In this document: one piece after another, positions 1 to 64,000 of the stretch
Layout of the letters: the number at the start of each line of letters is the position of its first letter
Numbering within the stretch: position 1 is the stretch's first letter
Assembly (NCBI RefSeq): GCF_028368995.1
Contig: NZ_JAQNDL010000005.1
Span: forward strand, 256,001-320,000
From: Nannocystis bainbridge
GTDB lineage: Bacteria > Myxococcota_A > Polyangia > Nannocystales > Nannocystaceae
Length of the DNA stretch: 64,000 bases
Direction of reading: 5' to 3'
The notes under the pieces: generated by a model
What the model saw: only the letters and a program-made list of their open reading frames with translations
What the model was told of the DNA's origin: nothing
The model's database searches: none
Program-made: the position numbers and the translations under genes

Positions 1-221
1 AGCGCCGCCCAGGACACCGCCGTATCGCCTGATAGCAGCCGATGACGGCGCGACTCGCCAGCCACGGGCTCGCACGTGAACCTGAACGGAGCGGTCACGC
101 CGCGACTCTAGCACGCACCGCCAGCCTGACCGATCGGACAGGCGCTGCGCGACGACCGGACGCGCCGCGCTGCGGCATCAGAAAGTTCGGAGCGCGCCTC
201 TGCGGCGTGTATGCTTCACGA

Positions 222-1049
222 ATGCGAACCCGGCACTTCGGCGCGACCGACCCTGGTTTGCGGCGGGAGCACAACGAGGACGCCTTCCTCGCCGACGAGC
301 AGCTCGGGCTCTTCATCGTCTGCGACGGCGTCGGCGGGCGGGCCTTCGGCGAGGTCGCGGCCCAGGAGACCGTCGAAATCATCTGGGAGTGGGTCAAGCG
401 CGACGCCGCCACGGTCGCCGTCGCCACCGACGAGGTCCGGGTCGCGCGGCGCATGGTCGTGCACGCGCGGCCGCTGCCCGGCCCGCAGGTGTGGCTCTCG
501 CCCGCCTCCGTCGCCCGGCTCGGCGCGCTGATCCGCGGCGCGTTGCAGAACGCCTGCTACCTGGTCCACGGCATGGCCGAGGTCGACGCCAACTACTCGG
601 GCATGAGCACCACCGCCTCCGTCGTGCTCATCGCCGGCGAGCTGGCGATCGTCGGCCAGGTCGGCGACTCGCGCGTCTACCTCGCGCGCGGCGACGACGT
701 CCGCCAGCTCACCGAGGATCACACCCTGCTCAACATGCAGGTCAAGCAGGGCCTCGTCAGCCCCGAGCAGGCGCGCGGGCGCAAGAGCCAGATCACCCGC
801 GCGATCGGCCTCCACGACTTCGTCGAGGTCGACATCCTGGCCTTCCCGCTGCAGATCGGCGACCGCCTGCTGCTGTGCTCCGACGGCCTCCACGAGTACC
901 TCGACAGCGCCGACACCTTGACCGATCTGTTCCAGCGCGACGCCCGCGACGCCGCCCCGGCCGCCATCGCCCACGCCAACACGTGCGGCGGCAAGGACAA
1001 CATCACCGCCCTGTTCGTCGAGATCCTGGACAGCGCCCGCGGCCCCTGA
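222..1049 (+). CDS. PP2C/PPM-family Ser/Thr protein phosphatase
   Basis: Motifs TDPGLRREHNED, IVCDGVGG, GDSRVY, LLCSDGL and GGKDNIT; start moved to ATG 222. Confidence 0.93.
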   Translation: MRTRHFGATDPGLRREHNEDAFLADEQLGLFIVCDGVGGRAFGEVAAQETVEIIWEWVKRDAATVAVATDEVRVARRMVVHARPLPGPQVWLSPASVARLGALIRGALQNACYLVHGMAEVDANYSGMSTTASVVLIAGELAIVGQVGDSRVYLARGDDVRQLTEDHTLLNMQVKQGLVSPEQARGRKSQITRAIGLHDFVEVDILAFPLQIGDRLLLCSDGLHEYLDSADTLTDLFQRDARDAAPAAIAHANTCGGKDNITALFVEILDSARGP

Positions 1050-1337
1050 CCGCCCGCGTGAAGAGGTCGTCGACCCGCAAGCACCGCACAGCCACGGTCG
1101 AGGTCGCTCTGGAACCGACCTGTCCCTTCCGCCAGCCCCACGCCCGCGCCGAACGAGGGTCCGCGCGCGCCCGGGCCGAATCGCCTCGCTCGGCAATGTA
1201 CACACCTGTCCCACAGGACACATGATCCTCGCGCGGCCGCGCGCCACCGCCGAGCCCGGCCCGTCCTCCGCCGCCGCCGTGTGCAGCCGTTTACGCGTCT
1301 TCTCAGCGCCCGCGGATGCGGCTGAAATGACCGGACT

Positions 1338-3062
1338 ATGCGCCTCGCCGCCCCTGCCTCCGCCCTGGCCTTGCTCGGACTCGTCCTCCTGCCCGCGTGC
1401 GGCGACGACCAGCCGGCGACGACCGAGAGCACCAGCGACACCGCCGGCACCAGCGAGACGACCACCGAAGACGCGACCGCGACCGCGCCGACCACTGAAG
1501 GGCCGACCTCGACCACCGTCGCGCCGACTACCACCACCCCCGGCACGACCACCGAGGCGGTGACCAGCACCACCGACGGCACCGCGACGGACGGCACCGA
1601 CACCGACACCACCACCGGTGAGCCCGTCGCGCTGTGCGAGCGGCTCGGCGGCGAGGCCGGCGTCGGCGAGCTCGTCGACGCCGCGCTGGCCGTCGTGCTG
1701 AGCGACGACAAGGTCAACGGCTACTTCCTTAACAGCGACGTCGACGGCGGCAACCTCCGCACCTGTCTGATCAAGCAGCTCGGTCAGGTCGCCGGCTGTC
1801 CCGGCGTCGAGTACGACTGCCTCGACATGAAGACCGCTCATGCCGGCATGGGCATCTCGGCCGCCGACTTCATGGACTTCGCGCTCGACTTCTCGACCGC
1901 GCTCGACACCCACCAGGCCGCCCACCCCGACCTCGGCGACGCCGACAAGACCGCCATCCTCGACGTCCTCGGCGGCCTCGCGCCCGACATCGTCGAGGAC
2001 GCCAGCAACGACGCCACCGTCTACCAGCGCGTCGGTCGCAAGCCGGCGATCGAGACCCTCGTCGGCGCGCCCGGCCAGGCCGGCTCGTTCGTCGACAACG
2101 TCGCCAACGACGCCGTCATCAACGGCTTCTTCGGCGGCACCGACTTCGAGCGCCTCAACACCTGTCTCACGCGCCAGGTCGGCGGCATCGACGGGCCCAC
2201 CAAGTACGGCCTCGAGGTCGACGCCCCTGACGGCGTCGATCCGGGCGTCGGCGTCGGCAACGAGTGTCAGACCATGGCCGTCAGCCACGCCGGCCTGGTC
2301 GACGCCGACGACAACGTCGGCATCGACATCAACGACTTCGGGGCCCTCGTCACCGATCTCGTCACCGCCATGGAGGCCGCCGGCGTCGCCCAGACCGACC
2401 AGGAGGCGATCCTCGCCGTGCTCGGGCCGATGTGCGAGGACATCCTCGCGCCCGAGTTCAAGAACCAGTGCCCCGGCGCCAACAAGGTCGAGACGCTCGA
2501 GGCCGTGAACCTCGCCATGCCGATCCCCGACGACGGCTACGACGGCTCGCTCGCCAGCATGGCCTGCGCGATGTTCGAAGCGCCCGACGACGGCATCAAC
2601 TTCATCGCCGGGGTGGAGGTCAGCATCGCCGCCGATCACACCTACGTCGGCGACCTCATCATCAAGCTCCAGGGCCCCGACGGCACCGTCACCACCATCC
2701 TCAGCCGCCCCGGCCTCGCCGAGCCGCTCGACGGTCAGGGCGCCTGCTGCGGCGACAACTCCAACATCGTCCAGTCGTCGCCGCTGCTGTTCAAGAACGG
2801 CGGGCTCACCGACGCCGAGCTGCTCGGCGCCGGCGTGCCCGACACCAACGACGTCGTGTGCGTCGACGAGCCCCAGCCCATCACCTGCGAGTTCCACCCC
2901 AACCCCGGCGCCGGCCCCGGCATGGACCTCGACGATTTCCTCGGCCTGGCCGCGAAGGGCTCGTGGCGCGTGTGTGTGGGCGACGCCGGCGGCGGGGACA
3001 CGGGCACCCTGCACGGCGTCACCCTCGTGATCGAGAAGGTCAAGTTCGACCCGACGCCCTGA
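1338..3062 (+). CDS. Lipoprotein with two group I truncated haemoglobin domains and a C-terminal proprotein-convertase P-domain
   Basis: Lipobox LPAC and Thr-rich linker; LCERLGG...MKTAHAGMGIS and VYQRVGRK...MAVSHAGL globin signatures; HTYVGDLIIKLQGPDGT...GSWRVCVGD P-domain pattern. Confidence 0.82.
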   Translation: MRLAAPASALALLGLVLLPACGDDQPATTESTSDTAGTSETTTEDATATAPTTEGPTSTTVAPTTTTPGTTTEAVTSTTDGTATDGTDTDTTTGEPVALCERLGGEAGVGELVDAALAVVLSDDKVNGYFLNSDVDGGNLRTCLIKQLGQVAGCPGVEYDCLDMKTAHAGMGISAADFMDFALDFSTALDTHQAAHPDLGDADKTAILDVLGGLAPDIVEDASNDATVYQRVGRKPAIETLVGAPGQAGSFVDNVANDAVINGFFGGTDFERLNTCLTRQVGGIDGPTKYGLEVDAPDGVDPGVGVGNECQTMAVSHAGLVDADDNVGIDINDFGALVTDLVTAMEAAGVAQTDQEAILAVLGPMCEDILAPEFKNQCPGANKVETLEAVNLAMPIPDDGYDGSLASMACAMFEAPDDGINFIAGVEVSIAADHTYVGDLIIKLQGPDGTVTTILSRPGLAEPLDGQGACCGDNSNIVQSSPLLFKNGGLTDAELLGAGVPDTNDVVCVDEPQPITCEFHPNPGAGPGMDLDDFLGLAAKGSWRVCVGDAGGGDTGTLHGVTLVIEKVKFDPTP

Positions 3063-3183
3063 GCCGCGCCACCATGCACGGCGCTGGCGAAGCCGCGCGC
3101 GACCGCTCGCCGCGAACGCCCGCGCTCGCAAAGGCACCGCCCGCGGGCTTGACGACCGCCGCGCAGCCCGCTGTCCTGGGCGA

Positions 3184-4662
3184 ATGATCCCGCTGCGCAC
3201 GCGCCTCGACCTCGCCCCGCTGTTCGTCGCGCTCGGATGGCTGGCGGCCTGCGGCCCGACCAAGGGCGAGACCGAAGCGACCGGCGAGACCACCCAGACC
3301 ACCCAGACCGGCACGACCACCGGCGGCACCACGACGCCGACCACCGGCGAGCCCGTCGCGTGCACCGGCGCGCTGACGCCGTTGATGCAGGCCCACGTCG
3401 AGCCGCCGGCGCCGTCGGGCTACGTGCGCTGCGACGACGGCCTGGTCCACCGGGCCGAGAAGCTCGAGTGCCTGGTGCCCGCGGTCCCCTCGAATTGCCC
3501 GGCCGACGCCTCACCCGGCGAGTGCTTCAGCAATGACGACTGCACCGAGCTGCCCTTCGGGTCCTGTCGCGAGGCGGTCATCCTCGGCGGTCTGGCCGCC
3601 ACCGAGACCGGCGGCACCGGCCCGTCGTGCGCCTGCGAGTACGGCTGCCGCACCGACACCGACTGTCCCGAGGGACAGATCTGCCGCTGCGCCGGCGACG
3701 AGCTCGGCTCGTTCGCCCGCTGCATCGCCGCCGACTGCACCGTCGATGCCGACTGCCCCGGCCAGCTGTGCGCCGTCACCTCGCGCGCATGCTCCGACGG
3801 CCTGATCCGCGCCGCCTGCACCACGCCGCAGGACGAGTGCGCCGGCCCGGCCGACTGCGGCGGCAACCTGTGCGTGCTCAAGGACAGCCGGTGGGCCTGC
3901 AACAACGTCGACTGCGGCCGCCCCTTCATCGTCGACGCCGAGCGGGTGCAGGCGCCGGCGATCGGGCGTGACGACTGGCGCGGCCTGGTCGCCGCCCCCA
4001 CGGCCGCTCCGGCCCTGCGCGCCCGCCTGCGCGACCACTGGACCGCGATCGCCCTGGCCGAGCACGCGTCGATCGCCTCGTTCGCGGCGTTCGTGCTGCA
4101 GCTGCTGGCCGTGGGCGCCCCGCCGGCGCTGGTGAGCGACGCCCAGCGCGCGCTGGCCGACGAGATCGAGCACGCGCGGATCGCCTTCGCGCTGGCCAGC
4201 CTGTACGAAGGGACAGGTATCGGCCCGGGCCCGCTGGCGATCGGTCGGCCTCGCCTCGCGGGCGACGTCGACGCGGTGGTCGCCGCCGTGATCGCCGAGG
4301 CGTGCGTCGCCGAGACGCTCGCCGGGCTCGAGCTGCGCGAGGCCGCGGCCCACGCCGTGGACCCGGCCCTGGCCCGCACGCTGGCGCGGATCGCCGCCGA
4401 CGAGGCGCGCCACGCCGAGCTCGGCTGGCGCTTCGTCCAGTGGGCCCTCGCCGAGGCCGGCGCCGATCGTCAGCGCGCCGAAGCCTGCTTCGCCGCGGCC
4501 GTGGCCGACGCAGAGTCTGTTCTTCAGGACATGTCCCAAAGCCCAGGCTCTCCCGAGCTCCGCGGTCACGGCGTCGTCGACCCCCCGCTGCGCGCCGCGG
4601 TGTGGCGCCGCGGACTCGCCGACCTGGTGCGGCCGACGGCCGCGAGGCTGTGCGCGGCCTGA
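3184..4662 (+). CDS. Cys-rich lipoprotein with C-terminal ferritin-like domain
   Basis: Lipobox LAAC, repeated CxxDxDC units, then CGRPF and EHASIASF / DEIEHA / DEARHA di-iron-type ExxH motifs. Confidence 0.82.
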   Translation: MIPLRTRLDLAPLFVALGWLAACGPTKGETEATGETTQTTQTGTTTGGTTTPTTGEPVACTGALTPLMQAHVEPPAPSGYVRCDDGLVHRAEKLECLVPAVPSNCPADASPGECFSNDDCTELPFGSCREAVILGGLAATETGGTGPSCACEYGCRTDTDCPEGQICRCAGDELGSFARCIAADCTVDADCPGQLCAVTSRACSDGLIRAACTTPQDECAGPADCGGNLCVLKDSRWACNNVDCGRPFIVDAERVQAPAIGRDDWRGLVAAPTAAPALRARLRDHWTAIALAEHASIASFAAFVLQLLAVGAPPALVSDAQRALADEIEHARIAFALASLYEGTGIGPGPLAIGRPRLAGDVDAVVAAVIAEACVAETLAGLELREAAAHAVDPALARTLARIAADEARHAELGWRFVQWALAEAGADRQRAEACFAAAVADAESVLQDMSQSPGSPELRGHGVVDPPLRAAVWRRGLADLVRPTAARLCAA

Positions 4663-4697
4663 CCGGCGCCGACCGAATTGGCCCGCCCGGAACAGCC

Positions 4698-5222
4698 ATG
4701 AAGAAGCGCATCGATCCGCGGCAGCTGCAGGCCCACGCGCAGCGCGGCAGCCCGCGGATGCCCGAGCCGGTCGCCGCCTATCGCCGCAGCTCGCGGCGGG
4801 GCGACGGCGGCGACGACCCGTTCCCGCACGGCCGTTACTGCCTCGGCTTCGAGCTCCCGCGCGCCAGCGATGCCTGCGAGATGCGGGTCCGCGACCTGTA
4901 CCGCGCGCTCGTCCCCTGGCTCGCCCACGAGCTCGTCGAGCGGCCGCAGCCGTGGATCGATCTTCTCGCGCTCGTCGACGAGCTGGTGCGCCGCGAGGAC
5001 GACTGGTACGCCTGGGCCGCCCCGTGGCCGCTGGCCGACCTGCGTCGCGTCGTCGACGACGTCGCCGTCCTCATGACCGAGCAGCCGGGCCCGTGGGCGC
5101 GTCACCGGCTCGGCGACATCGACGAACCGCACCTCGCTCGCAAGTTCACCGACTTGCAGCGGGACCTCGCCGCGCACGCCTCCGACGTCTCCGAAGTCCT
5201 GGTCAACGTCCACTGGTGGTAA
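4698..5222 (+). CDS. Hypothetical protein
   Basis: ATG at 4698, host-like codon usage, fills the gap between two genes. Confidence 0.6.
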   Translation: MKKRIDPRQLQAHAQRGSPRMPEPVAAYRRSSRRGDGGDDPFPHGRYCLGFELPRASDACEMRVRDLYRALVPWLAHELVERPQPWIDLLALVDELVRREDDWYAWAAPWPLADLRRVVDDVAVLMTEQPGPWARHRLGDIDEPHLARKFTDLQRDLAAHASDVSEVLVNVHWW

Positions 5223-5339
5223 GCAGCTCCGGTGCGCCCGGAGTGATCGGCTCGACGTGAGCCCGCGGATCGCTGCAGCGCGCGGCGCACCCGTTGGTCG
5301 GCGCCGCGAGAAGGTGCGACCATCGCCGCGAGGGAGGGC

Positions 5340-8762
<3,423 letters not shown>

Positions 8763-8927
8763 CGGGCGGGCCCTCCCGTACATCCAGCGCCCGTTCCAGG
8801 GCCATCTCACCGGAGCGGCAGCGCTCGCCGCCGATCCTTCCCCACTCATCGGCGACGTGATCGCCACGCTCATCGGCAGCTTCGATGCCGTCCCGATCCC
8901 CGACATCGACGACAATCACCGAGGCCC

Positions 8928-9632
8928 ATGTTCGCACCCCGCCCGCTCGTCGTCGCCGCCCTCGCCCTGGTCACCTGCGCCGATCGTCCGCTCGGCGCCA
9001 CCGAGACCGGCACCTCGGATGCCACCACCACCACCACCACCTCGGGCACCACGATCGAGCCGACCACCGCCGTCCCGCCGCTTCCGTCCACGACCACCAG
9101 CGACGACTCCGCCGGCACCACCCTCGATCCGAACATCAAGCTCGACCTGCTCGAGCCCAGGCCCGGCCTCATTGGCTGCAGCCTCGACGCTCCGGCCGGC
9201 ACAGCGCTCGAAGGCGCCACCGATCTGGGTCCTTTCATGGCCCAGCGCGCCTATTTCGGGTGGAGCCACTTCGACAACCACCGCTACGAGCCGCAGCTCT
9301 TGTTCGTCTCGCCCGGGGCCGACCCCGCGGTCGAAGTCCTGCATAGCCATGGCAACACCGGCGCCATCCTCTACGGCAACGTCAGCACCGACCCCTTCGA
9401 CGGGGGCGGCTGGGTCGGCGAGTGGTCGGGACAGCTCGACGTCTTCGACCAGGGCCAGCTGAGCGCGGCCATGGGACCGCAGACCGTCATCATCGACGCG
9501 CTCGCCGGCAACTGGGACGAGTTCGATCCCGCCGACCCGCCGCGGCTCGTGGGCAGCATCCAGGGTCCCATCAGCGGCCCCTTCGACGCCGTGTTCTGCG
9601 ACGAGCTCAACGTGCAGATCACCACCGATTAA
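8928..9632 (+). CDS. Putative lipoprotein with Thr-rich linker
   Basis: Signal peptide ending LVTC, followed by a poly-Thr run. Confidence 0.75.
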   Translation: MFAPRPLVVAALALVTCADRPLGATETGTSDATTTTTTSGTTIEPTTAVPPLPSTTTSDDSAGTTLDPNIKLDLLEPRPGLIGCSLDAPAGTALEGATDLGPFMAQRAYFGWSHFDNHRYEPQLLFVSPGADPAVEVLHSHGNTGAILYGNVSTDPFDGGGWVGEWSGQLDVFDQGQLSAAMGPQTVIIDALAGNWDEFDPADPPRLVGSIQGPISGPFDAVFCDELNVQITTD

Positions 9633-9739
9633 TCGATCGGGATCGCAGCGCCGGTCCGCGTCCTGACATGACCTGTCCCTCGGGACATGCGCTCCCGCCC
9701 TTCGGACGATCGGCTCGCGCTCTGCTACCCTCCCCTCCC

Positions 9740-10825
9740 TTGGCGACCGCCGACGATCCCCCGGCCTCCGCCCGCGCCTGGCTCGCGTGCCTCGGCCTCC
9801 TCGCCCTTGCGATCGCCGCCTCGTTCTATTTTTACGGCCTCGGCACCGGCGGCGGCTTTTATCACCGCATCGCCCTCGCCCCGCTCGCGCCCGCCGAGCA
9901 CGCCCCTTACTACCGCGAGTCGCTGCTGCACGTCGGCCTCGCCCATCTGCTCGGCCTCACCGGCAGCGTCGAATGGTTTCGCCTGTTCGTCCTCTGCGGC
10001 TTCTGGCTCGGCCTCGCCCGCCTCCTCGCCGTCGCCGCGCGCCGCCTCGCTCTCGCCGACCTCGTCCTCGTCCTCGCCGTCGCCGTCGCTCATCCCACCG
10101 CGATGATCGCCCACGCCTGGACCTGCCATCCCGACGCCTTCACCTACCTCCTCGCCCTCCTCCTGCTGTTCGCGCGCAGCCCCGCCGCCGCCTTCGTGCT
10201 CGGCTTCCTCGGCGCCTGGAACCACCTGCCGATGTGGCTCCTCCTCTGCGCCGACGCCATCGTCCTGTGGTTCACCTTCGCCGAGCCGCGCGCGCGTCCG
10301 CGGGCCCTCGCGCTCGCGCTCGGTTGCATCCTCGGCGCCGTCACCATCAAGCTCGCTCTCCACCTCGCCGGCGTCACCCTCGCCGAGGACCGCTTCGCCG
10401 CCGCCGCTCGTCATCCGCTGCCGGTCCTCGTCGGCTACTGGACCGACGCCGGCTGGCCCATCGTCTACACCCTGCATTTCGCCCACCTCGTGTGGCTGCC
10501 CGCGCTGCTGCTCGCCCTGCGCCGCCTCGCCCCGTGGGCCGCTCTCGGCTTGCTCGTCACCCAGGCGCTCGCTCTCGGCGCCACCTTCTTCACCGAGGAC
10601 ACCACGCGGGTGTTCGCCTGCCTCGCCGGCCCGCCGCTGCTCTACGCCCTCGTGCGCGCGCTCGAGCTCCGCCCCCTGCCTCGCGCATCGTTCCTGCGCC
10701 CGCTCGTGCTCGCCGGCGTCCTCGTCACCCTCGTCGCGCCCAAGTTCTTCGCCTGGAAGGGTCGCCTCCACGACCTCGAGCCAGCCCGCGCCCACCTGCG
10801 CAGCTTGCTCGCGTCGAAGCCCTGA
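9740..10825 (+). CDS. Polytopic membrane protein (possibly GT-C-like); start uncertain
   Basis: About 9-10 hydrophobic segments; TTG at 9740 chosen because the ORF-track extension overlaps the upstream gene. Confidence 0.7.
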   Translation: MATADDPPASARAWLACLGLLALAIAASFYFYGLGTGGGFYHRIALAPLAPAEHAPYYRESLLHVGLAHLLGLTGSVEWFRLFVLCGFWLGLARLLAVAARRLALADLVLVLAVAVAHPTAMIAHAWTCHPDAFTYLLALLLLFARSPAAAFVLGFLGAWNHLPMWLLLCADAIVLWFTFAEPRARPRALALALGCILGAVTIKLALHLAGVTLAEDRFAAAARHPLPVLVGYWTDAGWPIVYTLHFAHLVWLPALLLALRRLAPWAALGLLVTQALALGATFFTEDTTRVFACLAGPPLLYALVRALELRPLPRASFLRPLVLAGVLVTLVAPKFFAWKGRLHDLEPARAHLRSLLASKP

Positions 10826-10890
10826 CATTCGTCGCCTGCGCCGAACCTCGGCTGCAATTCATGAGCGCCGTCGCCTCCACGACCTCTGCT

Positions 10891-11000
10891 CCGCCGCGCT
10901 CGTCGTGAACGCCAGCCGTAGCGACTCGTGCGCGCCGTGATCACGCCGCCGCGCTCGTCGTGATCGCCGGCGCCAGCCATAGCGACCCGTCCGCGCCCCG
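10891..11000. repeat. Degenerate ~55-bp tandem duplication
   Basis: CGCCGCGCTCGTCGTGA...CGCCAGCCRTAGCGAC occurs twice in tandem. Confidence 0.65.
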
Positions 11001-11311
11001 CGATCGCGCCGCCCTACTCGTCGGCTGCGGCTTCCCGGACCCAACCCCTTCTTCGCGACCGCGCGCCGACGACCTCTAACAATTTTTTTCACGCCCCCGG
11101 GAAGATGCCGCCTGCCCGGCGTTGACCCGGCGAACCAGGACGCCGCCCCGCCGACCGCCGTGTCGCCAGCCGGCCGACCCTTGCGCGCTCGCACAGCAGC
11201 GCCGCGTACGACCTCGACCCGCGCCTGTGCGCGGCGTTCGGCGGCCGCCGGGGAACGTGTCCCTTTCACCATGTCCCATACAACATGTCCAAAAGACCAC
11301 GAGCTATCGTC

Positions 11312-13117
11312 ATGAACCAGCGCATCCTCATCCCCGCCGCCGTCCTCCTCGCCTTCCCCCTCGCCTGTGACGACCCCGACGACCTCCAGGCCGACGAGGC
11401 CCTCGAGATCGACAGCGGCGACGACGAGCCCGGCGTCGGCGCCACCGACGGCTTCGACCTCACCACCGCCCTCGAGCCGCAGACCATCGTCGGCGGCGGT
11501 CCGGCCAGCGAGGGCGAGTATCCCTTCATGGTCTCGGTCCAGACCTCCGGCGGCAGTCATTTCTGCGGCGGCAGCCTGGTCGCCCCGCAATGGGTCCTCA
11601 CCGCCGCCCACTGCGTCAACGGCACCAGCCCCGCCAGCATCCGCACCGTCATCGGCCGCACCGACCTCGCCTCCGCCTCCGGCGAGATCCGCAACGTCGT
11701 CCAGATCGTCGTCCACCCGCGCTACAACACCGAGGCCGGCGACCTCGACAACGACCTCGCGCTGCTGGTCCTGTCGTCGCCTTCGACGCGCACCCCGATC
11801 GAGCTGGCCGCCCCGCACTCCGGCAGCGACCGCGCCTCGTGGATGCCGAACGTCCTGGCCACCGTGATCGGCTGGGGCGCGCTGTGGGAGGGCGGGCCCG
11901 GCACCAATCACCTGCAGGAGGTCCAGGTACCCGTGCTGACCGACACCTACGCCGCCCAGCCCAGCGTCTACGGCGGCCGCTACAACCCCGCGGTCCACGT
12001 CGCCGCCGCGCCGACCCTCGGCGGCCAGGACTCCTGTCAGGGCGACAGCGGCGGCCCGCTCCTGGCCTGGACCGCCACCGGCCTGCAGCAGTTCGGCGTC
12101 GTCAGCTGGGGCGATGGTTGCGCCCGCCGCGACAAGCCCGGCATCTACACCAAGATCTCCAGCCAGCGCCTGCACCGGTGGTTGCGCTCCGTCATCCACG
12201 AGACGCCCGCCGTCGGCGACTTCAACGGCGACGGCCGCGACGACATCCTCACCTTCACCCACGGCGACTCGGTCGGCGGCCCGCTCGACGTCTACGTCGC
12301 CCTCTCCAACGGCAGCAGCTTCGGCGCCGGCCAGCTATGGCACGACTGGTGGGCCCACCGCGGCCACGTCGGCGCCGTCGGCGACTTCAACGGCGACGGC
12401 CGCGACGACATCTGGGCCTTCAGCGACAGCCAGGTGTGGGTCGGTCTGTCGCGCGGCTACGACTTCAACGGCACCGTCTACACCAGCAGCGCCGGCACCA
12501 CCGACCCTGACGACATCGGCCGCGTCGCCGACGTCAACGGCGACGGCCGCGACGACGCCGTCCTGTTCGCCGCCGACGGCACCGGCGACGTCCACGTCAT
12601 GCTGTCGACCGGCTCGGGCTTCGGCGCCAGGACCAAATGGCACGAGTACTTCGCCCCCGAGGGCGAGACGCCGATGCTCGCCGACTTCAACGGCGACGGC
12701 CGGGCCGACCTCGTCACCTTCACCCAGAGCATGAACGGCGCCCAGGCCGTCGTCGCCCTCTCCAACGGCTCGAGCTTCGGCGCCGCCGCGGTGTGGAACA
12801 GCTGGTTCGCCCCCGCCGGCGAGGTGCCCGCGGTCGGCTACTTCAACACCGACGCCCGCGCCGACATCGCCGTCTTCGACCGCAACTACGGCGCCTACGT
12901 CGGCCTCTCCAACGGCGCGAACAACTTCGCCTCGGCCCTGTGGACCTCGTCCTTCGGCGACTGGAACGACACCCTCACCACCGGCGACGTCAACGGCGAC
13001 GGCCGCGACGACCTCATCGCCTTCACGCAGGACCAGAACGCCGACGTGTGGGTCGCCCTCTCCAACGGCGCCGGCTTCGGCGCCTCGTACATCGCCCACA
13101 ACTACTTCGCGCCGTAA
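11312..13117 (+). CDS. Trypsin-family (S1) serine protease lipoprotein with FG-GAP/VCBS repeats
   Basis: IVGG, LTAAHC, DLALL and GDSGGP triad motifs; repeated GDFNGDGRDD; lipobox PLAC. Confidence 0.95.
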   Translation: MNQRILIPAAVLLAFPLACDDPDDLQADEALEIDSGDDEPGVGATDGFDLTTALEPQTIVGGGPASEGEYPFMVSVQTSGGSHFCGGSLVAPQWVLTAAHCVNGTSPASIRTVIGRTDLASASGEIRNVVQIVVHPRYNTEAGDLDNDLALLVLSSPSTRTPIELAAPHSGSDRASWMPNVLATVIGWGALWEGGPGTNHLQEVQVPVLTDTYAAQPSVYGGRYNPAVHVAAAPTLGGQDSCQGDSGGPLLAWTATGLQQFGVVSWGDGCARRDKPGIYTKISSQRLHRWLRSVIHETPAVGDFNGDGRDDILTFTHGDSVGGPLDVYVALSNGSSFGAGQLWHDWWAHRGHVGAVGDFNGDGRDDIWAFSDSQVWVGLSRGYDFNGTVYTSSAGTTDPDDIGRVADVNGDGRDDAVLFAADGTGDVHVMLSTGSGFGARTKWHEYFAPEGETPMLADFNGDGRADLVTFTQSMNGAQAVVALSNGSSFGAAAVWNSWFAPAGEVPAVGYFNTDARADIAVFDRNYGAYVGLSNGANNFASALWTSSFGDWNDTLTTGDVNGDGRDDLIAFTQDQNADVWVALSNGAGFGASYIAHNYFAP

Positions 13118-13579
13118 ATCACGAAGGCCTCGCACCGCATGAGGCCAGCAACGAGGGCCCGCGTCGCGCGACGCGGGCCCGCGCGCGTGAGCGCCGTCGT
13201 GCCGCACTGCATCACCACGACGAGCCGCCCCGCATCACCGCGACGCGGGTAATTCGTGCTCACGCCACCTCACCCTGACGACCCCGTCGCACCGCCTCAA
13301 CGTGGCGATCCGCGTCGCCCCGACGCCAGCCCCGCGACCTCACGCGGCCCCGCGCAGCTTGCGAGGACCCGGCTCGCGGACAGCTGTCAACGACCTGTCC
13401 CATCGACCACAATCTCACCCACAGGCGCCCCATTTGCCGCCATCTCCGCCTCCCGCGAGCGCGGCCCTGCGCCCGTCGCAAGGGCGCGTGACGCCCTCGC
13501 GCGCGCACGGACGACTGCCCCCTGCGACCTGGACGCATGGCGGCGAGCCCGCGAGGCGGTCCTCGGCTACAAGCGAAGC

Positions 13580-24400: not shown

Positions 24401-24474
24401 GCGTCGCCCCTCGATCCGAGGGACCCGAACGACGACGCATCGTCTCGCGCGCGCTGCAGCCTCGCCTCGCCCAT
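21466..24474 (-). CDS. Ser/Thr protein kinase with TM segment and TPR repeats
   Basis: LGAGAMGEV, IAIK, HRDFKPDN, DFGLA and GTPAYMPPEQ; TPR-like helical C-terminus. Confidence 0.93.
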   Translation of the reverse strand: MGEARLQRARDDASSFGSLGSRGDAQTLRSREGQRSDARTDGQVFSGVDDERLFSELRTRLFARGEATRIGRYRLMHRLGAGAMGEVHLAFDDALERPIAIKLVHAHLADPRSTARLRVEARALARLAHPHVVHVYEVGEHDGRTYLAMERIEGGSLREWLGSEPGPPQAEVLAAYLAAGRGLAAAHRAGIIHRDFKPDNVLRGVDGRVAVVDFGLAALESGEGGPSAPGPTDESGAWPGGLPTQDRSSEVAGTPAYMPPEQFRGQADARADQFALCVSIYEGLWGRRPFPRRTLAEVLRGRVDWTPAEPPRDALAGWLWPIVRRGLEADPGRRWADVDALLAAIEAGLARGRRRRRVALAGAVALGTGLLGGVAAAWWSAAPEVEACVAVARELDDTWAAESRARLGERFAAAATGAGRGWLADSEASVVAGLDRWRGRWLTAREALCEARAGGDPVVLDRLGRCLERHRDGAGAVVAALLGGEPEVLRAAPAAVQRLEDPQACAREARQGGPPEPPPAQADAVQQVRRQLAIAEAELFTGRTEAAWTKALPLATEAEALGHAPLTAEVALTLGRVALVRGRGAEGFERLEQAADAGEAAGHDRVVADSWRLLAMSAVTETPDLAAGRRYLRRAEAASARIGLDPATEARLGFVRGNLALLADELEPAVDRLRVAAAALVEQDDLLYASHAASSLGTALLERGEPEAARVEFERALDQRGRVYGPRHPEVARAAYNLAQVLRASARAGADHEAQASVLLRRAVDIWQGTDEAMTLEAGRAGFVLAQLELDAGRFERAVKHAEAAEAVFAAVLGPDRIEHAEVAALLGTGNYFLGRSQAAVAALRRAVAGHAAAHGARDVYTASFRVALGWALLATGELAEARVELEAGRAAIEAAGGVGCEDSTDARLGLTAVDLIAGEHARAAARLAEFDHAPVGELDRVTFALLSGLLAVRRDPASADGAAAMGRAREDARAVAGGEAMLAVLFDSVHATTDERRLAGG

Positions 24475-24865
24475 CCCGCCCTGGTCTCTCTCTAGTCCCC
24501 CGCCGACGCGAGCGTCAAGCCGTGGCGACCTCGCGCGCGCGCGCCCTGGGCCGCCGCGCGCCCCTGGGCCGCCCTGCACGCGTCGCTGCGCGAGTGAGGA
24601 GCCTCGCCCCCTGCGCCCCTCCGAGCCGCCCCCCACGGTCGTCGCAATTCCGCCCCGCCGAGCTCTGCTTCACGCGACTCGGCGGGGCCGCGCAGGTTCG
24701 GTTTCGAACAGCGCATTTCCCCGGCGAAAACCGCAGGCGCAGCCACGATCCCGCCGATCTCCCGCCGCCTGCCGGCGCGAGCCGAGAGCGCTTCAGCGCG
24801 GAGGAACCCGCCGTCGCGTCCGGGCGCTGAGCCGATGGCCCTGCGCGGGCTCGCCTCGCGTGAGC

Positions 24866-24959
24866 CCGCATGCCCCTTCGGTCATGCCTTCAAGAACATG
24901 ACCGTGAGAACATGTCCCCGAGAACATTACTACAAGAACATGTCCTCACGGACATGTCT
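24866..24959. repeat. 14-bp-period TGTCC-N4-GGACA lattice (7 nodes)
   Basis: CATG (one CATT) at 24869, 24883, 24897, 24911, 24925, 24939 and 24953; overlaps the kinase-WD40 stop codon. Confidence 0.92.
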
Positions 24960-27900
24960 TCACATACAGCCGGTCGCCGAAGTCGTGCGCCCACTCGGCC
25001 GGCGTCAGGTCGCGACCTGCCCGCGCGCAGGCCTCGGCCAGGCGGCCTGCCAGCGTCGCCGGGAACACCCGCGCCAGCCCGTCGGCGCCCGCCGTCACCA
25101 CCAGCGCCCCGTCGCTCGAGAACCCTCCCGACCACAGCCTGCGATCGTGCTCGCCGGGCCCTGCCGCTGGCGTATGCGGCAGTCGCAGCGCCACCAGCCC
25201 CTCCGGGCGGCGCGACCACAGGCGCGCCGAGCCATCGGCCGACGCCGTCAGGATCGCCGCGCCGTCGGGGCTGTACGCCGCGATCCACACCGCGTCCGTG
25301 TGCCCGCGCAGCGTCACCGGCTCCCCGCCGTCGAGCGGCCACTCGCAGGCCGTCCCGTCCGTCGAGGCCGTCAGCGCCGCCAGCCCGTCGGGCCGCAGCT
25401 GGACCTGACCTATCGACCCCGCGTGGCCGCGCAGCACGATCGGCGCCGCCTCGGGCCGGGCCAGCGACCACACCCGCGCCACCGCGTCGTCGCCCGCGCT
25501 GGCCAGCAGCTCGCCGTCGACCGCCAGCGCCCGCACCGGGCCCGCGTGGCCTTGCAGGCTGGCCTTGCGGACCGTCGCCCCGGCCAGCGGCGTCACCCGC
25601 ACCGGCCCGTCGTCGCCGGCGCTGGCGACGGCTGTCCCATCGGACATGAACTGAAGCACCCGCACCGCCCCCGCGTGGGCGGCCACCTCGTCGAGGCTGG
25701 GCGGCCCGACCGGCGGGAAGCGGACCACGTGGACCCGGCCGTCCTCGCCGGCGACCGCCGCCAGCTCGCCCGCGGGGCTCCAGCGGGCGTCGAGGAGCGC
25801 CGCCCCGCGCGGCGCCGTGAGGCTGGCCAAAAGGACAGGTTCGGCCCCGCTCAGCGACCACAGGCGCAGCCGCCCGTCGCTGCCCACCGTCAGCAGCCGC
25901 GCGCCGTCGGGGCTGGCCGCCAGCGCCGTCGAGGCCCCCTCGCGGTGGCCGCCCAGCCGCGTCGAAGCCCGGCCGTCGCGCGGCCACACCCGCGCCGCGC
26001 CGTCGAGCCCGGCGGTCACCACCGTGCGCCCGTCGGCCAGGAACGCGGCCTGCTCGATCGCCGCCGCGTGCCCGCGCAACAGCCACGGATCGTCCGCGAT
26101 CCGCCAGCGGCGCGCGCTGCCGTCGACCGACGCCGTCAGCACCCGGGCGCCGTCGCGCGAGAAGCTGGCCGCCACCACGCTGCCGGCGTGGCCGCGCAGG
26201 CGCAGCGGCGGGCCGCGCACGCCCGGCTGCCACAGCCACGCCTCGCCGCCCGCGGGGGTCCCGAGCAGCAGATCGCCCGCCGGCCCGACCTGGACCCCCA
26301 GCAGCGCCTCCTCGTGGCCCTGCAGCTCGATCCGCGCGCTGCTGCCGTCGCGCTGCCACACCCGCGCGCTGCCGTCCCGCGACACCGTCACCACCTGCTG
26401 CCCGCCGGGCCGGTACGCCGCCGCGTAGACCTCGTCGGTGTGCCCCACCAGCCGCTGCGGCGGCCCGCCGTCGACCGGCACCAGCGCCGCCGTGTGATCG
26501 GCGCGCGCGACCACGATCTCCTGCCCGTCCCCGCGCCACGTCGCCGCCAGCAGCCCCGTCGCCCCGCGAGCGGCCGGCGGCGGCAGCTTGAGCGCGCGCG
26601 CCGGACCGGCCGCCGCGGGCCACAGCCGCGCCGTCCCGTCGCCGCTCAGCGTCAGCAGCGTCGCCCCGTCGGGGCTCCACAGCGCCCGCCGCAGCGGGTC
26701 GCTCGCCTCGCCCAGCGGCTGCGGCGGCTGCCCCGGGCGCAGCACGTGCACCCGCGGCCCGTCGCGCACGACCAGCGCCTCACCTGTCCCCCAGGCCAGG
26801 TCGCGCGGATCGGTCGTCGGCAGCTCCCAGCACGTCGGCGCCCCCAGCCCGCCGACCGGCGTCAGCGCGTGCACGCACGGCCGATCGCCGGCGCGCGCGA
26901 TCGCCAGCGCCGCCCCGCCCGGCGCGAACGCCAGGGCCCGCGCGCTGCCTGTCCCCAAGGCCACGTCGAGCGGGGCCCGCGGCGCCGCCGTCGACCACAG
27001 CGCCACCGCCCCCTCGCGCTCCCCGGTGGCCAGCCAGCGCCCGTCGTCGCTCTCGGCCAGAGCGTCGACCACCCCCCCGCCCGGGCGGGCGAACCGGTCG
27101 CTGCGCGGCCCGTCGAGCGCGTCGAGCAGCGCCTGCTCCACCTCGAGCGGCGGCGCCTCCCCGCGCGCCTGCGCCGTCGCCACCGCCGCCACCGCCAGCA
27201 GCTGCCGCAGCGCCGGATCGGCGCCCGCCTGTTGACCCGCCGCCGCCGCCAGCCGCCGCGCCTCCCCGGCCGCCTGCGTGCGCGCGTCCTCGGCCGCGAT
27301 CGCGGCCGCCCGCACCTCCTCCGCCGCCGCGTCGGCCGCGTGGCGCTCCGCGAGCTGCTGCCAGGTCACCAGCGCCCCGCCGAACAGCGCCGCCAGGGTC
27401 ACCAGCCACAGCCCCAGCCGCCGGCGCAGCCGGCTCGGGTCGCGGCCGAGCGCCTCCAGCAGCGCGTCCATGCTCGGCCAGCGCGCGGCCGGATCGGCCT
27501 GCAGCCCGCGCTCGACCGCCCGCTGCAGCCAGCCCGGCACCTCGCGTGCGCCGCGGACGATCGCCCCGGCCACGATCGCCGCCTGCACCTCCTCGCGCCG
27601 CTCGCCCGCGAACGGCCGCACCCCGTGCAGCGCCTCCTGCAGCGCCGCGCAGAACCCGAACACGTCGCTGCGCGCGTCGCCCTCGCCGCCCGCGTGCTGC
27701 TCCGGCGCCACCGCCGTCGGCGCCGCGACCGCGTCGCCCGGCCGATCGGTCTTGATCGACATGCCCATACGGACATGTTCTTTGGGACCTTCCCCTTCGG
27801 GCATGCTCTGCGGGACAGACGCAGCGCGGACCCGGGCCAGCCCGAAGTCGACCACCCGCGCCCGGCCGTCGTCGCCGACCAGCACGCTCTCGGGCTTGAA

Positions 27901-28401
27901 CTCGCCGTGGGTCTGCCCGCTCGCGTGGGCGGCCGCCAGCCCGCTCCCGGCCTGCACGTACATCGCCAGCACCTCGCGCCAGCCCCGCGGCTCGCGCTCC
28001 TGCCAGGCCCGCAGCGTCTCGCCCTGGACGAACTCCATCGCCACGTAGACGTGCCCGCGGGCCTCGCCGACCTCGTAGACCTGGACCACGTGCGGGTGCG
28101 CCACCCGGGCCTGCGCCTGCGCCTCGCGCTTGCAGCGGGCCGCCGCCGCCGGGTCGTGGTGGCCGGCGTGAATCAGCTTGAGCGCGATCCGGCGGTCGAG
28201 CTGCTCATCGTAGGCCGCGAACACCACCCCCATCGAGCCGGCCCCGAGCCGACGCAGCACCGCGAACCGGCCGACCCGCTCCGACTCGCTCGGCGGCCCC
28301 AGCAACTTGGCCTTGAGGTCCGCCCGCGCCAGCGCGTGCGCCAGCCGCTCCGGATCGATCCGGGGCGGCGTGGTGCTGACGAACCGCAGGTCGTCGGACA
28401 T
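24946..28401 (-). CDS. Ser/Thr kinase-like (probable pseudokinase) with WD40 repeats
   Basis: LGAGSMG, IALK and DFGLA retained, but the catalytic loop reads HGEFKPES; many GH...W repeats. Confidence 0.9.
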   Translation of the reverse strand: MSDDLRFVSTTPPRIDPERLAHALARADLKAKLLGPPSESERVGRFAVLRRLGAGSMGVVFAAYDEQLDRRIALKLIHAGHHDPAAAARCKREAQAQARVAHPHVVQVYEVGEARGHVYVAMEFVQGETLRAWQEREPRGWREVLAMYVQAGSGLAAAHASGQTHGEFKPESVLVGDDGRARVVDFGLARVRAASVPQSMPEGEGPKEHVRMGMSIKTDRPGDAVAAPTAVAPEQHAGGEGDARSDVFGFCAALQEALHGVRPFAGERREEVQAAIVAGAIVRGAREVPGWLQRAVERGLQADPAARWPSMDALLEALGRDPSRLRRRLGLWLVTLAALFGGALVTWQQLAERHAADAAAEEVRAAAIAAEDARTQAAGEARRLAAAAGQQAGADPALRQLLAVAAVATAQARGEAPPLEVEQALLDALDGPRSDRFARPGGGVVDALAESDDGRWLATGEREGAVALWSTAAPRAPLDVALGTGSARALAFAPGGAALAIARAGDRPCVHALTPVGGLGAPTCWELPTTDPRDLAWGTGEALVVRDGPRVHVLRPGQPPQPLGEASDPLRRALWSPDGATLLTLSGDGTARLWPAAAGPARALKLPPPAARGATGLLAATWRGDGQEIVVARADHTAALVPVDGGPPQRLVGHTDEVYAAAYRPGGQQVVTVSRDGSARVWQRDGSSARIELQGHEEALLGVQVGPAGDLLLGTPAGGEAWLWQPGVRGPPLRLRGHAGSVVAASFSRDGARVLTASVDGSARRWRIADDPWLLRGHAAAIEQAAFLADGRTVVTAGLDGAARVWPRDGRASTRLGGHREGASTALAASPDGARLLTVGSDGRLRLWSLSGAEPVLLASLTAPRGAALLDARWSPAGELAAVAGEDGRVHVVRFPPVGPPSLDEVAAHAGAVRVLQFMSDGTAVASAGDDGPVRVTPLAGATVRKASLQGHAGPVRALAVDGELLASAGDDAVARVWSLARPEAAPIVLRGHAGSIGQVQLRPDGLAALTASTDGTACEWPLDGGEPVTLRGHTDAVWIAAYSPDGAAILTASADGSARLWSRRPEGLVALRLPHTPAAGPGEHDRRLWSGGFSSDGALVVTAGADGLARVFPATLAGRLAEACARAGRDLTPAEWAHDFGDRLYVKTCP
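27757..27819. repeat. 14-bp lattice inside the kinase activation-segment codons
   Basis: Nodes at 27760 CATG, 27774 CATG, 27788 CCTT, 27802 CATG and 27816 CAGA. Confidence 0.8.
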
Positions 28402-28779
28402 CCGGCCGCGAGTCTACCCCGCGACGGCGCCGCCCGGCGCGCGCGTCCCCGCGCGCGCGCGCGCGCAGGGCCTCGATGCGCCGCTCGAACGCCTCGCGCA
28501 AGTTTGGCGGATCGGCCGCGTCGCCGGAGCGAAGCGCAGCCGGCCGTCCTGGTCCAAGAACCAGGTGGCCAAGGGAAGCTCGCTACGCCGACCCGCGCGC
28601 CATACCCGTCGTCCATCACCACCTCGTAGCCGATCCCGCGACCTCGCGCGCGCGGTGCCGCCGCGACCTCGCGCGCGTTGTGCCGTCGAAATGTGGCTCT
28701 CACGACCGCGACGTCGGGCGAGTCGGCGCGCGCAGCCGCGAACTCGGCGAAAGGCCGGCAGCTCGAGCAGGCAGCCCTC

Positions 28780-29060
28780 GCAGGCGCAGAAGAAGGCGCT
28801 CGACCAGAAACAGGCCGCCGTCCGCGAGGCGATGTACCAGACCTTCCCGCCGCTCCAGACCGCCGACAGCGTCACGGACAGCGGCCTCGTGCAGAACCAG
28901 TTTGTGGGCGATCCTCGTCACCCAGGACTGGACCCCTGTGTTCCTGCCGCGCTTCCAGGGTGAGTGGGTCGGCATCGAGCGGGACAAGGGCTTCGCGTTC
29001 GCGCCGGGCAAGAAGACCAAGTGGAGCGACGAATTCGGCGGCGACCAGGCGGGCGGAACG
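28780..29060 (+). pseudogene. Frameshifted gene remnant at the island edge
   Basis: Coding-like AQKKALDQKQAAVREAMYQTFPPLQTADSVTDSGLVQNQF shifts frame into AILVTQDWTPVFLPRFQGEWVGIERDKGFAF; GC drops after about 29060. Confidence 0.5.
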
Positions 29061-29096
29061 TGCTATTCTGATTCGGAATGCTCGAGCATCGAGGAC

Positions 29097-30230
29097 TCAT
29101 TCTATCCGCAACCGCTCGAAACCCATATCGCCGGACCCTTCGCCTATGTCAGCGACATCCAAGCGGTAGCGTTCTATCCTATGTCGGAGGACCTTCTGAC
29201 TCACACCCATGTGCTGAGCCAATTGAATCCAAGTCCAGCGTTCCAGCCTTTTCAATTCCATACTCCAGCGATAGAGTTCACGCTCGAGGTGCCCTAGGTG
29301 GATAGTGTGCGCCCTCAAGCGGAGATGTGGCATGCTTAGGTGCTCGAACAGGCCCACTTCGCTAAGAAAGAATTCGGGCGAATGCCTAAACGTGTCGGCG
29401 TTCCATTCAGGAACGGAAATGCCGTATGTCCTCGTCGCTTTCAGGAGCGCCTTCGGTTGTAGCCCAAGCATCAATGATGCCTCTGTCATCCCGCCTGCAC
29501 TCGCCAGCGCAACCTTTATAGCTTGCTCCATTACGGCTTTGACGATGTCATCACTCTCATCGAAGAAAACGGGATCGCATCGAACAGGTAGAAAAAACGC
29601 CGCCGCCCTATGTGACTTTCGCGTCGTGATGTCTAGAACGTCAAAACCACCCAACCGCCCGAACTTGCGATTCGCGTAATTCGCAGCCAAGTTTATAGCT
29701 TGCTCAGTGTCCAGTGAGACAACAATCACCACGCTGCCTGAAAGTATGAACTCGACGACAATCTCAGATCCCTCACAGCGGCGGGCCAAATCAGCCACTA
29801 TTGAGGTAAGAGCATCTTGATCAAATGCGCCAAGTCTGCCTCTTAGTTTTATGATGATCTGCGTCTTGTGTCCGAAAGAGCTTGTTTCGGCATTTCTTCC
29901 AATGCGGTACCCAAACAGGGAGGCGAGGCGTTCAACCTCCGCAATTCTCCGTGGAAAACGGCCTCGTAGCCGCAAGAAGAAAACTTCATCAAGCAAACGA
30001 CGCCGCTTCAATGATTGAATACCAGCGGTTACGACATCTGTCGGAGTAGCTCCGACTGGGATTCCGGCATACACGCTGTCACCTTCAGGCCCCAAGACCA
30101 AGAATGAGATCAGCTCAGGCACGCTGAACGCACTCAAGAGAAAAGAGTAGAGTTCCTCATCAGGAGAGTCAGCTCTAAGTTCAACGGTATGGGTCTGCAG
30201 GTCCATGGAGGGATGCCGCCAAATTTTCAA
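29097..30230 (-). CDS. Low-GC protein: helical EAD/death-like N-terminal domain plus two Fis-type HTH domains
   Basis: LLSAFSVPELISFL...LKRRRLLDEVFFLRLRGRFPRRIAEV; AIKVALASAGGMTEASLMLGLQPKALLKATRTYGI; LERELY...LAQHMGVSQKVLRHRIERYRL. Confidence 0.72.
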   Translation of the reverse strand: MKIWRHPSMDLQTHTVELRADSPDEELYSFLLSAFSVPELISFLVLGPEGDSVYAGIPVGATPTDVVTAGIQSLKRRRLLDEVFFLRLRGRFPRRIAEVERLASLFGYRIGRNAETSSFGHKTQIIIKLRGRLGAFDQDALTSIVADLARRCEGSEIVVEFILSGSVVIVVSLDTEQAINLAANYANRKFGRLGGFDVLDITTRKSHRAAAFFLPVRCDPVFFDESDDIVKAVMEQAIKVALASAGGMTEASLMLGLQPKALLKATRTYGISVPEWNADTFRHSPEFFLSEVGLFEHLSMPHLRLRAHTIHLGHLERELYRWSMELKRLERWTWIQLAQHMGVSQKVLRHRIERYRLDVADIGEGSGDMGFERLRIE

Positions 30231-30361
30231 CCCGCTGTCAAGTAAGTAAAATTCCTGATGTCCAGATAAGACCAGGAATGCAGTTCTGCCATGGCGAAAG
30301 ATTTGCGCCGGTCGTCGGTGTAAGCTTGACGGGCGAACGATGGAAGGCCCTATTATAGGGT

Positions 30362-30808
30362 ATGAGCATGAAGAGCCCCTACGAGGCGCCCAAGGAGAAC
30401 GAATTTCGCCCAGTTTTGATGAGCATTCTGCGAGCGGCGCTCAGTCAAACAATCCCAGGCTTAGGTGCCCACGGAGAGATGCCTCGAAGGCAATCAATTG
30501 ACGATAGACTGAGTCGTTTGGCAAAAATTCTGCAGGACCTAGAGGACGCGGCAGCGGCCACGAGGGAATTACGCGATGAGGCCGAACAAACAAAAGAGGA
30601 AGCCGAAAAACTGAAAGCTCAGGTTCTTGAGTTGCAGATTGACAAACAGGCTGCTGAAAAACTCGCCAACGTTGAAGTTGAGCCATTCCTGCGTATCCTG
30701 GACAAATCAAGAGATCAAGGATTACGCCGTGCTCGGCTTGAAGGTCTTGCTCTGGGGTTCCTTTCTGGGTTCGCTTCTAGCATAGCGGTCTGGTACATCA
30801 CGAGTTGA
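30362..30808 (+). CDS. Low-GC coiled-coil protein with C-terminal TM helix
   Basis: Heptad-like E/K/A run, then GLALGFLSGFASSIAVWYITS. Confidence 0.75.
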   Translation: MSMKSPYEAPKENEFRPVLMSILRAALSQTIPGLGAHGEMPRRQSIDDRLSRLAKILQDLEDAAAATRELRDEAEQTKEEAEKLKAQVLELQIDKQAAEKLANVEVEPFLRILDKSRDQGLRRARLEGLALGFLSGFASSIAVWYITS

Positions 30809-30889
30809 GAGTACAACCTCAACTCGGACGCGCCGCATGCGTCGACGAGCCTCCCCCCGCCTAGGGAGCTGCCGAGCGCAGCAACCCGG

Positions 30890-31172
30890 GCTTGTCGGGG
30901 GAGAACTTCGCACCAGCGTCTCGCCGTCGACCTCACCGCGGACCCGCACCAGCGCATCGCTAGCTCGACCTCGATCACCCTCCATCGCCAGCGCGGCCGC
31001 GACTTGCTCCGTCACGTCGACGAGGCCAGCGACCGGCGCCCCAGTCCTCGTCGATGCCGTTGCATCTGTCTGCCGCCGCAGTTTCGCCGCGTACTCCTTG
31101 CACGTCAGGCCGCTCCGGGCCCATCCCTCGACCCGCTCCCGCCACGCGGAGCCCGTCTCGACGACCTTCACC
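30890..31172 (-). mobile_element. IS66-family TnpA (orfA)-like remnant
   Basis: WRERVEGWARSGLTCKEYAAKL...LVDV...IEVE/LVRVRGEVDGETL with an apparent deletion and frameshift; no tnpB or tnpC nearby. Confidence 0.65.
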
Positions 31173-31516
31173 CTTCGCCTCGCTCCCGGATCCGCTTCAC
31201 GATGACTCCGCCGTCGCAAATCCGAAAGCCCAGCCGGATCCCGCCGGCCACGGGGTGCTCCTCCCACACCATGTTGGGGGGCAGCAGCAACGAGAAGCTT
31301 CCTCGAGGCGGTGTTCTGGGCTGCACCACGACCGCACCGCGAAGTACTGCTCCTGGCTGAACCAAATGTATCCGTCCGACGTAGTGCCTCCGCCGAGGCT
31401 CTACAAGGGCTCGCGGAGGAGCGATGACCTCGAAGCAGAACGACGACTCGGACACGCGGCGTGTAGACGAATCGGATCCGATGCCAGGGGGCACATCTAA
31501 CCGAGGGGACCAGGCC

Positions 31517-32235
31517 TTACCCCCACGGACCACCACGATACTGGCCATTCCGCCCTCGCCAGCGTCCATCTCCATCCTTTGAATTCATTGTCGCCAGTGC
31601 GATCCCCCCCAATAACAGGAGACCCAAGCTGTCGCTCAGTCGCTTCATGGAAGTCACACCGGAATAGCCCCGGGGCCGCTGGAGTTGAGCGCGCGCTGGC
31701 GCTGCCTGCCCCGCCTGGGGACGTGGCTGTCCCGCCGGGGGATGTGCTGGCGCCGTCCGTTCCGCGTGCGTTCGCGCTGGCGCTGCCTGTCCCGCCTGCG
31801 GCCGCGCTTGCGCTGCTTCAGGACGCGGCTGTGCGGCCTCGGAAACCTTACGGCGATTAAACTCTTCTTCCCCCGCGCTGGCGAGGATCTGCAGGCAATG
31901 ACCAATCGATGGACGCCTAGCGGGGTTCACGTGCACCATTGCGAGCAACATGTCCTTCACCTGCTGGGGAAGGCCCGCACGGGTTGCGAGTGCTGACGGA
32001 CTGAGCTCTCCGGTTAGCAGTTCGATCCCGGTCATGCCGAGAGAGTTCCGGGGCAATGTAGTTCGGGGTGCCCGCGGGGCTTCGAGTCATCGGTCCAGAA
32101 CTCGCCACGGGCACCCGTGCAAGGCCGAAATCGCCGAGTTTGATGATTATTCTCCCATCTTCTGGAGCACGAGTCGCTAGGAGGTTGTCTGGTTTAATGT
32201 CCCGATGAAATCCTTCAAGCTGATGTATTGACGAG
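31517..32235 (-). pseudogene. Ser/Thr kinase pseudogene (5'-truncated, internal deletion and frameshift)
   Basis: Manual translation gives GFHRDIKPDNLL...KLGDFGLARVP...GTPNYIAPELS, jumping frame to SLGMTGIELLTG...NPARRPS. Confidence 0.85.
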
Positions 32236-32612
32236 GCGGTGCAAATGCACGTAGAGGTCGAGGTCGCCGCGGAATCACTGGACCACCATTAACGCCGGGC
32301 AAGGTCGGCCGGCGGGCTCGAGCCGGCGAATGCGCATTGGAGGTCGGCCGGCGCCTCCCGAGCAACGACGTGAGAAAACCTCGAGGACGCCGATCTGCGA
32401 CGAGCACCCACAGTCCGAGCGGGTCATGCGGCGCGCGTCCGTGCAGCGACCGCGCGTCGCTTCGTCGCGCTGAACGACGCGGCCGCGCACGTGGGATTCG
32501 CGCATTGGCCGACGCGAGCGCGCCAACGCGCGCAGGCCCGCGTGGGCGGGGGGTAACGGTGTTCGTTGCGGTTCTCGCGGGGGGCGCATACCATGCCGCG
32601 CGGGGGTTCACG

Positions 32613-33866
32613 ATGTTGGAAGCCGGCGAGGACACCGTGGATCTCCATGGGCAAGTCGAACGATTGAAGCGGCGCGTCGCCCAGCTCGAGCGCAACGACG
32701 CCATTCACCAAAAGACGATCGAGGCGAGCCCGGACGTCACCTTCCGCTTCGATCCCGAAGCGCTCTGCAACTACGTCTCGCCAGCGATCGCCGATGTCCT
32801 CGGTTACACCCCCGAGGAGCACGTCGGCAGCTCCGGCTTTGCGATCATCCACCCCGACGAGCAGCACCTCGCGCAGCAGCTCCGCGAGCGCCTGCTGCCC
32901 GCGATGCCCGGCACGGGCAGCGACCGCTTCGGGCCGGTCCTGAGCCGGCTCCGGCACAAGGGCGGGCATTTCGTGTGGGTCGAGACCATGGTCGTGATCA
33001 TCCGCGACCCCGACACTGGTGTGGTCCAGGAGTTCGTGCTGACCGCCCGCGACGTCAACGCGCGGGTCGAGGCCGAGGCCGCCCTGCGCGTGAGCGAGGA
33101 GCGGTCCACGGCGATGCTCGACAATCTGCAGGTCGGCGTCGTGGTCCAGGGCGCCCGCAGCGAGATGCTGCGGTACAACGAGATCGCGCTCGACATGCTC
33201 GGCTTGACGGCGGAGCAGATCGAGGGTCGTGATTCGTTTGACTCGCGCTGGGCAGTGATCCACGAGGATGGCTCGCCGATGCCCGGAGACCAACACCCGG
33301 TCGTCGTCGCCATCACCACCGGCAAGCCCGTGCGCGAGGTGGTCATGGGCGTGTATCGCCCCGCCTCCGACTCGCGCGTGTGGCTGCTCGTGTCCGCGAC
33401 CCCCCAGTTCGACAAGTCCGGCCGCGCGTTCCAGACCGTCTGCACGTTCACGAACATCACCGCGCAAAAGCAGGCCGAGGTGCTGATCCGCGAGCAGAAG
33501 GAGCTGCTCGAGCGGATGAGCTCGCCCACCATCCCGATCGCCGCCGGCGTGGTCGTCCTGCCGCTGATCGGTCAGTTCGACGCGGGGCGGGCCGAACGCG
33601 TCCTCGACGGAGTACTGTCCGGAGTCGCGCTGCACACGGCCCGCGTCGTGATCCTCGACATCACCGGTGTCTCGACGGCCGACGCCGCCTTCGCCAGTTC
33701 GCTGTTGCAGATCAGTCGGGCCGTCCGCCTCCTCGGCGCGGAGGTCGTGGTCACCGGTATGACCCCGTCGATCGCGCAGATCCTGGTCGGCCTCGGCATC
33801 GACTTCCGCGGCCTCGTCACCCGCGGCACCCTGCAGGACGGCGTCGCCTTCGCCCTCGGGCGCTGA
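32613..33866 (+). CDS. PAS-PAS-STAS protein (RsbR-like)
   Basis: IIHPDE and PAC motifs; SSPTIPIAAGVVVLPLIGQFDAGRA...ILDITGV...GAEVVVTGM STAS domain. Confidence 0.92.
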   Translation: MLEAGEDTVDLHGQVERLKRRVAQLERNDAIHQKTIEASPDVTFRFDPEALCNYVSPAIADVLGYTPEEHVGSSGFAIIHPDEQHLAQQLRERLLPAMPGTGSDRFGPVLSRLRHKGGHFVWVETMVVIIRDPDTGVVQEFVLTARDVNARVEAEAALRVSEERSTAMLDNLQVGVVVQGARSEMLRYNEIALDMLGLTAEQIEGRDSFDSRWAVIHEDGSPMPGDQHPVVVAITTGKPVREVVMGVYRPASDSRVWLLVSATPQFDKSGRAFQTVCTFTNITAQKQAEVLIREQKELLERMSSPTIPIAAGVVVLPLIGQFDAGRAERVLDGVLSGVALHTARVVILDITGVSTADAAFASSLLQISRAVRLLGAEVVVTGMTPSIAQILVGLGIDFRGLVTRGTLQDGVAFALGR

Positions 33867-33932
33867 GACGTCGCCCTGCGGGCCGCCGCGGAGCGGCGCG
33901 GCCAGGCACCGCGCCGCGAGCGACCGTCGCTG

Positions 33933-35033
33933 TCAATAATGGCAGTGCTCGGAGTCCTCGATCGCGTCGACGAGCGCCTGCGGGTTGGAGAACTGCAGCA
34001 CGTGCACCGCGTCGGGCCCGTAGACCGGCACGAAGCAGCGCGACTTCGAGTCGCCGGTCAGGTGCTCGTACAGGGTCTCGCTCTCCGCGAGCTGGACGTA
34101 GATGTCCTCCTCGTAGGCGATCGCGCGCAGGCGCGTGCCCTTCTCGAACAGCTCGGCCTCGGCGGACGGACGCGAGGTGAACGGCCCGGTCCCGTTGAGC
34201 TGGTGGATCGCTCGCAGCGGCTCGCCGAGCGCGTTGAATCCGCCCGCCTCGATCTCTGCAGGGGTGAGCGCGCCGGGCACGACGTCGTTGTCGCGATTGG
34301 TAAAGTAAAAGGCGGGCCACAGCGATACCGGGATCTCGAACAGCTCGCCATACGCCGGCTCTGTCACCGCGAACGCCTGCAGCAACCCCGACAGGTCCCC
34401 GCTGTCGCCGAGCGCCCACGGGACCTCCGCGGGCAGGTCCGACGCGACCAGGATCGCTTCGCGGATCCCGAACCGCTTGCGCAAGCTGCTGCCCTCGTCG
34501 ACGAGCCGCTGCTGCAGCATCATCACCAGCGTGCCGCCCATGCTGTGGCCGAGGATCGTGCGCGGACGGATCTTGCGATCGTCGAGGCGCTCCAGCACCT
34601 CCTCGATCGCGGTGACGTAGTCGAACAGGTCGAGGTCGCCGAACAGCGCGCCCTGCGGGACGCCGCTGTTGCCGCGCACGGGCATGTCGGTCACCAGCAC
34701 GCACGCGTCCTCGCCGAGCGCGTCGGCGTACGGGCGCCACGAGGCGGCCGCGAACACGCCGCCGTGAACCGCGAAATGACAGTCCTTCGACTTGCTCGGC
34801 TTGTCGAGGGTGCCGTAGAGGTTGACGAAGAGATCGACGGTGACGCCCGGCCGCAGCTGGATGTCCTCGAGCAAGAACCCGGGCGTCCCGTCAGCGCCGA
34901 CGTCGAAATCGATGCCGGAGCCGCCGCCCTTGCGCGCCTCGATGTCGGAATCGGGGGAGATATCCGCGCAACCCGCCACCAGAGCCACGAGGGCGGCGAG
35001 CACACAACGTTCCGCAGGGTCCACGATGTTCAT
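33933..35033 (-). CDS. Alpha/beta-hydrolase lipoprotein
   Basis: Lipobox VAGC; VHG, GHSMGG nucleophile elbow, late D and H. Confidence 0.88.
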   Translation of the reverse strand: MNIVDPAERCVLAALVALVAGCADISPDSDIEARKGGGSGIDFDVGADGTPGFLLEDIQLRPGVTVDLFVNLYGTLDKPSKSKDCHFAVHGGVFAAASWRPYADALGEDACVLVTDMPVRGNSGVPQGALFGDLDLFDYVTAIEEVLERLDDRKIRPRTILGHSMGGTLVMMLQQRLVDEGSSLRKRFGIREAILVASDLPAEVPWALGDSGDLSGLLQAFAVTEPAYGELFEIPVSLWPAFYFTNRDNDVVPGALTPAEIEAGGFNALGEPLRAIHQLNGTGPFTSRPSAEAELFEKGTRLRAIAYEEDIYVQLAESETLYEHLTGDSKSRCFVPVYGPDAVHVLQFSNPQALVDAIEDSEHCHY

Positions 35034-35505
35034 TACATCGGTTATGCCAGCCGCGACCGTTCGTGGGAAGCCGTCGCGAGTGTCTCACACTGTATGTATT
35101 TCGTGCCGGAGAGCGAATGTCTCCACGTGGCGGGTCTGCGCTGAGGGTCGCCTCGATGCGAGCGCAATCGCGGTCGTCTGCGACAGGTCGCAATGTCGTC
35201 ACTCTCACCACGTTCAAGCGGCGGTCCAGAGGCCACAGTCGCTGCTTGCTCACGAGAATCATCAAGAGAGGGTCACGCCGTCCCCGGGCTGCGCCCGAGT
35301 CGAACGAGGGCGTCCCGCTCCTTCAACGAACTGTCATCCATCGAGTACGGGCGGCGTCCCGGGTCCTCGCATGCGCGCCCGGGATCGCCCGTCGCGGGGC
35401 GGTCGTGGGCTCGGCGTCGCCCCCGCTGCCGCTACCTGTCCCCGCGGACATATGTGCATTGTCGTGGGCCAGAACGGCCGCGACGTGCATGCGACCCGTC
35501 GCTCG

Positions 35506-37644
35506 TCACCCCGTCCGCTTCTTCTCGGCCGCGCGCATGCCCTCGACGCGCCACGCGAACTCGAGCTCGAGATCGGCCCCGGCGCCGCCCGACTCGTACG
35601 CGATGCGGCCCTCACGATCGAGGAACCATGTCGTCGGGAAGCTATTCAACCCGGCGCGCTCGCAGTACCCGTCGCTCATCGCCACTCCGAAGCGCTGCGG
35701 GTGCGCGGCCAGCCACGTGCGCACCTCCTCGGCCGAATCGATCGCGTGCACGCTCAGCACCACCACGTCGCGCGCCCGCGCCTGCGCGTCGACGAACGCC
35801 TGCCAGCGCGGCAGCTCCTCCACGCACGGCCCGCAGGTCGTGAACCAAAAATGCAGCACCACCAGCTTGTCGCGCACCGACGCGCTGCTGACGACCTCGC
35901 CGTCGAGCCGGGTGAAGCGGAACTCCGGCGCCGGCTTCGGCGCCGCGGCGATCGCCGCGAACACCTGCTGCCGCCGCGCCTCTCGCACCTGCGCCAGCAG
36001 CTTGGCCGCGTGCCCGTCGAAGCCGCCCAGTTCGCCGTGCGCTCGCTGCCACGCCGCCGTCAGCCCGCGCCAGCACGCGTCCTCGCCCGGCTCGCCCTCG
36101 CTCTCGTCGCTGCAGGCCATCAGCAAACGATCGGCCGCCGCTGCGTCGCCGCGCAGCCGCGCGACCTCGGCCTGCGCCAGCGTGTGATCGTCGCCCTGGC
36201 GGCCGCGCCGGGTCGCCTCCGCCAGCGCTGCCTCGCCATCGGCCAGTCGCCGCTCGCCCAGGCGCACCCGCGCCAGCAGGTCGTAGAGCGCGCCCTCGAG
36301 CCAGCCCTTCAGCCCGTCGAAGCTGTGGCCCCTGGCGTTGGCCGCCGCGAGCTCGCCGGCGACCGCCGCCAGCCCCTCGCGCACCAGCGCCTCCGCGCGC
36401 GCCGGCTCGGCCCCGCGATCGGCCAGCGCTCGCGCGGCAGCGCCGAAGAACTCGAGCTGCTGCCGGTGCACGCGCGGCCGCGTCGCCTCGATCGCCGCCA
36501 CCACCTGCGTCGCCGTCGCGGCCGGGTCGGCGACCGTCGCCGCGAACTGCCGCAGCGCCGCCGCCTCGCGCAGCAGCGGATCGTGATGACGCGGCCGGGC
36601 CAGGAACGCCGCGTCGGCGGCCCGCTGCGCCGCTGCCTCGGCCGCCGTCAGCCGCGCGTGCGCATAAGGACCGCCCCCGAGCGCCTCGTCGCGGGCCGCC
36701 TGCACCGCTTCGGCCGCCGGCGAGTCGGCGAACTCCGCGACCACGCGGGCCTCGAGCGGCTCTGCCAGCGCGTCCTCGCCGATCGAACGGTACGCCTCGG
36801 CCGCCGCCCGCAGCAGCCCCGGTCGCGGGTCCGCGGCCGCCAGCGTCGCCGAGATGTCCTCGAGCACAGCTCGCTTGTTGGCCGCCGTATCACCGGGCTG
36901 CATCGAGAGCAGCTCCCACCGCTGCTGCCGCAGCCGCAACGACCCCGGCGCGCGCTCCAGGCCGCGGTCGACCCACGCCAGCGCCTCGGTCAGCCGCCAC
37001 GCCCGCGCCAGCCCCTCGCCGACCAGCGCCGCCGTCGTCACGAATTCGGGGTCACCCGGCCGGACCGCGTGGGCGTCGGCCAGCGCCTGCGGCACCAGCG
37101 TCGGATCTCCGCGCGCCCCCCCGAGCCGCGCCACCGCCCGCGCCCACGCCGGCGCCTGCGGGTACGCGGCCACCAGCGCCGTCAGCTCGTCGCTGCGGCC
37201 CCACTTCGCCAGCGCCGCCGCGCGCAGCCGCAGCGCGTCGGGGTGGCCCGCCAGCGCCTCGACCAGCGCCGCCGTGTCCGCGAGTCGATCGGCCCGGGCC
37301 GGCGCCGACTCCTCGTACCACACCGCCGCGCGCGCCCACTGGCCCCACGCATCATCTGGCCTTTCGGACACCCACCGATCGGCCAGCGCCGCCGCCTCGA
37401 GGTTGCGCCCCGTCCGCGCCACGCAGGCGAGCCACCACGCCCGCAGCCTGCCGCTGGCAGGGTGATGCTGCAGCTGCGCCTCGCCCTCGGCCGCGCAGCG
37501 CTCCCCCTCGTCCGCGGCCAGCAGCGCCCGCAGCCGGTCGGCCGCGCCCTCGGCCGGATCGTCGACCTGGGCCTCGCGCTCGCGCGCCGGCATCGGAGCC
37601 CGCGACGAGCAGCCGACGAGGCCCAGCGCCAATGCCAGAGACAT
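35506..37644 (-). CDS. Lipoprotein with TPR-like repeats and TlpA-like thioredoxin domain
   Basis: Lipobox LVGC; APEFRFTRLDG...FWFTTCGPCVEELP...SFPTTWFLDREG. Confidence 0.88.
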   Translation of the reverse strand: MSLALALGLVGCSSRAPMPAREREAQVDDPAEGAADRLRALLAADEGERCAAEGEAQLQHHPASGRLRAWWLACVARTGRNLEAAALADRWVSERPDDAWGQWARAAVWYEESAPARADRLADTAALVEALAGHPDALRLRAAALAKWGRSDELTALVAAYPQAPAWARAVARLGGARGDPTLVPQALADAHAVRPGDPEFVTTAALVGEGLARAWRLTEALAWVDRGLERAPGSLRLRQQRWELLSMQPGDTAANKRAVLEDISATLAAADPRPGLLRAAAEAYRSIGEDALAEPLEARVVAEFADSPAAEAVQAARDEALGGGPYAHARLTAAEAAAQRAADAAFLARPRHHDPLLREAAALRQFAATVADPAATATQVVAAIEATRPRVHRQQLEFFGAAARALADRGAEPARAEALVREGLAAVAGELAAANARGHSFDGLKGWLEGALYDLLARVRLGERRLADGEAALAEATRRGRQGDDHTLAQAEVARLRGDAAAADRLLMACSDESEGEPGEDACWRGLTAAWQRAHGELGGFDGHAAKLLAQVREARRQQVFAAIAAAPKPAPEFRFTRLDGEVVSSASVRDKLVVLHFWFTTCGPCVEELPRWQAFVDAQARARDVVVLSVHAIDSAEEVRTWLAAHPQRFGVAMSDGYCERAGLNSFPTTWFLDREGRIAYESGGAGADLELEFAWRVEGMRAAEKKRTG

Positions 37645-38079
37645 GACCCTTCGAACAGGTGTTCTTCGCCGCATCATCCGTCACTCCTCGCCCTGACACC
37701 TCGCGTGCCCCATGGTCTCGTCGCCCGCGAGCGAGCGCTGGCGCCGAGGACATGTCCCTTCGGACAGGTGATCGCCGCGGCGTCACCCGCCCCTCCCGGG
37801 CATGGCGTCGGCCGAGCAACCGCGACGATGGCAGGCCGCTGCATTCCGCCGCTTCACACCGACCCAATGGGAGCCACGCCTCGAGCTCCCTCCCGTCACG
37901 CGCGACCACCCCGGCACTCTACCTCAGTTCGCCGCCGACCACCGCTCGCTCGAGATGTCGAGCCGTCTTGCCGTGCGTGGTCGGTCAGGAGGTCGAGACG
38001 CCGTTGCTCCGCGAGCCCGCCGTCGATCGGCACAGACACGCCGGAGCGGGCGCCCGGCGGGCGATCGCCGTACCGCCGC

Positions 38080-38428
38080 ATGGAAGTCGCGGGCCCACCT
38101 CCGCGGCGTGCGAGCTCGCTGCCCGCGGCCGCGCGCCGCCTCGGCGTCTGCAGCTTCGTGGCGACGCTGCTGCCATGGCTCGGCGCGATCGTCGACCACG
38201 AGGGCCTGCTGGTCCTTTTCGCGGCGATCGCGACGATGCTGTGGCTGGTCGCCGGCATGATGACCTCGAGCGCCTTGGGGCCGCCTCGACGCGCCGCCCG
38301 ATCCCGCCGAGGTCTGCGAGATCGGGCACGCCAAGCTCTGGCTGGTCGCCACCGCGCTCTCGCTCGGGCTGCTGTTCGCGCTCTCCTGGGATTCCCTCGT
38401 CATCGGCCTTCTGCCCGGCGGTCGGTGA
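38080..38428 (+). pseudogene. Small 3-TM membrane protein with +1 frameshift
   Basis: Removing one G from GGGG at 38277-38280 joins ...MMTSSALG to RLDAPPDPAEVCEIGHAKLWLVATALSLGLLFALSW...*. Confidence 0.6.
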
Positions 38429-38925
38429 CCGTCGCTCGTGCGGCCGCGGGCTCCGAGCTCCCGGTCGACACGCAATTCTGGGGACCGCGCATTCGTCCCT
38501 GCATCTCGAATCCGTCGACCCTTCGGCGAGCGCCAGGCTCCGCGGAGTCGAGCCGGCCGCGATCACCCGCGTACGCAGCTCCTCCGAGCACGCCGATCGC
38601 GGCGGCATGACCTGTCTTTCGAGACATGTCAAGATCCGCCTCCGGTCCATCGGCAAACACCACGCGCGTGCTCGACATCACCAGCCGCTCCGGCTCCCCG
38701 GCGCGTGCCTCGCCTCGCCGGCGATCGGACCGCGCGCCCCGGCCTCGCGCCTCACTTATCAAACCTGACCTTTCGAACATGTGACCTGCGCCGCGATCGC
38801 GGCGCGCCCTCCGTCCGCCGCCCGCGCCGGCCGGCGGGCGGGGCGCGGCCGGCTGCTGCTCGCTCGCCACGCGCGGCCAGCCTTGAAAAGGCTCCGATCG
38901 GTTCTATTCCCCTGCGAAAGGAAGG

Positions 38926-41586
38926 ATGGCCAGCGACCGTCGCGACATCGGAGAGCTGCTCGTCGCGTCGGGCGGCGATCCCGACGACCTCCTCGAGTGC
39001 CTCGAGCACAGCGCCGTGGCGATCCACCTCGTCGACCCTTCCGGCGCGATCGTGTGGGTCAACGCCGCCCTGGGCGCCGCCCTCGGCCGCGACCGCGGCG
39101 ACTGCCTCGGCCGTCACGCGGCCGAGCTGCACCTCGACCCACATGTCTTTGCGGACATCTGGGCGCGCCTCGTCGCCGGCGAGTCGGTGCCCCCGCGGCC
39201 CGTCCGCCTGCGCGGCGCCTCCGGCACGTGCGACGTCCTGCTCTCCGCCAGCGCCGCCCGCGACCGCGACGGCGGCCTCCTCGGCGCCCGCTTCTGCGCC
39301 CGCACCCCGCTCGTCGCCTCCGATCCCGGCGCCGCTGCGATCGTCGCTGGCGCCCCGCTGGGCATCGTGCGCGCCCGCCTCGACGGCACCGTGCTGGCCG
39401 TCAACCCGGCCTTCTGCGCCCTGCTCGGCCGCACCGCCGACGAGCTCGTCGGCGACGACCTGTTCGCCCTCACCCACCCTGACGATCGCCAGCTCGATCA
39501 GGACAAATTCGCCCAGCTGTGCGCCGGCCAACTCCGCAGCTACGCCCTCACCCGGCGGCTCCTCCGCGGCGACGGCTCGCCGGTGTGGACGCGGCTGCAC
39601 GCCGCCGTCGTGCGCGACCCCGCCGGCGCGCCCGCGTTCTACTTCGGCCTCGTCGAGGACACCGACGCCGAGCGGCGCGCCGAGGACGAACGCCGCCGGC
39701 GCGAGCGGCAGTACGAGCTGCTCACCCGCCTGTCGCCGGTCGGCATCTTCCTCGGCGAGGCCGCCAGCGAGTGCGTGTTCGTCAACGAGGAGTGGGTGCG
39801 GATCACCGGGCGCACCTTGCCCGAGGTCCGCGGCGGCGGCTGGCGGCGCGCGCTCCACCCCGACGACGCCCTGCGGGTGACCACCGGCTGCCGCCGCGCC
39901 CTCGCCGAAGGCGGCTCCTTCACCGGCGAGTGGCGCATGCTGCGGCCCGACGGCGCCACGGTGTGGGTGCTCGGCCGCTTCGCCGACGTGGCCGACAGCG
40001 CCGGCCGCAGGCTCTACGTCGGCACGATCACCGACATCACCGCCCGCGTCCGCGCCGAGCTCGATCGGGCCCGCCTCGCCGTCATCGTCGAGCACGCCGC
40101 CGACGCCCTGTTCTTGCTCGGCCCCGACGGCACCGTGGCGATCTGGAACCCCGGCGCCGAGAAGCTGCTCGGCCACCCCGGCGCCGAGATCCGCGGGCGC
40201 TTCCTCGGCGACCTCGTGCCCGGCCACGGGCGCGAGATCGAGGCCGCCCTGCGCCGCGTGCTCACCGGTGACGTCGTGCGCGAGCTCGACGCCCAGGTCC
40301 GGCGCGACGACGGCGCTCTGTTCGCCGTCACCGTCACGGCCTGCCCCGTGCACGACCCCGGCGGCGAGGTCTCCGCGATCTCGGTCATCCTCCACGACGT
40401 CACCCCGCTCAAGCGCGTCGAGCAGGCGCTGCGGACCAGCGAGGCCCGGTTCCGCGGGCTCATCGAGGCCAGCGCCCAGATCGTGTGGTCGTCCGAGCCC
40501 GACGGCTCGATCGTCGAGGACTCGCCGTCGTGGCGCGCCTTCACCGGTCAGACCGTCGCCGAGATGCGCGGCTTCGGCTGGCTCGACGCCATCGCCCCTG
40601 ACGAGCGTGAGCGCGTCCGCGACGGCTGGCAGCAGATCCGCAGCGGGCGCGTGACCGGCAGCATCGAGTACCGCCTGCGCCGCGCCGACGGCCGCTATGC
40701 CGTCGCCGAGATCCGCGCCGTGCCGATGTTCGGGCCCGACGGCCAGATCCGCGAGTGGGTCGGCGTGTGCGTCGACGTCACCGACAAGCGGCGCGTCGAG
40801 GCCCAGCGCGAGGCGCTGGTCGCCGACCTGCGCCGCAGCATGCACTACCAGGAGATGTTCATGGCCGTGCTCGGCCACGACCTGCGCAGCCCGCTGTCGG
40901 CGATCCTGATGGCGACCAGCCTCGGCCTGCGGCGCAGCCCCGACGATCGCACCCGCCGCGTCCTGCATCAGATCGCCGGCAGCGGCCAGCGCATGCTGCG
41001 GATGATCGAGCAGCTGCTCGACGTCACCCGGATCCGCGCCGCCGGCGGCCTCGAGGTGCGGCTGGCGCGGACCGACCTCGCCGCGATCTGCCGCATCATC
41101 ATCGACGAGCACCAGCAGGCCAACCCGGCCGCGCGCATCGTCCTCGACGTGCGCGGCGAGACCCGCGGCACCTGGGACGTCGACCGCCTGTCGCAGCTCG
41201 CCTCCAACCTGATCGGCAACGCCATCCAGCACGCCGAGGGCGCCCCCGTGGCGACCGCCCAGGTCGACGGGCGCGACCCCGCGGTCGTCCGCTTCGTCGT
41301 CCACAACCGCGGCGCCATCGCCCCCGAGCTGCTCAGCACGATCTTCGACCCGTTCCACCGCGCCGCCCAGGGCTCGGCCAAGACCGCCGGCCTCGGCCTC
41401 GGCCTCTACATCAGCGAGCAGATCGCCGTGGCTCATGGCGGCTCCGTCGTGGTCGAGTCGACCCGCGCCGGCGGCACCTATTTCCGCGTCGAGCTGCCGC
41501 GTCACCCCAAACCGGCCACGCTGTCGCCCCCGGGTATCCGCGAGAACCACGGCGCGCCGCTGGTGCGCGGGAACGGGGTCGGATGA
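38926..41586 (+). CDS. Multi-PAS sensor histidine kinase
   Basis: About 5 PAS/PAC domains; LGHDLRSPL H-box, NLIGNAIQH, GLGLGLYI. Confidence 0.95.
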   Translation: MASDRRDIGELLVASGGDPDDLLECLEHSAVAIHLVDPSGAIVWVNAALGAALGRDRGDCLGRHAAELHLDPHVFADIWARLVAGESVPPRPVRLRGASGTCDVLLSASAARDRDGGLLGARFCARTPLVASDPGAAAIVAGAPLGIVRARLDGTVLAVNPAFCALLGRTADELVGDDLFALTHPDDRQLDQDKFAQLCAGQLRSYALTRRLLRGDGSPVWTRLHAAVVRDPAGAPAFYFGLVEDTDAERRAEDERRRRERQYELLTRLSPVGIFLGEAASECVFVNEEWVRITGRTLPEVRGGGWRRALHPDDALRVTTGCRRALAEGGSFTGEWRMLRPDGATVWVLGRFADVADSAGRRLYVGTITDITARVRAELDRARLAVIVEHAADALFLLGPDGTVAIWNPGAEKLLGHPGAEIRGRFLGDLVPGHGREIEAALRRVLTGDVVRELDAQVRRDDGALFAVTVTACPVHDPGGEVSAISVILHDVTPLKRVEQALRTSEARFRGLIEASAQIVWSSEPDGSIVEDSPSWRAFTGQTVAEMRGFGWLDAIAPDERERVRDGWQQIRSGRVTGSIEYRLRRADGRYAVAEIRAVPMFGPDGQIREWVGVCVDVTDKRRVEAQREALVADLRRSMHYQEMFMAVLGHDLRSPLSAILMATSLGLRRSPDDRTRRVLHQIAGSGQRMLRMIEQLLDVTRIRAAGGLEVRLARTDLAAICRIIIDEHQQANPAARIVLDVRGETRGTWDVDRLSQLASNLIGNAIQHAEGAPVATAQVDGRDPAVVRFVVHNRGAIAPELLSTIFDPFHRAAQGSAKTAGLGLGLYISEQIAVAHGGSVVVESTRAGGTYFRVELPRHPKPATLSPPGIRENHGAPLVRGNGVG

Positions 41587-44500
41587 GCGGCGGGCCCTCC
41601 GATCCGCCCGGCGCCGGCGGATCCTCGCTGCGTTTGATCGTCGGCCTCGCCCGCGCGATCGCCCAGACGCGCGACGATCCCGCGGCGGTCGCCGAGGTCG
41701 CCACGCGCGCCCTCGTCCACGAATTCGCCGACGGCAGCGCCGTCACCCTCGGGGCCGACCTCGACATCCGCGCCTACGCGCACCGCGATCCCGGCGCCGA
41801 GGAGCTGCTGCGCGACAACTTCGGCGGCATGCCGCTGGGGCTGCTGCCGGCCGGGCGGGTGATCGCCAGCGGTCGCCCGATCTTCCACCCCCAGATGCCG
41901 GCCGAATTCGCCGCCGACCTGTCGCCCGAGCTGCGCGCCTTCGTCCGGCGCTATGAGGTCGCCAGCGTCATCATCGTCCCGATCCGGGCCGAGGACGCCG
42001 TCGTCGGCGCGCTGTCGCTGTGGCGCGAGCATGGGCGCCCGCCGTTCGACGACGACGACCTCGACACCGCCCACGTGTGCGCCGAGCACGTCGGCCTCGC
42101 GCTCGAGCACGCCCTCGTGTTCCGCGCCCTGCGGGACCGCGAGGCCCGCTTCGAGCTGGCCGTGCGGGCCACCCAGGAGGTCCTGTGGGACTGGGACGTC
42201 ACCACCCACGAGGTCCTGTGGGGCGACGCCATGGACGAGACGCTGGCCTGGCCGCGCGACCAGGTGCGGTCGACCTTCGGCTGGTGGGCCGACCACATCC
42301 ACCCCGACGATCGCGCGCGCGTGCTGGCCGAGATCGAGGTCATCATCCGCGACAACGCGGACCGCGAGCGCTGGCAGCTCGAGTACCGGTTCTGCCGCGG
42401 CGACGGCGGCTGGGCCGACATCATCGATCGCGGGTTCGTCCAGCGCGACGATCACGGTCGCCTGCGGCGGCTGGTCGGCGCCATGCAGGACGTGAGCGAT
42501 CGGGTCGCGGTCACCCGGCGGCTGGCCCGGCGCGAGGCCAGCTATCGGGCCTTCATCGCCGCCTGCGACGAGGCCATCTGGTGCCTCGAGGGCGACGAGC
42601 CGGTCGCCACCGAATTGCCCGCCGACGCCCAGATCGACCTGTGGTACGCCCGCTGGCAGATCCGCGAGTGCAACGACGCCATGGCCCGCCTGCACGGCTA
42701 CGAGCGGGCCGACGAGCTGCGCGGCGCCGACATGGGCCTGGTGTTCCCGCGCGACGACCCGCGCCTGTGCGAGCTCCACCGCGCCTTCATCGCCCGCGGC
42801 CACCGCCTCGTCGACTTCGAGCTCGTCGAGCCCGATCGCGGCGGCGGCGAGCGGCGCTCCCTCTGCTCGCTGCTCGGCACCGTCGACGACGGCCGCCTGC
42901 ACCGCGTCTGGGGCACCCGGCGCGACGTCACCGCCCTGCTCCGCCAGGCCACCGGGCTGACCCGCGACCGGCCCGCACGCGCGCAGACCGACCCGCGCGC
43001 CGAGGACCTGCCCGGGCTCCTGCGCGCCGGCCAGCTCGGCACCTGGAGCCTCGATCCCGGCACCGACGTCCCCGTGCTGTCGCGCGAGCTCGCCGACATC
43101 CTCGGCCGACCGCCCGAAGGCGACGCCGACCCGTGGGCGGCCGTCCACCCCGAGGACCGCGCCCGCGTGCGGGCCGAGCTGCACGCCGCCGCCGCGGCCC
43201 GGGGCGACTACGCGATCGAGTTCCGCTTCGTCCGCGCCGACACCGGCGCGCTCGGGTGGATGGAGGTCCGCGGCCGCGCCTCGCACGACGCGTCTGGTCG
43301 CGCCACCGCGATCCATGGGATAGGTATCGACATCACCCGCCGCAAGCAGGTCGAGCTCGACCTGCGGGACAGCGAGCAACTGTTCGCGCGGGCCTTCGGC
43401 AAGAACCCCAACCCGATGACCGTCAACGCGATCCCCGGCGGCGAGTACCTCGAGGTCAACGAGGCCGCCATCCGCGCCCACGGGTTCTCGCGCGAGGAGA
43501 TGCTCGGCAAGTCCCCGCGCCAGCTCGGCGTGCTCGTCGACGCCGACGACATCGACCGCTTCGACCGCCTGCTCGGCCAGCGCCACCCCGTCCGCGACCT
43601 CGAGATGCGGCTGCGCAGCAAGGCCGGCCGGGCCTTCAGCGTGCTCATGTCGGCCGAGCGCATCGAGTACCGCCAGCGCCCCTGCGTCCTCACCGTCGCC
43701 GTCGACGTCAGCGCCCGCAAGCGGGCCGAGTGGGCCCTGCTCGAGAGCGAGGAGCGCTTCCGCCAGATCGCCGCCACCATCGACGAGGCGTTCTGGTTGA
43801 TGGAGTTCTCGCCGTACTGGCGCTTCGTCTACGTCAGCCCCGGCTGGGAGCACGCCTGGCGCCGCGCCCCCGAGGACCTCTACGGCGACCCTACCCTGTG
43901 GACCCGCGCGATCCACCCCGACGACCGCGTCGCCGCCGAGAGCTCGCAGCGCGACCTCGTCACTGGCGCGGTCGACTTCCGCGACCTCGAGTACCGCGTC
44001 GTCCGCCCCGACGGCGCCGTGCGGTGGATCCGCGACCGCGGCACCCTCATCCGCGACGCCAGCGGGCGCCCGTGGCGGGCCGCCGGCATCGCCGAGGACA
44101 TCACCGAGCGCAAGCTGGCCGAGCGCGAGCGCGAGCGGCTGGTGTCCGACCTGCAGGTCGCGATCGCCGTGCGCGACGATTTCCTCTCGGTCGCCTCGCA
44201 CGAGCTGCGGACCCCGCTCACCGCGCTCGGCTTCCACCTCGAGCATTTGGTGCGGCTGGTCGCGCGCGGCGAACACGACCCCGAGGTGCTCGGCCGCAAG
44301 GTCGACGGCGCGATCCGGCAGATCGGGCGGGTCACCGCGCTGGTCGACAGCCTGATCCACGTCAGCCGCATGAGCCTCGGCCGGCTCTCGCTCGACCTCA
44401 CCGAGTTCGACCTCGTCGACCTCGTGCGCGACCTCGTGGCCCGCATCGGCCCCGACGCCCAGCGGGCCCGCTGCGACGTCCGCGTCGACGTGCCCGCCGA

Positions 44501-44855
44501 GCTGCCCGGCGCCTGGGACCGCAAGCAGCTCGACCAGGCGCTGCACAACCTCCTCGCCAACGCCCTCAAGTACGGCGCCGGCCGCCCGGTCGACGTGCGC
44601 GTGCACGACTGCGGGCGCGTCGTCGTGATCGAGGTCCAGGACCGCGGGATCGGCATCGCCGACGAGGACCGCCCGCGGATCTTCGACCGCTTCGAGCGCG
44701 CCGTCTCGTCGGCTCACTACGGCGGCTTCGGCCTCGGCCTCTACATCGCCCGGCGGATCGTCGAGGCCCACGGCGGCGCCCTCGAGGTCACCAGCACCCC
44801 TGGCCAGGGCTCGACCTTCCGCCTGCAGCTCCCGCGGCAGGCCGCGCAACCATGA
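41583..44855 (+). CDS. GAF plus multi-PAS sensor histidine kinase
   Basis: ATGA overlap with the upstream kinase; GAF, several HPDD/HPED PAS domains, ASHELRTPL, NALKYG, GFGLGLYI. Confidence 0.95.
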   Translation: MSGGPSDPPGAGGSSLRLIVGLARAIAQTRDDPAAVAEVATRALVHEFADGSAVTLGADLDIRAYAHRDPGAEELLRDNFGGMPLGLLPAGRVIASGRPIFHPQMPAEFAADLSPELRAFVRRYEVASVIIVPIRAEDAVVGALSLWREHGRPPFDDDDLDTAHVCAEHVGLALEHALVFRALRDREARFELAVRATQEVLWDWDVTTHEVLWGDAMDETLAWPRDQVRSTFGWWADHIHPDDRARVLAEIEVIIRDNADRERWQLEYRFCRGDGGWADIIDRGFVQRDDHGRLRRLVGAMQDVSDRVAVTRRLARREASYRAFIAACDEAIWCLEGDEPVATELPADAQIDLWYARWQIRECNDAMARLHGYERADELRGADMGLVFPRDDPRLCELHRAFIARGHRLVDFELVEPDRGGGERRSLCSLLGTVDDGRLHRVWGTRRDVTALLRQATGLTRDRPARAQTDPRAEDLPGLLRAGQLGTWSLDPGTDVPVLSRELADILGRPPEGDADPWAAVHPEDRARVRAELHAAAAARGDYAIEFRFVRADTGALGWMEVRGRASHDASGRATAIHGIGIDITRRKQVELDLRDSEQLFARAFGKNPNPMTVNAIPGGEYLEVNEAAIRAHGFSREEMLGKSPRQLGVLVDADDIDRFDRLLGQRHPVRDLEMRLRSKAGRAFSVLMSAERIEYRQRPCVLTVAVDVSARKRAEWALLESEERFRQIAATIDEAFWLMEFSPYWRFVYVSPGWEHAWRRAPEDLYGDPTLWTRAIHPDDRVAAESSQRDLVTGAVDFRDLEYRVVRPDGAVRWIRDRGTLIRDASGRPWRAAGIAEDITERKLAERERERLVSDLQVAIAVRDDFLSVASHELRTPLTALGFHLEHLVRLVARGEHDPEVLGRKVDGAIRQIGRVTALVDSLIHVSRMSLGRLSLDLTEFDLVDLVRDLVARIGPDAQRARCDVRVDVPAELPGAWDRKQLDQALHNLLANALKYGAGRPVDVRVHDCGRVVVIEVQDRGIGIADEDRPRIFDRFERAVSSAHYGGFGLGLYIARRIVEAHGGALEVTSTPGQGSTFRLQLPRQAAQP

Positions 44856-44875
44856 ACGAGGACAAGGAGGGATTG

Positions 44876-45253
44876 ATGAACCGCGCACCGATCATCCTCA
44901 TCGTCGAAGACGACCGCGACATCCGCGACGTGCTCGCCGAGATCCTCGCCGAGGAGGGCTACCAGGTCCTGGTCGCCGAGGACGGGGCCGACGGGCTGCG
45001 CCGGCTCGCCGAGGGCCCGCTGCCCGACCTCATCCTCCTCGACCTCATGATGCCGCGCATGGACGGCTACCAGTTCCGCGAGGAGCAGCGGAAGAACCCG
45101 GCCTGGAGCGGCATCCCGCTGGTCCTGCTGACCGCCGGCGTCGAGACCTCCGACAAGATCACCGCTCTCGGCGCGCTCGACATCGTGCGCAAGCCGGTGA
45201 AGATCGACTTCTTGCTCGACCTCATCGGCGCCGCCGTCCGTCGCGCCGCGTGA
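44876..45253 (+). CDS. Single-domain response regulator (CheY-like)
   Basis: ILIVEDD, LLDLMMPRMDG and KP; AGGAGG RBS. Confidence 0.95.
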   Translation: MNRAPIILIVEDDRDIRDVLAEILAEEGYQVLVAEDGADGLRRLAEGPLPDLILLDLMMPRMDGYQFREEQRKNPAWSGIPLVLLTAGVETSDKITALGALDIVRKPVKIDFLLDLIGAAVRRAA

Positions 45254-45262
45254 GCGCGGCCG

Positions 45263-46174
45263 TCACCCGCGCGGCGCGACCGGCCTGCGATCGGTCGCCA
45301 GCCAGCCGGCGCTGACCGCCAGGATCACCGCCCCGATCCACGCCAGCGGATCGACCTCCTCGTGGAACAGCCAGATCCCGGCCAGCATCGCCAGCAACAC
45401 CTGGACATAGCCCAGCGCCGTCGCTCGTCCGGCCCGCACCAAATGAAGGCCGCGGGTCATGCTCTGCTGATGAAGAAACGTGCACGCCCCGATCGCCAGG
45501 AGGATGGTCCACTCCAGCGGATCGGGCGGGACCCACGCGTGCCACGCCCACGGCGCCGCCAGGATCGACGCCACCAGCGCGTTGTAAAACACCACCCGCA
45601 CCGGGTGCTCGGTCGACCGCAGCTCGCGGATCATGACGTACACCCCGGCCGAGATGACCGCCCCGATCACCGCCACCGTCAGCGCGAACGGATCGGCGGA
45701 CGTCTCCCCCGCGCCGAACAGCGCCCGCGGCTGGGTCACCAGCACCACCCCGACGAAGCAGCCGACGATGAAGCCGGTCTCGCGGCGCTCCAGCGCCTCG
45801 CCGAGGACCACCGTCGCCAGCAGCAGCGTGAACACCGGGTGGGTGTAATGAATGACGATCGCGTCGGCGATCGGCAGGTGCATCAGCGCATAGAAGTAAC
45901 AGACCAGGGCGATGAACCCGAGCAGCCCGCGCAGCGCCAGCATCGTGCGCCGCGTGCCCCATACGGGGATGTCACCACGCGCGAGCGTCCCCCGGGCGAA
46001 AGCGACCGCCACGACGCTGCGCACCAGAATCACCTCCGGGAGCGGAATGCGCGCCCCGACGAGCTTCGCGAGCACGCTGAGTCCGCTGAACAGAATCGCG
46101 GCCGTGACGAGCAGGGTCACGCCTCGCTGCGTGCCCGCCGCCTCCGCATCCTGCGGGTTCTCGACGACACCCAC
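45263..46174 (-). CDS. DMT/EamA-family transporter
   Basis: About 10 TM helices; ADAIVIHYTHPVFT...LGE motif; start uncertain. Confidence 0.9.
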   Translation of the reverse strand: MGVVENPQDAEAAGTQRGVTLLVTAAILFSGLSVLAKLVGARIPLPEVILVRSVVAVAFARGTLARGDIPVWGTRRTMLALRGLLGFIALVCYFYALMHLPIADAIVIHYTHPVFTLLLATVVLGEALERRETGFIVGCFVGVVLVTQPRALFGAGETSADPFALTVAVIGAVISAGVYVMIRELRSTEHPVRVVFYNALVASILAAPWAWHAWVPPDPLEWTILLAIGACTFLHQQSMTRGLHLVRAGRATALGYVQVLLAMLAGIWLFHEEVDPLAWIGAVILAVSAGWLATDRRPVAPRG

Positions 46175-46296
46175 GCGACCGAAACTGTACCATGACGACA
46201 CGACGTTCGCATGAGCTTCGCAGTCCACCGCGCCTCCGAGGGCACCGCGATCGGCGGTGACGTCGCGGGCGTCGCCGCCGGCCCGGAGCGCGCGGC

Positions 46297-47943
46297 TTGA
46301 GTCGATCGAGCCTCGCCATCGACCCCGCGAATCGGCACCTCATCGAGCTGTTGTCGGGCATCTCCTCGGGCCTCGCCTCGGTCAACGACCTCGGCAGCTT
46401 CGCGCAGGAGATCGGGCGCGCGCTCGATCAGCTGTGCGACGCCGAGTACATCGCGCTGTACCTGTGGGACTTCGATGCGCGGCGGCTGCGGACCTTCGCC
46501 GGCCGCGGGTTCTCGCCGGCCGAGGTCGCCGAGGCCGAGCGCACCGCGTGGGACCGCCACCCCGGCAGCGTCTTCCGCGAGCCGCGGCTGCTGCACGTGC
46601 CCGACGTCTTGCTCGACCAGGACCAGCAGACCCAGAACAGCGCCCGCAGCTTCGTCGTGCGCGCGCGCCTGTTCATGCCGGTGATGTGCCGCGACGAGGT
46701 GCTCGGCGTGATCGGCCTCGCCTCCGGCACGCCCAACCGCTTCACCGACGGCGACATCGCCGTGCTCGGCTTCATCAGCAAGCTCACCGGCGTCGTCTAC
46801 CGCCAGCTGCTCGATCGCACCCAGCGGCAGCGCGCCGAGAGCTCGCTCGCCACCACCGCGCGGCGCCTCCAGCTCGTCGTCGACGCGCTCCCGATCGCCC
46901 TCCTCAGCCTCGATCCTGGCTCGCGCCGGATCTCCCTCGCCGAGGGCGCCGGCCTGCGTCAGCTCGGCCTCGACCCCGCAGCTTGCCTCGGCGCCGTCGC
47001 CGACCACGCCCTCGCCGGCTTCCCCGGCCTCCGCGACGCCGTCCAGCGGGCCGCCGTCGGCGACGCCATGGCCGAGCAGCTCGCCATGGGCGAGCGCGTC
47101 ATCTCGTTCCAGTCGGCCCCTCACCGCGGCGGCGAGCTGACCGTCCTGCTGTTCGACATCACCGACCTGCGGCGCGCCCTCGACGAGCTCACCCTCGCCA
47201 ACAGCGACCTCGAGCAGGCGCGCGACCAGGCGCTCGAGGCCACGCGGGCCAAGAGCTCGTTCCTCGCGGCGATGAGCCACGAGCTGCGCACCCCGCTCAA
47301 CGCCATCATCGGCTACACCGAACTGCTGCTCGAGGAGCACGCCGAGCTCGCCTCGCCCGGGTTCGCCGCCGACCTCGAGCGCGTCGCCTCGTCGGCGAGG
47401 CACCTGCTCGGCCTCATCAGCGACGTGCTCGACCTCTCGAAGATCGAGGCCGGCAAGTTCGCCCTCCACCCCGAGGACATCGACCTCGGCGCCCTGCTCG
47501 GCAGCATCGACGCCGCCTGTCGCCCCGGCCAGCAGCGCCGCGGCAACCGCTTCGTCCTCGACGTCCCCGAGCCGCTGCCGGCCCTGCACGCCGACGCCAC
47601 CGCCGTGCGCGGGATCCTCATCAACCTCCTCGGCAACGCCCACAAGTTCACCCAGCACGGCACCGTCACCCTGCGGATCCGCGAACACACCGAGGCCGGC
47701 GCCCGCCGGATCGTGTTCGTCGTCGAGGACACCGGCATCGGCATGAGCGAGCCGCAGCTGCGCCGGATCTTCGACAACTTCACCCAGGCCGACGCCTCGA
47801 TCTCCCGCCGCTTCGGCGGCACCGGCCTCGGCCTCGCCATCTCCCTCAACTTCGTCCAGCTGATGGGCGGCGACATCTCCGTCACCAGCGCCCCCGGCGT
47901 CGGCTCGGCCTTCACGTTCTGGCTGCCAGCCGGTAAGTCATAA
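46297..47943 (+). CDS. GAF-domain sensor histidine kinase
   Basis: FLAAMSHELRTPLNAIIG, NLLGNAHKFT, DTGIG, GGTGLGLAI. Confidence 0.95.
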   Translation: MSRSSLAIDPANRHLIELLSGISSGLASVNDLGSFAQEIGRALDQLCDAEYIALYLWDFDARRLRTFAGRGFSPAEVAEAERTAWDRHPGSVFREPRLLHVPDVLLDQDQQTQNSARSFVVRARLFMPVMCRDEVLGVIGLASGTPNRFTDGDIAVLGFISKLTGVVYRQLLDRTQRQRAESSLATTARRLQLVVDALPIALLSLDPGSRRISLAEGAGLRQLGLDPAACLGAVADHALAGFPGLRDAVQRAAVGDAMAEQLAMGERVISFQSAPHRGGELTVLLFDITDLRRALDELTLANSDLEQARDQALEATRAKSSFLAAMSHELRTPLNAIIGYTELLLEEHAELASPGFAADLERVASSARHLLGLISDVLDLSKIEAGKFALHPEDIDLGALLGSIDAACRPGQQRRGNRFVLDVPEPLPALHADATAVRGILINLLGNAHKFTQHGTVTLRIREHTEAGARRIVFVVEDTGIGMSEPQLRRIFDNFTQADASISRRFGGTGLGLAISLNFVQLMGGDISVTSAPGVGSAFTFWLPAGKS

Positions 47944-47949
47944 AAGACT

Positions 47950-48125
47950 GGACTTGCCCCATCGGGCATGTCCCATGGTGCATGTCTTGGAGAGCATGTC
48001 GCTCCGAACATGCTCTAGAGCGCATGTCCCCGGGGACATGCGCTCTATCCGGCTCCGACCCTTCGACGCCATCGGCCCACACTCGTGCGACAAGCGCCTT
48101 CGAGCATGCCTTTAAAAGCATGCTC
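47950..48125. repeat. 14-bp lattice (7 nodes plus a 2-node satellite) between convergent genes
   Basis: Nodes at 47953 (CTTG), 47967, 47981, 47995, 48009, 48023 and 48037; then 48105 and 48119. Confidence 0.92.
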
Positions 48126-48136
48126 TTAGGGGCAGC

Positions 48137-48463
48137 TTACTTCGAGGGCCCTGCCGGCAGCGCCGTCGGCTCGGCCAGCGCCGCCGCCAGCGCTCGCTTG
48201 CGCAGCTCGGCGCGGATGTGGCGCTCGACCAGCCCGCTCACCAGCGTCGGCCACACCAGCGACGCCGCCATCAGCGACCACACCGACCACTGCAGCTTCA
48301 CCATCAAGAAGAACAGCAGCGGCGTGAGCGGCAGCGAGATCGCCACGATCAGCGGGCGAAGCAGGAGCTGCCGCTCCGCATCGTTCCAGAACCACCACGT
48401 CGGCAGGAACCCGAGGCGCTGGGGCCGATCCGTCAGGGCGCGGCGGGCAGGGAGCTCGGACAT
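48137..48463 (-). CDS. Small 2-TM membrane protein
   Basis: Two hydrophobic segments, host codon usage. Confidence 0.7.
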   Translation of the reverse strand: MSELPARRALTDRPQRLGFLPTWWFWNDAERQLLLRPLIVAISLPLTPLLFFLMVKLQWSVWSLMAASLVWPTLVSGLVERHIRAELRKRALAAALAEPTALPAGPSK

Positions 48464-48683
48464 GGGCAGGCCGCTCGAGGTCTAGCACGTGCCGCGGACG
48501 GCTGAGGCCGCAGCCGGCGAGCGATCTGCGCCGCCCGCTTCGTCCCGCCCCGGCGCCACCCCGCGAGCTCCGCGTCGTCACCGCGCGTCGTACATGCGCG
48601 AGGTCTCCGTTTGCACCCCTTGCGAGCGTTGCTCAAGGTCTCGACGCGACCACCCGCGCGGTGGTGGCGACAAGGAGTCGACC

Positions 48684-49160
48684 ATGAATTTCGCACCGCA
48701 GAAGCAACACCAGTGGCTGCAGCAGCTCATCGGCGAGTGGACCTACGAGACCGACCCCTCGGTCGACCCCGGCCCGGGCGGAGCCAGCCGCGGCCGCGAG
48801 ACCGTGCGCGCGCTCGGGGACCTGTGGATCGTCGCCGAGGGCAGCGGCGATCAGCCCGGCAGCAGCCCCGGCGCCTCGCTGATGACCCTCGGCTACGACG
48901 CGCAGAAGGAGCGCTTCGTCGGCACCTGGGTCGGCGCGACGATGCCTCACCTGTGGGTCTACGAGGGCTCGCTCGACGCCAGCGGCCGGCTGCTCAACCT
49001 CGACAGCGAGGGCCCGGCGATGTCGGGCCAGGGCCTCGGGAAGTACCGCGACGTCATCGAGCTCGTCAGCCCGGACCACCGGATCTTCTCGGGCAACGCG
49101 CTGCGGCCCGACGGCTCGTGGCAGCCGCTCATGCGCACGCACTACCACCGCGTCCGCTAG
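48684..49160 (+). CDS. DUF1579-family protein
   Basis: PQKQHQWLQQLIGEW...MTLGYDAQKERFVGTW; AAGGAG RBS. Confidence 0.88.
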   Translation: MNFAPQKQHQWLQQLIGEWTYETDPSVDPGPGGASRGRETVRALGDLWIVAEGSGDQPGSSPGASLMTLGYDAQKERFVGTWVGATMPHLWVYEGSLDASGRLLNLDSEGPAMSGQGLGKYRDVIELVSPDHRIFSGNALRPDGSWQPLMRTHYHRVR

Positions 49161-49211
49161 CCTCGCGCCTGCGGCCTCGCGCGGCCGGCATCGCGCGCTC
49201 GTGCCGGGGAG

Positions 49212-49288
49212 CGACATGCTTCTCGGGACATGCCTCATCGGGCATGTCCTCATGCGCATGACCACACGGGCATGTCCAAACGGACACC
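49212..49288. repeat. 14-bp lattice (6 nodes)
   Basis: CATG at 49215, 49229, 49243, 49257 and 49271; CACC at 49285. Confidence 0.92.
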
Positions 49289-49447
49289 TCGTGGGCGCGC
49301 GCCCCCGTGTCGCCGCGCACCTGTTGGTCCGCCGGCCCCCAGCACCCGGGCAGCCCCGAGTCCGGGTGCTCGCACGTGCGCGCGTGCGGGGAAACTCTCG
49401 ACCTCGCCCTGCAATTTCTGGCCGCCGATCGGCGACTACGACGGCCC

Positions 49448-50038
49448 ATGAAGCGCTCCACCTTCGCCCGCACAGCACCCTGCCTGACCCTCGTCCTCGC
49501 GCTCGCCTGCCAGCCCGACGCTGCCGACAGCACCACCGACGGCGCCAGCGACTCCACCACGCTCGCCACCACGGGCACCGACACCGACGCCCCGACCACG
49601 ACCGAGACCACCAGCGACGAGGCCCAGCCGGCGCCGTGCGACGGCATCCCGCCCGCGCTAGCGAGCGGCGGCGCCGTCGCCGTCGCGGTGATGGACGCGC
49701 CGGACGAGATCAGCGTCCAGCTCAGCGACGACGCGATCACCTGCGCCGAGAACGAGCCGACCCTGACCTGCAAGGGCGACTGGTTCCTGCGCATCAACCT
49801 CCCGCTGGCGGTGCAGACGCCAGGGAACTACGCGCTGAGCGATCTTTCGACCCTCGCGCTCACGGGCGTCGAGGAGTGCAACAGCTCGACCGGCGGCAAC
49901 CTCAAGGGCACGCTGCAGATCGTCTCCGTCGACGAGGTCGAGGTCACGGCCCGGCTGTGCAACCTCGAGGGCGCGTGGGCCGACGCCAACCCGACCGTCG
50001 CCGCCGACTTCAGCTTCGTCGCCCCGCGCTGCCCGTGA
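49448..50038 (+). CDS. Lipoprotein with Thr-rich linker
   Basis: Lipobox ALAC; Cys-containing beta-rich C-terminus. Confidence 0.78.
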   Translation: MKRSTFARTAPCLTLVLALACQPDAADSTTDGASDSTTLATTGTDTDAPTTTETTSDEAQPAPCDGIPPALASGGAVAVAVMDAPDEISVQLSDDAITCAENEPTLTCKGDWFLRINLPLAVQTPGNYALSDLSTLALTGVEECNSSTGGNLKGTLQIVSVDEVEVTARLCNLEGAWADANPTVAADFSFVAPRCP

Positions 50039-50100
50039 GCGACGGCGGCGGCGCAGGGCGGCGAGGCGCAGCCCCGGCCGCCCTGATAGGCTGACGCAGC

Positions 50101-50805
50101 ATGCCTCCCCGGACGCTCGTGAAGGCCGACCCGCTCGCCGTCGCGGTGACGCGGGCCATCCAGCGCGGCGAGGTCGCCGAGCTGGGGCGGCTGCTCCGCG
50201 ACCACCCCGACCTGGCCACCGCGCAGATCGTCGACGACGACGGCAGCGCCCGCACGCTCCTGCACGTCGCCACCGACTGGCCCGGGCAGTTCCCGGCCGG
50301 CGTCGCGACCGTCCGGGCCCTCGTCGCCGCGGGCGCCGTGATCGACGCCCCGTTCGTCGGCCCGCACCGCGAGACGCCCCTGCACTGGGCCGCCAGCGCC
50401 GACGACATCGCGGTGCTCGACGCGCTGCTCGACGCCGGCGCCGACATCGAGGCGCCGGGCTCCGTCATCGCCGGCGGCACCGCCCTCGCCGACGCGGTGG
50501 CGTTCGGCCAGTGGCGGGCCGCGCGACGGCTGGTCGAGCGCGGCGCCCGGGCCACGCTGTGGCAAGCCGCCGCGCTGGGCCTGACGGCGCAGCTCGAGGC
50601 GGCGCTGGCCGCCTCACCGCCGCGTGAGGCGATCACGAACGCGCTGTGGTGCGCCTGTCACGGCGGCCAGCGACAGACGGCCGAGCTGCTGCTCGCGCAC
50701 GGCGGCGACCCCGAGTGGGTCGGCCACGACGGCCTGACCCCGGCAGCGGCGGCCCGGCGCAGCGGCGCCCACGAGCTCGCGGCCTGGCTGCAGGCGCGCG
50801 ACTGA
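50101..50805 (+). CDS. Ankyrin-repeat protein
   Basis: RTLLHVATDWPG, ETPLHWAAS...LLDAGADI, GLTP. Confidence 0.92.
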   Translation: MPPRTLVKADPLAVAVTRAIQRGEVAELGRLLRDHPDLATAQIVDDDGSARTLLHVATDWPGQFPAGVATVRALVAAGAVIDAPFVGPHRETPLHWAASADDIAVLDALLDAGADIEAPGSVIAGGTALADAVAFGQWRAARRLVERGARATLWQAAALGLTAQLEAALAASPPREAITNALWCACHGGQRQTAELLLAHGGDPEWVGHDGLTPAAAARRSGAHELAAWLQARD

Positions 50806-50807
50806 TC

Positions 50808-50884
50808 GCGCATGCCCTTCAGGACATGTCCGTTCGCGCATGCTCATGAGGACATGCTCCATCGAGCATGTCCCCATGGACATC
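50808..50884. repeat. 14-bp lattice (6 nodes) filling a convergent intergenic gap
   Basis: CATG at 50811, 50825, 50839, 50853 and 50867; CATC at 50881. Confidence 0.92.
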
Positions 50885-50889
50885 CCGCC

Positions 50890-52722
50890 TCACCCGAGCG
50901 CGCGCTCGAGGTTGAACGCCGCGCTGATCAGCGACAGGTGCGTGAACGCCTGCGGGAAGTTGCCGAGCGCCTCGCCGTGCTCGCCGGTCTCCTCCGAATA
51001 CAGCCCCAGGTGGTTGCCGTAGCCGATCATGCGCTCGAACAGCAGGCGCGCCTCGTCGAGCAGCTTCGGGTGGGCGCGGCCGGCCCGGGTCAGCGCCTCG
51101 ACCAGCCAGAACGAGCACATGTTGAACGTGCCCTCCTTGCCGGGCAGGCCGTCGGGCAGCTGGTCCGGGTGGTAGCGGTAGACCAGGCCGTCGGACACCA
51201 GCCCGCCCTGGTTCGGCGGGCGCTGGATCGCCTCGAGCGTCTTCAGCATGCGCGGGTCGTCGGGCCCGAGGAAGAACACCAGCGGCATCAGCAGCGCCGA
51301 CGCGTCGAGCGAGCGCTCGTCGTACGCGGCCACGAACGACTGCTCCTCGTCGCTCCAGCCGCGGGTGAAGATCGCCTCGTAGATGTCGTCGCGGGCGCGG
51401 AGCCAGCGCTCGCGCGGGGCCGGGAACGAGCGCTTGTCGGCCAGGCGCAGCGCCCGGTCGAGCGCGACCCAGCACATCACCTTGGAGTTGAGGTTGTGGC
51501 GCATGCCGCTGCGCGGCTCCCAGATCCCGTGGTCGGGCCGGTGCCAGCTCTCGCCGACAAAGTCGACGATCCGGCGCAGGTGCATCCACGCGTCGTAGGA
51601 GATCGGGCGGCTGTGCTTGTTCGAGAGGTAGACCGCGTCGAGCAGCTCGCCGTAGATGTCGAGCTGGAACTGGCTGTGCGCCGCGTTGCCGACCCGCACC
51701 GGCTTGGCGCCGCGATAGCCGGCCAGGTGCGGCAGCTCGTACTCCTCGATGCAGGTGTCGCCCTCGACCGTGTAGAGCAGCCGCAGCGGCGACCCGTCCT
51801 CGCCGGGCGGCTCGTGGTAGCGGCGGTCGAGCCAGCCCATGAACGCGTCGGCCTCCTGCGTGAAGCCGATGCGCAAGAACCCGTACAGCGTGAACGCGGC
51901 GTCGCGCATCCACGTGTAGCGGTAGTCCCAGTTGCGCACGCCGCCGGGCGTCTCGGGCAGGCCGAGGGTCGGCGCCGCGACGATCGCCCCGGTCGGCTCG
52001 TAGGTCAGCAGCTTGAGCGTCAGCGCCGAGCGGTGCACCGTCTCGCGCCAGCGCCCGCGGTACGAGCAGCGCGACAGCCAGCGCCGCCAGTAGTCGACGG
52101 TCCAGCGGAACAGGGTCTCCGACTCGTCGGGATCGGGCCCACGCGGGCAGTGGCTGTTGCCGCCGCCGCGGAACACGAACACCGCGTGCTCGCCCTGGCG
52201 CAGGACGAAGCGGGCGTGCACGCCGCCCCGCTCGCCGCGCGTCAGCGGCACGCTCGACGACAGCGACATCGTCACGTCGGGCGCTTGGAACACCGCCCCG
52301 AACTCGGTGAGCTCGACCTCGTGCGACGCGCGCGCGTAGTCGAAGGCCGGGCGGCAGTCGGCGCGCAGGCTCACCTCGCCGCGGACCGCCCGCACGCGGC
52401 GCACGATCTGGTGGTGCCAGCCGTGATCGAGCTCGTCCCCGACCGGCATGAAGTCCTCGATCTCCACCACCCCGCCCTCGCAGAAGAACCGCGTGACGAG
52501 GATGTTGGTGTCGGGCCAGTAGAACTGCTTGCTCGGGGCCGCCTGGTCCTCAGCGCTGATGCGGAACTCGCCGCCCTTCTCGTCGTCGAGCAGCGACGCG
52601 AACACGCTGGGCGAGTCGAACCGCGGGTGACAGAACCAGTCGATCGCGCCGTTGGTGCCGACCAGCGCGATGGTCCGCATGTTGCCGATGATGCCGTGAT
52701 CGTGGATGGGCAGATATGCCAT
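50890..52722 (-). CDS. Glycoside hydrolase family 15 (trehalase/glucoamylase-like)
   Basis: [41 protein letters not shown]. Confidence 0.95.
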
Positions 52723-52729
52723 CGCCTCA

Positions 52730-53494
52730 CTACTCCTCGTGGAACCACGTCATCCCGCCGTCGACGAAGTACGTCGAGCCGGTCACGTAGGCCGCGTCCT
52801 CCGACGCCAGAAACGCCGCGATCCCGGCGACGTCGGCCGGTTGGCCGATGCGCTTCAACGGGATCCGCGTCAGCAGCTCCTCGCGCTTGCGCCGGTCGTC
52901 GACCACGTCGCGGTTGATGTCGGTGCGGATGGCGCCCGGGGCGATCGCGTTGACGGTGATCCCGCGCGGGCCGAGCTCGGCCGCGAGGTCGCGCGTCAGC
53001 ATGCGGACCCCGCCCTTGGCCGCGCAGTAGGCGGCGTGGCCGGGGAACGCCAGCTCCTCGTGGACCGAGCTGACGTTGATGACCTTGCCCGCCCGCTCGC
53101 CGGCGAGCCACCGCCGCACCACCGCCTGCGTGGTGAAGAAGGTGCCCTTGAGGTTGGTGTCGATCACCTTGTCGTAGTCGGCCTCGGTCACCTCGACGAA
53201 CGGCGCCCGCACCTCGACGCCGGCGTTGTTGACGAGGATGTCGATCGATCCCAGCGCCTGCCACGCATCGGCGACCAGCGTCTCGCACTCGCCGGTGCGC
53301 CCGACGTCGGCCTGCACCACCACCGCGCGCCGCCCCTCGCCGCGGACCAGGCGCGCGACCTCCTCGGCCGCCTCGCGGCTGCCGTTGTAGTTGACCGCGA
53401 CGTCGGCGCCCTCGCGCGCGAAGCGGAGGGCGATCTCGCGGCCGATGCCGCGGCTGGAGCCCGTGATCAGGGCCGTCTTCCCATTCAGGCGCAT
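52730..53494 (-). CDS. Glucose 1-dehydrogenase-like SDR
   Basis: [39 protein letters not shown]. Confidence 0.85.
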
Positions 53495-53658
53495 GCGTCC
53501 TCCCATGCCCACGTCACGAGGCCATCCGTCGCAGCTCGCCGGCGGCGAGCGACGGGCGGTGCTTGCTCGCGCGTGCGCATCTCTCGAGGTGTGACGCACG
53601 CCGGCCCCACGAGCACGGCCTCGCGGCCGCATCGGTCGCCGCCGCGGGCCTCCACGCC

Positions 53659-54005
53659 GGCTCAGGCGGCCACGCGCGGCCGAACTTCGCGGCCCGCGGT
53701 GTTGACGCGACCGCACGCGCCCCTCGGCGCCCGCGGCTCGCGGAGTTGACGCGGCCGCCCCCACTGGCTCAGGCGACCTCGCGCGACCGATCCACGCGGT
53801 GTCGACGCGAGCCCACGCGACCCGCGGCTCGCGGAGTGGCCGCCCACGCGGGCTCAGGCGGCCATGCGCGGCCGCGATGTCGAAACAACCGCTCGAGACC
53901 GCGGCTCCCGGAGTGGCCGCCACGCGGGCTCAGGCGGCCACGCGCGGCCGCGGTGTCGACGCGAGCGCACCCGGCCCGCGGCTCGTGGTTGACGCGGCCG
54001 CCCCG
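53659..54005. repeat. Degenerate 76-107-bp tandem repeat (4 units)
   Basis: GGCTCAGGCG at 53659, 53766, 53851 and 53927, each followed by CGCG(G/A)TGTYGA... and CCGCGGCTC. Confidence 0.8.
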
Positions 54006-54026
54006 GTGCGCTTGGCTCACCGCGTG

Positions 54027-54503
54027 GTGATCGTCGTCATGGGCGTCTCCGGGGCCGGCAAGACCACCATCGGCCTGCGCCTCGCCGCCGCTCTCGGCGC
54101 GCGCTTCGTCGACGCCGACGATTTTCACCCGCCGGAGAGCCGGGCCAAGATGGCCGCCGGCGTCCCGCTCGACGACGCCGACCGCGCCCCGTGGCTGCAC
54201 ACGCTGTCGGCCGAGATCGACGGCTGGCTGCATCACGAAGGCGCCGTCGTGCTCGCCTGCTCCGCCCTGCGCGCCGTCCACCGCGCCGCGCTGCGCCGCG
54301 ACCCGTCCCACGTCGTGTTCGTGTACCTGCAGATCACCCCCGCCGTCGCCCGCGCCCGCCTGCTCGCCCGCCGCGACCACTACTTCAAGGCCGACCTGCT
54401 CGAGAGCCAGCTCGCGACCCTCGAGGAGCCCGACGACGCCGTCACCGTCGACGCCGACCAACCCGTCGAGGCGATCGTGGCCGACATCGTCGCCGGCCTG
54501 TGA
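54027..54503 (+). CDS. gntK: Gluconokinase (GntK/IdnK type)
   Basis: VMGVSGAGKTT, DADDFHP, PLDDADRAPWL, ACSAL, SQLATLEEP. Confidence 0.93.
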   Translation: MIVVMGVSGAGKTTIGLRLAAALGARFVDADDFHPPESRAKMAAGVPLDDADRAPWLHTLSAEIDGWLHHEGAVVLACSALRAVHRAALRRDPSHVVFVYLQITPAVARARLLARRDHYFKADLLESQLATLEEPDDAVTVDADQPVEAIVADIVAGL

Positions 54504-54536
54504 CAGGCTCAGAAGCGGCCATCGTCGCGCGGCGCA

Positions 54537-54602
54537 CCGCATGTCCTCGCGAACATGTCCTCCTGGACATGGACATCGGGACCTGCTCGCTCGAACATGT
54601 CC
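54537..54602. repeat. 14-bp lattice (5 nodes) between convergent genes
   Basis: Nodes at 54540, 54554, 54568, 54582 (CCTG) and 54596. Confidence 0.9.
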
Positions 54603-54682
54603 CGAGGTCACCAGCGCCAGCGCTCGAGATCGCGGCTCACGCCCGCCCGCGCGTGCTCCAGGCCGGGCGCTCCCGAGCCGCC

Positions 54683-56218
54683 CTACCCTGACGCGTGGAC
54701 CTGCAGCTCGCCCACGCCCTGGTACGTCCCGTAGAGCGTCGGCGACGTGAAGATCCGGACCGCGTAGGTCCCCTTCGCCAGCGGCCCGCACGACACCGCC
54801 ACGTCGCGCGTCCCGGTGACCTCGCACTCGACCGCCGCCGCGCTGTCCTCCGGGACAGCCTTGACGATCAGGTTGCGGCCGCGCGGGTTGTCGAGGCTCA
54901 GCGTGAACTCGCGCTGCACCGTCACCTGCGAGCGGCGGGGCTCGACCAGCTGCAGGCCGTCGGCGAAGAACTTGGGCCGCATCATCGGCTGGCGGGCGAA
55001 CTCGCCGCGGGACAGCGGCTGCTCGCGCAGCTGCCAGGCCGGCTCCTCCGGGAAATGCGTCACCCCGATCAGCGCCGGCGGCACGAACAAATAGTCGGAG
55101 CGGTACTCGCGGACGAACGCGCCGTCCTTGAGGTGACCCGAGTCCCACGTGGCGTCGATGAGGTACCAGCGGCCGTCGATGCGCGCGGCGTTCCACGCGT
55201 GCGACTCGCCCTCGACCTCGCGCGACAGCCCGCGCGCGTCGCCGACGACGACCACCACCTCGTCGCCGGTGACCGCCGCGATCGCCCGCATCAGGTTGGC
55301 GTAGCCGGCACACACGGCCAGGCGCGCGGCGAACACCGCCTCGGCGCGCTGGTCGGGGTAGACGTCGCGGTTCAGGTACGACGCGGCGTCGTAGGCGAGG
55401 TGGGTGGCGACGAAGTCGTGGATAGCCTTGATCCGGCGCGCCGGGTCGGGCTCGCTGGCGGCGAGGTGACGGCCGACGGTGTCGATGCTGGTGCGCGCCG
55501 CGTCGGGCATCGCCAGCACCGCCGGGTGGAGCTCCGCCGGCGACGGCCATGCCGGGCCATTCACCGCGACCACGGGCTCGCTCGCGGGCGCGGGCTCGAC
55601 CTCCGGCGTCGGCGTCGGCTCGGCGCCCGTGGGCACGGGCGTCGGCTGCGGCGGCCGCTGCCACGGGTCACGCCACGCGTCGTCCTCGGCGGGCGCCGGC
55701 TGCGGCGCCGGAGCCTCGGCCGGCCGGGTCTCGATCAGCCCCTCGTACTCGTTGTCGTGGGCCGCCTCGTACAGCCACTGCAGGCCGTCGGCCGCCCGCA
55801 GCAGCCCGGCGCGGGCGCGGCCCGTCAGCGGGTGCTGCACGCCCTCGAGGAACCAATCGCCGCGCGTCGAGATCGCCGTGAACACCGCCTCGGGCCGCGA
55901 CCACAGCAGCGCCGTCAAGAACGCCAGGTTGACCACCAGCGTGCGCAGCACGATCCGGTCCCACGTCGTCAGCACCCGCCGGTCGCGCTGCGAGCCCCGG
56001 CGCAGCAGCCGGGACAACATGTCCCAAGCGACAGGTACGATCGGGAACAGCAGCAGGCCCGCGACGCACACCAGCCACACCGGCCCGTTGCGGTAGGCCG
56101 CCAGCGACGAGGCGACCCACACCCCGAGGGCCGGCGCCACCACCACCACGGCCGCCCAGATCGCGCGAAGAAGCCAGAATAACAACGTTCCGAGCCAGCT
56201 CAGCCGCGCACGCGTCAT
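54683..56218 (-). CDS. Membrane-anchored transglutaminase-like domain protein
   Basis: N-terminal TM helices; VCAGYA, SHAWNA and IDATWD Cys-His-Asp triad. Confidence 0.9.
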   Translation of the reverse strand: MTRARLSWLGTLLFWLLRAIWAAVVVVAPALGVWVASSLAAYRNGPVWLVCVAGLLLFPIVPVAWDMLSRLLRRGSQRDRRVLTTWDRIVLRTLVVNLAFLTALLWSRPEAVFTAISTRGDWFLEGVQHPLTGRARAGLLRAADGLQWLYEAAHDNEYEGLIETRPAEAPAPQPAPAEDDAWRDPWQRPPQPTPVPTGAEPTPTPEVEPAPASEPVVAVNGPAWPSPAELHPAVLAMPDAARTSIDTVGRHLAASEPDPARRIKAIHDFVATHLAYDAASYLNRDVYPDQRAEAVFAARLAVCAGYANLMRAIAAVTGDEVVVVVGDARGLSREVEGESHAWNAARIDGRWYLIDATWDSGHLKDGAFVREYRSDYLFVPPALIGVTHFPEEPAWQLREQPLSRGEFARQPMMRPKFFADGLQLVEPRRSQVTVQREFTLSLDNPRGRNLIVKAVPEDSAAAVECEVTGTRDVAVSCGPLAKGTYAVRIFTSPTLYGTYQGVGELQVHASG

Positions 56219-56370
56219 CCTGGCCGAGCCTAGCACGGCGCCGGCGGCCGCGCCGTCCCTGGCGCAGCGGAGCGGCCTGCGCCGGTGGGGCGCGCGCGCT
56301 CACGGGAGCGAAGGGACGCGCGACACGACCCTCGCTACATTCGACGATTCAGCGCACCGCGACGCGCAGC

Positions 56371-56862
56371 TCAGCGGGGCTCGATGTGGAACACCAGCTC
56401 GGCGTGGTCCTCGCGGCCGAGGGCGTCGCTGACGGTCAGCGGCAGCACCCAGTCGCCGGGCGTGGTGAACTCGAGGCTCACCATCCACTTGAAGCCGTCG
56501 GGCGTGACCGGCCAGGCCTCGGCCGCCAGCGCCGCCTCCGACTCGTGGCGCGCGCGCCAGCCCGGCGCCAGCGCCAGCGTGAACGGCGGCTGCGGCACGT
56601 CGCCGTTGAACTGCGGGTCGTCGGGCACGGGATCGGGCCCGACCTCGATGTCGGCCGCGAGCGCCGTCGGGCCGACGTAATCCGGCCAGGCGCGACCCTC
56701 GGCGGCGCGCAAGGCGATCGAGAACTGGCCGTTGTCGGTGGCGATCGGCGTGTCGATCTCGACGTACGGACTGGGGTCCTCCTCGGGCGTACACGCGCCG
56801 GCGGTCACGACCGCGGCGACGAGGACGCTGCTGCTGAGTGCGGTTCGAATGCAGGGCACCAT
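56371..56862 (-). CDS. Putative lipoprotein (Ig/YtkA-like C-terminus)
   Basis: Lipobox AGAC; LEFTTPGDWVLPLTV. Confidence 0.7.
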   Translation of the reverse strand: MVPCIRTALSSSVLVAAVVTAGACTPEEDPSPYVEIDTPIATDNGQFSIALRAAEGRAWPDYVGPTALAADIEVGPDPVPDDPQFNGDVPQPPFTLALAPGWRARHESEAALAAEAWPVTPDGFKWMVSLEFTTPGDWVLPLTVSDALGREDHAELVFHIEPR

Positions 56863-56976
56863 GGTGCACCTCCCGAGGAGTCATACGCCGGGGCGACGGC
56901 CGGGCAACCGCAAGTCATGCGTGCCAGCGGCCTCGAGCGGACGCGAAGGCCTCGCGCGCCGCTCGCCCGGGCTGTC

Positions 56977-59097
56977 TCATCGGCCAGGTGATGCCGGCGC
57001 GATGACGACCTCGGCCTTGAGGATGCGGTCGCCGACCACCAGCGCCAGGGCGGCCGGCAGGCCGTCGCGGACCTCGCCGACGTGGGTGTAGCGGCCGTCG
57101 AGGTGCGGGGCGCGGGCGTGCATGATGAAGAATTGACTGCCGCCGGTGTCCTTGCCGGCGTCGGCGATGCCCACGGCGCCGCGCGCGAATGGAGCGGCGC
57201 CTGGCTCCGAGGGCAGGGTGAACCCCGGACCGCCCCAGCCGGTGCCGCCGGGGTCGCCGCCCTGGACGACGTAGCCGGGCACGACGCGATGGAACGTCAG
57301 GCCGTCGTAGAAGCCGCGCTGGGTCAACGCGACGATCGCCGCCACGTGCCACGGCGCGGCCGCGGGCGCGAGCGCCACGTCGACGCGGCCGCGCTCGGTG
57401 TGCAGCCGCCACAGCAGTTCACGGCCGAGCACCGGCGACGGATCGTGCAGCGGCAGCGGGACTTCGCGGCCGGGCCCGTTGACGCCGGGATCTTCGCCGG
57501 CGATCGCCTTCACGCAGGCGCGGGCCGCCGCGCGCACGCTGGCGTTCACGTCGGTGAGCGCGGCGCGACAGACCGGCAGCCCGCGCGCCCCGCCGACCTC
57601 GGCCAGCGCGCCCGCGAGGCCGGCGAACAGCTCGCCGTCGCGTTCGCCCGCGGCCCGCTCGACCAGCGCGTCGACGATCGCCGGCGCCTCCGGCCGCGGC
57701 GCGTCGCCGGCGAAGCGCCCCTGGACCGCCTCGGCCGCGGTGCCCACGACCGCCGGCGAGCTGTCCCGAAGGCCAGCCGCGATCAGGCCGCCGAGTTCGA
57801 GCGCGTCCCACTGCCGACCCGCCGCCGCCAGCGTGGCCGCCCGCACCCGCGGATCGTCGCTGGCCGCCAGCGCCGTCAGTCGGGCCGCCCGCGCCGGCCC
57901 GCCGAAGCCCTGGCCGAGCAGACCTGCCTCGAAGGCCAGCCGCTCGAGGTCCGCCGCCGCCCCGACCGCCTCGGCGCAGCGCAGCGGCGGCCGCCACTCG
58001 CCCGCGCGGGCCGCCAGCGCCGCCAGCCCGCACGCCAGCCGCGCCTGCACCCGCCGCGCCTCCGGCCGCGCCGCCGCCAGCCGGGCCTCGGCGCGCGCGT
58101 GGGCCTCGGCGGCCCCGGGCAGGACGTCCTTGCCGGCTGTCACGATGGACATGGCCTCGAGGACAGGGTGTCCAGAACCTGTCCCATCGAACATGTCCTT
58201 TTGTTCAAGCTCGGCGCGCAGCCAGTCCCACAGCGCCGCGGTCGCGGCCGGCTCGGCCAGCTCGCCGAGACCGCGGACCGCCGCCACCCGCACCCACGGA
58301 TCGGCGTCGCCGAGGCCCGCGCGCAGGGCCGCCAGCGCCTGCGGGGGCCGGTGCCGGGCCAGGCCCTTCAGCGCCAGCGCCCGCACCTCGGGCTCGGCCG
58401 CCGCGGCCGCACGCACCAGCGCCGCCGCGCCCGGGTCGATCGCCGCCTCGCGCACCGGCGCTGCTACCTCTGCGTCGGGCTTCGCCGCGGGCGCGTGGGC
58501 CAGCCCGTAGACCGCCGCGTAGACCCGCCGCGGATCGCCCTCGCCCGCCATCGCCACCAGCCCGGCGCGGGCCGCCTCATCGAGCGGCAGCCCGCGCCGA
58601 CCGAGGATCCCCAGCACGATCGCCGCCGCCTCGCGCACCGCCGGCGCCTCCTCGGGTCGCAGCGCCGCGGCCAGGCGCGCGCTCGCGGCCCCGCTGCCGA
58701 GCCGCCGCATCGCCAGCACGATCGCCAATCGCTCGTCCGCCCCCGCCGCCGGCCACCGCTGCCACACGGCGTCCTCGAACCGCGCCACCTCGGACCCGAG
58801 CGCCCCGGCGACGTCGAGCGCGCGCATGGCCGCCGCCCGCGTGGCCGCGTCGGGGCTCGCCAGCAGCGCGTCGAGCCGCGTCAGCGCGACCGCGTCGCCG
58901 ATCCGCCCGAGCCCCTCGATCGCCGCCGGGTTCGCCTCCGTGGCCAGCCGCGCCAGCTCGGCCGAGCCGCCCTCGCGCCGCGCCTCGAGGCGAGCGAGCG
59001 CGAGGCCCGGATCGTCGCCGCCGTCCGGCGGTCCCGACGGCCGCGCGCACCCGGCCACCAGCGCGATCGACAGCAGGAAGGAGCGCGGAGCCAGCAT
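56977..59097 (-). CDS. HEAT-repeat lipoprotein with cyclophilin-type PPIase
   Basis: Lipobox VAGC; GFYDGLTFHRVVPGYVVQGGDP, GKDTGGSQFFI, PHLDGRYT. Confidence 0.93.
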   Translation of the reverse strand: MLAPRSFLLSIALVAGCARPSGPPDGGDDPGLALARLEARREGGSAELARLATEANPAAIEGLGRIGDAVALTRLDALLASPDAATRAAAMRALDVAGALGSEVARFEDAVWQRWPAAGADERLAIVLAMRRLGSGAASARLAAALRPEEAPAVREAAAIVLGILGRRGLPLDEAARAGLVAMAGEGDPRRVYAAVYGLAHAPAAKPDAEVAAPVREAAIDPGAAALVRAAAAAEPEVRALALKGLARHRPPQALAALRAGLGDADPWVRVAAVRGLGELAEPAATAALWDWLRAELEQKDMFDGTGSGHPVLEAMSIVTAGKDVLPGAAEAHARAEARLAAARPEARRVQARLACGLAALAARAGEWRPPLRCAEAVGAAADLERLAFEAGLLGQGFGGPARAARLTALAASDDPRVRAATLAAAGRQWDALELGGLIAAGLRDSSPAVVGTAAEAVQGRFAGDAPRPEAPAIVDALVERAAGERDGELFAGLAGALAEVGGARGLPVCRAALTDVNASVRAAARACVKAIAGEDPGVNGPGREVPLPLHDPSPVLGRELLWRLHTERGRVDVALAPAAAPWHVAAIVALTQRGFYDGLTFHRVVPGYVVQGGDPGGTGWGGPGFTLPSEPGAAPFARGAVGIADAGKDTGGSQFFIMHARAPHLDGRYTHVGEVRDGLPAALALVVGDRILKAEVVIAPASPGR
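58147..58209. repeat. 14-bp lattice inside the HEAT/PPIase CDS
   Basis: Nodes at 58150 CATG, 58164 CAGG, 58178 CCTG, 58192 CATG and 58206 CAAG; locally AT-richer codons. Confidence 0.8.
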
Positions 59098-59112
59098 GGC
59101 CGAAAGGTCAGG

Positions 59113-59703
59113 TCACAGGCACCGCTGCCCGCAGCTGCCCTGCGCGCAGGTGAACAGGCCCACGATCGCCGGGCTCTGCATCGGGTTGACCATGCACTCC
59201 TGCGCGCACTGCTGCGGGTCGCTGTCGGCGATGCAGGCGAAGAAGCAGGCGCAGTCCTCGTCGGCGGCGCAGGCCACCTGCTCGTCGCAGCAGCCGTCCT
59301 TGAGGCAGGCCAGGCACGGATCGTCGCCCGGGGCCGGCGCGCACACGTCGGGCTCGCCGGTGGTCGTGCTGGTGTCGCCGGTCGAAGTCGAGGTCTCGCC
59401 GGTGGTGGTCGAGGTCGTCGTGCCCGGCTCGGTGGTCGTGATCGGTTCGCCGGTGGATGTCGTCGTGCCGGGGAAGGTCGTGGTCGGCTCCTCCGTCGTC
59501 GCCGTCCCCGTCGCCGTCGCCGTCCCGTCGGTGGTGCCGGTCGTCGTCGTGCTGGTCGTCGTCGTCGTCGCGTCGGTGCCCGTCTCGGTGCCGGTGCTCG
59601 TGGTCGTCTCGGTCGCGGTGCCCGTCGCCTCCTCCTTGCCGTTGCAGGCCGGCGAGGCGACGAGGATCAGGGAGAGGCAGGCGAAGGTCAGATCGTGGCG
59701 CAT
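59113..59703 (-). CDS. Thr-rich lipoprotein with small Cys-rich C-terminal domain
   Basis: SPAC lipobox-like site; CLACLKDGCC...C motif; AGGAG RBS. Confidence 0.82.
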   Translation of the reverse strand: MRHDLTFACLSLILVASPACNGKEEATGTATETTTSTGTETGTDATTTTTSTTTTGTTDGTATATGTATTEEPTTTFPGTTTSTGEPITTTEPGTTTSTTTGETSTSTGDTSTTTGEPDVCAPAPGDDPCLACLKDGCCDEQVACAADEDCACFFACIADSDPQQCAQECMVNPMQSPAIVGLFTCAQGSCGQRCL

Positions 59704-59818
59704 GGTCGAACTCCTGGGTAAGGCGAGTGAAGCCGCGATCGTACGGCACGGCTCCGCCGCTCACCAGGCCCGCGTCGAATGACATGTCCTTGAGGACATG
59801 TCCCTCGCGCCAGGGGCC

Positions 59819-60127
59819 TCAGATCCCCATGCGCGACAGCGCGTCGACCACCGACTCGATCGCGGTCGCGACCTGCGGGTGGTCGACCTCGAATTGCCGG
59901 GCCGAAGCGCGCAGTTGATCGACCGTCTCGACGTCGGCGAGCGTCGCCACCGGCCGCGTCGCCAGCTCGCCGCGGTGATGGGCCTCGAGGCGGTCGGCGA
60001 TCTCGCGCAGCGTCTGCGACAACATCCCGCGCACCTCGGGATCGGCGGTCGACACCGTCTCGAGCTCCTGATGCAAATGTGTAAGGGTCTGGCGCAGTTG
60101 GTCCGAGTGACTCACATGGGGGACCAT
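59819..60127 (-). CDS. DUF4404-like small helical protein
   Basis: LRQTLTHLHQELE...FEVDHPQVATAIESVVDALSRMGI. Confidence 0.8.
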   Translation of the reverse strand: MVPHVSHSDQLRQTLTHLHQELETVSTADPEVRGMLSQTLREIADRLEAHHRGELATRPVATLADVETVDQLRASARQFEVDHPQVATAIESVVDALSRMGI

Positions 60128-60213
60128 AGAGGATCTTGGCGGGCTGACAAGCGGGCGCAGCCCGGCGGCTCTGGCTTCCAGCGGCGCGGTGACCGGCGTA
60201 CAGTCCCGGCTCG

Positions 60214-61662
60214 ATGCAGCAGCCAAGGATCAGCCGTCGGCGTCTGGCCGGCCTCTTCGTGTGGGCCGGCGCGGCCCATGCCCTCCCCGCCTGCGGTCAA
60301 GCCGCCCCTGCCGAGAAGCGCGTGCTCGTGCTCGGAGCGGGTCTCGCCGGCCTCTCTGCGGCCTGGGAGCTACAGCAGCTCGGCTACGAGGTCACCGTGC
60401 TCGAGGGCCGCGACCGCGTCGGCGGCCGCGTGTGGACCTTGCGCGAGGGCCTCGAGCAGGGCCAGTTCGCCGAGATCGGCGCGGTGCGGATCCCCGACGT
60501 GCACGAGCGGACCCTCGAGTACTGCGAGATGCTGGGCCTCGAGCTCGACGAGTACAAGGACGGCGCGCCGCTCTACTACATCGACGGCAAGACCTTCCTG
60601 CACGTCGAGGGCGAGCCGTGGCCGGTCGACGGCCTCACGGACGACGAGAAGGGCCTCGGCCTCGGCGACTACTGGACCCGCGAGATCGCGGCGACCTTCA
60701 CCGAGTTCGGCGACCCGCGCATCAACGGCTTCCCCAAGCCGGGCATCGTCGCAGAGTACGACGGCATGGTCTACGCCGATTTCCTGCGCATGAAGGGCAC
60801 CAGCGAGGCCTACCTCAAGCTCTACGCCGCCGACAACGGCTCCGAGATCAGCACCATCGGCACGCTGGCGTGGATGGGCGCCGAGGTGGCCGACAAGGAC
60901 TGGGGCGCGACCTATCACATCCGCGGCGGCAACGACCAGCTGACCGAGAAGCTCGCTGACGAGGTCGGGCGCGCCAACATCCAGCTCGGCAGCAAGGTCA
61001 CCAAGATCGAGCACGACGACGCCGGCGTGACGGTCACGTTCAGCGGGCCCGACGGCGAGGCCTCGCTGTCTGCCGATTACCTGGTGTGCGCGATCCCCTT
61101 CACCACCCTGCGCGACGTCACCATCGAGCCGGCCTTCTCCGCCGACAAGACGCGGGCGATCAAGGAGCTGTTCCTGATGAACGCCGGCCGCGGCTACATC
61201 CAGACCAAGACTCGCTTCTGGGAGAAGGACGGCATCGGCGGCCTCAAGATCGCCAAGACCGACGGCCCGGCCGAGCGCATCTGGAACCTCAGCGACGTCC
61301 AGCCCGAGGGCACGACGATGGGCGTGATCCAGTCGTACACCCAGAACCACAACGCCGACGCCTACTGCGGCGTCGCCCCGGCCGAGCGCGAGGAGTTCTG
61401 CCTCGCCGAGGTCGAGAAGTTCTTCCCCGACATCCGCGCCGAGAAGGTCGCCTTCTTCCACTACTGCTGGTCCGACGACCCGTGGGCCAAGGGCGCGTGG
61501 ACCGACATCCTGCCCGACCAGTGGTGGATCGTCGCCGCCACCCGCAAGCCCGAGGGCCGCGTCACCTTCGCCGGCGAGCACACCTCGGTGTGGGCCGGCT
61601 GGATGCAGGGCGCGATCGAGTCCGGCCAGCGCGCCGCCGACGAGATCGCGGCGATGGGCTGA
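60214..61662 (+). CDS. Flavin monoamine/L-amino acid oxidase family, predicted Tat lipoprotein
   Basis: SRRRL plus LPAC; GAGLAGL, EGRDRVGGR, FAGEHTS...MQGAIESG. Confidence 0.92.
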   Translation: MQQPRISRRRLAGLFVWAGAAHALPACGQAAPAEKRVLVLGAGLAGLSAAWELQQLGYEVTVLEGRDRVGGRVWTLREGLEQGQFAEIGAVRIPDVHERTLEYCEMLGLELDEYKDGAPLYYIDGKTFLHVEGEPWPVDGLTDDEKGLGLGDYWTREIAATFTEFGDPRINGFPKPGIVAEYDGMVYADFLRMKGTSEAYLKLYAADNGSEISTIGTLAWMGAEVADKDWGATYHIRGGNDQLTEKLADEVGRANIQLGSKVTKIEHDDAGVTVTFSGPDGEASLSADYLVCAIPFTTLRDVTIEPAFSADKTRAIKELFLMNAGRGYIQTKTRFWEKDGIGGLKIAKTDGPAERIWNLSDVQPEGTTMGVIQSYTQNHNADAYCGVAPAEREEFCLAEVEKFFPDIRAEKVAFFHYCWSDDPWAKGAWTDILPDQWWIVAATRKPEGRVTFAGEHTSVWAGWMQGAIESGQRAADEIAAMG

Positions 61663-61668
61663 GCTTCG

Positions 61669-61746
61669 GGGCATGTCCTGCAGGACATGCCCTCTCGGAC
61701 ATGCGTGAAGGGACATGCCCGACCGGGCATGTCCCTTTCGTCATGC
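61669..61746. repeat. 14-bp lattice (6 nodes) just after the oxidase stop
   Basis: CATG at 61672, 61686, 61700, 61714, 61728 and 61742. Confidence 0.93.
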
Positions 61747-61871
61747 GCGCGCGGAGCGGACCCCCCGACCGCGACCTCTGCCTGCGCGCGCGGGGCGAAT
61801 GCACGGCCGAGCTCGCCGAGGACGGACAGCCGTCACTCGCGCTGCGCCCGGCAGCCCGACCCTCGCGCTGG

Positions 61872-61932
61872 CCTGCCCACGCGGCGTGCCCTGCCCACGC
61901 GGCTTGCCCTGCCCACGCGGCGTGCCCTGCCC
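61872..61932. repeat. 18-bp tandem repeat, about 3.4 copies
   Basis: Unit CCTGCCCACGCGGC(G/T)TGC. Confidence 0.85.
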
Positions 61933-62140
61933 CGCGTCCCTGCGCACGCGGCAGTCCGCACCTGCACGCGCGACCGCGCCGTGCGTCGGACTCGCCGTGC
62001 GCGCCGGGTGATTGTCCGCGACGGCGCGAGGGAGCGCCGCCTCCGCGTGCTCGCCTCCCTCACCTCGCCGCGGCGGCGCCGCCGGCTTTCTCGCGTGCCC
62101 GCCGGCGGCAAACGGCCGATCATCGCGGCGCCTCCTCGCC

Positions 62141-63367
62141 ATGACGGCCCCCGCGTCCCCCTCGATCTTCGCCAACCGCGACGTCGCCCTCTACTGGTGC
62201 GTCCGCCTGTGCTCGATGATGGCGTTCCAGATGCTGGCCGTCGCCGTCGGCTGGCAGGTCTACGAGCTGACCGACAGCGCCCTCGCGCTCGGCTACGTCG
62301 GCCTCGCGGGCTTCATGCCGGCGGTGCTGCTGGTGCTCGTCGCGGGCCAGGTCGCCGACAGGTTCGATCGCCGGCGCGTGGTCCAGATCGGTCACGTGCT
62401 CGAGGGCCTGGTGTCGCTGGCGCTGGCGCTCGGCTGCTGGCAGGGCTGGCTCGACGTCACCGGCATCTTCGTCGGCGTGTTCGTGCTCGGGATCGGCAAG
62501 GCGTTCGCCGCCCCGTCGCTGTCGGCCCTGTTGCCCGCGCTGGTGACCCCGGCCGAGCTGCCGCAGGCCGTCAGTGCCACCAGCGCGGCCACGCAATCGG
62601 CGGTGATCCTCGGCCCCGCGCTCGGCGGCTTCCTCTACCTCGCCGGGGCCGGGGCGGTGTACGCCGTCGGCGCCGCGCTGTTCGCCGCCTCGGTCACGCT
62701 GCTCGGCGTCATCCGCCGCCCGCAGGCGCCGGCGATCGCCGTCTCGCCCGACCCCGAGGCCGGCTCGGTGTTCGCCGGCATCCGCTACATCCGCAGCCAG
62801 CCGGTGGTGCTCGGCGCCATCTCGCTCGATCTGTTCGCGGTGCTGCTCGGCGGCGCCACGGCGATCCTGCCGATCATCGCCCGCGACCTCGTGCACACCG
62901 GCCCGATCGGCCTCGGCTTCATGCGCTCGGCCCCGGCCGTCGGCGCGCTGGCGATCTCGTTCTGGCTGGCCCGGCGACCGATCGAGCGCCGCGCCGGCCA
63001 CGTGATGTTCGCCGGCGTGGCGGTGTTCGGCCTGGCGACGATCGTGCTCGGCGTCTCGGAGTCGCTGGCGCTGTCGCTGGTCGCCCTGCTGGTGCTCGGC
63101 GCGGCCGACATGCTGAGCGTGGTCATCCGCTCGTCGCTGGTCCAGCTCGAGACCCCCGACATCTACCGCGGCCGCGTCAACGCCGTGAACTACCTGTTCA
63201 TCGGCGCCTCGAACCAGCTCGGGGAGTTCCGCTCCGGCGTCACCGCGGCGTGGATGGGCCTGGTACCGTCGATCGTGTTCGGCGGGGTCGGCACGCTGGT
63301 GTGCGTGCTGCTGTGGATGAAGTGGTTCCCGGCGCTGGCCCAGCGCGACCGCCTGACGGGCGGCTGA
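62141..63367 (+). CDS. MFS transporter (EntS/DHA3-like)
   Basis: GWQVYELTDSALALG, AGQVADRFDRRR, SLDLFAVLLGGATA, FIGASNQLGEF. Confidence 0.93.
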   Translation: MTAPASPSIFANRDVALYWCVRLCSMMAFQMLAVAVGWQVYELTDSALALGYVGLAGFMPAVLLVLVAGQVADRFDRRRVVQIGHVLEGLVSLALALGCWQGWLDVTGIFVGVFVLGIGKAFAAPSLSALLPALVTPAELPQAVSATSAATQSAVILGPALGGFLYLAGAGAVYAVGAALFAASVTLLGVIRRPQAPAIAVSPDPEAGSVFAGIRYIRSQPVVLGAISLDLFAVLLGGATAILPIIARDLVHTGPIGLGFMRSAPAVGALAISFWLARRPIERRAGHVMFAGVAVFGLATIVLGVSESLALSLVALLVLGAADMLSVVIRSSLVQLETPDIYRGRVNAVNYLFIGASNQLGEFRSGVTAAWMGLVPSIVFGGVGTLVCVLLWMKWFPALAQRDRLTGG

Positions 63368-63417
63368 GCCGGGTCGATGGGACCGACGAGCCGATTGACC
63401 CCCCCAGCCTGCCCACG

Positions 63418-63729
63418 TTACAGAAGATAGCATCCCATCAGTTGCGTATTAGCCGACACCACCTCGATCCGTCGGTCGAGCCACATTTCATCACAATTAT
63501 GATGAATATTGCATGCTCGACATAATGGAGCGATATATTTGCCTTGCCCGCTACGACGATCGACGATTTGTACATGTGCGCCAACTGTCGCCTCGTTGCT
63601 GCACCCTAATACTGCGCAAGACACTCGTCTCGATCCTGTCGCATTTTTCCAGTGCTGAAGCCAAGAGCCACAGCTACACCTTCGCCAGGAACTTCCGCCG
63701 AGGTTCTTGACCAACAAATTCGAGTTCAT
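63418..63729 (-). CDS. Small low-GC Cys/His-rich protein, HNH/His-Me-finger-like
   Basis: CSC, CAVLGC...VGAHV...LCRACN; markedly AT-richer than its flanks. Confidence 0.7.
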   Translation of the reverse strand: MNSNLLVKNLGGSSWRRCSCGSWLQHWKNATGSRRVSCAVLGCSNEATVGAHVQIVDRRSGQGKYIAPLCRACNIHHNCDEMWLDRRIEVVSANTQLMGCYLL

Positions 63730-63859
63730 GTTTGGCACAAGTTTGAAGGTTACCTGAGCTCCATTCGCGACCAAACTGTCGCTGAAGAGCAAAATCGCCC
63801 ATCAACACAGTTCCGGGCGCGATAGCGTCGTTCACCCGCTCACCATCGCGCGCGCCGGT

Positions 63860-64000
63860 TCAGCCCGCGAACGCCTTGCCGGCGATCACGCCCAGCGGCG
63901 TCGTCGACCCCGCCGCCCCGCCGCCGACCGACGCCGCTGAGGGGTCGAACGCTCGCAGGCACGTCAGCAGCACGTCGGACATGTTGCCGTCGCTGTACGG
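63860..64000 (-). CDS. 3' end of a gene entering from beyond the window (possibly DUF1552-like)
   Basis: PYSDGNMSDVLLTCLRAFDPSAASVGGGAAGSTTPLGVIAGKAFAG*. Confidence 0.55.
   Translation of the reverse strand, partial: PYSDGNMSDVLLTCLRAFDPSAASVGGGAAGSTTPLGVIAGKAFAG

What the first reader, a model, noticed from the sequence alone, without database searches (positions are those of the whole stretch)
1207..61746. Dispersed 14-bp palindrome TGTCC-N4-GGACA forming exact 14-bp-period lattices: a candidate undescribed chromosome-wide protein-binding system
Seen: perfect copies start at 1207, 3664, 9674, 24941, 25633, 35437, 37753, 48025, 49273, 50869, 54556, 54844, 59785 and 61674. That is 14 by eye, against about 0.05 expected in 64 kb on my rough estimate at ~73% GC. 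Near-matches occur at 4202, 6896, 8431, 11272, 25824, 37644, 38613, 38766, 39144, 56020 and 57762. Units abut head to tail, giving GGACATGTCC junctions with CATG every 14 bp, in arrays of 5-7 nodes at 24869, 47953, 49215, 50811, 54540 and 61672. Arms and N4 cores differ between units while the spacing never slips, which is unlike slippage satellites or CRISPR arrays. Inference: a dimeric protein binds cooperatively. Three units span 42 bp, or 4 helical turns, so consecutive dimers would be rotated about 120 degrees around the helix. The density (one site every few kb, largely independent of promoters) fits nucleoid organisation (as with matS/SBS/NBS), self-marking or a REP-like role better than a regulon. 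From recall, the Verrucomicrobia LexA box TGTTC-N4-GAACA has the same geometry.
Basis: partly seen in the sequence, partly recalled or inferred. Interest (0 to 1): 0.9.

Follow-up and report, generated by a model that had tools for sequence, protein, structure and literature searches.

The report
Nannocystis 14-bp palindrome lattice repeats
A short DNA palindrome is repeated thousands of times across the chromosome of the soil bacterium Nannocystis, often in exactly spaced rows just behind genes, which looks like an undescribed docking system for a DNA-binding protein.

Summary
All 14 exact TGTCC-N4-GGACA copies are at the stated places (expected 0.04). The 11-Mb genome holds 1,987. CATG-CATG distances peak at 14 bp (3,736 pairs, background 70-300) with harmonics at 28-70 bp. 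There are 954 arrays of 3 or more units, mostly 4-6.

New facts:
- Arrays sit just after stop codons: 37% of convergent gaps, 11% of tandem gaps, 2% of divergent gaps.
- About a third of exact palindromes lie inside ordinary coding sequence (658 versus 15-30 in protein-preserving shuffles). Their arms are conserved at synonymous sites.
- 77 arrays lie in frame inside genes.
- Arrays at different loci share no spacers, and no RAYT, Vsr or PadR gene was found.
- The lattice is essentially confined to Nannocystis among 185,579 species genomes.

Best reading (about 0.5): phase-locked binding sites for an unidentified dimeric DNA-binding protein, kept out of promoters and concentrated at gene ends. 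The main rival is a REP-like hairpin element. No paper found by my six relevant searches describes it. The mechanism is inferred and no partner protein was identified.

The parts
24866..24959 (.). Array of 7 units in 14-bp register. It overlaps the stop codon and last codons of the minus-strand kinase-WD40 gene 24946-28401.
   Evidence: Sequence and array call. Short arrays (2-4 exact CATG nodes at 14-bp steps; G007 has only two) stand at the same gene end in 5 of 5 congeners. Folds as RNA at -50.7 kcal/mol, z -6.2.
27757..27808 (.). In-frame array of 4 units inside the kinase domain of ORF 24946-28401 (minus strand). It encodes residues about 197-214, just after the DFGLAR motif.
   Evidence: GC3 is 0.98 upstream, 0.61 in the array and 0.97 downstream, all in the same frame. 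Pfam Pkinase covers residues 47-306. G010 keeps the array with CCTG cores.
47950..48043 (.). Array of 7 units. It starts 7 nt after the stop of the plus-strand histidine-kinase gene (46297-47943), in a convergent gap.
   Evidence: An array is present at the same place in 5 of 5 congeners. RNA fold -56.6 kcal/mol, z -5.8.
48104..48127 (.). Two-node mini-array (CATG, 14 bp, CATG) in the same convergent gap.
   Evidence: Sequence.
49212..49277 (.). Array of 5 units, 52 nt after the stop of the plus-strand DUF1579 gene (48489-49160).
   Evidence: RNA fold -39.7 kcal/mol, z -4.5.
50808..50887 (.). Array of 6 units that fills the convergent gap between the ankyrin-repeat ORF (50101-50805, plus strand) and the GH15 glucoamylase gene (50890-52722, minus strand).
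   Evidence: Anchored on the GH15 gene end, an array is present in 1 of 5 congeners (G007).
54537..54602 (.). Array of 5 units in the convergent gap between 53799-54503 (plus strand) and 54683-56236 (minus strand).
   Evidence: Anchored on the plus-strand gene, an array is present in 3 of 5 congeners and absent in G010 and G003. In the congeners the two flanking genes lie about 1.6-5.8 kb apart, from coordinates.
61669..61748 (.). Array of 6 units, 7 nt after the stop of the plus-strand amine-oxidase gene (60214-61662), in a tandem gap.
   Evidence: Present in 5 of 5 congeners with 3-6 of 6 CATG nodes kept and spacers changed. RNA fold -57.1 kcal/mol, z -5.7.
11254..11290 (.). Degenerate 14-bp-period array of 2.6 copies.
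   Evidence: Tandem Repeats Finder row with period 14. Two-mismatch palindrome at 11272.
58138..58193 (.). Three one-mismatch palindromes in register (58138, 58152, 58180) inside called ORF 56977-59097 (minus strand). A degenerate in-gene array.
   Evidence: for positions and for the ORF.
3664..3677 (.). Solo exact palindrome inside coding sequence (ORF 3184-4662, plus strand).
25633..25646 (.). Solo exact palindrome inside ORF 24946-28401 (minus strand).
   Evidence: Both arms are kept in 3 of 5 congeners.
54844..54857 (.). Solo exact palindrome inside ORF 54683-56236 (minus strand).
   Evidence: Both arms are kept in 5 of 5 congeners while the N4 spacer changes.
9674..9687 (.). Solo exact palindrome in called ORF 9422-10825, a weaker gene call with GC3 0.83.
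1207..1220 (.). Solo exact palindrome in the tandem gap after the gene ending at 1049.
35437..35450 (.). Solo exact palindrome 56 nt beyond the stop of minus-strand gene 35506-37677.
37753..37766 (.). Solo exact palindrome in a stretch where my caller found no gene.
59785..59798 (.). Exact palindrome with a CATG junction on each side, 21 nt beyond the stop of minus-strand gene 59819-60226.

Best explanation
This is a Nannocystis-specific, chromosome-wide family of docking sites for a two-fold-symmetric (dimeric), sequence-specific DNA-binding protein that has not been identified.

The elementary site is the 14-bp palindrome TGYCC-N4-GGRCA. Sites occur singly, also inside genes. They also occur as head-to-tail rows of mostly 3-7 sites in exact 14-bp register. 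In a row, neighbouring sites share a CATG junction, so neighbouring dimers would touch and bind cooperatively. Three sites span 42 bp, or four helical turns.

Selection keeps the rows out of promoter regions and concentrates them directly behind stop codons, above all between convergent genes. I propose that a protein-coated row there acts as a two-way boundary for transcription, as a roadblock, insulator or torsional barrier. The very stable hairpins that the same DNA forms once transcribed would add to this effect.

Shown: the word, the lattice, its placement, its conservation and its taxonomic restriction.
Inferred: the protein, the cooperative binding and the boundary function.
For: 1. Rigid geometry with free spacers. 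Half-site pairs are enriched only as inverted N4 (1,987 against 12.8 expected), everted N0 (956) and the 14/28-bp harmonics. All other spacings up to 30 stay at or below 49. The 5-mer itself is not enriched (12,351 against 10,251).
2. The whole row is phase-locked, not only hairpin partners. CATG pairs number 3,736 at lag 14, against 72 at lag 13 and 262 at lag 15. Array sizes show no even/odd preference: 3:204, 4:273, 5:244, 6:163, 7:53.
3. There is almost no compensatory pairing across the spacer: Watson-Crick 0.444 against 0.418, 0.595 against 0.568 and 0.572 against 0.574 expected. There is no sense-strand preference for stable RNA tetraloops: UUCG 28 against CGAA 33, GNRA 28 against complement 32. 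Spacer strand asymmetry is weak (chi-square 32 on 21 df).
4. The word is embedded in normal coding DNA. There are 658 in-ORF copies against 15-30 in 10 protein-preserving shuffles. They occur in all three frames with diverse peptides, and flanking GC3 is 0.92.
5. In situ conservation. At third codon positions of 17 in-ORF sites aligned to G010, arms match at 63/66, flanks at 119/151 (Fisher p 0.002) and the spacer at 0.556. In three orthologous arrays across five species, identity is 0.75 for cores, 0.55 for arms and 0.35 for spacers.
6. Every array is unique. Matches of at least 24/30 spacer-region positions number 120 observed against 81 expected from independent units. The only identical arrays lie in kb-scale duplicated segments.
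7. Promoter avoidance. Arrays are in 2% of divergent, 11% of tandem and 37% of convergent gaps. In tandem gaps the median is 26 nt from the stop against 292 nt to the next start.
8. Flanking genes are unrelated in function.
Against: - No candidate protein was found. PadR, whose published operator geometry fits, is not detectable in the genome. No gene stands out next to the longest arrays.
- The arrays would fold into very stable hairpins as RNA (-33 to -57 kcal/mol, z -2.7 to -6.2) and they sit where terminators and REPs sit. A structure-based role therefore explains the placement equally well.
- There is a small but significant excess of pairing at two of three stem positions (z 3.3 and 4.5). 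One position shows a sense-strand G.U bias (192 against 119, p 1.4e-4).
- Promoter avoidance alone could produce the 3'-end pile-up without any function at gene ends.
- The synonymous-site test rests on only 17 sites from one species pair. The array conservation figures come from a best-offset ungapped match, which inflates all classes.
- My gene calls are a home-made GC3 caller covering about 76% of the genome, with over-extended starts.
Confidence: 0.5

Rival explanations
1. REP/BIME-like hairpin elements. The selected entity would be the stem-loop formed by neighbouring units in RNA or in single-stranded DNA. It would serve as a two-way transcription terminator or a 3'-end mRNA stabiliser. 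The conserved stem sequence would reflect an unknown trans-acting enzyme that once spread the units.
For: - Placement is typical of REPs and terminators: right after stop codons, in 37% of convergent gaps.
- Predicted RNA hairpins are very stable.
- There is a slight excess of pairing across the spacer (z 3.3-4.5 at two positions) and a G.U-type sense bias at one position.
- Unit numbers change in whole units between species, including 42-nt steps inside genes, as slippage between self-complementary units would give.
Against: - No Y1/RAYT transposase was found in the genome (0 hits; the control rings in 6 of 14).
- There is no U-tract after arrays (9/304 downstream against 13/304 upstream), so they are not canonical intrinsic terminators.
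- Compensatory change is nearly absent, with mutual information of 0.008-0.013 bits at the stem positions.
- There is no tetraloop preference on the sense strand and no even/odd preference in unit number.
- The gap between successive hairpins is fixed as strictly as the loop.
- Hundreds of solo copies with only a 5-bp stem lie inside coding sequence and are conserved there.
- Only 2 of 102 tRNA genes have an array downstream.
Confidence: 0.27
2. A non-adaptive drive. The word would accumulate because some DNA-processing machinery favours it: an uptake-signal-like bias in transformation, biased mismatch repair or gene conversion, or repeated small insertions at CATG. It would have no function at the sites themselves.
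For: - The word is hyper-abundant in coding and non-coding DNA alike.
- It is genus-specific.
- It is rarer in low-GC, island-like bins (Spearman 0.37-0.46 with GC), as expected for a signature that builds up with residence time.
- From recall, Neisseria and Haemophilus uptake sequences also pile up as inverted pairs behind genes.
Against: - Vsr does not track the arrays: 0 hits in this genome and 1 of 10 congeners.
- A drive does not explain the exact register of rows, the near-exclusion from promoter gaps or the size cap near 6-7 units.
- Known uptake signals are single asymmetric words and not dyads (recall).
- Spacers are unique, so units are not copies of a master.
Confidence: 0.15
3. An ordinary transcription-factor regulon, such as a LexA-type or CRP/FNR-type box with 5-N4-5 geometry.
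For: The dyad geometry equals that of known 14-bp operators.
Against: - There are about 2,000 exact sites.
- Only 2% of divergent promoter gaps hold an array.
- Arrays follow stop codons.
- Neighbouring genes are functionally unrelated.
Confidence: 0.02

Closest known systems
REP/BIME elements of enterobacteria and pseudomonads (repetitive extragenic palindromes with RAYT transposases)
   Same: Both are short palindromic units in hundreds to thousands of copies. Both cluster behind genes and between convergent genes, are lineage-specific and can form hairpins. REP roles in mRNA stabilisation, termination and gyrase binding are recalled and not checked in a paper here.
   Different: - No RAYT gene was found.
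- Units stand in an exact 14-bp lattice with unique spacers.
- Many copies lie inside coding sequence, which REPs do not by definition.
HIP1, the highly iterated palindrome GCGATCGC of cyanobacteria (Xu, Lawrence and Durand 2018, PMC5861425; abstract read)
   Same: Both are hyper-abundant palindromes, strongly over-represented and conserved both within and between ORFs. The HIP1 authors argue for selection and a role in chromosome or nucleoid structure, and the function is unknown.
   Different: - HIP1 is a contiguous 8-mer with 10-90 kb periodicity. It has no abutting arrays and no 14-bp register.
- HIP1 is linked to cognate methyltransferases (abstract of PMC4390886, seen in the listing). 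I did not test methylation here.
- The Nannocystis word piles up at gene 3' ends.
Rickettsia palindromic elements (RPE)
   Same: Both are palindromic repeats that also sit in frame inside protein-coding genes and are translated. The RPE facts are recalled. only listed papers that mention RPEs.
   Different: RPEs are 100-150-bp copies that resemble one another. Here each array has its own spacers, and single 14-bp copies arose by substitution within normal coding sequence.
Tandem operator arrays read by cooperative dimers (MetJ met-boxes, Fur hexamer arrays, ParR/omega centromere repeats)
   Same: This is what the rows would work like: abutting short symmetric boxes in fixed register, 2-5 or more in a row, each bound by a dimer that contacts its neighbour (recall).
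   Different: Those arrays number a handful per genome and sit in promoters or plasmid centromeres. Here there are about 950 rows, nearly excluded from promoter gaps. No RHH, Fur or ParR link was tested.
DNA uptake sequences (DUS/USS) of Neisseriaceae and Pasteurellaceae
   Same: Both are genus-level 'dialect' words, abundant in coding and non-coding DNA, that often form inverted pairs behind genes (recall).
   Different: Uptake sequences are asymmetric single words without a lattice. No competence link was tested here.
PadR-family operators (ATGT/ACAT inverted motif with 8-10 nt spacer; PMC3506622, Discussion passages read)
   Same: Within arrays the dyad reads ATGT-N8-ACAT exactly (cATGTcc-N4-ggACATg).
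   Different: No PadR domain (PF03551) is detectable in this genome, while the control rings in 14 of 14. Site number and placement are not those of an operator.

Membership tests
REP/BIME (REP + RAYT) | A REP-associated tyrosine transposase (Y1_Tnp, PF01797) in the same genome | tested here: not met
   0 hits in G000 (90.5% complete). The same search rings in 6 of 14 control genomes.
REP/BIME (REP + RAYT) | Strictly extragenic location | tested here: not met
   658 exact palindromes inside ORFs against 15-30 in shuffles. 77 arrays lie mid-ORF in frame.
REP/BIME (REP + RAYT) | Clusters behind genes and between convergent genes | tested here: met
   Arrays are in 37% of convergent, 11% of tandem and 2% of divergent gaps. 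Median distance from the stop is 26 nt.
MITE | Copies similar to one another along their length, with terminal inverted repeats and target-site duplications | tested here: not met
   Spacer sharing between arrays is at chance level (120 against 81 for at least 24/30). Identical arrays occur only in kb-scale duplicated segments. Flanks show only decaying units. No clean empty site was found.
Canonical intrinsic terminator | GC-rich hairpin followed by a U-tract | tested here: not met
   The hairpins are stable. A T run of 4 or more within 25 nt downstream occurs in 9 of 304 arrays, against 13 of 304 upstream.
HIP-type hyper-abundant palindrome | Strong over-representation and conservation within and between ORFs | tested here: met
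   155-fold over expectation and about 30-fold over a codon shuffle. Third-position arm identity is 63/66 against 119/151 in flanks (small sample).
HIP-type hyper-abundant palindrome | A cognate orphan methyltransferase that recognises the core | not tested
   No methylome data and no methyltransferase specificity could be derived. Only Vsr was checked and it does not track the arrays.
CRISPR array | Repeats of 23-47 bp separated by spacers of similar length, next to cas genes | tested here: not met
   The units are 10 bp with 4-bp spacers, dispersed over about 950 loci.
Transcription-factor regulon (LexA-like 5-N4-5 box) | Sites in promoter regions of a functionally coherent gene set | tested here: not met
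   Only 2% of divergent gaps hold an array. Neighbouring genes are unrelated.
PadR operator | A PadR-family protein encoded in the genome | tested here: not met
   PF03551 gives 0 hits. The control rings in 14 of 14.
Known RNA family (Rfam) | A match at the gathering score | tested here: not met
   0 matches in the 64-kb window.
Nucleoid positioning sites (matS/SBS/NBS type) | Sites confined to or excluded from the ori or ter macrodomain | tested here: inconclusive
   Density is similar on both skew arms and across the two skew switches seen. The genome is in 5 contigs and ori/ter were not located.

The most novel reading that the evidence does not exclude
Nannocystis has evolved a sequence-programmed chromatin feature. 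A lineage-specific protein polymerises in 14-bp register on rows of palindromes that cap gene ends. This forms protein-based two-way transcription boundaries or torsional barriers at about 40% of convergent gene pairs. Single sites scattered through genes would act as low-affinity landing points. That would be a protein-roadblock alternative to intrinsic and Rho-dependent termination, written into the genome at about 1,000 places.
Probability: 0.22. Interest if true: 0.92.

Novelty: new variant of a known kind. Interest (0 to 1): 0.78.

Why it matters
Short dispersed repeats such as REP, BIME and HIP1 are abundant in bacteria and remain poorly understood. This family has properties that make the question testable.
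- Its geometry is rigid while its spacers are free, which separates recognition from copying.
- It occurs both as single sites in coding DNA and as rows at gene ends.
- It is present in one culturable genus (N. exedens, N. pusilla, N. punicea) and absent from sister genera, which gives a clean comparative contrast for finding the partner.

If a protein binds these rows, it would be a new kind of nucleoid or transcription-boundary system.

Practical consequences hold whatever the mechanism:
- The arrays mark transcription-unit ends.
- About 77 genes carry translated 14-residue-period inserts.
- The word is a diagnostic signature of Nannocystis DNA in metagenomes (62 of 66 hits among 185,579 species genomes).

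Tried and rejected
- Expression data: no RNA holder is listed. One search returned 5 metagenome rows with word shares of 0.06 or less. I did not lay reads.
- Rfam at gathering score on the window: 0 matches.
- RAYT (PF01797): 0 hits.
- Vsr (PF03852): 0 hits in this genome, 1 of 10 congeners and 1 of 14 other genomes. A canonical very-short-patch repair drive is dropped.
- PadR lead: the published geometry fits, but PF03551 gives 0 hits. Dropped.
- p53/NDT80 long shot, tried because GGRCATGYCC equals the p53 half-site consensus seen in the papers: PF00870 and PF05224 give 0 hits. Nothing rang in the controls either, so this is uninformative.
- Partner by neighbourhood: Pfam on 10 genes flanking the five longest arrays and 11 window genes gave nothing suggestive. 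I listed the 34 'divergent' arrays but did not pursue them, because many lie in gaps where my caller missed genes.
- Block transposition: rejected.
- Clean empty sites or target-site duplications: not found in the 4 array-less orthologous gaps examined. The gaps were too diverged.
- tRNA 3' ends: only 2 of 102 have an array within 150 nt.
- Earlier notes of this scan: three look-ups returned nothing.
- Literature: (and 61, 63 for analogues) found no description of this repeat. Only open-access full text is covered. Supplementary files were not consulted.
- One search stopped on a division error after printing 7 of the planned 14 examples, and I used the printed part.

Full report
**1.
In 100 dinucleotide-preserving shuffles the mean was 0.04 and the maximum 1. 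With one mismatch allowed there are 36 matches against 1.53 expected.

The six arrays were read directly. They consist of units GGRCATGYCC plus a 4-nt spacer, head to tail, so that CATG recurs every 14 bp.

The window is G000:C5:256001-320000, from an 11.05-Mb genome in 5 contigs at 71.5% GC. A conserved window protein has its closest relatives (87-89% identity) in records titled Nannocystis pusilla, N. exedens, N. punicea, N. radixulma and Nannocystis sp..

**2. It is a genome-wide lattice.**
The genome holds 1,987 exact palindromes. CATG-CATG distances number 3,736 at 14 bp, 2,073 at 28, 1,586 at 42, 751 at 56 and 383 at 70. The background is about 70-130, or about 250-320 at multiples of three.

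Chaining CATG nodes at steps of 14 or 28 bp gives 2,074 chains, of which 954 have three or more nodes. After extension with a position weight matrix the sizes are 3:204, 4:273, 5:244, 6:163, 7:53, 8:9, then single cases up to 20 units. So there is a cap near 6-7 units and no even/odd preference.

A spacing scan of the half-site shows that only one lattice is special:
- Inverted N4: 1,987, against 12.8 expected.
- Everted N0: 956.
- Everted N14: 638.
- Direct N9: 682 and 639.
- Inverted N18: 379.
- Every other spacing up to 30: at most 49.
The pentamer alone is not enriched (12,351 against 10,251).

**3. Where the elements sit.**
I built a GC3-based gene caller. It covers about 76% of the genome and over-extends starts. 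With it the 954 arrays fall as follows: 430 convergent, 304 tandem, 185 in called ORFs, 34 divergent and 1 at a contig edge.

Per gap of 40-1,000 nt, an array is present in 346 of 941 convergent gaps (37%), 234 of 2,199 tandem gaps (11%) and 20 of 827 divergent gaps (2%). In tandem gaps the array hugs the upstream stop. The median is 26 nt from the stop against 292 nt to the next called start, and 226 of 304 arrays are closer to the stop.

All six intergenic arrays of the window begin at or within about 52 nt of a stop codon, and one overlaps it. Their neighbours are unrelated: a histidine kinase, a DUF1579 protein, an ankyrin protein, a GH15 glucoamylase, a kinase-like P-loop protein, a transglutaminase-like protein, an amine oxidase, an MFS transporter and Ser/Thr kinases. 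This is not a regulon.

There is no U-tract after arrays: 9 of 304 downstream against 13 of 304 upstream. Only 2 of 102 tRNA genes have an array within 150 nt downstream. Density is similar on both skew arms and lower in low-GC bins (Spearman 0.37-0.46 with GC).

**4. The word also lives inside genes.**
Only 281 of the 1,987 exact palindromes are in arrays of three or more nodes. Another 1,018 are outside called ORFs and 688 inside.

The in-ORF copies use all three frames (392, 201, 80), encode diverse peptides and are spread evenly along ORFs. A shuffle that keeps every protein sequence and each gene's codon usage gives 15-30 copies against 658 observed.

Around 501 strictly mid-ORF copies, GC3 is about 0.92 and dips only from -24 to +30 nt. 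Only about 7% have a good neighbour site 14 bp away. These copies arose by substitution in ordinary coding sequence.

Separately, 77 arrays lie in frame within ORFs, at least 300 nt from the called start and at least 60 nt before the stop. In seven examples, GC3 is 0.92-0.99 upstream in five and downstream in five of the six measurable. Two ORFs read 0.75-0.76 upstream and one 0.89 downstream. Inside the array GC3 is only 0.44-0.69. Their translations are 14-residue-period peptides such as ...GHVPEDMSxGTGP....

One such array is in the window, at 27757-27808. It encodes residues about 197-214 of a Pkinase-WD40 protein, just after DFGLAR and inside the kinase domain.

**5. How the elements evolve.**
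*Taxonomic range.* A four-node pattern occurs in all 10 other genomes of the genus. The five 12-13-Mb genomes have 409-527 hits. The five small or fragmented ones have 1-13. It occurs in none of 14 other genera of the family and in none of 16 genomes of other families of the class. The reversed-pattern control is 0 everywhere. The small congeners carry the same unit type.

A stricter three-unit pattern, scanned over one genome for each of 185,579 species, gives 66 stretches. Of these, 62 are titled Nannocystis. Two are unnamed myxobacterial MAGs of the same type. Two are simple tandem repeats with identical units in an alphaproteobacterial MAG and a Nocardiopsis contig. There are none in 2.9 million viral contigs.

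*Orthologous loci.* An array (a short one at 24866; see part 1) stands at the same gene end in 5 of 5 large congeners for window arrays 47950, 61669 and 24866. The figure is 3 of 5 for 54537 and 1 of 5 for 50808. CATG nodes and the register are largely kept while spacers drift.

In a best-offset ungapped comparison of those three arrays across five species, identity is 285/380 for cores, 316/570 for arms and 112/320 for spacers, and 56 of 95 nodes are exact. The choice of best offset biases all classes upward.

In a 400-kb syntenic alignment with G010 (215 kb aligned, 87.7% identity), 16 arrays were evaluable. Nine have at least 3 nodes in the orthologous gap, three have 2 nodes and four have none.

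*Coding sequence.* Coding arrays are also kept, and G003 differs from the others by 42-nt steps (three units). Such steps preserve both the register and the reading frame.

For 17 in-ORF solo sites aligned to G010, third-codon-position identity is 63/66 in the arms, 119/151 in flanks (Fisher p 0.002) and 0.556 in the spacer. The motif is fully kept at 10 of 17 in-ORF sites and 4 of 10 non-ORF sites.

*No copy-and-paste.* Arrays at different loci do not share spacers: 120 matches of at least 24/30 against 81 expected from independent units. The four groups of identical arrays all lie in 2.3-3.1-kb segments duplicated at 99-100% identity near contig ends.

Adjacent units are barely more alike than units from different arrays: 0.446 against 0.424 identity, with 4.9-6.7% against 2.0% at or above 80% identity. 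There is therefore no sign of recent block transposition and little recent slippage.

**6. Structure or sequence?**
As RNA the six window arrays would fold at -33 to -57 kcal/mol, with z from -2.7 to -6.2. So an RNA-level effect behind genes is physically likely. Several results nonetheless indicate that the constraint is on sequence and register, not on pairing:
- Watson-Crick pairing across the spacer barely exceeds shuffles: 0.444 against 0.418, 0.595 against 0.568 and 0.572 against 0.574. Mutual information is about 0.01 bit.
- Only one of three stem positions shows a sense-strand G.U bias (192 against 119).
- UUCG and GNRA loops are not preferred on the sense strand (28 against 33 and 28 against 32).
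- The linker between would-be hairpins is fixed as strictly as the loop.
- Solo sites have only a 5-bp stem.

Internal nodes are exact CATG in about 90% of steps (2,733 steps of 14 bp against 286 of 28 bp). That is far more conservation than a stem needs.

**7. Mechanism.**
I favour a two-fold-symmetric protein that reads TGYCC-N4-GGRCA on duplex DNA and binds side by side on rows, at about 0.5. Under this reading, selection removes rows from promoters and keeps them at gene ends. There the coated DNA, helped by the transcript hairpins, would act as a two-way boundary. The protein, the cooperativity and the boundary role are inferences.

The main rival is a REP-like hairpin element (0.27). It explains the placement and the foldability. 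It does not explain the in-gene conserved solos, the full lattice, the missing covariation or the missing RAYT.

A non-adaptive drive (0.15) explains the abundance in coding DNA. It does not explain the register or the promoter avoidance, and Vsr does not track the arrays.

A regulon is excluded by placement.

**8. Comparison with the known, and novelty.**
The closest relatives in kind are REP/BIME, HIP1 (PMC5861425, abstract), Rickettsia palindromic elements (recall) and uptake sequences (recall). In mode of action, the closest are tandem operator arrays such as MetJ boxes (recall). Each membership test fails on at least one defining feature (see the membership table).

PadR operators have the right published geometry (PMC3506622, passages). 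But no PadR domain is detectable in this genome.

Full-text searches with the genus name, the motif strings and general repeat terms found no description of this family. GGACATGTCC appears in print only as the p53 half-site.

I rate it a new variant of the dispersed-palindrome kind, with an unprecedented exact lattice and an unknown partner. Limits of this analysis:
- The gene caller is home-made.
- There are no expression data.
- The samples for the conservation tests are small.
- No candidate protein was found.

Noticed in passing
window 27757-27808, within ORF 24946-28401 (minus strand): A 4-unit array is translated in frame inside the kinase domain of a Pkinase-WD40 protein, just after the DFGLAR motif in the activation-segment region. 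The protein may be a pseudokinase or may tolerate a loop insert.
   Followed up: partly
window 47985-50811 and 54503-54683: Gene content between arrays varies among species. The roughly 2.8 kb between arrays 47950 and 50808 is missing in G007, where one array serves both flanking genes. At the 54537 array the two flanking genes lie about 1.6-5.8 kb apart in the five congeners. Arrays may coincide with indel hot spots. This was not tested genome-wide.
   Followed up: partly
genome-wide: Within a unit the bases flanking CATG are anti-correlated. GCATGC and ACATGT are rarer and ACATGC/GCATGT commoner than independence predicts (Watson-Crick symmetry 0.366 against 0.433, z -10). Unexplained.
   Followed up: no
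genome-wide: Degenerate cores at skipped nodes are mostly transversion variants (CCTG 53, CATT 51, CAGG 43, AATG 38). The transition variants expected from GC-to-AT mutation pressure are fewer (CATA 20, TATG 18). In coding arrays CCTG/CAGG cores alternate with CATG.
   Followed up: no
G000:C3:1237915-1238181: This is the longest array, 20 units with unusually A/T-rich spacers. It lies upstream of a PLP-dependent enzyme gene and downstream of a 131-aa ORF with no Pfam match.
   Followed up: partly
window 28001-32000: A low-GC stretch (0.619 against about 0.72) in which my caller found no gene between 28401 and 31685. It has no exact palindrome. Possibly an island.
   Followed up: no
window 53795-53984 and 61872-61936: Two unrelated tandem repeats: a 76-bp unit in 2.5 copies (score 268) and an 18-bp unit in 3.7 copies (score 116). 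The second lies just downstream of array 61669.
   Followed up: no
G000 contig ends: C1 4.516-4.534 Mb, C2 about 0.8-2.1 kb and 3.023-3.031 Mb, C5 about 711-717 kb: Segments of 2-3 kb repeated at 99-100% identity, in both orientations, near several contig ends. These are probably the repeats that broke the assembly.
   Followed up: partly
G000 whole genome: No PadR-family domain (PF03551) is detectable in an 11-Mb genome, although the family rings in all 14 control genomes.
   Followed up: no

Follow-up and report, generated by a model that had tools for sequence, protein, structure and literature searches.

The short lattices written in frame inside genes of Nannocystis bainbridge are best explained as copies of a dispersed repeat that is specific to the genus Nannocystis. 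The unit of this repeat is a 14-bp palindrome, TGTCC-N4-GGACA, and its copies in coding sequences (CDSs) were shown to be kept by constraint that acts on the nucleotides and not on the protein.

The 14-bp unit and its placement relative to genes

A 64-kb stretch of DNA (the window) was analysed together with the whole genome of 11.05 Mb. The window contained 14 copies of TGTCC-N4-GGACA against 0.04 expected, and none of 100 shuffles reached 14. Genome-wide, 1987 copies were found compared with 13 for the swapped arrangement. The consensus is yyRGGACATGTCCyr, or TGTCC-YYRR-GGACA. The sequence GGACATGTCC is the junction created where two units abut, and since units abut head to tail it appears at every junction. 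Most units were solitary (1145 of 1987, 58%), but only 196 of 956 GGACATGTCC junctions were. These results indicate that the 5-4-5 palindrome is the primary unit.

Arrays form a lattice with a 14-bp period, the longest having about 6-7 units. Spacings in the window peaked at 14, 28, 42 and 56 bp in the same orientation and at 5+14k and 9+14k, with no other peaks, and the genome-wide peaks ran from 14 to 84 bp. Lattice nodes were scored in nats with a position weight matrix (PWM). There were 6177 strong nodes in 11.05 Mb, and 3868 arrays with at least two nodes compared with 106 in the reversed genome. Density was roughly uniform over all five contigs, and no polarity, following U-tract or defined ends were seen in the genome's arrays.

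The motif was found in all 11 genomes of the genus Nannocystis, whereas 30 genomes of other genera had 0-1 matches. When a strict two-unit pattern was searched in one genome per species (185,579 species), 32 of the 49 loci were in Nannocystis. The motif is essentially confined to this genus. Its genus-wide presence and near-absence elsewhere imply a conserved reader.

Genes were called with a home-made, crude caller based on codon usage, which gave 8102 genes at 84% coverage. By these crude calls, 1295 of the 3868 arrays, about one third, lie inside CDSs. Arrays of at least three nodes were present in 42% of convergent gaps (n = 1322), 13% of tandem gaps and 4.5% of divergent gaps, and their densities were 1.99, 0.55 and 0.13 per kb, respectively. 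Arrays in tandem gaps started at a median of 20 bp past the upstream stop and 166 bp ahead of the next start. The divergent, promoter-bearing gaps were the poorest class, and sites were not concentrated at promoters. The following unstranded arrays were found in the window between genes and at a gene start:

11251..11292, three-node intergenic array between CDS 9740-10825 (+) and CDS 11312-13117 (+)
37637..37664, two-node array including a possible ATG at 37644 of the minus-strand gene ending at 35506
47948..48045, seven-node array in the convergent intergenic gap that follows CDS 46297-47943 (+), folding as RNA at -56.6 kcal/mol (z -6.2)
49210..49279, five-node intergenic array 3' of CDS 48684-49160 (+); fold z -5.4
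50806..50889, six-node intergenic array filling the convergent gap 50805/50890; fold z -4.4
54535..54604, five-node intergenic array within convergent gap 54503/54683
59778..59805, two strong abutting intergenic nodes, the second supplying the ATG of ORF 59798-60793 (+)
61667..61736, five-node intergenic array directly 3' of CDS 60259-61662 (+), whose fold is a pair of perfect hairpins (-55 kcal/mol, z -7.2)

At the locus of the seven-node array, relatives carried different arrays at the same place. The initial annotation had proposed that the likely ATG at 37644 is itself a lattice node. A node (9.2) is centred there, but the start codon has rivals at ATG 37677 (ORF list) and at 37593 (our own caller).

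One explanation of this placement is a REP-like RNA element, acting as a hairpin terminator or 3'-end stabiliser at mRNA 3' ends, with the copies in CDSs acting on mRNA structure or processing. Since the arrays are palindromic, they would work both ways between convergent genes. The order of densities (convergent, tandem, divergent) and the short distance after the stop agree with such a role. Intergenic arrays also form stems of 10-14 bp closed by tetraloops, and none of 200 shuffles folded as well. However, covariation of paired nodes was weak, mirrored covariation between neighbouring nodes being only 3-5 points over shuffles, and the sense strand had no excess of G:U over A:C (ratio 0.9 in CDSs and 1.2 in tandem gaps). 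The arrays are not followed by a U-tract, and hairpins need no single genome-wide consensus. Folding of arrays inside CDSs was only modest (z from -1.3 to -3.0), although synonymous sites in them are tightly conserved. We consider an RNA role unlikely, though worth keeping in view. The 3' and convergent placement and the stable intergenic hairpins would suit an RNA or terminator role and a DNA-reading protein equally, and pairing of a palindromic consensus with any neighbour could mask covariation.

PMC3733652 describes REP/BIME sequences as short palindromes in high copy number that lie 3' of genes, between ORFs that are unidirectional or convergent. It also reports that they form clusters of alternating orientation and at times occur within genes. 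The Nannocystis arrays likewise lie downstream of genes and between convergent genes. REPs are imperfect palindromes of 20-40 bp that form a stem-loop. The Nannocystis unit is only 14 bp with 5-bp arms and abuts itself in strict 14-bp register; two abutting units form stems of 10-14 bp (intergenic z -4.4 to -7.2), and arm covariation is weak. The consensus has no GTAG or CGTC tag, copies resemble independent draws from a consensus and not copies of masters, and the third of the arrays in CDSs have conserved synonymous sites.

Copies inside coding sequences and nucleotide-level constraint

The initial annotation had reported six lattice stretches in frame within CDSs. All six lie in open, well-supported CDSs. 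The genes concerned were as follows:

3184-4662, plus strand, CDS with no Pfam family
5340-8762, plus strand, kinase-WD40 CDS
24946-28401, minus strand, kinase-WD40 CDS
54683-56149, minus strand, transglutaminase-like CDS
56977-59097, minus strand, HEAT plus cyclophilin CDS

They carry the following unstranded sites:

3664..3677, single unit TGTCC-CGAG-GGACA in CDS 3184-4662 (+), encoding DCPEGQ
4200..4217, weak in-CDS site CTGTAC GAAG GGACAGG, a node of 6.2 plus an imperfect half-site
4511..4538, array with the strong node CAGGACATGTCCCA and weak phased neighbours in CDS 3184-4662 (+)
8424..8451, two-node array CCTGTCC GTCGA GACAGG in CDS 5340-8762 (+)
24878..24961, six-node array starting downstream of CDS 24946-28401 (-) and overlapping its stop and last codons
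25633..25646, TGTCC-CATC-GGACA as a single unit, in the part of CDS 24946-28401 (-) that encodes WD40
27755..27810, four-node array at about residues 195-214 of CDS 24946-28401 (-), in the kinase activation loop
54844..54857, single unit TGTCC-TCCG-GGACA in CDS 54683-56149 (-), read GCT GTC CCG GAG GAC AGC
56013..56040, two-node array in CDS 54683-56149 (-), read GTA CCT GTC GCT TGG GAC ATG TTG TCC
58145..58200, four-node array in CDS 56977-59097 (-) that encodes KDMFDGTGSGHPVLEAMS in the stretch separating the HEAT domain from the cyclophilin domain

By PWM, stretch 4516-4547 has a strong node of 11.0 flanked by weak nodes of 4.3 and 2.7, and stretch 27760-27819 has four phased nodes (8.0, 11.6, 5.2 and 6.7), as does 58150-58209 (8.7, 4.1, 7.8 and 11.3). 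Two nodes were scored in 56018-56035 (9.2 and 5.8) and in 8429-8446 (4.3 and 5.1), and 4200-4217 was the weakest of the six stretches. The KTCP* end of a kinase-WD40 protein had also been taken for a node; it is a real one, read AAG ACA TGT CCG TGA.

The lattice had been said to override codon bias, and this was borne out genome-wide. GC3 was 0.662 within in-CDS arrays (11,592 codons) compared with 0.946 overall, and the dip recovered within about 6 codons. In 5757 high-confidence CDSs, 1090 arrays were observed against 113, 84 and 99 after synonymous-codon resampling, an excess of about 10-fold. Nodes in the two codon-unfriendly frames numbered 382 and 177, compared with about 20 and about 1 after resampling.

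Synonymous sites were compared with five sister species in a small sample (50 nodes from 158 genes on a single contig, related species). A/T-ending codons whose third base falls in a node were identical in 27/28, 26/30, 16/20, 16/18 and 11/12 cases, that is, 80-96% in nodes against 31-37% in the background (Fisher p from 5e-5 to 4e-13, the species not being independent). Amino-acid identity was lower at nodes (0.65-0.79) than in the background (0.79-0.83). The synonymous positions of nodes are thus strongly constrained, and not free to vary as they would be had the inference of the initial annotation been wrong. Because rare A/T-ending codons are conserved and arrays far exceed what protein plus codon usage predict, these results show that the in-CDS copies are kept by nucleotide-sequence constraint and not by protein constraint.

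The remainder of 14 divided by 3 is 2, so the reading frame shifts from each unit to the next and all three frames are used, giving a super-period of 42 bp or 14 residues. The corresponding peptide is ..DMS..GTG(P)..GHV(P).., and in-CDS arrays lie mostly in loops and linkers.

Origin and turnover of the in-gene copies

The sites had been proposed to arise by point substitution on existing sequence and not by element insertion. At the six listed sites, alignment of orthologues agreed with both parts of this claim. For each site, the relatives that had a usable orthologue (3 to 5 of the 5) all carried it at the same codons with no indels, and gains and losses were clustered substitutions. GAA GGG ACA at 4200..4217 was retained in 4/4 true orthologues, GAC ATG TCC at 4511..4538 was invariant in four orthologues with only substitutions in the flanks, and GAG ACA GGT at 8424..8451 was kept in the three aligned orthologues. 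The lattice at 27755..27810 was common to the window and five relatives with no indel within the array, and the window-specific changes CAG to CAT and AAC AGG TCC to AGC ATG CCC sharpen its nodes. At 56013..56040, GTA CCT was identical in 5/5 relatives. At 58145..58200, the rare codons GAT, ACA, GGT, CCT and ACA were retained in 5/5 relatives and GGA in 4, and under 58150-58209 distant orthologues (49-53% identity) had a segment of near-equal length with two extra residues before an invariant HPVLEA.

The other in-gene sites of the window behaved similarly. The Cys codon at 3664..3677 is TGC in four relatives; in the window it is TGT, and this synonymous difference makes the half-site complete. 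ACA TGT/TGC at 24878..24961 was retained in 5/5 relatives. The unit at 25633..25646 is read as ATG TCC GAT GGG ACA, of which GAT GGG ACA was identical in 5/5 relatives, and the rare codon GCT at 54844..54857 (hairpin z-score -3.0) was also retained in 5/5.

The proposal of point substitution was only partly borne out for the long in-CDS arrays, which also change by in-frame indels. These arrays lie in variable linkers, where the indels include 14-residue (42-bp) steps, as in a 14-residue gap in Lhr and a 13-column insertion in L091, both in G003. Near-identical tandem copies of 14 bp and 42 bp were present, node number varied between species in 4/5 long arrays examined, and the array of the Lhr helicase is in a linker absent from distant orthologues. 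The in-frame indels and the Lhr linker indicate that point substitution is not the sole route, and the indels of long arrays were shown to be slippage-like. Among 352 node-by-species comparisons of strong in-CDS nodes, 13 nodes were lost by substitution and 9 were in gaps (2.6%, against 1.9% in the background).

Such turnover could also reflect molecular drive without host function, in which biased uptake (DUS/USS-like), mismatch repair or conversion would let the motif accumulate by point mutation wherever selection permits, and slippage would expand the arrays. A genus-specific motif with about 0.56 strong nodes per kb, spread almost evenly along five contigs, is consistent with drive, as are the substitution origin, the near-identical tandem copies and the presence in CDSs and 3' gaps with scarcity in divergent promoter-bearing gaps. 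However, the 15-fold convergent/divergent contrast is large for mere tolerance, and no known uptake or repair bias produces 14-bp phased arrays. We judge drive alone to be improbable, with a small but real chance. Conservation of synonymous sites would also be expected from a motif-restoring drive of no benefit to the host.

The DUS of Neisseria and the USS of Haemophilus are lineage-specific motifs of 10-12 bp with a frequency near one per kb. They occur within genes and, in terminators, as inverted pairs, and are considered to accumulate via point mutation and a biased process. The Nannocystis motif is similarly lineage-restricted and over-represented in CDSs and terminator-like inverted repeats, but it is palindromic and phased in tandem at 14 bp, and no uptake bias is known for Nannocystis. 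HIP1 of cyanobacteria is a short palindrome over-represented in coding and non-coding DNA; it originates by substitution and biases the choice of codons. The Nannocystis palindrome shares these features, whereas HIP1 has only 8 bp and shows neither phased arrays nor a strong 3'-gap preference.

In-frame insertion of bounded mobile elements (MITE, RPE or REP type) could account for the Lhr linker and for the differences in node number between species, but it is largely contradicted and very improbable, since the arrays lack conserved termini and polarity, in-CDS nodes show no enrichment of gaps (9/352), the six listed sites of the window are indel-free in the relatives that have a usable orthologue, 58% of units are solitary 14-mers and no RAYT gene was found. 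The search for RAYT (Y1 HUH transposase, PF01797) gave 0 matches in the genome (90.5% complete) and was positive in 6/14 control genomes. No target duplications were found and no bounded insertion was seen in these comparisons. Rickettsia palindromic elements (RPE) are, according to the review PMC10969869, translated in frame within unrelated proteins, as the Nannocystis repeat is. RPE are bounded insertions, each about 150 bp long, whereas the Nannocystis window sites overwrite existing codons without indels and the long arrays shift in 14-residue steps.

A putative dimeric reader of the palindrome

Weak covariation, the low G:U/A:C ratio and the lack of polarity, U-tract and ends favour reading of a consensus over pairing. 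Our preferred explanation, held with about even confidence, is a genus-specific dimeric reader of the 5-4-5 palindrome acting on a repeat that is kept by constraint and turns over by substitution and slippage. A conserved, genus-specific putative factor would read the palindrome on duplex DNA as a dimer. Along an array, each dimer would sit 14 bp from its neighbour, a turn of about 120 degrees on the helix. Sites may persist where binding is tolerated, in 3' gaps more than in protein linkers and in linkers more than at promoters, either through host benefit or through drive.

CRP/FNR-type regulators bind 5-4-5 sites and omega/RHH repressors bind heptad arrays, in both cases at few sites and at promoters. 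The Nannocystis sites have the same 5-4-5 geometry, and their contiguous alternating short repeats could seat one dimer per unit. They differ in that they number thousands and avoid divergent promoter-bearing gaps, and no protein of these types was linked to them. A promoter operator of a CRP/FNR-like regulon was rejected from the density in divergent gaps and the median distance to the next start.

It is possible, although on balance we lean against it, that a dedicated, putative sequence-reading system (a DNA-binding dimer polymerising on 14-bp phased palindromes, or a motif-restoring drive) imposes a second, non-protein code across the chromosome. Such a code would span more than 1000 in-gene sites, where it would set codon choice and even dictate the recurrent 14-residue linker peptide DMS-GTGP-GHVP.

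Unit, phasing and abundance of the repeat

The window has a G+C content of 72.4% and contains 14 copies of TGTCC-N4-GGACA against 0.04 expected, a number reached in 0 of 100 shuffles. Within it, same-orientation GGACA or TGTCC half-sites were spaced at 14, 28, 42 and 56 bp only, and opposed half-sites at 5+14k (GGACA then TGTCC) or 9+14k (TGTCC then GGACA). We found identical spacing rules in the whole genome (11.05 Mb, five contigs), where same-orientation pairs at 14-bp steps from 14 to 84 bp numbered 1321, 637, 587, 296, 152 and 117, over a background of mostly tens and at most about 125 pairs. Genome-wide, TGTCC-N4-GGACA occurred 1987 times versus 13 in swapped order, and GGACATGTCC, the junction of abutting units, 956 times versus 0-48 for control palindromes. 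The spacer preferred YYRR, so that the lattice is equivalent to the 7-mer RRGGACA in alternating orientation. Solitary occurrence was common for the units (1145 of 1987) and much rarer for the junctions (only 196 of 956). These results indicate that the 14-bp 5-4-5 palindrome is the primary unit and that the nodes of the lattice are junctions between units.

Arrays, defined as two or more nodes, were detected with a position weight matrix trained on the neighbours of perfect junctions. The scan yielded 3868 arrays versus 106 in the reversed genome; those of 2 to 7 nodes numbered 2351, 617, 371, 266, 190 and 54, and 19 were longer. The density was 293-424 arrays per Mb on every one of the five contigs, and a macrodomain-restricted distribution was rejected on this basis. 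The longest array (G000:C3:1237910-1238190, G000 being the genome under study) is situated in a tandem gap and spans 280 bp with 19-20 phased nodes, and contig C3 holds 13 of the 21 arrays having 8 or more nodes.

In-frame arrays and codon usage

The initial annotation had described the lattice as written in frame inside proteins, overriding codon bias, at six places in the window:

4200-4217, the weakest of the six by node score
4516-4547
8429-8446
27760-27819, in the activation loop of a kinase-WD40 protein (CDS 24946-28401, minus strand)
56018-56035
58150-58209, in a HEAT-cyclophilin protein (CDS 56977-59097, minus strand)

All six were in frame, in CDSs with good coding statistics, and four had Pfam support (two kinase-WD40 proteins, one transglutaminase-like and one HEAT-cyclophilin protein). 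The effect was then quantified in 5757 high-confidence CDSs (8.0 Mb) by resampling synonymous codons with every protein sequence preserved. The real CDSs held 1090 arrays versus 113, 84 and 99 in three resamplings. Strong nodes in the three reading frames numbered 1000 versus about 760, 382 versus about 20, and 177 versus about 1. GC3 was 0.662 inside arrays versus 0.946 overall and was back to normal within about 6 codons, so the described override of codon bias was confirmed. Since 14 mod 3 is 2, each unit is read in a different frame from the one before, three frames in all; 88 arrays of 4 or more nodes encoded a recurrent 14-residue period, such as KDMSVGTGASGHGGKDMSA. The most frequent four-residue readings of arrays were xDMS, GTG(P/A/S) and GHV(P/L).

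The window also carries a cluster of paralogous Ser/Thr kinases (5340-8762, 21466-24474 and 24946-28401), with a further member at G000:C5:345329-348740. Most are kinase-WD40 proteins, while 21466-24474 carries TPR repeats instead. Two paralogues have a lattice at the same activation-loop position, and a third has a loop of similar length with no clear nodes.

Synonymous conservation was examined at 50 nodes, using codons with the third base in the node core and an unchanged amino acid. A/T-ending node codons matched the codon of the relative in 27/28, 26/30, 16/20, 16/18 and 11/12 cases, compared with 31-37% for A/T-ending codons outside nodes (Fisher p 5e-5 to 4e-13 per species, the species being related). 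For G/C-ending codons the identity was 88-97% at nodes versus 83-86%, and amino-acid identity was lower at nodes than elsewhere. Thus, of the earlier proposal of DNA-level selection or a mutational footprint, constraint at the nucleotide level holds and may reflect either selection or drive. If true, this would be a clean natural example of a nucleotide-level code, one that prevails over a very strong codon bias (GC3 0.95) at more than a thousand sites in coding sequence and also shapes protein linkers, with rare codons kept across species as its easily measured signature. Array stretches will mislead gene-calling programs and expression predictors that rely on codon usage.

Substitution, insertion and length change

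The window was compared with the syntenic regions of five congeners (about 80-90% DNA identity), with orthologous ORFs anchored by tblastn. At each of the six sites the lattice lay at identical codons, with no indels, in every relative whose orthologue was usable (3 to 5 of 5, depending on the site). Rare codons were common to the window and the relatives, for example GAT GGG ACA GGT .. CCT GTC, GTA CCT GTC, and GCT GTC. The unit at 3664 was completed by TGT in the window, while four relatives have TGC. In the kinase loop, window substitutions of CAG to CAT and of AAC AGG TCC to AGC ATG CCC gave sharper nodes. Elsewhere in the same gene a two-node site was lost in the window through CCT to CCG and TGT to TGC, a return to common codons. 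Next to this activation-loop lattice and outside the array, at about 27700-27760, the kinase lacks 9 codons that are present in four relatives; the compared genome G003 lacks 2.

Codon alignments of 158 genes of contig C5 were also analysed, and five long arrays were examined. The count was restricted to CDS bounds and left out upstream ORF extensions, which contain intergenic arrays. Among 352 comparisons of strong in-CDS nodes, 280 nodes were kept, 50 were weakened, 13 were lost by substitution and 9 lay opposite a gap; the gap rate was 2.6% at nodes versus 1.9% at random 14-mers. In a protein alignment of 14 orthologues (to 49% identity) covering 58150-58209, HPVLEA was invariant and the segment before it was of near-equal length, 9 residues against 11. 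This indicates that the lattice was written over pre-existing codons. The HPVLEA codons were not found in the out-genus DNA of the loci of G001, G006, G008, G009, G015 and G019, so the argument from near-equal length rests on the protein alignment.

Long arrays also changed in length. The Lhr helicase has a 6-9 node array in the linker joining its two RecA domains. This linker has about 5-6 nodes in congeners and is short by exactly 14 residues in G003; it has other lengths in more distant genus members and is absent from distant orthologues. Of four further long arrays, three varied in length among species (an IucA/IucC synthetase, a SIR2-like protein and the locus L091, the last with a 13-column insertion in G003), and that of a histidine kinase was constant at 159-162 nt. 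Some arrays were near-exact tandem copies of 14 or 42 bp. Unit similarity in CDS arrays was 0.618 for units 3 apart versus 0.555 for units 1 or 2 apart, an effect that was not seen when intergenic arrays were searched for it. Therefore, the view that sites arise by point substitution rather than insertion stands for substitution and against a bounded inserted element, although long arrays are altered by in-frame indels as well. In kinases, helicases and other enzymes, arrays are likely to be hot spots at which the length varies in frame.

At G000:C3:1085837-1085949, eight near-identical 14-bp tandem copies (GAGGTCATGYCCCT) lie in a gap, and at C3:1347897-1348051 a 42-bp unit is triplicated within a CDS and encodes AAMSSGTGPFEPVA repeats. 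Judged from their sequence, both point to recent slippage. In G007 (80%-complete), two orthologues, a histidine kinase and a SIR2-like protein (loci L134 and L139), were each split into 2-3 matches that lie in different frames, reflecting either frameshifts or assembly errors.

Placement, possible readers and distribution

Genes were called with a home-made codon-usage caller, which gave 8102 genes covering 84% of the genome. By these calls, 2170 arrays were intergenic, 1295 wholly in CDSs and 403 straddled an edge; the 20 arrays of the window divided into 13, 6 and 1, respectively. Arrays of 3 or more nodes were densest in convergent gaps (1.99 per kb, in 42% of 1322 gaps), followed by tandem gaps (0.55 per kb, 13% of gaps) and divergent gaps (0.13 per kb, 4.5%). 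In tandem gaps they lay at a median of 20 bp 3' of the upstream stop and 166 bp ahead of the next start. When arrays were examined for polarity, distinct ends or a U-tract, none was seen. Flank-anchored alignment mostly did not work for intergenic arrays, owing to broken synteny at these gaps; it showed only that, behind one and the same stop codon, relatives have arrays that differ. The same caller gave no strong gene call at 29001-31000 of the window, where G+C is 0.53-0.55 versus about 0.72 nearby and arrays are absent. This low-GC island may be acquired DNA.

A serious rival explanation is that the arrays form an RNA or terminator element like the repetitive extragenic palindromes (REPs). 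Intergenic arrays indeed fold into very stable RNA hairpins (z -4.4 to -7.2), as this explanation would have it, but folding of in-CDS arrays is modest (z -1.3 to -3.0) and neighbouring nodes show little mirrored covariation. The sense-strand G:U/A:C ratio was 1.20 for arrays in tandem gaps and 0.90 for those in CDSs. The modest in-CDS folding, small covariation and these ratios favour, at the sequence level, a putative factor that would read the motif consensus on duplex DNA over an RNA role.

The pattern TGTCCNNNNGGACATGTCC was found in 11 of 11 Nannocystis genomes, with 163-311 copies in large assemblies and fewer in fragmentary ones. The 30 genomes examined from other genera had 0-1 matches, and the reversed control had none. 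A strict two-unit pattern searched in one genome per species (185,579 species) gave 49 loci: Nannocystis accounted for 32 and Mesorhizobium for 14, and 3 were singletons. It gave 0 loci in viral contigs, as did a three-perfect-junction pattern in the genome-contig collection. We classed the repeat among short dispersed palindromic repeats, with a putative reader; the kinds used for comparison were REPs (PMC3733652) and Rickettsia palindromic elements (PMC10969869). A gene for the Y1 transposase of REPs (RAYT) was searched for in the genome and not found. Literature on myxobacterial REPs, the junction 10-mer and Nannocystis palindromic or intergenic repeats yielded no description of the repeat. 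Papers that repeatedly show the 10-mer concern p53 sites, and the junction's likeness to a p53 half-site was treated as coincidence. If the proposed reading is right, two questions would become testable in a genus that can be cultured: what reads short dispersed palindromes, and whether such repeats persist through host benefit or drive. A motif so sharp, phased and abundant lends itself to affinity capture, ChIP and 3'-end mapping.

The Mesorhizobium matches were rejected as the same repeat, being a different, 44-bp palindromic repeat. In about 14 species (L147-L193) it is a near-perfect palindrome composed of a C-run, two TGTCC/GGACA units and a G-run. Its flanks are unrelated, and two copies lie 67 bp apart on one contig. 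It seems to be an independent hairpin repeat of dispersed type, the core of which would be shared by chance or convergence.
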